Of a stretch of DNA of 64,000 nt, positions 1 through 64,000 are shown piece by piece. The notes under the pieces were generated by a model, which was not told the origin of the DNA, ran no database searches, and worked only from the letters and a program-made list of their open reading frames with translations. Source of the stretch: Dimorphilus gyrociliatus (lineage: Eukaryota > Animalia > Annelida). The stretch's first letter is position 1; the number at the start of each line of letters is the position of its first letter. Position numbers and translations under genes: made by a program. Where the stretch lies: assembly GCA_904063045.1 (NCBI GenBank), contig CAJFCJ010000026.1, positions 412,964 to 476,963 on the forward strand. The letters are read 5' to 3'.

Positions 1-703
1 TTGCTGGACATTAGGAATTTGTAAAAATGTGAAAAAAGAACTACTTTTTTCCAAACTTTAACACTTTTCAAAATGACATATAGAGTGGTTCCTGGTTTTC
101 TTAGTAACAAAAAAAATTTTTAAATTAATGTAAAGGTGTGGTTTTAGTTCACACTTTTTAACGAATTGATGTAGTATTTTTGAATTGGATTATATTTTTT
201 GCTGTAAATAGTCTGGTTCCTGATCAACAATTTGAAAATCATGACAGAAATTCCAGAAATTAGACTATATTTTTAATATGTCCATTTTAAAATGTATTTT
301 CTAATTTGTTCCTTTCAGTGTAGTATAATAGTATATTGTAGTGTGGTTTCTGTCCCAAAAAGAAAACCACACAATATATTTTTTTAATATGGTTGCTGTC
401 CTTCTAAATTAATAGATGTTATAATATTAATATAAATATTTTCTCCCTTAAAAGTTATGAAAAATTATATAGAAGAAAGAATTTTAAAGGTGAAGGTTGA
501 GGAATTACTGAGCATAATCCGCATATATGCAAGCATTTTTTCACTTTTCCATATTTTTCAAGTGGTGCTTTTTTTTCGTGCGTGGCAACTAGTCTCATTT
601 GTATGTTACAGTTATAATATAGCTGATAAACTGTCCACAGAGATTTGTCATGTTTACTCCTCTATCTCTCTCTCTCTTTTATCAGAATAATAAAAGTTTT
701 GGT

Positions 704-731
704 CTAGAGGCGCTGAATTCAAGATGGCGAC
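704..731 (+). promoter_or_regulatory. CTCF-like (ctagaggcgctg) and YY1-like (aagatggcg) motifs
   Basis: Resemble CTCF core TAGRKGGCR (one base short) and YY1 AAGATGGCG, in a motif-free island. Confidence 0.35.
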
Positions 732-1527
732 ATTTGAAGACATCTACAAACATTTTTTTGTAGTTGAATGCTCCAAGAATGGAAAATTTTCAACAAAAAG
801 ACTTATGGTATCCCCTCCTATATGTTCAAGATTAGAAGAGTTGTATGATACTATTCAACTTGAATAATATGAATTAATTAATGAAAAAATAGGTCAACAT
901 CATCATTATTATTAATTCAACCTTATTTAGGTCAACAGAATTTTGTTCATAATACAAATAAAGTTTTCTTGGGAAAATAGGGAAGGAGAGAGAGAGAGAG
1001 AGAGGATAAAGAAGATTTTCATTTTTTTATTATTTTCTTTAAGTTTTCTTCTTCTAGGAGAAGAAATAATCAAATTAGTAAATGAGATTTAGTCCTATTC
1101 TCTTAATGATTAGAGAGGGCAAGATATTGAGTGCAGAGTAATAAGATCAACTTTTATCCATCTTTCTGCTAAAAAAAAAAGCAATGTATTTATTGCACTT
1201 TGCAAAAAAAAAAACAGGTACTCTTATGGACTAAAGTTTTCGTTTTAATCCTATCAGAAGTATGCTGACTCATTGTCAAATTTATTTCAATAGGTTAACG
1301 AAGCAGAACTCCAGTAAGGAAAATTCCAAATATGTGAAAGCAATGCTCATCGCATCGATTAATAGCAATGAATAGTTCGTCACTGAGAAAACTATCTTAT
1401 ATATAGTCCATCTCCAAGCCAATTGACCAATCAGCGAGCCGATTAGAATTTGTGAGTACTACTCAAAGAATTTTAGAGAGTACTATCAACTGGGCTATGA
1501 GTCATGAATTTTTTTCAGATTAATTAA

Positions 1528-1788
1528 TCACGTGACTAAAAAAATCCCACATTTTTGTTTACAAGTTATCGAAAATAAAATCACGTGACCTAAATCATCT
1601 TATAAGGAGCGAGATCTATAAGCAACACTTAGGTATTATAGATCTCGAATTTCATCAATGTGGGTAGACTTTTTAGTTTTGTTCTCCGAAGAATTTTTAT
1701 GACATTTTTTTTTTTATAAAAAAAAAGCATCATAAATTAAAGATATAAATTTTTTTCTTTTTTCAAAAAAAAAAAGTGATCACGTGAC
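1528..1788. promoter_or_regulatory. Cluster of three TCACGTGAC E-boxes
   Basis: tcacgtgac at 1528, 1581, 1780; CCAAT boxes just upstream (~1420-1432). Confidence 0.5.
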
Positions 1789-1874
1789 ACGCAAGTCTTA
1801 AAGCTTGGTTATCTTGTCAATTGGGTCGAATTTAAAAGACCAAAAAAGCATAGTTCGGTAATAAGATTGTAACA

Positions 1875-1949
1875 CGAAGCGGTTAATTAGAAGTCAAATA
1901 GAACTAATTAATTTTTTTAATTAGTTCATCTGACTTTGTAACCGCTTCG
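1875..1949. other. Imperfect ~75-nt hairpin (pre-miRNA-like or tiny MITE)
   Basis: cgaagcggtta..aagtca..gaactaattaa / ttttt loop / ttaattagttc..tgactt..taaccgcttcg. Confidence 0.55.
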
Positions 1950-4849
1950 ACTAATGAGTGACGAATGTTGTAAACTTTCACCTATTTATACAATTGAGCA
2001 CTGCAAAAAATTTTTTCCCATTTCTATAAATTACCAGTTTCCACTGAAATTGAGTAAATGTCAAAAAATTTTTAAAAATGTTTCCAATTTCACGGAGATG
2101 TCCATTAAAAAAATTTTTTTAATATTTTCATAATTAATTGTATAAGTTAATAACCATACCTTTTAAAAAGAATACAGTATTTTTCTGTGGGGGACAGGAA
2201 CCACTCTTCTCAATAAGAAAAGGACTTTTCAAATTTTTATAATTTTATTCTACAGTCACCTTTAATCCCAAACCACCAACCATACTAATTTGCCTACAGA
2301 TGTTTATCTTGTTTTTATAAATTATAATTGGAATAGGAACCATTCTAAAAAATATCTTCATTATCTTTTCTTTTTGAAGGAAACCAATTGTTAACATTTT
2401 CAAATCTGTTGTTTTTTGTTTGGATTGAGACAGCAACCACACTAATAATATTAAGTGTAGCTATTAGTATGAAAACTTTTTTTTGTCTTTGGAAAGACAA
2501 TATAATTGTTAATTTATAAAAGAACAAGAACCAGTCTTTAGGTATAGTCTTCTTTAAAATAGATTACATTCATAGGGTACTTTTCAAATGTATGGTTGTT
2601 TATAGACTTTTTGTAAGAGGGCATATAGAGAACCACTCTACTACGATAATAGGGAATTCTAGATAACAAAGATATTTGAAATTAATTTGAAATAAAATTT
2701 GCTTATCAAGTTGAAAAACCATGGATATTTTTTAAAATGAGTTGTTTTTGTGACGGCTGGAACCATACTATATGACTTTTTAAATGTTGAGTTTGTTATT
2801 TAGGAAAAATACAAGTTTTTTCAAATAGAACAGGGCACCACACTAAATCCAAATTTTGGTTAAACAATCTTTTTTTTAAATAGAAACTATAACAGACATT
2901 TTTAAATAGGTTGTTTGTCTGCTTTTTGTGGGGATAGAAACCATATTAGGATGTATATATATACAATAATATACTATAATAGAATATTTCTCCGGGAAAC
3001 CATACTAAATAATATTTTCGAGTATATCTTCCTTGAAAGATGCAAAAGCTTATCCGGATACTTTTTTAGAATTATAATTCAATTTGGGACGGGTAACCAC
3101 ACTATAACATATTGTAAGATTTTTTGACTTCAAAAGAGAAAGAAAACCATTTTTAAAAGCAGTCTTTAAAATAAAAGGAACAGAAACCACACTAAGAGAA
3201 ATTTTTAATGAATAATAGAGGAATTAATTTTCCCATTCATATGCATTGTAAAGTTTACTATAGTCTGGTTTCAGTGCTAATCGTTCTGCCAACATTATGA
3301 TATGAATAAGTGCCAGTCTATTTGTATTAGAAAATTTTAGAATAGAAAGTTAAAAATACAAAGAAAAAGGTCAAGGTTATTTCAGACAGGTTTCTTTTAA
3401 TGACATTTTTTATTGACCATGAACTTTGTTAGGCCTAAAATTCACCTACTTAACTCTTCCTATTCTAGCAATGTTTGTATGTTTATGAATTTATAGGAGT
3501 AGGAACCAGTCTTAAAAAATTTTGAATTATATGTAGGGGAACCACACTGAAAACTTTTCCTAAGTGTTAACCTAAACAATGTCCTCACTTTGTAAAATAA
3601 AAAGTACATTATTCATGCAATTGTATTTTAATGGTAAATGGACACAAACCAGCCTTTTAACATGGTTCTTTCTAGAAGATACTAGAAACGGAATCAACGC
3701 CATCTTTCAGAATTGGAACCATTAAAAATATTTATGTACTTAAAAAGTTATTAGACCAAAGACATTTTAGCATGGAGCAGGAACCATACCAAAAATATGT
3801 AATTTTTTATTACTTGTGTTGGTTAAGAAGATGATTGTAGTATGGTTCCGTATTCATCTTTCTAAAACAATTCCACACTATTTATTGCAACTGATCAAAT
3901 TATCATCATCATTATTCAACAATTATTATGATTTGATGGAACAAGAAACCATATCTTTTTTAAAAATTTAATTATCAATAGTTCATTTTTAGCCTATTTA
4001 GAAGCTAGAAATTTTAAACATTTTGGTAATTTGTTCAATGATTGCCCTTTTTGGTGTTTTTCAACAACCAAATGATGAATTCCTTCATTGATGACCACCA
4101 TTTTTTTGAATAGCCAAAGATATAATTATAATAAGATAATTTCCTTTTTTTAAGGGCTTCTCTGTTGGGAACAGTAACCATACTAAATACTTTGAAAGGC
4201 ATGTTGTATAGAAAGTAAAAAAATCTCTAAAATGTATTAGGATTTGTGGTTTGAAAAGGAAATACAAAATTCAAGTATTTAACTGTTAGCTTACACCTTC
4301 AATTCAGTTATTTGGTGGTGTTCAATCAGCAACCATACTAGGAAACAAAATCCTTTATTATCTAAATTAATTTATTTTGTAATGGACAGGAACCCGACTA
4401 AATACTTTTGAAATTTGTGATTGGTGATTTTTGTATGAAAACCACACTTTGACCAAAAAAAATCATTAAAAATTTTTAAACTACGCTTTTTTCTGTTAGG
4501 AAACAGGAACCATACTATAAAAAAATAAAATTTAAAACCTGTTGTTTATTGGATAAGAACCACACTAAAATATTATTTCAATGTGTTGTTTTTTTATTTT
4601 TACAAAAGAAGATATATTTTGAAATGTGTTTTTTCATACTTGAAAGGAACCATACTAAATTGATTTGCTTAAAAGGTTAAGGTTATTCTTGATAAGAACC
4701 ATACTAGAATACACAAAAAACGTTTTGTTAAGCAAAATGTGTTTTTATTTTCCATGGGACAGAAACCAGTCTGAAGAGTCTTTAAATTTTTTCTTTTGTA
4801 TCTTTGTCAACTTTCTTTTACAGACAATAACTTTTTAAAGATTTCAAAG

Positions 4850-5090
4850 GTCAGAACATGAAAATTGGTCTCTAAGTGCAATTCACAGAGTCCCTTCATA
4901 GTCATTCATCCATTTTCTGGGTATTTTATCATTAACAATAAATCTTCAGCAATTACTCTTCCAGATGACTTGATGATTTGACATAAAAAGCATATAGCCA
5001 ATAGTTGGTCCATATATCTTTAGCTTTTTGACTTCTACCAAAATATTCTTATCATTTTCAGTTTCACTTTCAAACATCCAATATGGCTGC
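4850..5090 (-). pseudogene. Possible FLYWCH/MULE transposase remnant
   Basis: Minus strand reads GRSQKAKDI...YAFYVK, like the GSQRGKDIL..GFAFNIK FLYWCH start of the other copies; frameshifted. Confidence 0.35.
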
Positions 5091-5886
5091 CAATACAAAA
5101 AGAAACCATACTAGAATGTATTTTAATTTAAGTGATGCTTTGGAAGGTGAACCACACTTTTCATTATAAAAGTTTTTTAGTTTTTTAGTATACTGTTTCC
5201 TTTTTAATGTTTTGTTATTAATGGAACACGAACCACTCTAGCTAACTTAATGAATGTGTTTTTTTTTTATGCAAACTGAAAAGTAATCTATTTTTGGGGC
5301 GGAATAAGAACCGTATTAATTTTTTCCTTCTTTAACCTTCACCTTCAGAAAATTAACCTTTTTATCATTTGGGAGATATTAGCAAATGTTGTAGATAAAC
5401 CGGAAGTAACAGCTGTTATATTGATGAATAAATATATAAATAGATACCTTCTGTTTATTATTTGTTTCGAAAAAATTTTGTATTATCGCTCATTACAAGT
5501 ACTAATATCTTTTTTATCGTGAATTGTGAATAAACGTTTCCTTATGACAAATTAAACAGTGGCATCTAGTTTTTATCTCCATCTTCCGTCCCCAAGTCCA
5601 CTTCATATCCTCCCTATTTTTTAAGCATTACTTTAATAACACATGAATAAACATGACCTAATTATCCTCATGAATAAACATTTAGAAAAAAAAATCTTTA
5701 TATAGCAATGATTTCACACGCGAATCTTTCACTTTGTCCTTGACAGCGTTACTATCAACATCACGTGTGTTTTTCTTAAGTAAGTAAATTATTTATTTTT
5801 TACTTTTAATACTATTGTTATTATTGGCGGCCATATTTGACAGTAACTTATTATCTAATTTTTTTTTTTTTACTGTTTTCAAAGCA

Positions 5887-6245
5887 ATGACGCCGCCAAC
5901 ATCCGTTAAAAAATTAAAGCATAAAAAAACAAAAATCTGCTCTGTTTGCCATCGCAAAAGTAAGTATTTTTTTTTTGTGCATAAATTATAATAAATTTGA
6001 ATATATTTGTTTTTTTTTTTTCTTCAACAGAGTTATTCAGAGCTAGATGTTATAGTTGTATTGAATTGTCAAATAAATTCTGTTTAGTAACATTAAAGGA
6101 TATCATTCAAGATGATCCTTTGGTTAAATCAGCTCTAAATTGTAAATATAGTAAAAAAACTTGTTATTCAAGTATTATTATATGTAAAATAATTTTCATC
6201 TCTATTATCGCTCTTGTTTTTATTTATCTACTCTTTTATTATTAA
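5887..6245 (+). CDS. Putative small spliced zinc-finger protein (CxxC-x10-CxxC), ~95 aa
   Basis: ATG 5887; exon 1 5887-5959; GTAAG..CAG intron 5960-6030 (71 nt) joins in frame to the 5997-6245 ORF: MTPPTSVKKLKHKKTKICSVCHRKKLFRARCYSCIELSNKFCLVTLKDI...; AATAAA ~6302. Confidence 0.55.
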
Positions 6246-7088
6246 CTTTTGTATCTTGTATTTGTAATATTCTTTTAAATACAAGTGTAAAAAACTTTAT
6301 AAATAAACAGTTAAAATACAATCAATTACACTACTCTAAAAGTTTAATATCTAGTATCTTTTACTTTTTTCAATACCCGTTTTCACTTTCATTTTTCAAT
6401 TACTTCTTTATTCAAATATTGATTATAAACTTATAGACCAATCAGTAAATAGATAAATCCTTATTTTTCCATGAATTTTTCCTCTTTATAAATAAACATC
6501 ACCTAATTATTTCATTTTCATGAATATTCATTACATATTGTTACTCACATTCCAGTAGGCAAATATTGAATCAGATGAGTGGCAATCAAAGAATAATATC
6601 ACAAATCAACCAAGCTCTAAATCTAGATCTCTTAACAGAAACTATGAATGAAGGCTCATTTGAGATGGAAGCCAAAGGGAGAAAGAACTACTTCCATCTG
6701 TAAATATGGGAAATGTTGCAAGGGTCATATATCTTGGTGATTGAAGAGCTATTATACTCCATGCTAACTAAAGAAAAGAATAGATAATAACACCTATGGA
6801 GTATAAATATAAAAAGTCTGGATTAATAATTCATCAACTAATATCCTTCCAAGCCTATAATTTTGGACAAAGTGATTCTTAATATATTTCACAGAGGTAA
6901 ATTTCTAAATACTTTTAAGCAGATTTTTGAAGAGGAACATTTTAATTTAATATGTTTTCTTTAATAGCAAATTATTTCAATTTTTGTCATAAATAAAATT
7001 TCAGCCATTTTGAATATTTGGAAAGGACATTGATTGATATCTGACAATTATTTTTAATAGTCAAGTGAATTTGTTCTGTTTTTATAAC

Positions 7089-8152
7089 ATGGCTTTGAAA
7101 TGTAATAATTGTGATTCAAAAATTTATGGAAGGCAAAAATATTTGAAATGCTGCCTTTGTGAGAATCTTATCCATAAAAAATGTACAGGTATATAAGTAT
7201 TTAATTATGTTTTAGATAATTATATTTTGTTAACATATTCACACAGAAACACCTAGCCTACCAGTTTGCACAACATGTAACAAAAGAAAATATACTGTTA
7301 GCCTTAAGAAGTTAACTAATCTGGAAATTGACCAATACCAAAAGAATAATAAGAAGAGCTTAAATGATAACAGAAGTGATCCTGATGAATTTAAAGATTC
7401 AACTTTGGAGCATGAAAATGCTGTAAATTCAGATAGCCACTCAATGGAGCTGGAATGTTTGGAAGAAGTTGAGGGAAATGCAAAAGATGATAGTGATTCA
7501 ATGAGAAAGAAGGATTTTGAGATTGTAAAGAGAGTGAGGAGAAAGGGACATGACATTTGTTGTTAAACATGAAAGACTTACAACTACAATTTGGGTGTGC
7601 AGTGTGAGAAATAAGAAGAAAAGATGAGTAAGACAAAATGATTAATGGCAATCTGCAACATAATCAAAAAAGAAGAGATAATTTAGAAGTAGATGTTAAA
7701 GTAAAAACAGATTTCAAAATTATTTCCAAAAGTGATAAGAAAACATTTGGAAGAAGCTTTGCTCAAAAAGTTCTTTTATCATATGAATTTTTGGTTTATC
7801 AATTAGAACCAATAATGACTGTGATGGATGGCATCAAAGAATGAACAGTAAGCTACCTGCCAAAGGATTTTTTACATACTTGTTGATGAGCTAAAGAATG
7901 AGGCTGAATTGATTGCAGTTTATGAGAAAATATTGTCAGAGAAAAGGGTTTATAAGCATCAAAAGAAAAAGTATATTGACATTCAAACACAAATTTTTGA
8001 TTTGTGGGATGATTTCAAATTAAACAAATTGACATCCATTGATTTATTAATGAAGACATCTCATATCTACTCTCCAGCATAAATATCATTTAGTAACCAA
8101 TCTTGTTCTTTAGTATAATATTTAGTACCCAGGTACATTCCCACCCGACCCC
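7089..8152 (+). mobile_element. Internally deleted PHD-FLYWCH-MULE pseudogene with right TIR-like end
   Basis: MALKCNNC..KCCLCENL(fs)YHKKCT, intron 7190-7246, ETPSLPVCTTC..YTVSLKKL, acidic linker, FLYWCH start (FEIVK..RKGHDI), MULE C-terminus (GWHQRMN...IFDLWDDFK..) ending ~8081; cccacccgacccc end at 8152 resembles the GGGGTC.GG TIR of the 45927 element. Confidence 0.8.
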
Positions 8153-8936
8153 AATGATCCTTTTGATTGTACTTTATTATTCATTCTATTGTGCCAGCCT
8201 TCCATACTATTATATAAGTCCTTATTGATAATCCAAATATTGATCAATTCAATGGTTTCCAGCAAGTCTGAAAATTTTCTCTTTTCTTCCAACTGACTCT
8301 TCAAGGTAAAAAATGTAGTAATAATATCTGCAGGTAGAAAAGGTAAAAATTGATCTTCAACTCTATCTCCTTTTGTCATCAAAAGTTTGGTATATGGATG
8401 GAACTTATAAAATTGTAAAACATCCTTCCAAACAGTTATTTTCTTTGCATTCATTATTGAAAAAAAAAGAAGTGAAACAGGTGCCCTTAATGTTTGCATT
8501 TATGACATCAAAGAAGAGGAAAGCTTGGAATTTTCTTATAAAACACATCTAAATACCTTTTTTAATACATTTCTTATGAGTCATTGTCAAAAAGTGCTCA
8601 ATTCTTTATACTTTATTCCAAACATTTTTTAATTGCATTTATAACAAAAGCCCATTATCTATCAACAACAAAAAGTGAATAACTAAACTTTGAGAATTTC
8701 TCTTATAGAAAGTATTTTAAAAAAACTATTCATTTGAAAGCAGCCCAGACAGGAAATCATAAGCAGGAAATAGTTGCTCAACAAAATGGAGGATCTTTCA
8801 TTGCATGATTTTTATAATCACAAAAGTTTAAATTAAATTTTAAATGCTAAAATATTCCATCATTTAAAAATGAAAGCATTGTCATCTGTTTGTCCTGAGT
8901 TTTCAATTAAAGGATGTGCCTATATACCTGTTGGTA
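8153..8936. mobile_element. Scrambled mosaic of sense and antisense MULE fragments
   Basis: Minus 8160-8430 gives ..MEGWHNRMNNKV; plus ~8440-8530 gives LFSLHSLLKKKEVKQVPLMFAFM; plus ~8870-8925 gives KALSSVCPEFSIKGC. Confidence 0.7.
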
Positions 8937-8938
8937 TA

Positions 8939-9620
8939 CAGCCGTGGTCATAAAAATCTATACATGGAAAAAAAAATTTTTTTTTTGGATTTCTTTTGAA
9001 AAACAGTCCCAAAAAAATGGCCAAAAATATTTATATAAATTTAATTATTTAGTTTGTCAAGGTTTTTTTTCTAAATTTTTGTGTTTTGTATCAGTTTAAG
9101 AGTTACTTTTTAATTCTATTTCCTCTATTGACAATAATTTGCCAAACTCTCTCCCCCATTCCTCTATAAAAATTTTTCAAAAAATCTCTATTGTTTGTGT
9201 TGATTTTGTCCTCCTCTTCCTGTATCCTGTCCCATTTATGGTCAAGGGTTTTCGGTGTTTGCATATCATAAACTTTGAGTTTTAAATAACCCCATAAATT
9301 CTCTATGGGGTTAAAGTCTGGAGAGTATGTAGGCCAATCAAGACCCTGAATTAAATTCTCCTCCAGGATATCCATTGTTACTCTGGCAGTGTGTGGTGGT
9401 GCATTATCCTGCTGCCAAATGAAATTTTCTCCAAATTTTTCCCTCAAAATTGGGAAAACTGTTCCCTTCAAAATGGGCAGATACTTTGCTCCATTTCTAT
9501 TTAGAATCCTTCGAATGGTTCTTTCAGAAAGATCCATTCTTAAGAAAAATTTTAGAAAAAAAGTAGAGCTACTAAAATCCAAAAAAGAAATTGTGGAGTC
9601 AATGTCAAATTGGGTATAAT
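8939..9620 (-). mobile_element. Truncated Tc1/mariner (IS630-Tc1) element with one TIR
   Basis: TA at 8937-8938 followed by Tc1-type end cagccgtggtcataaaaat; no partner TIR found. Confidence 0.75.
9103..9582 (-). CDS. Internally deleted Tc1-family DDE transposase ORF (159 aa)
   Basis: LSERTIRRILNRNG (HTH segment) fused to WQQDNAPPHT...DWPTYSPDFNPIENLWGYLK; first catalytic Asp region missing. Confidence 0.85.
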   Translation of the reverse strand: MDFSSSTFFLKFFLRMDLSERTIRRILNRNGAKYLPILKGTVFPILREKFGENFIWQQDNAPPHTARVTMDILEENLIQGLDWPTYSPDFNPIENLWGYLKLKVYDMQTPKTLDHKWDRIQEEEDKINTNNRDFLKNFYRGMGERVWQIIVNRGNRIKK

Positions 9621-11027
9621 TTTAAAAAATGTGCTATACATTTTAAAGGTGGAGCACTTTCAAATTAACAAAATTCTTGTTTTTCTATTGCCAATTTTTA
9701 ATATACTTCCTGTCTAGTAAAGAACCAAAGTTTCAAAATATGGTTCACTGGTCCACCCCAAAACAATAGCATATATTACAAAATTTTAGTGTGGCTCCTG
9801 TTCCAGAAAAATTCATGTTTTATGAAAAATCTATAAAAAATTTTTTCAACATGGTTCCCGTCATACAATCAAAAAATGTGGTTCCAGTCCTTAAAAATAT
9901 ATAGTTAAAAATTGCTTGTTAATAAATATATTTTATGTATTGTACCTTGGTTCCCTGTCCCAAAAAAACATTTATTATTACTGCTAGTATTTTTTTCATC
10001 TTTAAAAAGTATTTAATGTGGTTCCTGTCCACACACAAAAATTATACTTTTTTCTTCATTGTATTTTTTTTACAGAGAGATATGAATGACCAATTTATGT
10101 GTTTGAGTGATAATATGACAAACAAACTTCTTAATGCTGTTCTTTTCAAAAAAGAATTAAAGTGAGATTTTATTTTCTTTAACAAACAAACACAAATTAA
10201 AAGAAAACTTTATAATGAAAAAGGAGAAGAAAGGATTCATCATGTCAAAAAGATCTTCAAGGAATAGAAATGTCTGTATTTCAAGTTCAAAAGTTTAGTG
10301 TTAGCTTTTAGAGAGAGATACAGAAAAGACTGTTGATGTACAATTTTCACTTTTAGCACACTCACTCAATACACTTTATAAAAATACTTATAATTTTAAT
10401 GAATATTCAATACCTTTGTCAGTCTTCATGAATAAACATGAATTGTTTTTCATTCTATTGTCATTGATTAAGTGATAAAACAATGCACTATTATAGTACT
10501 TAGTATAATATATGTAATCAGAGATAATTTCACCTATTATTCATCAATTATAAAATTTGTCCCTATTATCTAATTATCTTTTATAAGGACTTCCGGTTTA
10601 TTATTACTGGTCCAAAGTCCAAGGAAATACAAGCAGAATAGCAACTCTTGCAAAAGAATTTAATTGCTATACTTTATACAACAAAACAACTTCTAGCTAA
10701 TAAACTAGTATGATTGTGTCATAACATTATTGAACAATACTTGAAAAAAAGTTAACATCATCATTCTCCCAATATTAATGTGATTGGAATAGGTACCAGT
10801 CTATATCTTTAAGACACCCTTACACAATTTTAAAATAGAAATTCAAACAGTAAAAAAAAAAGATATTAGTGTTTTTCTGTTGTAATGGAATATGGAACCT
10901 TACTAATATAACCCAATTAAAAACTAATATGAAAATATTTTGATTTGTTTTTAACTACTTAATACCAGGACTATAAAATTGACCTTCACCTTCAATAAAT
11001 GATTTTTTTAAAAATTTTTTAAATTTA

Positions 11028-13786
11028 ATAGATGGCGACAGTGGTCACCAGTTCAAAAACTGGTAAAAGATGTATGATTTGTTTATATAGATGAAATAAT
11101 GGATACTTGGAGAGATAAAGAAAAATAAAAGGAATACAATATTATATTGGTTTGATGACTTACAATTGGATAAGAGAGAAAGGAATGGAATAAACAGTGA
11201 AATAGATTTTTAACTATAATTCCATTCATTGGAAAATTAGACTGGTTTCAAATAGAAATTACATTTCTTCAAATAAAAAAAACAAAAAGATATTGTATCT
11301 TCTTGATAAAATTTTATCATAATGATCATCTTCTTTTCAGAAAGTTTTTCTCTTGTTGAAGATTGTCAAATCAAAATTTTCAAGTAAATTTTGAAAGAAA
11401 ATACAAATCTTAATCATTAATTAAGAAATATGTTGTCCTATTGTCAAAGTCATTCTTAAGTATGAATGATATGAAGAGGATATCCTGGCATTAGCATAGT
11501 CAAGTACATATACTTGCTATATTGAGTACACTTAATGGGTTTCAATATAGTTTTCTCACCTAAAGTACTATTTATATACTCTTTCAAATATAATCAACAA
11601 CCAATCATCCCTTCTTTCTAATATAAACTGGTTCCTTACCTTATCATTAATATTTTCCCCCTATAGACGGCAGCACTTGACGGTTTAGAATAATGTTTGA
11701 AATCATACTTTAAATGGATTATAATGGATAATATAATATTTTTTTTATAGAGTTTGATAGATTTTTGCAGAATGGAACAACACACCATATTAATTGTGTA
11801 ATTTGAGTTAGTGATTGATTGGATGATGAATAATCATTTGTCCCTCAATTATCGCCCTCTATCGGATATAAAATGCGACGAGAAGAAGATGAGAATTCAT
11901 TAGTCGACGATCTCTCGTCGAAGTAACATCAACTTTTCCATCTAATCGGAAAGATTGATCAATTGATTGATTTAATGAAAGAGCCATTACGGGAAACTTA
12001 TTGATAGATGATTACTATCATCTTTTTCTTCTATGAAATTTTATTAATGTGATGATAAAACGTTACTTTTTTTTTATCCAACGACTTCAATTCTGAATCA
12101 CGAAGATAAAAAGAAAATATCCGCTAAATTCTTAATATCTAATGGAATGTTCTTTCAAAAAAAAAAACGTTCGAATGGATATTCACATAGCTCGTCGTTG
12201 CGGCAGAACGTTGAATTAAAAAAAAAATTCAAAGATATTAAGATTCTTATCATTATCTTCATTTTTGGAAAAGATCTGATAAAGAAAAAGTCTTTAACCT
12301 TCTATTCTTTAAGTCCAAATGATGATAATGGAAGTTAATTATCTTGAGGTGGTGACACAATTTTTCATACACCCTACATTTTAATTTTGAACAAATAACA
12401 AACAAACTCGTGAAATGAAGAAATGATGATTTTATGCATTCAACATTTCTCTCTCTCCCTCTCTCTCTTCCCTATCCCTTTATCATTTCTCTCGAAAATT
12501 GTTTATAAATCAATCAATCAATTAATCATTAACTTCAAAACATTCTTAATAGAACGACAGAATTTTAGAAACGTTCCATAGAATCGAACGTTCTTTTTTT
12601 TTTTAAGGAACATTCCATTTTTACATATTCTTCTTCTAAGGGAGAAAGGAATATTGTTAAAACATTTAAGAAAGAGAGAGAGAGAGAGAGAGGATCGATA
12701 TGATATTCATCATTCAGAAAATCCAAACTATAAAGAGGATATTCGATGCTTTTGTTGCATTTCGCACGTTTTCGAATCGAGGGGAAATCATGAATTTGGA
12801 TAGAAAAATAATAAGTCTTTATCTTTTTCTTAAGAAAAGATAAAGAATTTTATCTAATCATCATTTTAATATCAGAGTATTCTTTTTTTTTTTCTAATAG
12901 TTAAAATTCTAACAAATCAAGCGAACCATCGGAAACTTTTCGTTTCTAAGAAGATATTAAATTAATGGAATTTATCAAAAATTTTCAGACTGTCCGGGTC
13001 CAGCGAAAGGATTATCGTCTTTTTCAAAAATAGTTATATTTCGAATTGGTTTGATGACTCCATTAATCAGGATATAGTATGCAAAATTATATTCTTCGGC
13101 GGCTTGTTCCGTTCGAAGAGTGACCATGATATGATAAGGAACGCTCTATTTATTTAACTTGGTTTCTAATCTAGACGGCGACACTATATATTTATCGTTA
13201 GACTGGTTTGTGGGAGGGGGGCTTAATAATTTTATTATTTGAAAATAATACACTTCCCAATTTAAACTGTAGATGGCGATACTGCAGGATAAAGAAGAAG
13301 ATGATATTTCCCCAAATATAAAACAAGCAATTATCTCCGGAGCTAATCTTTATACAATCTTCTTGCAGGGATGCGCTATGTGAATATCCTTTGAACGGAC
13401 AAAAAAAAAAGTGGTTCCAGGAAAGACACAAATTACAGGGAACCACTTTTTTGCAGAATGAGAATGAAAAAAATTGTCATAGAGCGATAATTCGAGATTT
13501 TAATTTTTTGCAAGACCAGGATGATTATCTCTATGAAGAAGATAAATCTTTGAATCATCCAGGAATGATAAGGATTGCAATATTGTGCTTAGAAAAGCCA
13601 GACTTAGACACAAAGGATCATCTGCATCTTTTCATTGATTCTTTACTCCTTATCTCCAGATTATCCTTAATCATCTACTTTTCATATCTATATTTATGAT
13701 GGAATATTATGATATTGTAAACAATAACAAATATTTTTTATCTAGTCACGTGACATATATTTTTTTCTTAAATAGATGGCGACACT
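11028..13786. promoter_or_regulatory. Cluster of six CTCF-like sites in a motif-free island
   Basis: tagatggcgaca 11029, tagacggcagcac 11664, tagagggcgat (minus, 11851-11862), tagacggcgacac 13172, tagatggcgatac 13270, tagatggcgacact 13773; match invertebrate CTCF core TAGRYGGCR. Confidence 0.55.
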
Positions 13787-14739
13787 AGTCGAGCAACAAC
13801 AAAAACTGGTAGAGACTTTGCTATATTATGTTGGCAATCTCAAAAAGTTAGTGTAACAGGATTTAAGGACTAATTCATTTCCCTATCCTCATTCTTATTC
13901 TGTTTTTGTCCTTAGTTCTAATCTTGATGATTTTTACAGGAACCAGTCTAAATCTTTATCTTTTTCCAAATTTTTAATCCTAATTAGAACTAAAAAAAAT
14001 GGAATAAGAAATTATAGGCTTATCTAAATGATAAAACCTGGTAAAGTTTTTTAAAATAGACAGTTTTGTCAAATGAAAAAAAATCCTGATTAAACAGTAA
14101 TATTTGTGATAGATATAAACTGCTAGCTGATTGGAAATTTATGCCTTACCAAAAAGCATTTTAATACATGTACTCTTTCTAGACTGGTTCATTCATTGTC
14201 TGCAGTGTTGAACTGAAACCAGGTGTTTTTCTTTTCAATTTTTTACATTTAATACTTTTAAAGACTGGTTCTCTGTTCTATCACACAGTTTACCATCATC
14301 CTCAATATTAAGTCAGAAAATTTTCCACTTTTATGATTGTAAAGAACCAAATCTCACAAAAGACAGGCTTTGCTTTATTTTGAATAAATTACAAAGTTCC
14401 TTCAGTTGTTTTGAAAGTCTATTGAGCGATAAACGAGTGTAAAAGAATTTGAAATAATTTTTAAATACTTTTTTTTTTGGTTGCTATTTATCTTTTTTTG
14501 TAACAACATTGAAACATTGAAAGGTTCTTTGGTATGGTTTCCGTCCCTCACTAAAAATCATACACACTGATTTTAAATTTATTTTAATATGGTTCCTATC
14601 CACCCCAAAATTACAATTGGAAATTAATATTAAATCTATCTATCTATCTATCTTTCAAAAATACCAATGTTAAAACCTTTCCAAACAGGACATTTTTTGA
14701 AAGATTATAAAGGTGAAGGTCAACAGATTTTGAAAAGGG

Positions 14740-14930
14740 TAACACCATGAAGAAATTAATAACTTTACCCTCCTCTGATAGAATCACCATTTAAGACTAT
14801 TAAAAAAATATGTTATATTTAAAAGAAATCCCTATTGGAGTATATAAAAATCAGAGATGTGGTTTGAATATACTGAGGCTATAAGGACCAATAATGATTA
14901 TCAAGGTCTGGAAAAATCTTCACTCTAATT
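14740..14930 (+). pseudogene. Short MULE C-terminal remnant
   Basis: Nucleotide similarity to 44810-45000 (catttaagactatta..ctattggagta..gaggctataaggac.aataatgat). Confidence 0.6.
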
Positions 14931-15989
14931 CTGCTTTCTATTATCTTATCTTAACTCAAACTAAAAAGAGAAGCAGATCTGACAAAATTATTTATAAATA
15001 ATTGCTGAGTCAAATGAAAAGAGCTCATGAGAACAATTTCAAATTGCTTCAATCACAACACCTTCACCAGTCTAAATTATATTTTTTCTTTTAATGTTGT
15101 TTTACACTATTGTCATTCATTTATATTACTACTCTTTTTGTTTCTTTGACCTTGGCAATAAATCAATATTCAAATATTTGTAAATCATGAAACAATCTTA
15201 AAAAGTATGGTTTTCCCCAAATCCATTCAAAAAAAAAATCCACCATCATATATTTCAAAAAATGATTTTTTAATGTTGACAGGAACCACATTAGAATATA
15301 TTTTAAGCTTTTTTGAGGAAGAATGGGACAGCAGCCACTTTTACATAACAACTTTTAGTGTATAAAAAAAAATGACAAAATTTTTGGTAAGTTTTAAAGG
15401 TGAAGGTTAAATGATTAAAACATGTTTCCAAGTCATCAAATAATAAATTATGCTTTTTTTTACATAGACAATGAATATCAAAAATTTTCACTATCCTTTA
15501 ATGAAATTCTAGTGTGGTTTCTATCCAAAACTAAAAAATACTATAATTAATAAATACCAGTTTATATTCATTAGCTGAGACATTCATAATGTGGTCCCTA
15601 TCCAAACCGAAATGTGGTTGCTATTCAAAAGTCAAAATAATTTTCTAGTTGTTGTTTTTGTTCTTACAACTTAAAAGACACATTGAAAACTCAAAGTGAG
15701 TATTCAAAGTGTTTATCTTACACTAAAAGTTTGGTTAGTCAATTATAGAAATTGATAAGGTGCGTGGTAACAACTACAAATGAAAATCATACTTGGATGG
15801 ATTTTTTTTTGCAGGGCACAGGAACCACTCTAGAGATTTGCTTAAAATTCTTTAAAGCCATTTGAAAAACATGTACTTTTAAAGATATATTTCATGGTCT
15901 AGGAACCAATCTAAAATCATTTAGGTTGAAAAAATCTTAGGCAAAATAAGATAGTGAAAGATATTTATTATAGTGTGGTTCGTTTTCCC

Positions 15990-16643
15990 CTTCAAAAACA
16001 ATGTCATTCGTTATACCCAAGCTGATTCAACTGTTGTAAATAGTATGGATTGTAATAATTTTATAGAGGATTCATTTGAAGTGAATGAGGAAGAAAAAGC
16101 AGATCAAAATGAAAAATTCACACTTCTTCATGGAGGAAGCCAGAGAGGCAAAGACATTCTATCACATGATGGATTTGCTTTTAATATAAAGAAAAGAAGT
16201 GAGAATTTGGAGATATATATATCAATAATTTTGTCTCAAGTCATATAAGTCATATATAAGATTATGGAATGCTTTATCATCTGTTTATCCTAATGTACCA
16301 ATTCAAGGATGTGTTTTCCATTGGACACAAGCAGTTTTCAGAAAAATCCAAGTAATATATTATATATATATTTTTAGAATTTGGGATATGCAACTGAATA
16401 TAAAACTAGGCTGACCTCTAACAATATAATGAGAAATTTATTGGCTCTTCCTTTTCTTCCTTCTGAAGTAATAACCCATATTTTTTTCATCTTTAAAAGA
16501 AGAAGCTTTTCAGAAAAATATATATAAAGATTTGTATGAATATACAGAAAATAACTGGATTAGAAAGCTGGTCTGTTTTTGGAATGAGTATTCACACAAA
16601 TAATGATGTTGATTTTTCCCAGGGACTAGTTTTCCCTGACCCC
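15990..16643 (+). mobile_element. Internally deleted FLYWCH-MULE remnant with right TIR-like end
   Basis: KFTLLHGGSQRGKDILSHDGFAFNIKKR; WNALSSVYPNVPIQGCVFHWTQAVFRKIQ; ..ALPFLPSE; ends ttttccctgacccc (revcomp GGGGTCAGGGAAAA). Confidence 0.8.
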
Positions 16644-17304
16644 TTAAGTTAATCTAAACCACATCAAGGAAACGTTCGAAGAAAATAAATGTGTTTATTT
16701 ATTATAGTGTGGTTACGTGTCCACCCTTTAGTGAAATACACATTAAAACTATTTTGTGTAAAATGTTTTCAGAAAACTTTTTATATTTAGTATGGTTCCG
16801 TCCCCTGTTCCATTCAAAAAACTAACTTGACAATGATTTCCATTAAATTGGACGGGAACCATATTAATATACACTTCAGAAAATTCTTTATCACTTATTC
16901 TTCAATTTGATTTTCAAACAGGACAGGAACCCTACTACAATTTTGAAGAAAGAGAAAGCTACATTACATACCATACTAAAATTCACTTCTTTAAACAATT
17001 TTGTTTTTTGACCAATAACTAGTATGTAAGTCGTTTTTTAATGAGACCTGGAACCATACTAGAGGACTTGTAATTACCTGTGAAGTACTTAATTCTTAAT
17101 TCAAATAGTGCGGTTCTTGTCCGTTCTTCAAAAAGCACATATAAATTATATTTTCGTCTGGCTCCTATTCCCACATTTTTGTAATAATAATAGCACATTT
17201 TATTTGTGTATTAGTGTGGAAAAAAAATACTATAAAACATTGTTCTATGGTGTTTTTTGGAGCGACGATACGGACCAGTCTATTCTAAAATTTAAAAGTT
17301 GTTT

Positions 17305-19677
17305 AGCTATGGAACCATATTAGATAATTCTACAACATTTTATAAATGATTCATGGATCTGTAAAGATTTAAAAAAAGAAACATGTTATTTTCCATGACG
17401 GGAACCATACTACAAAACTTTTCCTTTCAGAAAATTGTTTTTTGGAAAAAGACAGAGACCATATTATGAAAAATTTAAAAGAAACAAATTTTTAAAACAG
17501 AACCATACTATCAGTTCAAATTGCACTCTGATCACTCAAACACATTTTTAATGTTTAGTATGATTCCTATCACAATCAAACAATAATAAATCTCTTTGTT
17601 TTGAAAAATATATTTTACCAATGTAAAATAATATGGTTCCTATTCCTTAAATTAAGAGATTATTAAAAGTTTTTATATGCTAGTGTTTTTTTATGATCAT
17701 TTTATAATTTTAACATGTATATACTAAATTAAATTTAGTATGGTTCGAAATTTAAAACAAAACACATAATGTTTTAAGCAATTTAGAAGATTGTTAAAAA
17801 AAATTATTAATATGGTTCTTATTCCCTCTTCTATAATCTGCATTTTAATTCCATCTTAGAATTTTTCAGTATGGTTCCTATTCCCACCTCTCAAAAAATG
17901 TAAGGTACTCACAACTCAGAAAAAACTTTAGTTTGGTTTTTTAATTGAGACAGGGAACCAAATTAAAAAAATATTAAGTGTAGTTATACTTTTAAAGTAT
18001 ATTTTTCGAAAAGAACGAAATACCGGATTAAACTACTGATCAGTGCTTTTTGCTGTAACTGGAACCTAACCGGAACCATACTAAGATACTTTTGTCAGGA
18101 TAGGCAGTAACATGAAAAAACAAATTTTAGATATTTTTGGTGCGGAATAGAAACCATATCATGAACTTGTCAAATTTTAAAAAATACTAACGAGAACCAG
18201 GTTAAAGTATAGAAAAGTTGCTTTTAAGATGAAAGAGTTTAGACTTTCAGCCATTTTCCTGCATATTTTAAATTTAGTATGGTTCTTGTACCTCTCAATA
18301 TACACTGGTTACACTGGTTTCGGCCATTTGGTTTCAAATTGTGTAACCCTTTTACTCTCATAATTTTTAAATATTTAAAATTTGATGAAGGTCAAGGTCG
18401 ACTTGTGTATTTTTTTCAATTTGTTAACAGTTAACCCTTTTAAACTAAAGCTAAATATTCTGTGCAGACGAACCAGACTAATGCACACTTTTTTTTATGT
18501 ATATTAGTAACCTTCACCTTTAATCACTTTTGTCAAGAAACAATTTTTTAAAACATATTTTCAAAGGGGTAAGATGAACCAGACTAAAATCACTTTTTTT
18601 CTCTTTTGGTAGCCATTTTGTTTATCATTGAAGATATATGTATGGTTATACTGCAAAGGCTACCTTAGATCTAGTGCATCTTCTAATTTCCATACAAAAC
18701 ATGACACAACTGATTAGATAATTTTTTATAAAAATCAATGTGGAAATACAAATGAAATTGATACTAATGGCTGTATCATGGAATTAAATGATGAGAAAAC
18801 TAAACATCTTCCAAGTCAACAAATCACTGAACAAAGCCAATTTTTACAGAAAGATTCAAGTAAAATAAGCATTTAAGGTGCAGACATATTAACGTGGTTC
18901 CTGTCCCAAAAAAAATATTTTAATAAAGTAATAAAAGGTTAAAAATAAAAATAAAATACTGTCACACATTGATGTATGATATTTTTTGGAATGAGGATAA
19001 GAACCACATTAGTTTAAAATTTGAAAGTTGTTCTGTTCATAAATTTTTTCTTTTATGATATAATTATGGAGTAAAGAATCTACAACTTATCAAACTCACA
19101 ATTATACATTATCTACAATTCCTTTATTTATGGAACCATACTAGATAATTCTACCACATATTATAAATTATCCATGATGTTAAGATATAAATAAAAACAT
19201 TTCCTTTTTAAATGACGGGAACCATACTAAAAAACTTTTTCTTTCAAAAAATAGTTTTTTAAAAAAGGCACAGACCATATTACAATGAATTTTAAAAAAA
19301 ACAAATTTTTAAAACTTTTGTTCTTTGCAATGTGTATTTTAACAGGCGGACATGAACCATACTATCAGTTCCAATTCCACTCTGATCACTCAAACACATT
19401 TTTTATTAACTTCAGAAAAAGTAATTTAGTGTGGTTCCTATCACAATCTAACACTAATAAAGGTCTTTGTTATCAAAAATTTATTTTATCATCCTTTTTT
19501 TTTCAATGTAAAATAATATGGTTCCTATTCCTTAAATAAATAGATCATTAAAATTTTTTATATCCTATTGTGCTATTTAATTGTCATTTTTTAATTTTAA
19601 TGTAGAAAAAATTTTATTTAATATGGTTCCAAATTTAAAACAAAACACATCATAGTGTTTTAACCAATTTATAAGAA
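17305..19677 (+). repeat. Diverged ~500-bp direct duplication of a motif-array segment (17305-17790 vs 19128-19677)
   Basis: Shared collinear strings, e.g. gacgggaaccatacta, gaaccatactatcagttc, ctctgatcactcaaacacattttt, aataatatggttcctattccttaaat. Confidence 0.85.
18600..18870 (+). pseudogene. Heavily deleted copy of the 43.7-kb MULE
   Basis: gtagccattttgtttatcatt..tactgcaaaggctacctt (cf. 43640-43780) joined to cagaaagattcaagta (cf. 44673). Confidence 0.65.
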
Positions 19678-20029
19678 GGGGAACCACACTACTTTATTAC
19701 TTTTTGGTTAAAGGTGAAGATTAATAATGATGAAGGGCGTTTTGGTATTGAATATTTGAGGTGGAGTTTGAGAGATATAGACAACCATGACATTAGGATA
19801 CTTTAAGCATTGTTTCATATTTAGTAGACTTAATTTTTTGTAAATGGTATGTATTTTTTCTATCAAATATTTTTTTGTTGTTGTGGGACTGGAACCATAT
19901 TAGAATGTTTTTATTGGTTCTTTTTGGACAAAGCTGAAAGTTTATGTTATAGAATATTTCATATATATATATTTCAATGATAAAAACATAAGGCACTTGC
20001 AAGACTAGCCAGCCCAGAGTCCTGACTTG

Positions 20030-21130
20030 AAAATTTTACTCTTCATTCTTTGATGCCATCCCTCACAATCATCATTGGTTCTAATTGATAAATCAAAAAT
20101 TGACCAATTATTTTGTTTCCACTATTTATTTTCCATGCAATGTGTTTTGAAGTATTGTAAGAGATCCAAGAACTTATTTTTTTCAAAAAGCTCTTTGTTT
20201 AAGCTGTCAAATGTTGGTTGAATAATATGTGGTGTCAAAAAGGGGAGTGCCATCAATATTTCTTCACATAGGCAACAGCCTTTTCAAAAATTCAAGTTAT
20301 TCAATGTCCCATATACTTTATATGAATATAAATTACCTGTATTTTCCTATATACTGCTTGTGTGAAATGAAACACACAACCTTGATTCTCAGTTCTTTCT
20401 CCACTTTCACAAATATCTTTCTGAAGAAATTCATCAGGTAAAAATGTTGTGTTCAAATTGAAATTATACACTTTTGGTTCAACTGGCCTAAATTTTTGTC
20501 TTTTTGAGTTTGCCATTCTTTTTCAGTTATTGATATCAGGAAGACATTTAGCATTGGGTTCATATGATAAAAGAACTTTTTGAGCAAAGCTTCTTCCAAA
20601 TGTTTTCTTATCACTTTTGGAAATAATTTTGAAATCTGTTTTTACTTTAACATCTACTTCTAAATTATCTCTTCTTTTGTGATTATGTTGCAGATTGCCA
20701 TTAATCATTTTGTCTTACTCATCTTTTCTTCTTATTTCTCACACTGCACACCCAAATTGTAGTTGTAAGTCTTTCATGTTTAACAACAAATGTCATGTCC
20801 CTTTCTCCTCACTCTCTTTACAATCTCAAAATTCTTCTTTCTGATTGAATCACTATCATCTTTTGCATTTCCCTCAACTTCTTCCAAACATTCCAGCTCC
20901 ATTGAGTGGCTAGCTGAATTTACAGGATTTTTATGCTCCAAAGTTGAATCTTTATATTCATCTGCTTAAAAGATTTAGAAATTTACCTCTGTAAAATATA
21001 TTAAGAAGCACTTTGTCCAAAATTAATACAGGAAATATAAAACTGACTTTTTCAAGTATATGCCTTCCAAAGTGAAAGTTTGTTTCTACCACTTCCACTT
21101 TTGAAATGGCTGCCACTACACTTTTCAACA
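20030..21130 (-). mobile_element. Inverted MULE remnant, same subfamily as 7089-8152
   Basis: ORF 20523-20708 nearly identical to 7638-7844; minus strand gives RQKFRPVEPK..FLPDEFLQ..GCVFHFTQAVYRKIQ. Confidence 0.85.
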
Positions 21131-22340
21131 ACAATTTAGTTTTTTATGAAAAATCCATAAAAATAATAAAGAAATAAAAGGGTTCGCACCCTTAACCTGG
21201 TTCTTATTCCCTCTTCTAAAATTCACATTTCAATTCCATCTTAGAATTTTTCAGTATGGTTCCTATCCCACCTCTCAAAAAATTTAAGGTACTCACAACT
21301 CAGAAAAAACTGTGGTGTGGTTTTTTAATTGAGACAGGGAACCAACTTGAAAAAATTAAAAGTTTAGCTATACTAACCGGAACCATACTAAGATACTTTT
21401 GTCAGGATAGGAGTAACATGAAAAAACAAATCTTAGATATTTTTGGTGCGGAGTAGAAACCACATCACGAATTTCTTGTCAAATATAAAAAAAACACTAA
21501 CCATGCTAAAGTATAGATAAGATAAGAGTTGACATTCAAGCATTTTCCTTCATATTTTTAATTTAGTATGGTTCTTGTACCTCTCAATAAAAACAGGCGA
21601 ACCAGACTAATGCACACTTTAACCTTCACCTTTAATGGCTTTTGTCAAAAAATACCTGTATACTTAACACGAACCACATTAACTGAGTGTGTTGTGCAAA
21701 TTTTTGTAAAAACTTGTAAAGTCGAATACATTTCAAATTTAGAATTTTAATTTATTTTAGAAAGGAACAAGAGCCACACTAGACACATGAACTTTTTTTA
21801 GATGGAACATGAACCACACTAAAACATTGAATTAATATTGGATTACTTTGAAAATTAAAAAGATAAATTTTTAAAATATATTTTCAAGGGGTAAGATGAA
21901 CCAGACTAAAATCTTTTGTTTTGTTAGACAGGAAAGGAAACCACACTAGAATACATTTTTAACAAACTATAGTTGAATAAATCATTTTTGGTAGCCATTT
22001 TGAAATGCAGACAAGAAACAGTTCTAGAATCTTCAATGTTTTTCATGTGAAAAAGTGAATATTGTGCACATTTCATTTACAATCCTATAGAAATATTGGC
22101 AACTTAGGATATATTTCTCTATTAAAAACCATCAAAGAAAACATGACTTTAGAACTAGTATTTTTTTTTATGGCAGCCATTTTGTTTATCATTACTATTA
22201 ATTTTATAAATTTTTCAACATGAAGGGAGAATAACAGAATCATGAGAAATGTCACCTTTGCTATCATTTATTTAAAAGTTTCAGTTTTTTGTTACTATCC
22301 TAAGGAGGAACCAGTCTATATAAATTTTAAAGTGTGAATT

Positions 22341-22386
22341 CTAGTGTGGTTCTAATTCCATAATGTGGAATGGGGAACCACACTAG
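22341..22386. other. Hairpin made of two inverted motif copies
   Basis: ctagtgtggttc-taattcca-taatg-tggaatggg-gaaccacactag: 12-bp perfect outer stem plus attcca/tggaat inner stem. Confidence 0.75.
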
Positions 22387-25300
22387 AGCCCAATTTTAAA
22401 TGTAAATATTTTTTTCAAAAATAATATAGCGAATGGAAACCATACTAAATTTTCTTTTGTATGTTTCGGTTTTTAGGAAAACTATTTAAAAAATTTTCAA
22501 GGCTTTTTGGAAGAGAACCATACTAAAAATTATTTTTTTAGACATTTTCTTTTCAACGAGAGCGAATTTTTTATTTTCTGAATATGTACCATACTACAAC
22601 GTTTCAAAATAAGTTGTTTTTTACAGGGAACCATACTATTAAAAAGTGGATTTTTTTAGTGAAGGAAGTAGAAGGTAAATAACATAAAATTCTGACGTGG
22701 TTCCCTCATCCAAAAAGAAATACACTTAAAAATATTTTAGTGTGGTTTCCGGCTTTTATAAAAATTTAAACCAAAAATTTTTCAATACTTTATTTAGTGT
22801 GGTTCTCCTCTTCCGAAAACCTAACAAAAAAAACTAAATTTATAAAATGTATTCTATTGTGGTTCAGTAATGCATTTGAGTATTCTATCCTAGTATGGTT
22901 CGTATTCGTTTCCATTTGTTCTGTTTTTTAGACAACAAAAAAATGTAAGTGGTTCCCTTTAGAAATTTTTTTAAAATTTTATAACAATTTTTTTTATTAG
23001 CAGGGGACCATGCTAATATAGAACCTATGGTATTTTAGAAATTTTTAAATGTCTACCTCAATAAAATTTAAAATGTGGTTCCCGTCCGCTTTTTAAGAGA
23101 GAAAAAAATATATTTTACCCATTTTCATCTTTAAACAATTAATGTTTTGAAAAATATCATTAAGTAAAAAATTTTTCAAATTATCATAACAACAGATTGG
23201 ACAAAATTATCTATACAATTTTATAAAGAAATCACTTTTAAAAATTAATTTACAACAAATAGCATTGAGTTTAATTTAACCAAGAGCCATATTATGAGTA
23301 TTCACTCATAAAAACATACTTTTTGGACAAGAACCACACTAAAATCATTTTTATAAAATAAACCAGATTTTTTATAAAAAACCAAATCACCTACCTGGCA
23401 CCCTGCTGAAATATTTGTTATAAAAATTAAAAATTAATAAAAACCTATTACCCACAGAAAAGAGAAACCACACTAGATACAATTCTGAAACCTTGATCTT
23501 CAAATTAGACTGGTTTTAAAGTAAAACTATATACTTAATGTGGTGGTTGGTCCCAAACAAAAATTGTAGACTAGTATTACTTTTCTAATTGTCACAAATT
23601 TTAGAAATAGTTGGTCTGGCTCCTGTTCAAAACTAGAAATATATTTAAAACTTTAACAGTTTCTACCTAATATGATCAACTGGTTCCGCACGAAACTAAA
23701 GCAAAAAAAATTATATCCTTGAAATAAAAAAAATAGTATGGTTACAACTTTTTTCATGTGGTAATGTGGTTCCCCTTTCACTTTCAACAAGTAGACTTTC
23801 TAAAGAGGGGGCGGGAACTACATTTTAAAACTGTCTTTAAAATTTTTAAAGCATGGTTCCAGTTTAAAAAAAGATAAGTTTTGTAAGTACAATTTTTTAA
23901 ATTTTTTAGTGTGGTTCCGGTCTGTTTTTAAAAAACATACTAACTCTGGTCGTTATTTTTAACTTACTACATTTTTAGTGTGCTACCAGTTTTTCTCCTA
24001 AAAAAGTATGGTTTCTTTTTATAATAAAATAAATATTCTATAGGGAGCGGTTATTATCATAATAGAATATTTAAGGTGAAGGTCAATTGATGAAAGGATG
24101 ACGCAATGTCATAGTTGTGAGGGAATATAAAGAGTGTCGGTTGGATAAAAGTTAAAGCGAGCAATCGCTGATTGATTGAAAACAACTTTTGTTCTTGGAA
24201 ACTGGTAGACAAAAATTAGTAAAATATTGCAAGTTTGTGCGTTTGGAATCATGAAAAGTATTTTTTTTAGTAAAAGAAAAATACAAAATGATAAATAATG
24301 ATCCTTTATCATTTGATCTAAACTGGTTTCCAGTTCTTTTCCTTTATTGTTTCACTGTGGTTAAAACTGACAAAAATATTAATTATGCTGGTTACATTGT
24401 CTAGAAGAATAAATGTTTTTTATAAAAGAGTAATTTTGAACTAGTATGGTTTGTAGGTAAAATTTATTGTAGATAACGTAGACTGGTTCCAGACGAAAGT
24501 CCTTGTCATGAATATTCAAAGTAAAATATTTTATTAGACTGGTTAATAAAAGCGTTGCCCAAAAAAAAAGTTTTTTTAGACTGGTTCTCAACTGGTTTTT
24601 TTTAGCCAGTCTAACTCCAATCCTATAAAAACGGAGACGAGCGAGGAAACTAATCATTCGGGTTTGAACTGGTGAAGTGAAAATTTCACTTTTAAGTTGG
24701 TTCAAACAAATATTAAAACCTGTGAAGAGAAATCTATTACTGTCTCCAATGGTTACATCAACCTAAATAAATTTTTTTATGAATAAATTATTCAAATTCT
24801 TGATGAATATACTAAAGAAATTATCTGATGAATAAATTATTCAAATTCATTATTTAACCTTGAAAATTCGGTAAGAAACATGAAATTGTGTGTTTTTCGA
24901 GTAGAACCATAAACAAATTTAATATGGTTCCAGGTGTTACACTATCAAAAACATTAAACTGGTTCCTTTCTATTCAAGAACAAGAGGCATAAATTTGTCA
25001 TATCTTCTTCACCCAAAACCTTTTGAAATATTTAGTGTGGTTGCGGATCCCACAACAAATTTTAACTGGAGTATTAAATATAAATTTTGTGGTTCCTATT
25101 CCAACTTCATTTAGTATAATCTGGCAGGGTTCCATATGTTTTGAAAACACTATTCAACATGTATTCTAGTATGGTCTCCCTTCCATTTAAAACCATGATT
25201 TTTTATTAAAACATTCTCAAAAGTTTTTGTTTGTTTTTTTTGAGGAACGGGAACCACACTAAACAGGTTTCTTAATGTATTGTTTTATATGCCCTCTCTC

Positions 25301-26369
25301 CTTTTTCAAGAGTAAGGTACAGGTCAAATGGTCAAATTTTATAGATAAATTAATGTTAAATAATTTCTGGCAGTTTCTGAAGATGAAGGTTGATAACAAT
25401 ATTTTTACTTCCATATAGTGCTGGAATGATATGGTTTTTGTTTGAAGTACTCTGTAAGAAATCGAAGGTGAAGGTCGAAAACTTTAAAACCAGTTGTGTT
25501 AATTGTGTGCTTTCCCTACACTCAAAGCTAGAGAATCTTGTACTCCTTTCTCTCTGAACAAATTTCAGAATTTTTGTAAGATAAATAAAATTTAGCCTAT
25601 TTGTAGTCCGGTATCTTATTCCGCCTAAAAAGCGTTTCATAATATTTTATTACTTAAATGAAGCTTTCTAGAATGGTTTTTCTGTAATCTTTAAAGTTAA
25701 TGCAGTTTAATGTGGTTCTTATTCCACTTTAACTTTTAAAGATTATGCTTTTTTTAGCCACTGTAGAGAAATGTATTTCAGAAGATATTTTCTTTTAGTT
25801 TTAGTATGGTTTCCCTTTCCATTTTAAAATTAACTTTTCATTTAAATCTAATTTTCTGTCAAATATAAGAAAAAACACATTGTATTATGTTAGCTGTGAT
25901 ATCAAAATATTTTAAAAGATACATATATAAGTGTGTCTGGTTCTAGTCCCTTCCCCCCTCTTTTAAAGTGTGATTCCCTTTGTAATAATATATTTCAACA
26001 AATTTAAATTGAAAATAAAAAGTCTAGTATGGTTTCCTATCACTCTTGAAAAAACAGATGTTAAAATACAATATTTCCTTAATGTTTTAGAGTGGTTACT
26101 GTTCGCACCTTTAAAGTTGCTCTCTGAAATAACAATACATAGCATTTAAAAGATATGTGTTTTATCAACATTATAAAAAATGAAAAAGTAGTCGGGTTCC
26201 TATTCACACAAAAAAAAGTCACATTAGAATGCACTGTAAGAAATATGGCTGCTGTATTAAATTGTAATTGTAATTTGCAATTAAAAATATACTTTAGTTT
26301 GGTTCTTGTCCAACTTGTCCTATCTGAAAAAAAAGCAGTTAAACAGTGAGGGGCAAAAATATCCGTAGG

Positions 26370-26905
26370 TTAAAAAAAGTGGTCTGGTGATATAAGATGT
26401 CTGCATTAATAAATCAATGTATGTCAATTTGTTTAATTTGAAATCATCCCACAAATCAAAAATTTATTTCTGTTTGTCAAAATACATTTTCTTTTGATGT
26501 TTGTTTGTAAATCATTTTCTCTGACAATAATTTCTCATATCAATTCAGCCTCATTCTTTAGCTCATCAACAAGTATGTAAAAAGATCCTTTGGCAGGTAG
26601 CTTACTGTTCATTCTTTGATGCCATCCCTCACAATCATTATTGGTTCTAATTGATAAACCAAAAACTGACCAATGATTAGAGGTACTTGTTTCATATCAG
26701 CAGTTGGATTTTGATACCAAGTTCACCTAGTTTTTTTGTTTCAAAGATTAAAATTCTTTCTCCAATTTCACAAATGTCTTTCTGAAGAAATTCATTAGCT
26801 AAAAATGTTGTGTTCAACTGACCTGAATTTTTGTCTCTTTGAGTTTGTCATTCTTTTTTAAGTAATTGATATCAGAAAAACATTTAGCATTAGGTTGATA
26901 TGATG
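26370..26905 (-). mobile_element. Inverted MULE remnant (C-terminus plus part of core)
   Basis: Reverse complement of 7780-8080 (..DLWDDFKLNKL..); 26750-26905 matches 20390-20580. Confidence 0.8.
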
Positions 26906-27059
26906 AAAATTTTTTTAGTATGGTTCCCGTCTCCATATAAAAAATTCTTTGATATTTTAGGAAAAAGAGAGTTGGAAAATGATGAAATCTTTGAATTTAA
27001 TTAAAATAACTTCATTTTACAGTACTCTAATTTTAAATTGCTGAATTGGCAGGATTTTC

Positions 27060-30000
27060 AATAATTAACTGGTAGAAAATTTCCAATACTGGAAAGTCAC
27101 TTTTCTAATACTGAAAAATTTCACTATGTTAGTATTAGCGGTATTTTCAAATAATAATTAATGAAAGATTTAACTGGGCGATAATGCGTCAGAAAACTAA
27201 TTGTCTTCTTCTTTCAACTCAATTTCTTTTGCAAAATTAATTAATGTCAAAGGCCATATGGGCGATAATATATCTATTAGAGGTTTGGTTGCAAAAAGCA
27301 AAATGCTTCAATATCCAAATGTTAAAATTAGCGGTATTTTCAAATAGTACTTAACGTAAAAAAAAAGCCATCATGGACGATAATGTAATGTCTTAAAGCT
27401 AAGTCAGTGAGCGATAAGATCAAAGGAAAGACTGTTTTCCAATCTATTGGGAGATATTGCCCAACAGCAATTAAAAACTCGCGGCCAGAACCTTAGTAAA
27501 ATATTACAAGTTGTTCGCTTAGGATTTCGATTGCGAATGATCATGGAGACGTCGGGACGGTCTTTATGTAGACTGAAATATCATTGGCAAAATATTCCAA
27601 CTTTTTTCCAGAACCAAAACGAGGTTAAAATAAACCGGTAGAAAAGTTTGTTTTTGTTTTTCTACCTTCTATCAGGTAGCTATGATAAAACCTGGTAAAA
27701 ATTTTTTTGCACATACAGAAAAAAAATCACTTTTTTTTTTTTTATACCAGTTTTCTTTCACTTAAAAGACTCTTTTCTGGACATCTTGGAGAAAAACTCT
27801 TTAACAGTATGGTTAACTGCTCCAAATCGTAAATGATATTCCATGAAAACCAATAGGATATATCAACTAGAGGGAAACTAAATTAAAAATTTTTTAAATT
27901 TTTTGGACACTACTGTCCTAAAAAAGAGAGAGAAAACTTTTACTGGATTATCTTAAAAGATTAACATGATAATCTTTTAAATATTTTCAAATCTACTATA
28001 ATAGATGTTCTTATCTGATGGATAGACATTAAAGATTAGGCGACTCTTTTCAGAGTCAACTTTTAACAATGTTATACCTTGTTAATCTTGTATTCCTTGC
28101 TTTTATACTCTTATGAATTTTAGGACGTTAGGTGGCGTCTCTTTTAAGTAAAAACTGGTAATATAATTATTTTTTAGGATACTACTCAACTTTACTACTC
28201 AACCTTGACCTTCAAAGTCACGCGATTTTTTTTTAAAAATCACCTTTACTATCCGGCCATATTTTTGGCCTAAATTGACCTTCACCTTAAAAAAAAAATT
28301 TTTTCAAAATTTTCTAACTTGACCTTCAATACTAAAATACCCCATTATCGCTCATTAAATTGGCTTTGTAATATAGTTGGATGATTGATAAGAAGTTAAA
28401 AAAAAAGGAAGACAAATTTTCAAAAAAAGAAATATTTATTAAAAAAAACAATTTTATAATGAACTTATATCAATTTCTTGAATATCAATTTTGAAACGAG
28501 TGACAATTGGACAATCATCATCATCATCATAATTATCATTTCTATCCTCAAGCTCTAGCTTTTCCTCTTCTATCTCAACCTCTTCTTCTTCTTCTTTTTC
28601 TTCTTTCTCTTGTTCTTGTTTGTTTTTAAAAATTTCTTTATTATTGTTAACATCTTTATCTTGAATTCTAGTGTCATTAAGCATTGTTTTTCTTCTTATA
28701 TGACACTTTTTCAATGAGACTTTTAAATGATATGATTGGATTGTTTCACATGTTGGACATTTAGAATCTGAAATTTTAAAATTAAAAATTTCCACATTTA
28801 CATATATATTTTTCTTTTTTTTTTACTTACCAGTTAAACATTTTTTATGAGTTTTTTTCTTGCATAATGAACAGACAGCTTTCCCTTTGTTTTTTAAAAA
28901 TTTCTTACAAATAAAACACTTCAACGCCATTTTTAACTAACAACTGAACAGTGAGAATTGTCAACCAATATAATTTTAGCGAAAACTGGTAGAAAATATC
29001 TGGATATAAACAACTATATTTTCGCTCAATCAAAATACCCTTCTTCTAAGCAATTGTTTAAGATATTTAGTCCAGTAACACATTAGTATAAACAGTAGAA
29101 AATGAATAAATTTAGGATAGGAATTTGATTTCTACATATTAAAAAAAATTTTCTGTTTTGAATTCATATGAATAAATTATTTAAATTTTTGAATAAATTA
29201 TTTAAATTAATAAATAGCTCCAACTCCTGTAACTGGTGATATTTTAACAAAAAAACTTATAGTTCGGTTCCTGTTCGTTTCCCTAACAACCAACTCTTTA
29301 TAACATAGTGTGGTTCCCCCATTTTTTTTCTATCAAAAAACTTTTCAAACTTTCTCATATTATAATTTTTCAAATGTATTTTAATATGGTTCCCGTCAAA
29401 CATGAAACTTTAAAAAATAGAAAAAGCTTAGAAAAACTTAAGTCTAAAATGCACTGATTTTAACTGGTAGATGGCAAAACATTCTGATATGGTTGGCTTT
29501 CATTTAAAAGATGGCAGCACTACATTAATTTACAGAGAGGTTGAGTCAGTGTGACTTGTTAACATTACATTCTAAAGGAAGAACTCTAAAATGCAAAGTT
29601 TTTATTAGTCTACAGTAATTAACTGGTAGAAAATTTCTTGTACAGGAAAAAATCTTTGAAATGGATTCCTCACTAGGAATTAATTATTCTTTTCAAAACA
29701 TAATTTGATATAAAAAGCCCAGTGAGCGATAATTGACAATAATGTTAAAATTAGTGGTATTTTCAAATGCTAATTAGTGTTAAAGGCCTACCAAATTGGC
29801 GATAAACAGAGAAAATGAAAACATTTTTTCATTAAAAAAATTTAAAAATGTTCAAAAAATTGAAGACTCAGAAAAGAGATGATTAACTAACAATAGAAGG
29901 AAAATTAATGGTTATCTTTTTTCTAGGTCAAAACTAACTTGACCCAGAAAAAATTTCTTATATCTGATTGATATTTGATGAAAGTCAGAGAGTATAGCAA

Positions 30001-30150
30001 ACTAACATCCCCAACCTTTGATATAATCTTTTTTTAAGCCATATCAGAATTAACTGGTACATCAAAACAAATTTTTTTTTTTCTCTATAATAAATTGCAA
30101 TTAACCGGTAGAAAATCTCTGTTACAGAGAAAGAGCGATAATAGCCTATC
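27060..30150 (+). promoter_or_regulatory. Repeated non-coding module: AATTAACYGGTAGAAAAT + GCGATAA + TTAGCGGTATTTTCAAAT
   Basis: aactggtagaaaat-type at ~27065, 27633, 28982, 29620, 30101; ttagcggtattttcaaat at ~27135, 27328, 29750; gcgataa at ~27178, 27262, 27411, 29724, 29799, 30136. Confidence 0.6.
28454..28930 (-). CDS. Intact-looking two-exon mini PHD-finger (C4HC3) protein with acidic tail, ~137 aa
   Basis: ATG 28930; exon 1 28930-28831; GTAAG..CAG intron 28830-28768 (63 nt); MALKCFICKKFLKNKGKAVCSLCKKKTHKKCLT^DSKCPTC..LKVSLKKC..EEEEEVEIEEE..DDDDD; joins frame of ORF 28454-28795. Confidence 0.7.
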
Positions 30151-30879
30151 ACTTCTGTAACAGCTTAGTAATTAGGATCAAGTCAGCTGGACTGAGTGGT
30201 GAAATGTTTTTCATCACCGCTTTTAAACGTTTTGCTAAAATGGGTGGGGGGTGTGGCTTAACGATTAGTTTACCCAATCGACCGTTAGGGTAATTTTTTA
30301 CTTTTCCAAACGAAAACTGGTACTAATATAATTTAAATTTTAATGATTATTTTAAGGTAATATTTTTATATGTACTGGGATACCAGTCTAAAGTTTGGAA
30401 AGTGATAAAAACCGGTATAAAGCATAAATAAACCTGGTAAAAACATTTTGGGATGAGAAAAACATTCTGGTAGCTTGGTCGCCTGTTCCTTGCCAAGAAA
30501 GTATAGGTTGGAGAGCCATACCAATATACGTTTATGAATTTTTTAATACTATAGCCTATTATTAAAATGACAATAGACTGGTTCTTGTACTTTTTTAATT
30601 AATTCCTTTTTTTACTTTTTGTTAAAAACGTTTTGAATTGCGATATACTATTACCTTGATAATCCTAAGCAGTATAGTCATATTTGATTTTCTCCTAGAC
30701 TGGTTCCGATTTCTTTTCCCTTAGTGAGAAATTAATAAAAATTAACTTGAAATTCTATTTTCTACACTTGTTCTCGGAAATCTCCATCCTCTCTTTAAGA
30801 AAATTCAACTGATTTTAAGATATTTAATTTATTTCCCTCATTAAAGTTTTCTTATTGAAAACATGTTTGATTAAACTAA

Positions 30880-31270
30880 AGAGCCACAAATAATGGTAAT
30901 GTTTCTGAAAATCAATAATTGGGAAGCTGATCAAACTTAGATTGTAACAATTTTACAAAAAGAACTCATTTGAAATGAATAAGGAAGAAAAATCAGATCC
31001 AAATGAACAAAAATTCACACTTCTCCTTGAAAGAGGCCAGAAAGGCAAAGATATTCTATCACATGATGGAAACAAACAAAGAGGAAATATATTCTTTATC
31101 TCAAGTCATATAAATCATAAATGTGACAAAAAAGCAATGTCAGGTCATCAGGTAGAAAAATTGCTGAAGATTTTTGACCCTTTTGTTCAACTTTTCTCCA
31201 TTCATTTTTTTTATAAGAAAAAATGAAGAAACAAAGCAATTGGCATTTATTTTTATGATATCAAAGAACA
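30880..31270 (+). pseudogene. FLYWCH-MULE remnant
   Basis: QKFTLLLERGQKGKDILSHDG; DPFVQLFSIHFFIRKNEETKQLAFIFM. Confidence 0.75.
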
Positions 31271-32680
31271 AACCATATAAACTAGTATTTAACAAAACTT
31301 CTTTTAATTTAAAAAAAACCCATAATAATACAGGGAACCAGTCTAAAGGACAATATTTTGGTGTGATAAATAAATAGATATTTGTAAAGTTTTAAGTCAG
31401 TCGGACGAAAAATGGAAACCAGTTTAATCCAAATAAAACTTTTTTTATTTATCACTCATTCGACAATATTGACCAAAATAATTTAAATCATTGTTTTTAT
31501 ATAATATTTCCATGTTTAATCATTATAAATATAATTTACCAACGAAACGGTACTAGTAGTGACCTCTATAGCATTGTGCTTATAATAATAATACACGCAG
31601 GTCATAATGTACATATATATATAAAGGAGAATATTTAAGCAGTCATTTATTCCTTCAAGTGAACTGACCAGGCGCATTAGACTGGTAATTCTTTTTGAAA
31701 AAAGAAAACATATAATTTTCAAATTTATATGTTTTATCGCTCATTCAAACAGTGTTTAATAATTACATCATACATATTTGAACAATCCATAGTCGCCATT
31801 TTGATTATATATTACGATTTAAATTTTCATTGAAACTACTCAGTAAAACGATTAAATTCCACTTTAATTAACTGGTAGATACTTGATTATGACTTTCTTA
31901 TAAAAAAAAATGATAAAGGAGACAAAATATGTTTGTTTGTTTTTTGATTTTTGGCAAAACATTCTTTTACAATAAAGTTTTCATTTTAATTGAAATTCTT
32001 TGATAACATAAAAGACTGGTTGAGCAGTAAAAAAAAATCATTGAGCGAAAATTGGTGTAGAAAAATATGACGAAATAGTCAGAATACCGGTTATCATAGA
32101 AAAAGTTTTTTTTTTTTTTTAAATCAAATCACTCCTTATTTCTTTTAATTTATAAAGAAAAACCCTGTAAATTGGTGTGCAGATTGTAATGAACTATTCT
32201 TTTTAGAGCAATTACTTTATTATCAATTCAAAATGGTAGAAATTCATTTTGTAGAGAAGCATCCAAATGAAAATTTTTGGAATAAAAAGAGAAAATATTC
32301 CCAGAGTTTTCCACAACTTTTTTTAGATAGGAGGATAAAAGAGGTAAAAAGAGAGTTTTTTTTTTTTTTTTTTAAAAAAAAATTCTCATCTCTTTTTGTA
32401 TTTAAAAATTTTTTAAATACATCAGTAAATCAATTTTTAAAGGAGCATAATTAACTTGAAATCAATGACCTATAAAACTATAAATAATCTCAATTTCTGT
32501 TATAATAACAGTAGTCACAAGACAAGTATAATTTTGTGAAAGAATGGTAAAAACTTTTTTACCAATGCAAAAGTTGTTGATATTTTTCTCAAATACCAAT
32601 AACTTTTTAGGTGATAGGCCTGTATGAATTTAACACCTCAACTGACTGTCTACACCTCTTTTATATCAATTTTCTCTACT

Positions 32681-32732
32681 AGGTGGCGTTGATTTATCGA
32701 AACTAATTGAGTAGTATTCTACAACGCCACCT
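32681..32732. promoter_or_regulatory. Inverted pair of CTCF-like sites (11-bp inverted repeat)
   Basis: aggtggcgttg (32681-32691) and caacgccacct (32722-32732). Confidence 0.45.
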
Positions 32733-33299
32733 TTAATATTTTTTATAAACTTATAGACAGGTAACCATGCTATATCCTTCCTTTCATGAGCATCATATGA
32801 CAGCGAACCATATTAATAGTCAATGAAAGAATTACAACTAGGTCAAAGGGATAAATAATACTGTTGGCCTTTTTTATTAGTTTGGTTCCCTGCCCATAAG
32901 GGAAAACAAATTGTAGACAGTTATCCGATACGCTTTTTCTAGACTGGTTACCATGGAAAATATTTTAATTAAACAGATTACATTTCTTACTGGAATAGAC
33001 TGGTTTCCTATTTTTGTTTTAGCATAAATTTGAAGTTCTGTTAGACTGGTTCTCAAGTTTTGTTTCAAGTTTTTTTCTGTAGTGTGGTTCCTATACATTC
33101 AAAATTGTATAGTAAATTGTGTAAAGCTGTTGTACTGCATGATATTTTTCTGCTGTCAGTCTGGATCTATTCAGAGCAAAGCCATACATTTTACACTGAC
33201 TGCTTTTGGAAACTTACATAATATTTTTGTAAAAGTTGGGTTCCCAGTTCCAAAGTACTAAGGGCACATTGTTAAATATGCTCAACAGTATTTCTTTTC

Positions 33300-34720
33300 C
33301 AATTCTTGTCAATTAGAATATTGATTTTCTTCAAATTTTTAACCAGGCAATCAATGATGGTGTTTAGCGCCCTCTTGCGAAGGTTAGATATACCTATAAA
33401 AAATGGGTACTGGCTTTGCATCTATTCAGTAAACTTTTGTACAGGCAACAGCTTTGTACCTCTTATTAGTTTAGCATTTTCTCACAAAACATTTTTCTAT
33501 TTCTTGCTAGGCTTTGAAGCTGATTAGCCATTCTAATTACTTAATTTACATAGAAACAAATCAGTTTTAACAGTTTGTTAAAGTGAAGTATAAAATGAAT
33601 GTGTGAAAGCTGTCTGCTAAAATTGTTCAATGTATCATATCAATGATATATCTGGAAAAAAAAAAAACAGTAACAATAATACTTCCATCTTCTCTGAAAA
33701 TTTCTTTTCAAGATTTTTGGTGAATTAGTTGTAATATTTTTCAAATAATCCACCAATGTCAAGGTCACATAAATGAGGGGTGGGGTTGCCTATCTCAGTG
33801 ACAAAAAATTTCCTTTGAATATGTTTTTCTAAATTTGCAAAAAAAGATTGTAAAATGATTTGCTGTTTCTTCTATGAAATTCTTCCACACAAAGTACTCT
33901 TTTATTTTGTTGAGACAGTTTGGGTCCAACCACTGTTTTCCAAAGTGACTTTTGAAAATCCATTCTTATGATTTTTGCTGAATAAACACTAATCAATTCT
34001 CTTACATTCTGATGGAAAAGGAAAAGGATAATCTTTTTTGTATTGAATATCATTTGAAAACATACTTTGAACAAAAGTGAGTATGCTGTTCTCTTTTTGG
34101 AAGGAAGCAGAGCAAAACTAATGAAACCTGTTTATTTCCCCATCTTTCTTCAAGAAACTATGGATTAAAATCATTTGCTTGAATGGTTGATTAACAAATT
34201 TAAAGATTCCATTCAATAATGAAATCTTTGATGCTGACAACAGTTTTAATTGCTTTACTGTTGTAAAAAATCAACACTCTTTCATTTTGATGTAATAAAT
34301 CACATTTGAAGGAAGCCATCATCAGCAATAAATGAATGATTTTATTAAAAATCAATTCTGTTTCTATTGGTTAATTTTTCCTTCTATGATGATTAACAAA
34401 GACTAAATGAACAATTAAAGATTTTCCTCTCTGACTTCCATTTTCAAATATCTCAAAATATCCATCAATTAGCAAAATACTCTCTTCTACTTCAAATGAA
34501 CTTTCATCAAATATTGAATTGCATGTTGATTTATCAGGTTTTTACTTCAAGTTCTCACATTCATGTTTGTGTCCTCATTTCATTTCACTTTTGCAGCAAT
34601 TTCTTCAATGACACTTTCTTCTGTACTACCTTTTGATGGAACTGTTACACAAGTATACTTTTGCAGTGATTTTCCTTTTTAGAATTTTCACTATGATTGA
34701 CATTGCTTGTTCTTGACTTT
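33300..34720 (-). mobile_element. Degenerate FLYWCH-MULE transposase pseudogene
   Basis: Minus strand: FEIFENGSQRGKSLIV; QLKLLSASK..GIFKFVNQPFKQMILIHSFLKKDG; IIRMDFQKSLWK; many stops and frameshifts. Confidence 0.7.
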
Positions 34721-37700
34721 AAGTAAAAAAACAATTCAGTTTAGAAACCTGTCCACAATGAAATTGTAAAACCAGTCTACCATGAATTTTTAACTTAATT
34801 TTATAACTAAAAAGACCACTCATTTTTTACAAAAATAATAATAGATTATGAAAAAAGAAAGAACCAGTCTATCATAAAAAATATGAAAACTTTTGGTCCT
34901 TACTTCAAAATAATTAATTAGTAAAAAAAACTGGTTCTGGGATAAAGTCTCTGAACCACTTGACAAAAAAGTATTGAAACTAGTCTGGGCACCAGTCTAT
35001 GAAAAAAATTGTGAAGAAAGTTCCGTCTTAAAAAGACTGGTTTCCTCAAAAAATGGTATTTTCACACTTAAAAAGAAATTAAAAAAAGGCTGGTTCCCAT
35101 TACCAAAATTTTTTTCTGAAAGAAAGTTATTGAGAGTTCTTTTTTTCATATTAAAATCAGTTTGATAACAACTCAATTTACAATTTAGAACAATCTGGTT
35201 CTTGTCCCAATATATGGAATTTTTACCTTCAATTTGTAATTGAACTTATCAAATCCTTAGTATGGAAATAGTGCCAAAATAATTTTCAAAGTCCTTTACT
35301 TTTCTCTTGATGGATGTGGCTTTGTTGATTTGTCCCTTTTTCTTATTAATCCAAAAAGAAATTTTCAATATAATATAATGAGTTTATTTTTTTTAGGGAA
35401 CACTAACCAGTCTAAAAAATATCTGTGTAAGTAATTTCAAATATTTTTAAATACAGGAATAAGGAACCAGTTTTTAAAAACATATTAAATTTTAAAAATC
35501 AATTGTTTTGTTTAAACATAAATGTGTTACTTTATTATCGTTCAGGCGTAAATATTCCCATTTCCAATCATACTGCTTAAGGTGGCCACTGAACCCGTCT
35601 ATATAAAGGGCATAGGAAGTTAAAAATGTCAATGTTTTTTAAAAAATTTGAAGGTCAAGGTTATTTCAAATTTTTAAAACCAGGCTACTAGATTTATTTT
35701 GATTAAAAAGATACAATTAAAATAATGTTTATTATAATCCTGAATATTGGAATTATATAAAGCAAGGTCAAGGTTAAAATTATGCAGTTGACTATGTGCA
35801 ACAATTTACGGAAAGGAAACCAGTTTAAACTGGTTATATACAGAATTCTATACTTTTTCCACATGTGTGTGTATTTTAGTAAGACCCTCATAAATATTCA
35901 AAATTGAAAAAGTATCAACAATAAAATTGAAGTATTTTTCTTTATTACCATTAAAAATTAGACTGGTATGGGCTTCTTAGCTACCGTTATCGAAAAGAAA
36001 ATACATGAAACTGTAACCAGTCTTTGAAATAGATTCAGTATATTTTGGTTAAAAAACAATTTGAGTTCAAGCGAACGTCTATTAAACCAGTCTATTTTTA
36101 TATGAAATTCAGTGATTAAGCTGAGAAAGGCCAAGAAAAGTTTTTAAAGAAAAACACTAGATATTAGTATGGTTTGTATTCCTAGTCTCCAACGTAATGA
36201 TAACTGTGTTTCTTTGATAAAACTGTACAAAAGTCGCAGTAGACTTAACTAGGCCTAAATATTAAAAAAGGAAATATCGATATGGTTCCTATCCCTGTAA
36301 ATATAATTAAAAATAACCTCTTTTTTTAGCCTGGTTCTTCTTGTATAAAAAAAATATGGATGATTCCGGTTGTAGACAATTTTTAAGGGACTGGAGCCAC
36401 TTTAATAAATACCATCGTTATTAAGGAATGGGTAACCAGTCAATCTGGAAAAAAATAATTTTTTATTTTACTAATGTCAACTTAGTAACCCTTTTTGACC
36501 TAATCAATAATTTGAATATAGCGGAATAGATACCAGTTTAAAATAAACCAAAAGTCAATAACTTTTTGTCTTTTGTCGTTGTAGAAATAGTATGGCTACC
36601 TATTCCATTATCAAAAAAGAGCTTCTTTAACATCTTTTACTTTAGCAACCAGTGACATTGGAAAAAAACTGTTTTTATTTAATTCTCTGAGTAAATGCTA
36701 ATGTAACATACAGCAAAAAGAAATAGTTGGGCATTAATGATGACCTTGTTGACGTTCAGGTAACCATGCTAAACGTTATTTTTTTTATAATATTAAAATG
36801 GTTAAGTATTCCTAAAATTTTCTAAAAGAAAGGAATACAACAAAAAATTGTGTTTATTATGGAAAACCATACTAAAACAGTATGTTGTAAAAACTGGTGC
36901 ACAATACACCAAAAGATTTATGCTTGATGTAATTGAAACTTTTTCATCCACAAAATAATGTCAAGGTCACTGGGAATTGTTTTATGGAACAATTATAACC
37001 ATACCACTTTTACGATTCCATGGATTTCATAAAACTGTTGACCTCTTTTCTTAAATCAGTATTGAACTTTCTTCTTTATAACCTATTTTATGTTATTACA
37101 ACGGATTAAAACAGCCGTTTAAATACATATTCTCGTATGGCTCCCGTTCCAAATCAAAATATTTAAAAATAATTTATAATGTTTACGGTGGAAAAGTATC
37201 TTTTAGTGTGGGTTCTATTCCACTCTTTTGACTATATTATAATACATGTAAATGTAAGTGTCTACTTTTAAAAGCTGGTATTCGAAATAAGAATTTTAGA
37301 ATATCTTTAAAAATTTGGAACGGAAACCAGGCTAAAGACATATTTGTCTTTCCATTTTTTCTATTAACAAAAATATTTAGCATCTGTGAGAACCACACTA
37401 ATAATTTAGTACGATGCAGAAAATGAAAAAAAACCAGACTACTTTTTTGTGAAATCACATTAATAGTTATTTTATAGTTATAAAAACATTTAGTAATGTG
37501 AAGGGGAACCACATTAAAAAAATAAATTTTGTCATTTTGGCCAGTAGGAATGAACAGTATCGTTTCTTTTAAAAGAAAAGACTTAAAAAAAATAATTTCC
37601 ATATTTAACTTTGACAAATATAGAACCAGTCTAAAGAGTAAGAAAGAACAAAATAGAGAGACTGGAACCATACTAAAAATATTTGAAAAAAACTAAACCT

Positions 37701-38549
37701 GAAAGAGTAACGTAAGCAGATTGTTATTGGGCAATTTTTTTAATTTTAATTTTGTTGTTTAGTATGGTTTTCATTCCATTTAAAATTGATCACATCTTTT
37801 AAAAAATTTGTATAGTTTCCCAAACAGAACGAATTTCATATTTCGCTTTTTTAGTAAAGAAATGAAGCGTAAAAACCTTAAAACATTTTCTTGGACTGGG
37901 AACCACACTAATACTTTTTTAAATACTAACCCTGTTCTTAAATAAATAAAAATGTAAGATAAATAGTTAAATGCATTACTTCGAATTGGAACCACACTAA
38001 AAAACGGTTTTCTTCAAATCTATTTAAAAATATGGAATATAAAGGAGGAGAACCATATTATTACACTGACCAAAAATATACCAGATTACATTACTAGCAA
38101 AGCGGAAGTGAAATTAGCGCAAAATTGTATATAAAAATTAATAACTGGTAAGGTCAATGTCAAGGTTGTTTTCAATTAGAATGCGAATGATAAAAAATGA
38201 AATAATTTTTTAAAACAACCAAATTATTTCTACGGTTGAAACGGAAACGGAAATGGAAATATTGAAACAAATTTTAAACGTGTTTTGACGTCATTTTTTA
38301 GTACTTGAATTTTCTTTTTTGCAGTATTTCACTAAATTAATACGATGACGTCATAAGTAATTAGTAATTAAATATTCAATTAATTAATAGGCTTATAGGG
38401 TTTTTATTTCTAGAAATATTTTTGCAGATAGATAGATATACGATATAACAAACAAACAACAGTGTTATTTTTACAACGTAATCGAGCGATAATACAGGAA
38501 CAGTATACAATTTAAAAACAAAAAAAAAAAACAACGATACTAAACGTTC

Positions 38550-39671
38550 TTATTGATATTGAGAATGAGGTTGAGGAGGAGTAAATAGCGTCGGCGGCGG
38601 CGGAAGAGAACTAGTTATAATACGAAGATCTAAATTACGAGTACGAATTTTATTATTCTCTTTTCCCTTTCCTTTTCCTTTTCGTTCGACAAACTTTCTC
38701 TTTAATTGTTTCGATACGATATTATCAATCTTATGAATGACAATCGGTGATTTACGACTATAACTCGAACATTGACGATAATCGAATAATTTCTTTTTAT
38801 CCTTATCATTCTTATCTAATTTCGTAATTAAATACTTTTTAAACGTAACATTCTGTTTAGTATTAGTAGGAGGACTCGGAGGTGGTGGTGAAGGAGGAGG
38901 TGGAGGAGGAGGCGGCGGAGAAGGAGGTGGTGGTGGAGGAGGAGGAGGAGGAGGTGGAGGCGGAGACGGAGGCGGCAAAGTTGTAGTAGCAGGAGGCTGC
39001 GGTGAAGCAGGAATCAACCATCCTTGAGGTTTTTTTTCAATTACCCAAGTCTCCAAAGGTAACGATTTGAGCGGTACCCAAGAAAGAAACTTTAAATCAT
39101 CTCTACCATACTCAACTGGTGTAAACGGAAACGTTAACTTTTGGTCATCATCCTCAAAATCCTCGTATATTTTCATATCCTTTCCCTCATTATCGCTCAT
39201 ATCGAGAAATTCACTATTTATTAGTAAATTCTCAATTTGTTTTTCCCATTTTTCCAATTCCTCCAAAGTTTTCAATCCAATATCGTAAAGATTATTCGTC
39301 TTATCATTTTTTATCCTATCGTTATTGAATTTAAATATCGGTACTATCCTTAAATTGTTTATATCGTGTAATAAAAAATGCTGACTAATCAATTTTCCTT
39401 TTCCGTATAAATTCTTAATTTTATAATAACTTTTCAAAAGATTTAACTTTCCCATAGTTTTATCGATCGATACAAAATTACAAATATCGCATTTAATACA
39501 AAAAACAACAAATTCATCTTGACACGTTATCCTATCATTTACCTCTATTAAAACATTACATTTATCTACTGTAAATACCTTTGATTCAATAATTAATGGA
39601 CATAAATCACAATTCTTTAATAAACATTTAAAAGAACCTTTCGCTCCGTATAATTCACTCTTTGACGACAT
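38550..39671 (-). CDS. 373-aa protein: degenerate Penelope-type GIY-YIG endonuclease-like domain, acidic linker, poly-proline tract, basic tail
   Basis: Longest ORF, uninterrupted. CLLKNCDLCPLI..ITC..VVFCIKCDICNFVSIDKT..ISQHFLLHDINNLRIVPI..LEELEKWEKQI follows the PLE endonuclease layout. YY1-like cgccatattg just upstream (~39703-39712). Confidence 0.75.
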   Translation of the reverse strand: MSSKSELYGAKGSFKCLLKNCDLCPLIIESKVFTVDKCNVLIEVNDRITCQDEFVVFCIKCDICNFVSIDKTMGKLNLLKSYYKIKNLYGKGKLISQHFLLHDINNLRIVPIFKFNNDRIKNDKTNNLYDIGLKTLEELEKWEKQIENLLINSEFLDMSDNEGKDMKIYEDFEDDDQKLTFPFTPVEYGRDDLKFLSWVPLKSLPLETWVIEKKPQGWLIPASPQPPATTTLPPPSPPPPPPPPPPPPPPSPPPPPPPPPSPPPPSPPTNTKQNVTFKKYLITKLDKNDKDKKKLFDYRQCSSYSRKSPIVIHKIDNIVSKQLKRKFVERKGKGKGKENNKIRTRNLDLRIITSSLPPPPTLFTPPQPHSQYQ

Positions 39672-40080
39672 TTCTTCTCCTTTTTCCCCTTACTCTCTTT
39701 CAATATGGCGTCCGAACGGTAAATGATCTCCTTTTCTAGACTGGTTTCTTAGTCGGTTCTTTCCATTATATTGCTTTCGTATTGAATGTTTTCAACGAGG
39801 ATTAAGTAACCATACATTACAAATAAAAGGACCGTACTTTTCTTCTCCCATTTCCTGTTGTTTAAAAATACGGCGAACGTTAGTACATCCGCCACACAAC
39901 GCAATTTTTTAACAAGGTTTCCTATTCCACATCATAATTACCCTATAACATTAATGATATCCATCGGGTAACCCTTAAAATTTAATGGTAGGACCGTACT
40001 TTAAACATACATAAAAATGAAAAATTAATTATTAATATCAAATACAGAAACTTGTTGAAAATCCATTTAAATTAAATATT

Positions 40081-40322
40081 TTCTTGAATATTAAAGAGCA
40101 ACATTTGTTAGCACTCATGAATATTAATAAGCGAATATGTAAATACTCATGAATATTAATAAGCAAATATGTTAATATTCATGAATATTAAAGAGCAAAA
40201 TTTATTATACTCATGAATATAAATAAGCAAATATGTTAATACTCATGAATATTAATTAGCAAATATGTCAATACTCATGAATAACAATTAGCAAATATGT
40301 TAAATATCAACTCATGAATATT
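40081..40322 (+). repeat. 32-bp minisatellite, ~7.5 copies (ACTCATGAATATTAATAAGCAAATATGTTAAT)
   Basis: Units start at 40113, 40145, 40177, 40209, 40241, 40273; degenerate first (40081) and last (40310) units. Confidence 0.95.
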
Positions 40323-40459
40323 CACGTTTTTTCATTAATAATATTTTGTTAATATATAAATTATTTTTATTTATTTCAGTCTTATTTTTAGTTTCTTCCT
40401 CTTTATCTGTCTCATTAATCAAGTGAAAAGATAATCTTTTCCTCTGAATTATAACAACA

Positions 40460-42050
40460 TGCATTGCGCACAGGACGGAAACCATACTATAAAAATATTT
40501 ACATGAGTTACAAAAATACCATAAATTGTTTTCTTCTCATTTTCTTTTAGCATGGTTACATGTTCCTTCTATTTAAAAAAGAACATATTTTTTAATGGCA
40601 TGATTTATTTAAAAAGTATTTATTCTGATTGGAAGAAGGAAACCACTAAAATTCATAAACGACGGACAATAACCACATTAAAAGTAAACTGTAATTAAAA
40701 TGGAACAGGAACCATATTACTTTTTTTTGAATTTCAGAATTTCAAAAAAAGTAACGTTTTTTTTTAAAGTTTGGTATTGTTTATATTTTAGTATCACTCA
40801 TGTTAAAAAATTGACTAGAATTTACCAAAAATGACAACGAAACAAAGTTTCGGTCTATCGAAAGTCTAGTTTATTATGCGCTAGTACACGAAACCATACT
40901 ATTCGTCAAGAATTTTCAAGATGTTAAAGCAGTGTTATAAATTTAACTTTTTGTCAATGGTGTTGTTGGTTTTTAGGACAGGAACCACACTACCCATTTT
41001 CAAAACAGAACGGGAGCCATGTTAAATTTCTATAGAAGAAAATCTAATTAAAACGTAGAAGCAGTTTATTAACAAGGTAAGAGAATTTGTTACAATTACA
41101 AATAATACTAAAGTTTAATGTTAAACAAACACCACACTAACACAAAATTTTTTCAACAAATTTTATAGAATACACATCTTATAAAAAAAGGAATTGGAAC
41201 CATCTTAATTACTTTACCGTTGTTATAGTCAATTATAAACTAAAGTGTTTCAAGGCGGAATAGGATCCATACCAAGATTTGTAAAATTTTTCTTTACAGG
41301 ACGGAAACCATACTATTAAAATATTTAAACTTTAAAAAAAATACTATAAATTATTTCTTGATGTTTTCTTCTTATTTTCTTTTAGCATGGTTACGTGTTC
41401 CCTATATATTTTTTAATGCCAATGTTTATTTAAAAGGTAAAACACTGAAATATATATTCAAATTTTTCAAATTTTTCAAAATTTCCAACTTTTAAATAAC
41501 CGACAACAACCGCATTAAAACAATGAAAAGTTGCAATTTAGCGTTAAATGAACACATTTCTGCAATTATTATTAGAAATATACATTAAAATGGAACAGGA
41601 ACCATATTAATTTTTTTTTTCAATTTTACAATTTCAAAATGAGTAACGTTTTTTTTAATAGTTTGGTATTGTTTATATTTTAATGTCAATCAATCATGTT
41701 AAAATTGACGAAAGTCGTCTATTGAAAGTTTATTTTATTACAGAAAACCATACTAAATCTAATTTAGAACTAGAACCAGTTTTTTTAACAATCTAATAGC
41801 ATTCGTTAAAATTATTTGTGGTTTTAAGATGAAAAATTATACTAAAATCTAATTCGAAAGAGTTTGTATTGTTGAACGAAAACCACACTAAAACAAATTT
41901 TACAGAATACAAAAAGGAATTAGAACCATCCTAATTACTACACCGCTGTTTTTAAATAAAATAGTAAGTAACTATAGTCAATTATAATGTGAAATTTTAA
42001 ACAATAGACACACTGGAGTGTTTCAAGACGGAACTGGATCCATCTTAAAT
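40460..42050 (+). repeat. Local direct duplications of motif-array segments (40460-40800 vs 41295-41710; ~41100-41280 vs ~41880-42050)
   Basis: Shared caggacggaaaccatactat, ttttcttttagcatggttac, aaaatggaacaggaaccatatta, gtttggtattgtttatatttta. Confidence 0.8.
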
Positions 42051-43699
42051 AACTAAAATTTTTCTTTAAAATAAATTTTAGTGTGGTTCCTGTCTAGTAT
42101 TGAATAGTACAATCTCAACAACATATTATTATACTGTTTGAACAAAGAACAATGCTGAAAATGAGTGCAAGTTTTTCCAAAAAAAAATTGAAATTTATAT
42201 AGTGTGGTTCCTTTTCCGTATTAAAAATTTTCGCGATATTTTTAGTATTTTAGTCCGATTATTATCAATTTTCTACAATCCTTACAATACATATTTATCG
42301 TAGAATTGTATGGTTCTTGTCTCCTTTTTTAAAACATATTTTTTTTTGAGAGGGAACCATACTAAAATATCGTCAGATAATTGTTGATACTGTCTGAAGA
42401 ACAAGTCTAATTATCATCTATAGAGATAATGTCTCAAAAAATCAAATAATAGTTTTTTGTATAAAAGTAGAGAACGGAAACCATACTATTTAATAATTTA
42501 ATAGTATGTCATTTTTTCTACTATTATTTTTTTAATGTTATAATTCGTTCTCAATTTAGTATCATCTCCATAAAACAAATGTTTTTTTTGGGTGAGAACG
42601 GGGACCACTCTTCATATTATTTATCTTAATTTTATCTAAATAAATGTTAGAAATACACAAGAAAAAATATTAACATTTCTGCAAAGTATGAGACAGGAAC
42701 CATATTACATAATATTTCAACTTTTTTTTATCAATAATGTAACAATTGATTAAGCAAAGGTCAAGGTCAAAAATTTTAAAAAGAGTTTGCAATTATTAAT
42801 CGTTAATTTAAGTAATAAATGAAATTGAAATTCGATTCAGTTCAGAATTGGAACCAGTTTAAAAAAAGATTATAACAAAAAACTAGCTGCTTCCAAATTT
42901 TTGAATAATTATTTATTTTTATGAAACAACCTTTTATAAAATAATTTTGTTTTTTCATCATTTTACAGGGAACCATACTAGTAAAAGAATTAATCAGATT
43001 TAAAAAATATTTATATATTCTATAGAAGAAAATGCAATTTGAAACTGGAACCAGTTTAATGGTTCCAACCTGTAATAAAATATGTAGCAAAAGAAGAGCG
43101 GAAAACATATTTGAACTTATTTCTAAATTTAATTTCTTTCTGTGAGAATAAGAACCATACTAAAACAAATTTAAAAAAATGGATACTTTTACACCAAGCA
43201 GAAAACTATTTATAGAAAAAAAAAAGGAACGAGAACCATGCTACTTGCTACATCATTCTTTCTTGTGAGTGAGAAGCAGTCTTTAATTATGAAACAACAA
43301 CCAGACTCATCAATTTAGCTGAAGAATTATGGAGAAAACATCCACTATGTGAAGAAAATGTTAAAAAATACTTTTTCAAATTTAAATTTTTATTGATTTT
43401 GAGATATATCCAAAACATTCCCATAATGCAATCACTTTTGGTAGCCATTTTGAAATCCAGACAGGAAACCGTTCTGGGATCTTCTACGTTTTTCATGGAA
43501 AGTGAATATTGTGGATATTTCATCTATAATTTTTCAGAATTTTTTGCAGTTTGAAATATATTTCACTATTGAAAACCATCAGACAAAACACAAACTTTAG
43601 AATTGATATCAGTAAGTTATAAATTAGCTTTATTTTTATAGCAGCCATTTTGTTTATCATTATTGTTAATTGTTTAATTTTTAAATTTAAACAGTTGGT

Positions 43700-45060
43700 T
43701 ATTAATAGAGATTCCAAATTGTAACATTTTCTGTGACATATCAATGAAGAAATGCATTGTTACACTGCAAAGGCTACCTTCTAGTGAATCTGTTAATGAA
43801 GAAATAAGTCAAACACCAAATTTTGATACAGCAAATAATAGAAATGAGCAAACTATTGTTTGTGAAAATCATTGTGGAAATTCAAGTGGAAATGATACAA
43901 ATGGCAATATTATGGAAACACACAATGTTTTAGTTGAAGATCTTCCAGCTCAACAAAATAATATGATGGAAGTTTCATTTATAGTTTCTCCAAAATCAGA
44001 TTGTGAGAAAGAAAGTTATTCATTTAAAATCTTAAAGGGAATGAGCCAGAAAGGAAAAGATTTGCTACTTTGCAACAATTTCTGCTACAATATTAAAGAA
44101 AAGAGAAACAAGACAACATTCTGGATATGCAGTGTTAGGAACAAAAGAAATAAATGTTCAGCAACAGTTACTCAGCATTGTAGTTCTAGTGAAGTTATTC
44201 CATCTCTAGATAATTGTACAAGACTGGCAAACTGGACAAGAAAGAAGTTTAGACCAGCTGAACCTCAAAGTATTCACTTCAACTTGGCTTTTATTCCTGA
44301 TGATTTTTTACAAATGGATATACAAATGGAGAATGATAGAATACTAATATTTTCAACTACAAAGCAAATTGAATTATTATCTAAAGGCAAAATATGGTTT
44401 ATGGATGGCACATTTAAATGTGTGAAAGACCCTTTTTATCAACTTTTTTCTATTCATGGATTTATAAAAAAAAATGGAGAAATAAAACAAATTCCAATGG
44501 CTTTTGCTTTTAAATTGAATAATCTAATTTGTTAAATTAACAGGCAATACAAGATTTAACAAATGGGCATAGCCCCAAAAAAGTTGTTGTAGACTTTGAA
44601 AAAGCTATTTGGAAAGCACTATCATTCACTTATCCTGAAGCAAACATTAAAGGGTGTGTTTTTCACTGGACACAGAAAGATTCAAGTAATACTTTAATTT
44701 AGCATTTGAGCTCTAGATAGAACTGACATATTTATTTCCAGGAATTAGGATTATGTAAGATGTACAAGGAGAAAAAAGCTGAATATAGAATCATGAAGAA
44801 ATTTATGGCATTACCATTCCTGCCCTCTGATCTGATAGAGCCAACATTTAAGACTATTAAGGAAATAAGTGCTGTTGAAATGAAGTCTCTATTGGAGTAC
44901 ATTGAGACATAATGGATAAATGGATTTTATAAACCAGAGCTATGGTCTGTATATATGGTGAGGCTATAAGGACAAATAATGATCTTGAAGGCTGGCATCA
45001 CAGGCTTAACAAGAAAAATTTGTACACAGCACAGAAAAGCGTATCAGAATATTCAAAGCA
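43700..45060 (+). mobile_element. FLYWCH-MULE transposase pseudogene (best-preserved core)
   Basis: ORF 43744-44535 with FLYWCH (GMSQKGKDLL..FCYNIK..FWICSVR) and MULE DDE start (WFMDGTFKCVKDPFYQLFSIHG); continues VVDFEKAIW..GCVFHWTQ; 56-nt intron 44686-44741 then ELG; TNNDLEGWHHRLN; stops and deletions present. Confidence 0.9.
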
Positions 45061-45926
45061 AAATATTCAGCTTATGGGAACAATCAATATATTAATATTT
45101 AAATATTTGTAATTCTTATTATTCATTTTTTCCTGTACCCTCCACTGAAATATTTCAGGGCGGAACAGGATCCATACTAACCGAAAATTTCTAATTGTTT
45201 TCTCTAAAAAAAAATGTCTAAAATGCTTATAAAAGAATTAGTGTGGTTACCTGTTCATGTTTAAAAAACTGTACAATTTCTAGCTTCGTTAAATTATTTT
45301 GCTAGTCCGGTTATTATCTATTCTGTTGATATTGAAAACAGATAATAATGTGGCTCTTGTCCCTTTTTATACAGTTATTTAGTATTGTTCCCGTCCGCCA
45401 ATTCAAATATTTTTTCTAAACGTATCAAGTGTTCCATACATGATAAAAAGTAGTAGTTTTGGAAAAGAACCCGTCTACATACGAAATACTTTAGGAATTA
45501 AATTATCTGAGTAAATTACTCATGTTTATCAAATATGAAACATGCTAAAAAAAAAAATTCATGTTGAAAATAAATTAGTATGGTTAGTATTCCTCATCTT
45601 TTTCAAAATAACGTATATACTGTTGATTTCTGCAAAGTTATCATAGTATCATGAAACCCAACCAGAACTTCATTAACTTTATTTATATATTTTTCAAACA
45701 AAATATGAAAAAATTTTGTTTATACATTTTTTATTTTCAAGACGGAAACCATACTTTTTGTCTTTAAGACAGTTTCTTATATTTTGTCTAACAAGTTGTT
45801 TTGAAATTTATTTATTTCTCATACCAAAATGTAGTTATTGACAAAATATTACATTCAGTGTGGGACAGGAACCAGATTAGAATAAATTTGAAATGACACA
45901 TTTCTTGGATTTTTGTATTTAACAAA

Positions 45927-47648
45927 GGGGTCAGGACAGTTCGCCCCATTTTAGGGATACTTTATCCCTTTCAAGATTGATTGACCCTTCAGTAGGGAAA
46001 GAGTGATGTTCTACTTATTACATTTTGTTATTTGTTATTTTACTGTTATTTTTATATCTTTGATATTCTCAGCAAAACATACCTCATTAATGTTTCTGTT
46101 ACCAGTTTTTTTTACAAATCTATTTCCTGTTCCTCTGAAGGAAAAGTCTTTTGAATTAAATGAATTTTTATTATTTTGAATGTTACTTTACAGAGATTGG
46201 TTTAACTATTGAATTGATTGGTGTAAAAATGAATTTAAAAACCTGTTGGTGTTGTATGAGGAAATTTTATTGGAATCAGCAAAAAATAAGATGCAAATTA
46301 TGTAAACACTTTTATCACCAAAAGTGCTCAAAAGGTAATTGAATTTATTTTTTTTCATTTATTTCAATGAATTTTTTTTATAAAGCAGATGCTGATTATT
46401 GTGTTGATTGTTTCAATATTACAAAACAACAAGTTGTTATCAGAATAAGAGAAGAGTAGATCAAATGATGGAAGAAAATGGATTTGATAAAAGTAGTCCT
46501 AAACATATGTCTACTGTTAATAAAACCTTTCAGGAAGAAAATCAGGTGATGTATTAAACTTAATCTTTCTTCAATTATTAACATGAAATTCTGCTTACAG
46601 TTAACATTATCATTTGATTTTGAAAATAACTTTGTGGAAAATGAGGAAGGAAGAAGTCATTCATCAGATAATGATCAAGAAAGAAGAATTGATGTACATG
46701 ATGAAATTTCATTCAATAAAAGTCAGGAAGTCAATTCTGATGCTGAAAATGTTGATACTTTTCAAATAATAGAAGGAGGAAGTAGGAAAGGAAAAGATAT
46801 TTTATTACATAAGAACTTCTCATACACAATTAAGAATACTACAAAAACATCTAAAACTTGGAAATGTACTCAGAGATCAAAAACACAAAGCTGTACAGCA
46901 TACATGTTTAACTCTTTTTAATATACCTCTCATACTTTGTATAACACTAGAAACTTGGCTATATAAATGATTATAATGAGAAGAGTCATTATGGAAAAAT
47001 GCTAAGAAAGTTGATGTGTCTACCTTATCTGCCCCAAGAATTCATCACTTCAAAGTTTTATGAAATAAAGATGAAGCTGTTGGAAGAAAATGTGTACAGT
47101 GATCTTTTGGATTATATTGAAAAAACATATATCAATAGCAAAATATGGAAGCAAAAGTATTGGTCTATCTATCAATTGGCAGTGAGGACAAACAACAATG
47201 TTGAGGGATGGCACTCAAGATTGAATAAATCTTTACAAGCAAATGGAAATTTGTATAATTTGGTACAAGAGCTGGCAAGGGAAGCAGAGTTGGTACAAGT
47301 TTATAAGATACTGCTATCTGAGAAAAAGTTGAAGAAAATGCAGAGTAAAAAATATGAATATCTACAGTTTGATATTTTCAGCTACTGGGATAAGTTTGAA
47401 AAGAGGGAAATTAGTCTAGATGATCTTTTGAATCATTTAGTTCAGTTGAATATTGCATAACATTTCATTTTACATTTTACATCATGTACTTGTTTTCTTA
47501 GTTATTTCCATCTTGATAATACAAATAGAATTACTAAATATCATTCATTTATCATTTATATCTCATATCTTATCTTCAAAAGTTATAAAGAAGGGCAAAA
47601 AAGTATGTCAGCTATCCTTTAAAATATGGGGCGAACTGTCCCTGAACC
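45927..47648 (+). mobile_element. Complete non-autonomous MULE (1722 bp) with TIRs and 9-bp TSD
   Basis: Left TIR ggggtcaggacagttcgccccat, right TIR revcomp ggttcagggacagttcgccccat; identical TSD tttaacaaa at 45918-45926 and 47649-47657. Confidence 0.92.
46229..47460 (+). pseudogene. PHD-FLYWCH-MULE transposase with DDE core deleted
   Basis: MNLKTCWCC..CKLCKHFYHQKCSK, intron 46335-46388, DADYCVDC; FLYWCH in ORF 46583-46921; C-terminus in ORF 46999-47460 (LPYLP..RTNNNVEGWHSRLN). Confidence 0.85.
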
Positions 47649-50600
47649 TTTAACAAATGGCTAACGGTCAATGTTAATATATAATATATGCACTATGTGT
47701 ATAAGCGGAACAGGAACCATGCAAACCAAAATTATTATTTTTGTTGAGATTTTTTCCAGCATTTCAAGGTTTTTAGCTAGTATGGTTCGTGTCCAATACT
47801 GGAAAAACTCTTTAAGAAAAAAGATTGTTAACGATATTCTACATTTTGAAAAACACTTTATTAAGTAAAATAGAGTGGCTCTTATCCAACATTAGAAAAG
47901 AAGTAAAATTTAAATTCTAAAAATCATGCATTCAATATTGTAATTCATGAATTTTTTCCACTACAATTAGGCCACCAAAACTTTTTTTTAGTAAAAGTGG
48001 TAGTGTAAGAGAATGGATTAGAAAAAGAAACCCGTCTAGATGATAAAATGCTTGTAAAATACAATGAAATTTCGTGTTACTTTTAGGATTAAACAAAACT
48101 ACAAAATTGTCTTTACAAAGAAAAGGGTACCATACTAATTTATCATTGACAAAGTTTTGCTAATATGGTTTTATTTTTACAAATGTTATTGGAAATGGAA
48201 ACCACACTAGAAAAAAAACGATATATTTTCTTGATTGGAATTGGAACCATACTAACCGCAAATTATTTAAAATTAATCTTTTTGAATAATTTTGATTTTA
48301 ATTTTTCTTACAAACAGCGAAGGGTTTTTAGAAAATCGTTTGTTTTGTATGAAATTAAGACATTTACTCAATTACGAAATGTAGATATCTATCCAATGAC
48401 AGGAACCATACTAAAAGACATTTTACTTTTTAACTTCGGGCTAGGAAAACCACCACACTGGACTAGACCAGTAAATACCATCGCATTTTGGAAAGGGGAA
48501 CCAAACTACAAAAACGTTTTAATACAAGACGTATTTTGTGTCGACTAAAATTTTTTTCATTTTCGACAATGCTTTTTTATGCCAAAAACTTTTTCTCTTA
48601 AATTAACCTTAAGACACCACACTGATTTTCTATAAATACGTCATTGCAAATATTTTTAAAATTTTAGGGGAGGAACCATACTTTTAAAAAAACACTGTCA
48701 AAGAAAAAAATCATATTTTTCAGATAGGACAGGAACCACATTAGAATATTTTTGTAACCTAATATTCTAGTATGGTCCCCGTCGTTGTTTATATATTTTT
48801 AAAGTATGAACCACATTTATATATTTTAGTGTGGTTATCTTTCAAAACTGTACAATTGCAAATTGAAATTATAAAGAATTATAGGAATTTAAAAAAAGGG
48901 TTGTAGTGTGGTTCCCTTTGAAACAAACCTTAGGATAATGAACAAGTGAAGCATCTTTTTTTTCCTTTGGACTATATTTTTAGAGAACCATACTAAAATC
49001 CAGTTTTGTTAAAAATATAAAGATAAATACTTAGAAAACATCCATTTTGGATGCTGGACTTTTGTTGTTTGAATTTTTTCATTCAAAGAAACCCTATTAT
49101 CAAGTGGAATCACACCAAAAATATTTTGTTAAATGGATTACTATACCATACTAAAAAGATAGTTGAACTACTTCATTAAAATATGTTCTAATATGATTAC
49201 CAATAATTAATCATATAACTACTTGTAGTAAATTAATATTAAGATGGTTCTCACCTCAAATTAGAGCTTGTTTCTCTGATGAAAACCTCCCGTGAATTAC
49301 AACATAGAACCACATTAAAAAGAATAAAGAATATGAAAAAATAATGTCAAAGATAATGAGTGTTTTTTTTTTTTAAAAGACGGGAACCACACTACCTGTG
49401 ATGATTCCACTGTGTTGTTTTAATTTTGGGCAGGAACCGCACTAAAAAAGTATTGATAGAAAAAGGTCTTTTTTAAGAAACCTTAGTATGGTTCTCATTC
49501 GAAACAGAAACATATATGTTTGAACCATACGAAGTTATGAATCTTCCGGTTTTTTTAAAAAGTAAAAGAAACCATACTAAAAATTGTTTTGGATAATTCT
49601 CCTAATAGAACAGATTCCATTTTTAATACATTAAATATTTAAAACCTTGGCTAATTCTCCGTATTTACCCGTTTCAGACTGGTTCAATTAAATGCTGCGG
49701 TAACCGCGTTAGGACAAGGAACCTTACTAAAAGGTAATTTTAAAAAATTTAAAAATTAAGTTTTTTTTATAATAACAAACAGGAACCACACTAAAAAAGA
49801 AAGCAATTTAAAATAATTTCTTTTTAAGGTAGCCAGGCTACATTTTTGAATTATCGTAAATTTTTAGTATGGCAACCCTTCCAAATGAATTTTAAAACCT
49901 AAGGTTAGCCTTAACATTTAGAATGTAAGATAGTGTGGTGCACAAAAGATTTTACATTTTAAGCCAGTTAAACAAATTTATTGAAATTTTCAAAAGAATC
50001 GGACAGACTAAAAAAATAATTGTAGTATGGTTACTATTCCAAAAAACATTGATGTTATCTTTTAATAGTAAGGTGTATTACAAAATTACTTTTTGTACTA
50101 TTATTGTCAGGTTGTCATTCCAAAACAAAGCATTCACTGAGTTTTTTAAGAATAGGAACCATACTAGAAAAGCTGTATTCTGAAAAAATTACTTTCTAAA
50201 AAATTTCCTCAATTCTTTAGTGTTTCTCTTGTTTTTTTAAAGGATTAGAACCACACTAAAAAGTTAAGGGGGAGAACATGAACCACTGTCAAAAAGTCCT
50301 TTTTTTGGGCAGGACGGAAACCACACTAAAGTTTTTTTTTTAATTTTAGAAAGAGGAACCAGGAAACCTGTCTAAACGGGCGCCCAATGATTACTTTTAG
50401 AGATGTATAGAACTTTGATTTTTTTTAGTGTGGTTTCTTTTAATGTAACAGTTTTATATATGACGAATTTGATTTAAACTGGTTCTCTTTAAAAACCATA
50501 GTATGGTAAAATATTATTTAGTTTTATTCAGTGGGACGGGAGCCACACTAAAATTAAAAATAAGTATACTATTGTTCAAAAGTAAAAAATGAATTGGAAC

Positions 50601-51899
50601 CACATTAAAAAACACATGTAATGATTCACTATTTAGCAAGTGTTTGAGACATTGTTGGAGACAAAAACATCCATACATCCTTAATTAATTAGTTTGTCAT
50701 TAAATTTTCTTTGAAGAAGTACTTGTAATTCCATTCTATTCCAGTGGAGTATGCATTATCCTTCCCTGAATGTTGGAAAAACTATAAATTCAGAGTAAAT
50801 TTCTAAAGTAATGTTAGAGAGAAGAAAATTTGACCATTTAAGGATATACACAGTGATAGCATAGGTCAACCCTTAGTTTGTCACATATCATCTGTCTTTT
50901 TTTCAATATTGCTTGCTTTCTGATTTGTGATAATTTCTAGGAAACTAAAAGTTATTGACACAAAATAACATGTTTGTATGGATATTTAATAATTTCGACT
51001 GGTTCTTATCGTGATAAATATATTAAAATATTTTACGTATTAAGGAAACCACACTAAAGTATGGTTCTCACTACAATGAAACATTTAAGAGTATGGTTTT
51101 CTTTTTTAAAGATAACACTGGAACAAAATAAAAATTTTTTAACAAACACGATTATTAAATATGTATTCGTTAAAAACAGGAAGCCATACTTTTCACTAAA
51201 GCATATGTTACACTAAAAGACAACTGTAAGGTATAGTTTGGAATTCTCAATAGGAACCACTCAAAAATATTTCAACAGATTATTTTTAGTTCAAATTTTT
51301 ATAAACAGGTATCTTATTCCACAAGAAAGTGTTTTACTTCAGGGAATTCCAATAGAATGGGTTTCCTGTCTTAGAAAACATTTCATTGTAGTCTGGTTCT
51401 TATTCGGAATTATTTAGATTGTCTTTATCTCATTTAGTTACTTTTTTTCTGAGCATTGTTGAAAGACATTCTTTAATGTATGTTTATGATATTTAACAAC
51501 ATTAAATAAAACAACATGTTTTTCTAAGCTTAAAGCTAGTTTGACAAGCTAGTTTTGAGAGACAGGTACCATATTAAAATGTTTGAAAAACATTTTCATG
51601 AAGTGTCTTATTGGCCAGGAACCACACTACAATATGTGCGGCTTGTGTTTGAAAGAAATACAAACTATCTGTACCGTTTGTAAGGGGTTCCAGATTAAAA
51701 CGAAATGAAATGTTTTAAGCAAAATGTGTACGACGGGGACCTGTCTATAAAAATATTTTCTATTCATTTCAAAAGTAAGGAAAAAAAAAAGATAATTTAT
51801 TCATAAATTTAAATAATGTATTCACATATCAAAGTTAAGGAAATTGAATTGTCTTAACCATAAAATAGTCTCAAACCTTAGATCTTTTTCACCATCTTT

Positions 51900-52110
51900 A
51901 TTCCTTGTCAAAAAAATGAGTGATTTTTCTTCAGAATATCAATTATTCAATTTAAAAAGTTATCATCAGTAAATTGGTGAAAAAAGATTGACAGCCATTG
52001 CATTTGGCATAGACATAATCCTGACAGTCACTGCATTTCATCTTTCCCTGTCTGCCATATCTTTTTAATACAGTTAATACAAACAGGTGCCAAGACTACA
52101 TTTCTGCAAA
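51900..52110 (-). pseudogene. Frameshifted PHD-finger-like remnant
   Basis: Minus strand PVCINCIKKIWQTG(fs)KMKCSDCQDYVYAKCNG. Confidence 0.45.
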
Positions 52111-55100
52111 AAATAATTTACCAGGAAAGAAAGTTTGTTTGAAAATTGTATAATCTGGTAATATTCAATTCACCAATTCAATAGAAAGAGTATCAATGCT
52201 TAAAAATACAAATGACCCAGAAAAGAGTCTTTTTTTTTAATATGTACAATAAATTTAGACAATTTCTCTTTTAATAGAATTACATTTCATTGTGTTGTAT
52301 GTAAAAGAAAATACAATACTCCACAGGGGAACCAGTCTAAAATATACTCAATCTATGTGTAATATGTGTTGAAATAGTTTTAAGACTGTAATTTTCCCTG
52401 AAACTATTGGAAGCACTCTAAATTCTATTATTACATAAAATATACAAATATGGACTTCAGTTTTGTTGTTTTGAGGAGAATAGGAGACCACACTAGACTT
52501 TTTCTTTAACCTATTTTAGAGTGGCTGTGAAATGTAGTATAGAGCCAGTCTACTTCCGTTCTAATTTTAAACTTTTCCATTGTATTTTTTAATTAAAAAA
52601 TAACTTTTTTAAAAATAATTTTCTAAAGTATATCAATACCAGTTTTCATCCGACGTACTCTTTTAAACGGTAACCATACTAATATATACTGTATATTAAG
52701 GGTTTTTTTTCTGAACCAGACTGAAGACTTTACAATTCTTTTTATAAATTTAATTATTTCTTTAAAAAGAAAATCAAACTTTTAAATATAATATTCCAGT
52801 CAAGTCTGAATATCTGTAGCGAAACTATTTTCCCTAGTTCATTTAAAAGGAAAGGGGCAAGAACCACACTAAAATACAAAATAAATTTTTGAAAGAGGGG
52901 ACAGAAACCATACTACACAGTACCTATGAAAATTTGCAATCTGTTTGGAATAGGTACCATCTTAAAAATATTTTTTGGAATAGTGTAATATTTTTTAAAA
53001 GATTCATATTATTCTTAAAGAAATATGGAATACTTTTAAAGTGAACCACACTATTATGAAAAAGTATTACAGTTAACAAAATCCACATGTATTTTTATAT
53101 TAAAAATAGAATATGTTTTTACATTAGTATGGTCCCCGTTTCTAAAAAAGTGTAACAAAAAATGGTTTTCCATTGATAAGCACTCTAGAAAACGCTTTAG
53201 TGTATATAAAAAATAAACCATTGTAATGTGGTTCCCGTCCGAAAGAAAAATACATTATAGAATAGGAAGGCCAGTGTTTTTTAAAAAGTCCTTTTTGATG
53301 ATATTTCCTCTAGTGTGGTTTCTATTCAACAAACAAAGAAAATTTTCTTTAAATGTGGTTCCCGCCATATATTTGAACTTTATTATTCTGAAACCACAAA
53401 AAAAACTTAGGATAGTAACCACATTAAATCTCTCAATTCAAAATGAACATTAGTGAGGTTCATGTCCAAGACAAATTAAAAAAGTATGGTTATTATTTTT
53501 TTGCTTTATATCAGAAAATAACAAAAACTTAGTGTGGTTCTGGTCCCGAGGAAAAGAAAAGTACATTTAAAAATTATTCTAGTATATTTTTCAAGCTGGA
53601 AAAGGTTAATATAAAATCTTTACCATAATAGTTCGCATCGTCTTAGTGTGGTTTCCCATCACATTTGTATTTTATATAGAATATAGAAATTAATTAACAC
53701 AGATTGTTCTCTATTTTTTTTTTTAAAGAAAAACTCTAAAATAATGTTATTAATCTTTAATAAGTTACTCTTTTTTATGTTGTTTACCAGGAGAACCATA
53801 CTAACAATATTAACATTTTTAAGGTTTTTAGTATGGTTCCTTTTTTTAAAAAAAACTGTGTTTTATAGTGGTTCCTTACCAAAAAAAAATTTTTTGTGTG
53901 ATTATGATTCTCTTTATGGAACAGGAACAGGAATCATACTACAAAATTCTTTATAAAATTTTAGACAAAATTTTCTTCCTGGGAACAAGAACCACATTAG
54001 AGTTGTGTTTTTGTTGTTTCTGTTCTACACTAAGATATATTTTTGACAGTGTTGGCTCTTTTTTAAGAGATGCATCATAATGAATACAAATGAGTAATGT
54101 AAAACTTTAAAGAAAAACCAGACTAACATACTATTTTTTCAAATACCTCTTTTTATTTAGAAAGTATTTTTGCTTGATGTGGCCATTATACTAGGAATGG
54201 AAGAAAGGCAGCATTCAGCATTAGCAGTTTGCTAGAGAACCACACTAATGAAAATTTTAAATATTTAGAATTTTATTTTGGATGTGTGTTTTCTTCTACA
54301 TTTTAAAAGGCATTCTTTTTGGGGGGACTAGAACCACACTATGTTATTATGAAAAATACTAGTATTCATCTTTATATGTACTTTTAAAAGCACATTACAA
54401 AACATTAAAAATTGTTTGGTTTGTTTTAATTTTTTCATGAGAAACCACATTAGCAAACAATTTTGATTTTATTGTTTTTATGTTGTTTTTGTATGAATAA
54501 TAACATTTATAATAAACATTTGGAACCATACATATGTATTTTTGAACTATATCTTAAATCATATTTTAAAATGTGCTTTCTTTAAATTTAATGTCTGGAT
54601 CCACATGAGAATGTTTTAAATAAAAAGACATATTGAAACACAATTTTTTTAATACATGTATTTGTGGAGAGGAAGGGAAGAGGAACCATATTAGAAAACT
54701 TTTCTTTTTTGAATTATGGCTAGGTGATAAATTAATTGTTTGGTAAGGGAGCCACACTAAAACACTTTTTTATGTAGTGTTCTAAAAAAATTTAAGGAAC
54801 CACACTTTTTAATGTGTCTTTTTTGAAGGGGAACAGGAACCACACTGACTCAATTCATTATAAAAGAGCTAGGCATTCACCAATTTCATCAGTTGCATTT
54901 AGCTCTCAAGTCAAGAGTTAAATGAACTATCAGACAAAATCAAGAAAGTTCTTGATTATTGTCTGATAAATATTTATAGTTTACTATAAATCTAGCAGAT
55001 GATATGAATGTGGCCAAAATATCAATAAAAGAGAAAGTCTTTGACTCTTTGATTATAGTCTGACAAACTATCAATTTTTGACAAACCACACTTTTTAAGA

Positions 55101-56202
55101 AAAAGTGTTGGGTACATGAAAATAAATTTTAACTTATTAATAGAATTTTTCTTCCATCCAAATGTCTTAATAAGTAATAAATAACCAAGCTTATTTATTA
55201 TATATTTTGTTACTAGACGTCACCACTAGCTCTGTCAAGGTCAAAAAAAACATGGTTTTTACTTTATATATATATTAATATATTTAACACAACTAATAAT
55301 GTTGAATTATAGTAGTGTTTTACTAAAGTGGAGGTTATCTTTAATTTCATTTAGAGCAACTGACAAACTCTATAAATAAGAGTTTATCAATAGTGTTTGG
55401 TAATGTAGCTACCAAATTCAAAGTTATTTTTACTTGTTTAATAAACAATAATTAAATGTAGCTATATTTAAAAGAGTTCAAAGATTGTCATTGAGAAAAA
55501 TCTTTATTCTCATTTGTGTTTCATGTAACCTACACATTGTTGGTGACCTTTACAAGTTGTAAAGGTTATCTACTCTCTCTCTCTCTCTCTCTGCTCTCAA
55601 TATAGTGTAGGCTACTAAAATTCTGTGACATTGTTAGCAGATTTTTCAAATGTTTAAAGAGTCTAGTGACTCTAAAGATTATATACTTGTTTAAAGTGTG
55701 GTTCCCCGCTCTTTTAAGATTTTTATATTAGTTTTTATGGATTACTCTAAATAGGATAATCTAACCTGGTAGGAGAAAAGTTTTTTAATGGTTCTTCTAT
55801 ATTTTTTTGGATTTCTCAATCTCTTGAAAGATTACATCTTTTAAATTTAACTAAGTCTGTCTACTAATTTGGATTATAATCAATTTGTAGATTTAATTAA
55901 ACTGGTTCTCGCTAATTCTCTACTTTACAGATTGTTTTTCAAAGCCTTAACAGCTGTTGTTTTTCTTAAAAATTCATTACATCTTTGAACATAAATTACT
56001 TAGTTGGTAATGCATTTCTTGTTCAAATTGGCTAGTTATCAATGTGCTTTTTGATTAAACCTTGAAAGAAGTTTGAGATTGTCTTCACCAATTTGGGATG
56101 AGATTTTGGGTTGGGAAAAGTATTTAAGCAATTGGTTTGTAATTAGATTAGTCCAAACTAGGGCTTAGGAACAATAAAACCCGGAATAAAGGATCCAGAG
56201 CT

Positions 56203-56230
56203 GGGTTAGGGTTAGGGTTAAGGTTAGGGT
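56203..56230 (+). repeat. Short interstitial telomere-like tract (TTAGGG)x4, one variant unit
   Basis: gggttagggttagggttaaggttagggt. Confidence 0.8.
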
Positions 56231-56520
56231 CAGAGTTTTCAACAACATACCATAAACATTATACCAGTTTTTAAATGTCAACATATTCATCAAATGCTAA
56301 TATTATAGATTATGTAACATACTGAATCAGTTTGTTCAACATTGAAACATGAATATAGGGAAAAACACATGTCCTTTGCTAGTTATGCGGACAGGTAACC
56401 ACATTAATTTTTTCATGTGAATTTTTTTTAATTTTTGTTTCTCCATTATTCACCCCAAAAAACAGGAAATTTTAAACTTTTTAAGTTTAATTGACAAAAA
56501 TGTATATATTAAAAATCGCA

Positions 56521-56535
56521 ACTAGAGGGCGCTGT
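56521..56535 (+). promoter_or_regulatory. Strong CTCF-like site
   Basis: actagagggcgctg closely matches CTCF consensus YAGRKGGCGC. Confidence 0.6.
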
Positions 56536-57849
56536 AAGTTTTATACATTTTCACAGTACTTGTAATTAAATAAAAATTTCCATGTTTTACATGAAAATAC
56601 TTAACTTTCTAATCACAATAATTACAATATTAATGAATTAATTATTTTAATTAATCAATTAAACTAAAAAAAAATAGTAGACAAACCAACAGCCAATAAG
56701 AGCTCGTGTTACAAAAAAAAAATATGTAGTATAAAATATTATGGGAGCTCAGTCCTTGTCCTGGATATTGGACAGGCAACAAGTGTTTAATCTGGAATAA
56801 TGTTGGTTTTTCTACGTTAAAATGATAGATTTTCTTAAACATTTTTTCCTAAAAACTAGAAATTTTTATTGTCTTTTTGATGTGTGCTCTTAAAATTTGG
56901 ATAGAGTGCTTTTAGAATGTTGAATTTATTAAAAACTTTTTGTTTATATCTATTTAAGTTGAAAGTTTGATTCAATATTAATAAATACAATTAGTTCTTT
57001 AATTAATATTTCAAAATTTAATTAATAATTTATTAATCAAAATCTATTGTGTAAACATATTAAAAAATTTGAGCGAAAATAGGTGGATTTTTCGTTAATG
57101 CAATGTATACTGATCGCTGATTGGTCGAGAGCGATTAGCCACTGTATATAAGTCGGTGAATTTGGCATATCAAGTCACATCGGTTTCGAGATAGAACCTA
57201 AAATCTCAAGCTCAATTTTTACCCCTTACACCTATTCTATTCCCAAAATTCTGTTTCTCTCGGGAAACAGAAGATAATTGCTGATGATGATTAATTTCAT
57301 CTCCAATGCGTGAGCTAATTTCTATTATGAACAAAATTCTGATTTTCTAAGTACTCCAGAAGATAAACAATCTAGGTCATTTAAACCTTATTGTTTACAT
57401 TTATCAATTTCAACTTCCAACAAAGTCTTTTCTTTTTGGGATTAAAATTTTGTCTTCAATAGAAGGCCTGATTAAAAAAGAACCAAGAAACAAACCGACT
57501 GTTTGGTCTCATTATCTATCTGTTTCGATATCGAAAATTAAATATTATTTTTCTCATTGAAAATCATGAAAAGTTTCTTTTAACTTTGATTTTTTTTTTA
57601 ATGTTTTTTTTTTTTAAAAAAAAAACTCAAGTTTTTCAAAAACTTGATTTTTGTGTTTTCAATGTTTTTTTTGTTCATTTGAACCTCTTTTGTTTTTTGG
57701 TTTGTTCAAAAAAATGATAATATTCCATTGACATTTGTTTCTTTGATTGTGTCATCTTATTTTTGAAGAAGATTAACCTATTTAAATATGATATTTATTT
57801 AAATGAGATCAAAATAATTATGAATATTAAAAAGGTTAAAAAACAAACA

Positions 57850-58600
57850 CTTGTTTGTGATTGGTTATCTCCTATATGCAAAAATTTTGAACTAACCAAT
57901 CATAGCTATCAGTTTCTTTAATTTATTATAAAAGGTTATTCGTGATTGGTCGACGTCTATAGTAGACAAATTTAAACAGATAATTTACATAATAACTGCC
58001 ATTGGTAGACGAGTGTTGTTTAAACGTTTCTATTGGTCGGCTGAGAGTTGCCGTATTAACGTTGAGAAAAGGTTGTTTGTCTTTGTTTAGAGGTTCGCGC
58101 CATTAAATTCCGTATTAAAACATTGTGTAATTGTATTGTATCATAAACTGAGAGTTGCCTTACAAACGTTGAAAAATGTCTCTATAACATTTCTGATTGG
58201 TTGATAGGATTTCTCTTTTTTTTTTTTAATTAAAGCCATTGTTTTTCATTAATTAAAACTTTATATTTTGGATGGCTGAGAGTTGCTGTATCAACGTTGA
58301 AAACCGTCTATTATTTTTTTTGATTGGTCCAATCCATTTTCCAGACCTGTAGATTTTCATAATTTCAAATTTTTAAATGGACCTTTGTAATTGGATGGTT
58401 GAGTTGTTTAATTTGAATATTTGTAAGAGGCTATTGTGATTTGTTCGCCAAAAATTGCTTGTTTAGAAATTATAAAAGGCAATTATTGATTGGTCGGCTA
58501 AGATTTTGTTTTTTTACTAGACTTAGTAACAATACATCGTGATTGGTCGACAGTGAGTTCTATCATCTAATTTTTTAAAAGTCTATGGTGATTGGTCGGG
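57850..58600 (+). promoter_or_regulatory. Array of ~10 CCAAT (NF-Y-like) boxes, mostly as GATTGGTCG, within a degenerate tandem repeat
   Basis: gattgg/attgg at ~57858, 57944, 58001, 58032, 58195, 58322, 58390, 58488, 58540, 58590; ctgagagttgc followed by aacgttga three times (~58041, 58149, 58277). Confidence 0.6.
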
Positions 58601-61600
58601 CTTGGTTTCTTGTCCCATTTTCCTGACAGTCTAATCTCATATAAGGCAGAGTGTTGTTCACAATGGAATCATTCATCTCTCTAACCCTCTCTGGGAGAGA
58701 TAAAAATGCAAAGAAATGAAGTCAAGTTGGTAGAGTTTACTATCCTGCCAACTTGTATTTCATTTTTATTAATTCTAAGTGTTTCTTAATTGATTGCTTT
58801 AAACAAAGAAATTTTTTTTTTCTGATAATCCATTATTCCTAATGGATTAATTCTGATTGATTAAAAATCACATGCATATTTTTTTTGTTTGAACATTGTT
58901 CAAGCTTGCTATACTATTAACATATTTCCTCAAAATTTGAATAAAACATGTGATACTTGGCCTGAAGTTATGATATGTTTGAATATTTTTGCCTTGACAT
59001 ATATTTATTTATATTCCATTTGACATGTCGGCATAATTTGCTGTTGATAAACTTTAGTCTTCATTATTGATTGTTTGGGAAAATATCTCAACCAATCAAT
59101 CAAACTCAATTAATGAAGAAGAAGAAGTAAACAACATGGATTTTTGGATTGCCCTTTTAAACAATTTAATAAGAACTGGGTCCACACTACTGTAAAATGA
59201 TGCTGTTTTTTAAGGAAAGATTCAATTTTGACTAGAGATGCAACTGTTTTTCATCCTTATCATTTTTATCTTCTCCTCAGGATAGCAATGAATTATCTTT
59301 GTCTGAAACCATAGAAAAATATGATACAATCCTTTTAAAAAGCCATCACCAATTTTCTTTGTGGCTTATTTGTTTGTTTGTTTGTTTGTTTTTTCACTCT
59401 GAATGCTTAGTCATTTATTAACAAAAAAAGAGAGCAGCATTTTTTAAAATGAAAACAGAGAATTTATTGTTTCAGGGCTGCAATTTTGAAAACTTCTGTT
59501 TGTTTGTTAGTTTCTTTTGATAGCATGAAAAAAGTTTCAAAACTGTTGAATTAGTTTACAAAACACACTTTTCAAGGTTCAATTGATTGTTTGTTACCAA
59601 AATTAATACATATTTGTTGTTATTTCCTTTTGCTGTAGTTGTAGATTTCGTGAGTATTTGTGGAGCTATAACATGTGATGAAAGGAAAATGATTATTTGA
59701 GAGAGAGAGAGTAGTTAGAATTGATTTCACATCCAAAATCAAAGAGAGAAGTGTTGTTTTAAATGCCCAACTCTAGATTGGATCTAGATGATTTATTGGA
59801 TTTATGAATCCATCAAAGTGTTTTTGCGAGCTGGGGATTGAGAATCTATATCAATTTTTTTGGGCAGTAACGGAAATTTTGCCTCTGCGGTTAACTAACA
59901 AACAAACGAACACCTAAAAACAGTACCACTGATTTATTATTCTATATGCTTAATTATGTCTAACGCAAGAAAAGCATTGAGAAAAATATTAGAGATAAGA
60001 AATAGCAAGATGTTGAATAATCTTCCATTTGTATCAGTGAGATAAATAAAATACTAAAAGCAAAAAAATGGTCGTCTATGGGGCTTGGAGTAAATGCAAA
60101 AAGTCACTGTTCCAATTATATTGTCACTGTGTCAAACTATTCTGGGATGTTCCATTTTTTCTGTCGATTACTTTATTATCCAAAATTTTGTCATCATCTT
60201 GAAATCTTTATTATAACTGCCTTTCAAGTTAGGGTTAGGTTAAGATAATTCCATCGCTAGGCATCATCAAAGAGATAGAGGGAAAAGTTGATCATGAAGT
60301 TCATTTTCAAGATCATATCTTCCTACGACAGTGAATGAATTATTAAGGAATTTTTTCTTGTATCTATTATCGCCCACAGTTTATTTCTTTGTAAAAATCT
60401 ATCTTGTACAAATATTATAGAGGAGTTTGAAAAATTGTATCGACTTTTTTGTGTAGTTAATATTCTCATCAAAATACTCTTCTTATTAAAATTTAATTGA
60501 TTTGTCACGTGACAGGACGAAATATTGTTCAATGGAAGTATTCAACTAAAATATTGTCTGAGAGTGATGGGAAAAAAACGGGATAAAAAACTCGCCGCAA
60601 TTTTCCGTACGCACGTTATATGGAAACGTAGTTTATTAATTTTTTTTCAATAAAAATCATTTTAAAATACCAATCTTGAATTATCGCTCATTGTAAATTT
60701 ATCTATTGGACGGGGGGGGACCAGTTTAATAAGGGAGGACGGGGGAATGGGAGACCAGTTTTTATATTAATTTTCACGCGCTAATGTGTATATAAGGTAA
60801 AAAAAATTTGTATAAGGGAAGTTATAATTGAATTGGACCTAGTTCGATAACCTCTTATTTTGAGCAGTTTCTTTAAACTGTACAATTTGTCTGTAAAAAA
60901 AAAACCTTTGACAAGGATACTACTGTTGATATCATTGTTAATGATCTGATAATATCAATTAGTATAAAGATCCCTCTCTCTCTCTAAAAACATTCTATAA
61001 TGTTTAATCAATCAATCAATCTTGATAAAAAAAAACTTCCGACATTGTATAACTTAATTTTTTTGGAGAAAAAATATCTGACATGTTCTATTTCTCTTTA
61101 TCCATTAATTTAATAAATTTGTTGGATCATTTTCATGATTCAACGAAGAAGATAAAGATTATATCTTTCCTATTATGAGGATAAGATTTAATCAATCAAT
61201 CAATCATACCTCTCATTTAGTGTTGGGACTCTACCGATTAAAAATAAAACAACCGTCCTAATGGCTTATTGCCGTTGCTATTTTATTGTTAGTTTGTTTA
61301 TTTTAAACAAACACATCTAGCCGATAATAGACGATTATATCATTTAAATTGTCTTTTATCAATTGCGATATTTTCATTTTAAAAGAAAAACCATTTGTTT
61401 GTTTGCTTGTTTATTGAGGAATGTCGATTATCTAAACAGATTGTTTTGACCGATTTAACGACCGAAACATTGAGCTGTGTTCCAATTTTTAACGCAAAAA
61501 CTCCTTTTATACAAACAACACCGTTTCTTTTTTGAATATTAAATGATAAGAATAACGGATAATCTTGATGATAGATGAAAACCGTTAAGGTAGATTCAAC

Positions 61601-62290
61601 GCAAAGTCTCTTGTGATTAATAAACGATCATAATAATGATAATAAACAAACAAACAAACAAATATATATATATATACAATGGTCAACAACCTTCTTCCCT
61701 TCTTGTTCTATTAAGAGAACAAGAAGAGAACTATTCACCGTCCTCTCCGTCTTGAACAATATTTCTGCAAAAGACGGACCCTACTTTATATATATATAGC
61801 CAACAAAAAAAAAATGTTCTTTTAAATAGAACACTTTTCTTATTTCCTTTATTCTAATAAAAGAACAACAACATTTTACCGCGACAAGTGTTCTTTTAAA
61901 AAGAAGAAGAACGTTTTAAGAAAAAACAACTAATTTAAAAAACAAAGACCAATTAATTAAGTAAATCAATCAATCAATCAATCGTTATCTTTATTGATTC
62001 AAAACTATCAAATCATCATCAAAAATATCGAGATTAAACGTCAAAAGAAACTAAAATTTGATTATGAAATAAACGTCAAATGAGCAAAACAGAGAGAAAT
62101 AGAAAAAAGTATTCAATTATCGTTAATCAATTTCAATCGAACAGAAAAAAAGAACAAAAACGTTCTATTCATTCTTTTCTTAACGAAAATGTCAAAATTT
62201 TATCGTTATTGTAAATAAAACAAATAAAACTTGATTATGAAATATTCGTCAAACGATACAAAATAAAGTTTATACTTGTAAGGCGGAAAC

Positions 62291-62307
62291 GCTTCTTCTT
62301 CTTCTTC

Positions 62308-62339
<32 letters not shown>

Positions 62340-62352
62340 ATCTTCTTCTTCT
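62291..62352. repeat. Compound (CTT)n(CGT)n(CTT)n microsatellite
   Basis: cttcttcttcttcttcttctcgtcgtcgt...catcttcttcttctc. Confidence 0.9.
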
Positions 62353-62542
62353 CGATTTTTCAACAATGTTCCAAGACAATTTCCTCTCGATTGCTCATCT
62401 TTAACTATTCGTTTAAACCGTCTCAGGTAAATGTCTCACCTGTATTTAAAATCACCCTTTTATATTAATTAAGTATCACGTGATGTTTTTTAACGAATTT
62501 AACACGTGGCTGCTAATTATACTTCTCACCTGGATAAAAGAT

Positions 62543-63097
62543 ACCCGATTTTTACGTCTATTTCAACGGAAAAATGTATTAAAATAACGAAAATATTCTT
62601 GTATAAAGCATAAAGAAGATGGAATGTTTGAAAAATACGATAAATATCCATGGAAAATACATTAAAAACGCACATGTTCCGAAAATTAATGGTCACGTGA
62701 TGAGTAATTAGCGTCAGGTAAAACGTACTCAATTAGCGTTGAGTGAGTAGTTATTCTAAGCACACGAGTATCTTTAGATATGTAAATTAAACTTTCTTTC
62801 GAATAAATTAAATAAATAAATAAACAAACAAAGAAAACAAAAACTTTTATCTGTAGTCACGTGACATTACTTTTTTTTTGTTGCTAATCAACGATAATTT
62901 ATCTAAGACACACGTGACTCCACCTGAAAAAATTTTCAATCACGTGACATTCCATTTTTAGAACATTTGCGTTTTTAAAGTATTTTCCATGGATATTTAT
63001 CGTATTTTTCAAACATTCCATCTTCTTTATGCTTTATACAAGAATATTTTCGTTATTTTAATACATTTTTCCGTTGAAATAGACGTAAAAATCGGGT
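62543..63097. repeat. 137-bp near-perfect inverted repeat with 281-bp spacer
   Basis: 62543-62679 is the reverse complement of 62961-63097 with 2 mismatches; TCACGTGA-type E-boxes at ~62476, 62692, 62855, 62910, 62939, 63127, 63155. Confidence 0.95.
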
Positions 63098-63700
63098 TTC
63101 CAAACGGCATTTGGGTAATTTTAAGGGTCACGTGATAATTGGTTAAAAAAATACCACGTGACATTAAATTTTGTATAAATAGGGCGGTTTTTCAGCAGTC
63201 AGGGCCATTAGTCGCTATCAGCGCAAAGGCCGAAGAAGAAGAAGCCTATTTTCTCTCTCCAACCCGCCCTTATAATATTATCCTCTTATCCTCACAACCT
63301 CCTCATTTTCAGAGGCTTATCACATTATCCAATAGTTTTGATGCCAATGGATTTTGAATAATTGTCTATTTACCCTTAGTTTGGCAAATAGCAATTATTA
63401 TTTTTGGAATTACCATTAAACCTAAATTAATCTCGAATAAGATAGAAATCTTTTCAAAAGAAAGAGATAAAGATTTATCATTAAGATAAAATCTTGATCA
63501 TTTTTTTTGTTTATATTAAATTCTCTTAATTCCATAGTTTTCGACCAGTTGTCATCTTTAATATATCCGTTTTGCGAATATTGTCATGATAATCCACTTG
63601 AAATATTGGATATGTTACTTTGAGATGTATTGAAACTCTTATCTTCATGATATTTGATGAATGGAAATTTAATTCCTTTTTTTTACAACATCACATCACT

Positions 63701-63865
63701 TTATCTCTTCCGTTGAGATGATGATTGCAAACTGATAGAATCCTTGTCGTACCTATGTATTATATATACATATACATCAAAGAGTGACCCCTCTTGACCT
63801 TTTTCGGCATCAAAATCTTGTCTAAAATGAGGATTGATATGATAAGTTAAATCTCTTCCCTCTAC
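63701..63865 (-). CDS. Possible terminal exon of a gene entering from the right edge
   Basis: Acceptor catag then 54 open codons VEGRDLTYHINPHFRQDFDAEKGQEGSLFD...QRKR*; no family recognised. Confidence 0.25.
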   Translation of the reverse strand, partial: VEGRDLTYHINPHFRQDFDAEKGQEGSLFDVYVYIIHRYDKDSISLQSSSQRKR

Positions 63866-64000
63866 CTATGCGTTGACCTATACCCTTACAACAACAAAAA
63901 CAACGTCGACCTTGACCCATTCAATAATATCGACCGAGGTCAAGGTCGAGGTGAATGTCTAGGTCAATCACGAATTAAATGTGTGGAGATTAGTTAAAGG

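Follow-up and report, generated by a model that had tools for sequence, protein, structure and literature searches.

Structure of the locus

The window, that is, the whole stretch of 64,000 nucleotides of Dimorphilus gyrociliatus DNA that was analysed, contained a field of oriented copies of one ~20-bp motif, in which motif-bearing blocks alternated with motif-free interruptions. The features were located as follows.

1..56420, both strands: whole motif field within the window; 331 of the 333 weight-matrix matches lay left of 56.5 kb, and 165 of the 165 exact RRAACCANNYTA matches left of 55.9 kb
70..414, minus: motif block, 6 copies, mostly minus (weight-matrix matches)
2179..5329, plus: motif block, 33 copies, 30 plus and 3 minus (weight-matrix matches)
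5330..9724, unstranded: motif-free interruption, with a multi-copy repeat at 6.6-8.1 kb and MULE-coding remnants at 7.8-8.5 kb
9103-9582, minus: mariner-type DDE_3 remnant, within the interruption 5330..9724
9725..16000, unstranded: patchy motif blocks between interruptions, 27 copies (weight-matrix matches)
16694..19913, unstranded: motif block, 34 copies, holding segments whose duplicates lie at 19.1-19.7 and 21.2-21.6 kb
21182..26324, unstranded: largest motif block, 58 copies (22 plus, 36 minus)
32743..38071, unstranded: blocks dominated by the AACCA-GT/GG-CTA core variant, 37 copies including those at 34.8-38.1 kb
38550..39671, minus: intact 373-aa open reading frame with a poly-proline tract, in a motif-free interruption
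40460..43487, plus: motif block, 33 copies (28 plus, 5 minus)
43744..45013, plus: FLYWCH-MULE transposase remnant
45917..47658, plus: deleted MULE element with 36-nt inverted repeats at its ends
47695..54858, unstranded: two motif blocks, 77 copies together
56199..56232, plus: degenerate interstitial telomere-type repeat, (TTAGGG) ~5x, at the right edge of the field

The field was sharply bounded. Its right edge lay at ~56.4 kb, and density fell to the chance level in the last 7.6 kb of the window, where only 2 copies were found, as it did inside the interruptions. An earlier note on this DNA had placed the start at 2150; this has to be corrected, since the six copies at 70-414 indicate that the field extends beyond the left end of the window. 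The contig extends at least 260 kb to the right of the window and 80 kb to the left, and the field is therefore not located at an assembled chromosome end. The same note had described a ~54-kb field as saturated, which was accurate for the 29.5 kb of motif-bearing DNA, a dense array with one copy per 89 bp (11.2 per kb), but not for the remaining ~27 kb, about half of the field, which consisted of motif-free interruptions, many of them remnants of MULE or mariner transposons. The field and its motif-free flank had the same AT content. Three DNA runs, compared with 2150-8000, gave no more than single-copy depth over part of the field, together with the multi-copy repeat at 6.6-8 kb.

Distances between neighbouring copies were broadly distributed, from 30 to >150 bp (median 80 bp, quartiles 54 and 125), and displayed no significant ~10-bp period indicative of helical phasing. 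Neighbours on opposite strands had no preferred distance. On the same strand the minimum was ~30-40 bp, with ~15% of neighbours 38-50 bp apart. The strand switched at ~30% of neighbour pairs, and orientation runs reached up to ~30 copies.

Transposon remnants and gene content

The field is a gene-free, transposon-trapping island: its gaps, over 56 kb, held at least nine MULE-coding remnants and one mariner, and no host gene. None of the open reading frames of the window matched the protein collection, and the 373-aa frame at 38550..39671 had neither a Pfam match nor a homologue. The repeat at 6.6-8.1 kb reached roughly 8-30x the single-copy word depth in DNA run X1. Fragments of MULE elements in the window lay on both strands (~6 plus, 4 minus), so that there was no one-strand, flamenco-like bias, a dual-strand type being still compatible. 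The deleted MULE at 45917..47658 sat cleanly in one spacer, between the motif copies at 45870 and 47715, which would be ~100 bp apart without the element. The inverted repeat of the MULE and the motif had only GGACAG in common. Transposons account for 4.87% of the genome (PMC7854359, supplementary table 4), and the types of transposon found in the window are in keeping with D. gyrociliatus.

The motif and its module

An iterated 24-column weight matrix detected 333 oriented copies at >=9 bits in the whole window (191 plus, 142 minus), compared with 12.4 in Markov shuffles; at >=13 bits the figures were 279 and 1.6, respectively. Exact matches to RRAACCANNYTA numbered 165, vs. 3.4 ± 1.9 in dinucleotide-preserving shuffles. 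The module was ~20 bp long, with the consensus GGrACAGGAACCA-YA-CTAaaa (by position, G-G-r-A-C-A-G-G-A-A-C-C-A-[Y/G]-[A/T]-[C/T]-T-A-a-a-a). Core positions were 84-99% conserved, whereas the composition outside -20..+20 was that of the background; conservation of this shape is what a recognition site displays. On three points the earlier note was upheld: it had reported several hundred copies (333 vs. 12 by chance), had read by eye the consensus GG-N3/4-GGAACCA-NN-YTA with its variable 2-nt centre, which agrees with that of the weight matrix, and had seen in the motif the look of a binding site rather than of a replicated monomer.

Copies often carried, beside the core, a T-tract (-20..-14) and A/T tracts (+10..+20). 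Towards the 5' side the information content tapered off, and on the 3' side the core was followed by a stretch rich in A. Only adjacent motif columns covaried; the lack of long-range covariation, as searched for in a hairpin, indicated that there is no RNA or DNA stem. In the window no Rfam family matched at gathering thresholds and no tRNA was found. Several known sites resemble the motif, namely the RUNX site AACCACA, Drosophila Motif 1, the tRNA B box, the insect PSEA and the reverse complement of the Ruby core; as each of them has only 5-7 bases, or only one core variant, in common with it, we take them as leads and not as tests.

Spacers, growth by local duplication, and motif retention

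The spacers had been described as unique. This was mostly right, ~88% of them having no paralogue in the window (similarity at the shuffled level); the remaining ~10-13% had a detectable paralogue, and some segments of several units were duplicated locally (17.3-18.3 kb with 19.1-19.7 and 21.2-21.6 kb; 40.5-40.8 with 41.3-41.7 kb). Duplicates 78-91% identical retained 33 of 34 motif matches, where 24-29 would be retained under neutrality, a comparison that rests on ~17 independent pairs and carries an ascertainment bias. Neighbours were on the same strand more often than in permutations (231 vs. 169 ± 9), and variants of the core centre clustered by region, with G dominant at 32-36 kb, T at 16-20 kb and C at 52-56 kb. 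Strand runs, regional core-variant clusters and the 78-91% identical duplicates together point to growth of the array by local duplication, with selection probably keeping the motif.

Tandem Repeats Finder detected no satellite array in the window. With no array and no monomer, broad spacing, and ~88% of spacers at shuffled similarity, a tandem satellite was rejected. The flanks of motif copies displayed no excess of direct repeats (target-site duplications) or inverted repeats, and a transposon, MITE or foldback subterminal array was also rejected, as copies had no terminal inverted repeats, target-site duplications or internal sequence in common. The initial statement that the field is neither a tandem satellite nor a dispersed transposable element thus held, the spacers being unrelated, whereas the analogy with foldback transposons made alongside it had to be abandoned (no flanking inverted repeats, and no preferred distance between opposite-strand pairs).

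A proposed protein-binding array in a putative transposon-defence island

Our preferred reading, to which we assign a probability of roughly one in three (0.35), is that the field is a selected array of binding sites for one sequence-specific protein and licenses a transposon-defence island, either a small-RNA source or a heterochromatin nucleation domain. Several hundred selected modules would be bound by a single DNA-binding protein, whose ~20-bp asymmetric site suggests the multi-zinc-finger type. Each module would consist of the core GGrACAGGAACCA-NN-CTA, often with the T-tract and the A/T tracts, and the DNA between modules would be unconstrained; the same-strand minimum of ~40 bp corresponds to a module with its tracts, as expected if sites cannot overlap. 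Local duplications would enlarge the array, after which spacers would drift past recognition while the motif is kept. Hundreds of protein copies loaded on ~30 kb may generate a special chromatin compartment, which, having no host gene, would gather MULE and mariner insertions; it is because of these two properties that we favour an output in transposon defence. The protein would license the island as a source of piRNA-type small RNAs or as a nucleation domain for heterochromatin, acting on the domain as a whole and not through one promoter per RNA. What the sequence itself shows is the array and where it ends, how a module is built, how the array grew, that motif copies were kept and that transposons inserted; protein binding, chromatin state and small-RNA output are what we infer here.

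Alternatively, each module could be a compact promoter, with an activator site and the TA-rich CTAAAATA as its tail, from which one short RNA is transcribed out of the unique sequence that follows. On this view the field would comprise several hundred one-RNA genes on both strands, convergent with the 21U-RNA loci of nematodes. Hundreds of oriented copies on both strands, with unique downstream sequence and one per 89 bp, are in line with this, as are a weak T excess at +17..+20 and the T and A tracts beside the core, which resemble the AT-rich surroundings that the nematode upstream motif reportedly has. In nematode 21U loci, however, the base that becomes the 5' end of the RNA is nearly always T and lies at a constant distance of ~40 nt downstream of the motif; no such position was found between +15 and +90, where T never exceeded 54% (background ~38%) and only that maximum, at +18, stood out; the small RNA that had been proposed behind each motif, on the nematode model, thus fails the sequence test. 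Moreover, in the ~15% of same-strand neighbours 38-50 bp apart the next module begins at the end of the first one, which leaves no room for a unique RNA. T4 runs occurred in no more than 29-39% of modules, so that there is no obligatory terminator, and a Pol III mini-gene with a T-run terminator was rejected on this ground. We regard autonomous small-RNA genes as unlikely. No small-RNA reads exist for Dimorphilus, according to MirGeneDB 3.0 (PMC11701709). The same protein-binding array could instead serve chromosome mechanics, forming the core of a centromere or, like the HIM-8/ZIM motif arrays of Caenorhabditis elegans, a site for pairing or attachment in meiosis. A dense one-motif array in a gene-free, transposon-flanked, AT-rich region, with a telomere-type repeat at its edge, would suit such a role, but centromeres would require one field per chromosome, the field is away from any assembled chromosome end, and its AT content is no different from that of the motif-free flank; we regard this role as doubtful.

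As a further explanation, modules might be extremely short insertions with no host function, piled into a permissive region, in the form of retroelement 3' ends with a short A tail or of tiny non-autonomous elements. The region is clearly insertion-tolerant, and the gradual 5' loss of information with an A-rich run after the core is what 5'-truncated retrocopies display. Against this, target-site duplications were not above chance, the window contained neither longer copies with common sequence upstream of the core nor a source element with such a 3' end, duplication in place is suggested by the regional clusters of variants and by the duplicates of several units, and motif copies were retained in the duplicates; such footprints are improbable. 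A signal acting in RNA, with the motif as a processing or protein-binding site in long precursors and strand runs as separate transcripts, would account for orientation runs of up to ~30 copies and for conserved repeats alternating with unique spacers. It is very improbable in view of the variable spacing (30 to >150 bp), the strand switches at ~30% of neighbours and the absence of covariation, stem or Rfam match. Finally, an ancient satellite decaying neutrally would be consistent with the signs of growth by local duplication, but the motif would then be lost at the same pace as the spacers, and the explanation is contradicted by a core conserved at 84-99% among spacers of which ~88% share nothing detectable, as well as by the motif copies kept in duplicates; we give it hardly any credence.

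Comparison with known systems

Nematode clusters of type-I piRNAs (21U-RNAs), whose upstream element is the Ruby motif, resembled the field in several respects: hundreds of short oriented motifs on both strands, unique intervening DNA, AT-rich surroundings, clustering on a scale of kilobases to megabases, and growth without satellite structure. One upstream motif per unit, on both strands and with unique units, was also found here (333 copies, ~88% of spacers unique). The annelid field differs from them in its motif sequence, in the lack of a fixed-offset T, in a density several times higher and in modules that abut at 40 bp. Nematode 21U loci sit among genes, in contrast to a field that is gene-free and full of transposon remnants.

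The pairing-centre arrays of Caenorhabditis elegans (HIM-8/ZIM zinc-finger sites), best understood as recruitment platforms for a zinc-finger protein, are also built on a short asymmetric motif, one that is enriched hundreds of times in one chromosomal region. For the annelid motif, density fell from 11.2 per kb to the chance level within the window. Pairing-centre motifs are sparser and often lie inside short repeat families, whereas the annelid field has one copy per 89 bp and unique spacers. With the piRNA source loci of Drosophila (flamenco and the dual-strand clusters licensed by Rhino/Kipferl) the field shares the character of a gene-poor island gathering transposon fragments; the dense fragments of such graveyards were present (at least nine MULE and one mariner in 56 kb). 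Kipferl, a sequence-specific zinc-finger protein, can license piRNA source loci in Drosophila, although we know of no array at these loci in which a single long motif recurs so densely, and, in contrast to uni-strand clusters, transposon orientation in the window was mixed. The CENP-B box and the 19-bp box of Meloidogyne holocentromere repeats are also short conserved boxes within divergent DNA and lie at a structural chromosomal domain, but they sit in recognisable tandem monomers, and the annelid field has no monomer.

Significance, literature and metagenome scan

Arrays in which a single short motif alternates with unconstrained spacers are, to our knowledge, rare, and we know of none described in annelids or other spiralians. 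Those that are understood mark important machinery, namely nematode piRNA genes, meiotic pairing centres and dosage-compensation entry sites. It is conceivable, though we think it unlikely, that this annelid independently evolved several hundred individually promoted small-RNA genes as in nematodes, or that the field is the first sequence-defined chromosome-specific recruitment platform of the pairing-centre or centromere type described in Spiralia. The former, if true, would be a nematode-like system in which each tiny gene has its own new 20-bp motif and the genes are packed, one per ~90 bp, into a dedicated locus that traps transposons. The host genome is among the smallest and most transposon-poor of free-living animals, and of the few transposon-rich islands that it has, one contains the field, which may thus reveal how such a genome confines or polices its transposons or how its chromosomes are recognised.

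The motif had initially not been recognised from any described system, and the literature bore this out, its strings occurring only as unrelated primers. The genome paper of D. gyrociliatus, with its supplements, contains nothing on the motif, piRNAs or centromeres, and an annelid methylome paper treats piRNAs in general terms only. Adult ATAC-seq and CAGE-seq were produced with the genome (PMC7854359). A metagenome scan with a two-copy pattern yielded 120 loci, none of them a comparable field; these corresponded to chance matches, coding-type tandem repeats of 12 bp, one CRISPR-like array (L035) and one small minisatellite (L086, L087).

Extent of the Motif Field

The window is AT-rich along its entire length (G+C 24-32%) and free of N, and its most frequent G+C-containing k-mers all came from GGAACCA[CT]ACTA and its reverse complement. 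The sequence RRAACCANNYTA occurred 165 times, as compared with 3.4 ± 1.9 times in dinucleotide-preserving shuffles. Iterative relaxation of a weight matrix, started from the seed AACCANN[CT]T and continued until convergence, gave 333 matches in the window at ≥9 bits (12.4 expected) and 279 at ≥13 bits (1.6 expected), thus confirming the dense single-motif field reported in the earlier note. Matches spanned positions 90 to 56,397, and the last 7.6 kb of the window contained two, which corresponds to the chance rate. The right limit previously proposed for the field was therefore maintained, whereas the left one, at 2150, was not: since matches begin at 90, the field starts further to the left and crosses the window edge. 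When matches ≤450 bp apart were joined into blocks, motif-bearing DNA amounted to 29.5 kb, with 11.2 copies per kb, and motif-free interruptions to 27 kb. This architecture is real and statistically overwhelming. It is apparently undescribed as well; a literature search found no paper on the motif or on a comparable field.

Anatomy, Spacing, and Orientation of the Module

Column 0 is the initial A of AACCA.

Conservation along the module
-8 to -1: G G r A C A G G, 25-68% conserved
0 to 4: A A C C A, 91-99% conserved
5 and 6: variable centre with TA, CA or GT in most copies, the two positions covarying (mutual information 0.27 bit)
7: C, with T as the minor alternative
8: T, 93%
9: A, 84%
10 to 14: A-rich

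A T-tract was enriched at -20 to -14 and T at +17 to +20. These tracts were optional, TTTT being present in 39 and 29% of modules vs. a background of about 20%. Past -20 and +20 every column was at background composition, to -60 and +90, respectively. Covariation across modules was restricted to adjacent columns, with no long-range pairs, so the module forms no stem.

The median distance between neighbouring copies was 80 bp. Same-strand neighbours were seldom closer than about 38-40 bp and peaked at 40-50 bp, the minimum matching the length of the module plus its tracts; no phasing of about 10 bp was found among the copies. The 191 plus and 142 minus copies were arranged in runs (231 same-strand neighbour pairs vs. 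169 ± 9 on permutation).

Neither a tandem satellite nor a transposon family accounted for the array, in agreement with what had been proposed from the sequence: Tandem Repeats Finder reported nothing matching the motif, and direct repeats (target-site duplications) and inverted repeats flanking the modules were at control level. The claim that spacers are not themselves repeated held for most of them but failed for a minority, as in all-against-all local alignment of 60-bp upstream or downstream flanks 11-13% of modules exceeded the shuffled 99th percentile. These alignable flanks derived from a handful of multi-unit duplicates with 78-91% identity.

Genes, Transposons, and Interruptions of the Field

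No host gene was seen in the 64-kb window, which contained zero tRNAs and zero Rfam matches at gathering thresholds; none of its ORFs was present in a collection of 15 billion proteins. Remnants of MULE-coding sequence were mapped through in-window tblastn in about ten places, and a MULE transposase domain was present in relatives of the 43.7-kb ORF.

Transposon sequences in the window
7.8-8.5 kb, both strands: MULE-coding remnant (tblastn)
9103-9582: mariner-type DDE_3 (Pfam)
16.0-16.2, 18.7-18.8, 20.0-20.7 and 26.5-26.7 kb: MULE-coding remnants (tblastn)
30.95-31.07 and 34.1-34.4 kb: MULE-coding remnants (tblastn)
43.7-45.0 kb: MULE-coding remnant (tblastn), Pfam FLYWCH at 43.7-44.5 kb
46.6-47.5 kb: MULE-coding remnant (tblastn), Pfam FLYWCH at 46.6-46.9 kb
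45917-47658: deleted FLYWCH-MULE, its terminal inverted repeats 36 nt long and 75% complementary, cleanly inserted in one spacer

Removal of the element at 45917-47658 brings the motif copies at 45870 and 47715 to about 100 bp from each other; as it sits within a single motif-to-motif spacer, the field predates this insertion. A repeat at 6.6-8.1 kb, partly MULE-coding remnant, had a word depth in the DNA sequencing run X1 of roughly 8-30 times the single-copy level, and parts of it recurred at 20.0-21.0 and 26.4-26.9 kb. Several other motif-free gaps gave no match in the Pfam search. Transposons make up 4.87% of the D. gyrociliatus genome (PMC7854359, supplementary table 4), and the types present here (MULE with FLYWCH finger, mariner) fit the repertoire reported in that work.

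Further features were observed in the window.

1380-1450 (-), within the motif-free gap 394-2199 near the left end of the window: promoter-like (CCAAT boxes and TATATAAG), no gene behind
38550-39671 (-): intact ORF of 373 aa with a long poly-proline tract
40081-40321, a gap in the field: about seven tandem units of 32 bp, AT-rich, with a higher-order period of 96 bp
57100-57180 (+), just beyond the right edge of the field: promoter-like (CCAAT boxes and TATATAAG), no gene behind

For the ORF, Pfam gave nothing at E ≤ 0.01, and a word-indexed protein search returned no homologue. The two promoter-like stretches, whose mutual similarity is short only, may be transposon promoters.

Origin and Selection

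Different core variants, defined by the base at the variable centre, dominated in different regions: G in 11 of 16 copies at 32-36 kb, T in 22 of 34 at 16-20 kb, and C in 19 of 31 at 52-56 kb. Together with the strand runs and the surviving duplicates, this regional dominance points to growth of the field through local duplication. If so, most spacers have diverged past detection while the core was kept at 84-99%, a contrast that would rule out neutral decay. The alignable duplicates, about 17 independent pairs biased by motif ascertainment, gave supportive but not decisive indications of motif retention: 33 of 34 motif matches were also matches in the partner, as compared with 29.5 ± 1.9 and 23.6 ± 2.6 left by simulated neutral change at 6 and 12%, respectively; substituted columns represented 7.0% in the core vs. 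12.3% in the spacer, and gap columns numbered 3 vs. 80. The field-wide contrast between core and spacers is the stronger argument, and selection appears to act on the motif but not on the spacers.

Possible Functions of the Field

Judged from its sequence, the field looks like an array of protein-binding sites, a prediction based on the asymmetric, non-palindromic core of 18-20 bp, the optional A/T tracts, the absence of any RNA-structure signal, and a spacing that goes no lower than the length of the module itself. Given the gene-free and transposon-trapping setting, we favour, with a probability of about one in three, a domain-wide role in transposon control, in which the field would act as a small-RNA source or as a heterochromatin licensing domain. 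Ranked behind it, and rather unlikely, are mini-genes with one promoter per RNA, of the nematode 21U type. Nematode 21U loci present a near-invariant T at a fixed downstream distance, whereas between +15 and +90 of the modules T reached a maximum of 54%, at +18; the fixed-offset 1U sign of piRNAs suggested in the earlier note was thus not borne out in the sequence. In about 15% of same-strand pairs, moreover, the next module begins at the end of the first. Mini-genes may nevertheless take a form with initiation at a variable distance from the motif. A centromere or pairing-type platform also ranks behind transposon control and is as improbable as the mini-genes. Reads of Dimorphilus are listed as not available in MirGeneDB 3.0 (PMC11701709). 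Adult ATAC-seq and CAGE-seq data already exist for D. gyrociliatus (PMC7854359), and with these and simple new experiments the function of the field is directly testable.

Telomere-Type Repeats and Metagenome Comparison

At the right edge of the field (56199-56232, +) there is a degenerate interstitial (TTAGGG) tract of about five units, and 4 kb beyond it (60229-60240) there is a telomere-type 12-mer carrying a single mismatch; telomere-type matches were 4 vs. 0.2 expected. The tract could mark a former chromosome end or belong to a telomere-associated element.

A scan of metagenomes for motif pairs spaced by 55-85 bp returned no related field, the matches being due to chance, to short tandem repeats, to a CRISPR-like array, and to a minisatellite. 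The CRISPR-like array, from a fermentation metagenome (L035:1-1109), has a 36-bp repeat containing AAGAACCATATTA and unique spacers of about 30 bp; it is unrelated, the presence of AAGAACCATATTA being happenstance. The minisatellite (L086:480-950 and L087) is small and AT-rich, with 7 units 55-99 bp apart, each including GGAACCAYACTA with GGTTGTTTTGTGTG after it. Unlike those of the field, the spacers of the minisatellite are repeated, and the likeness between the two is probably a coincidence.
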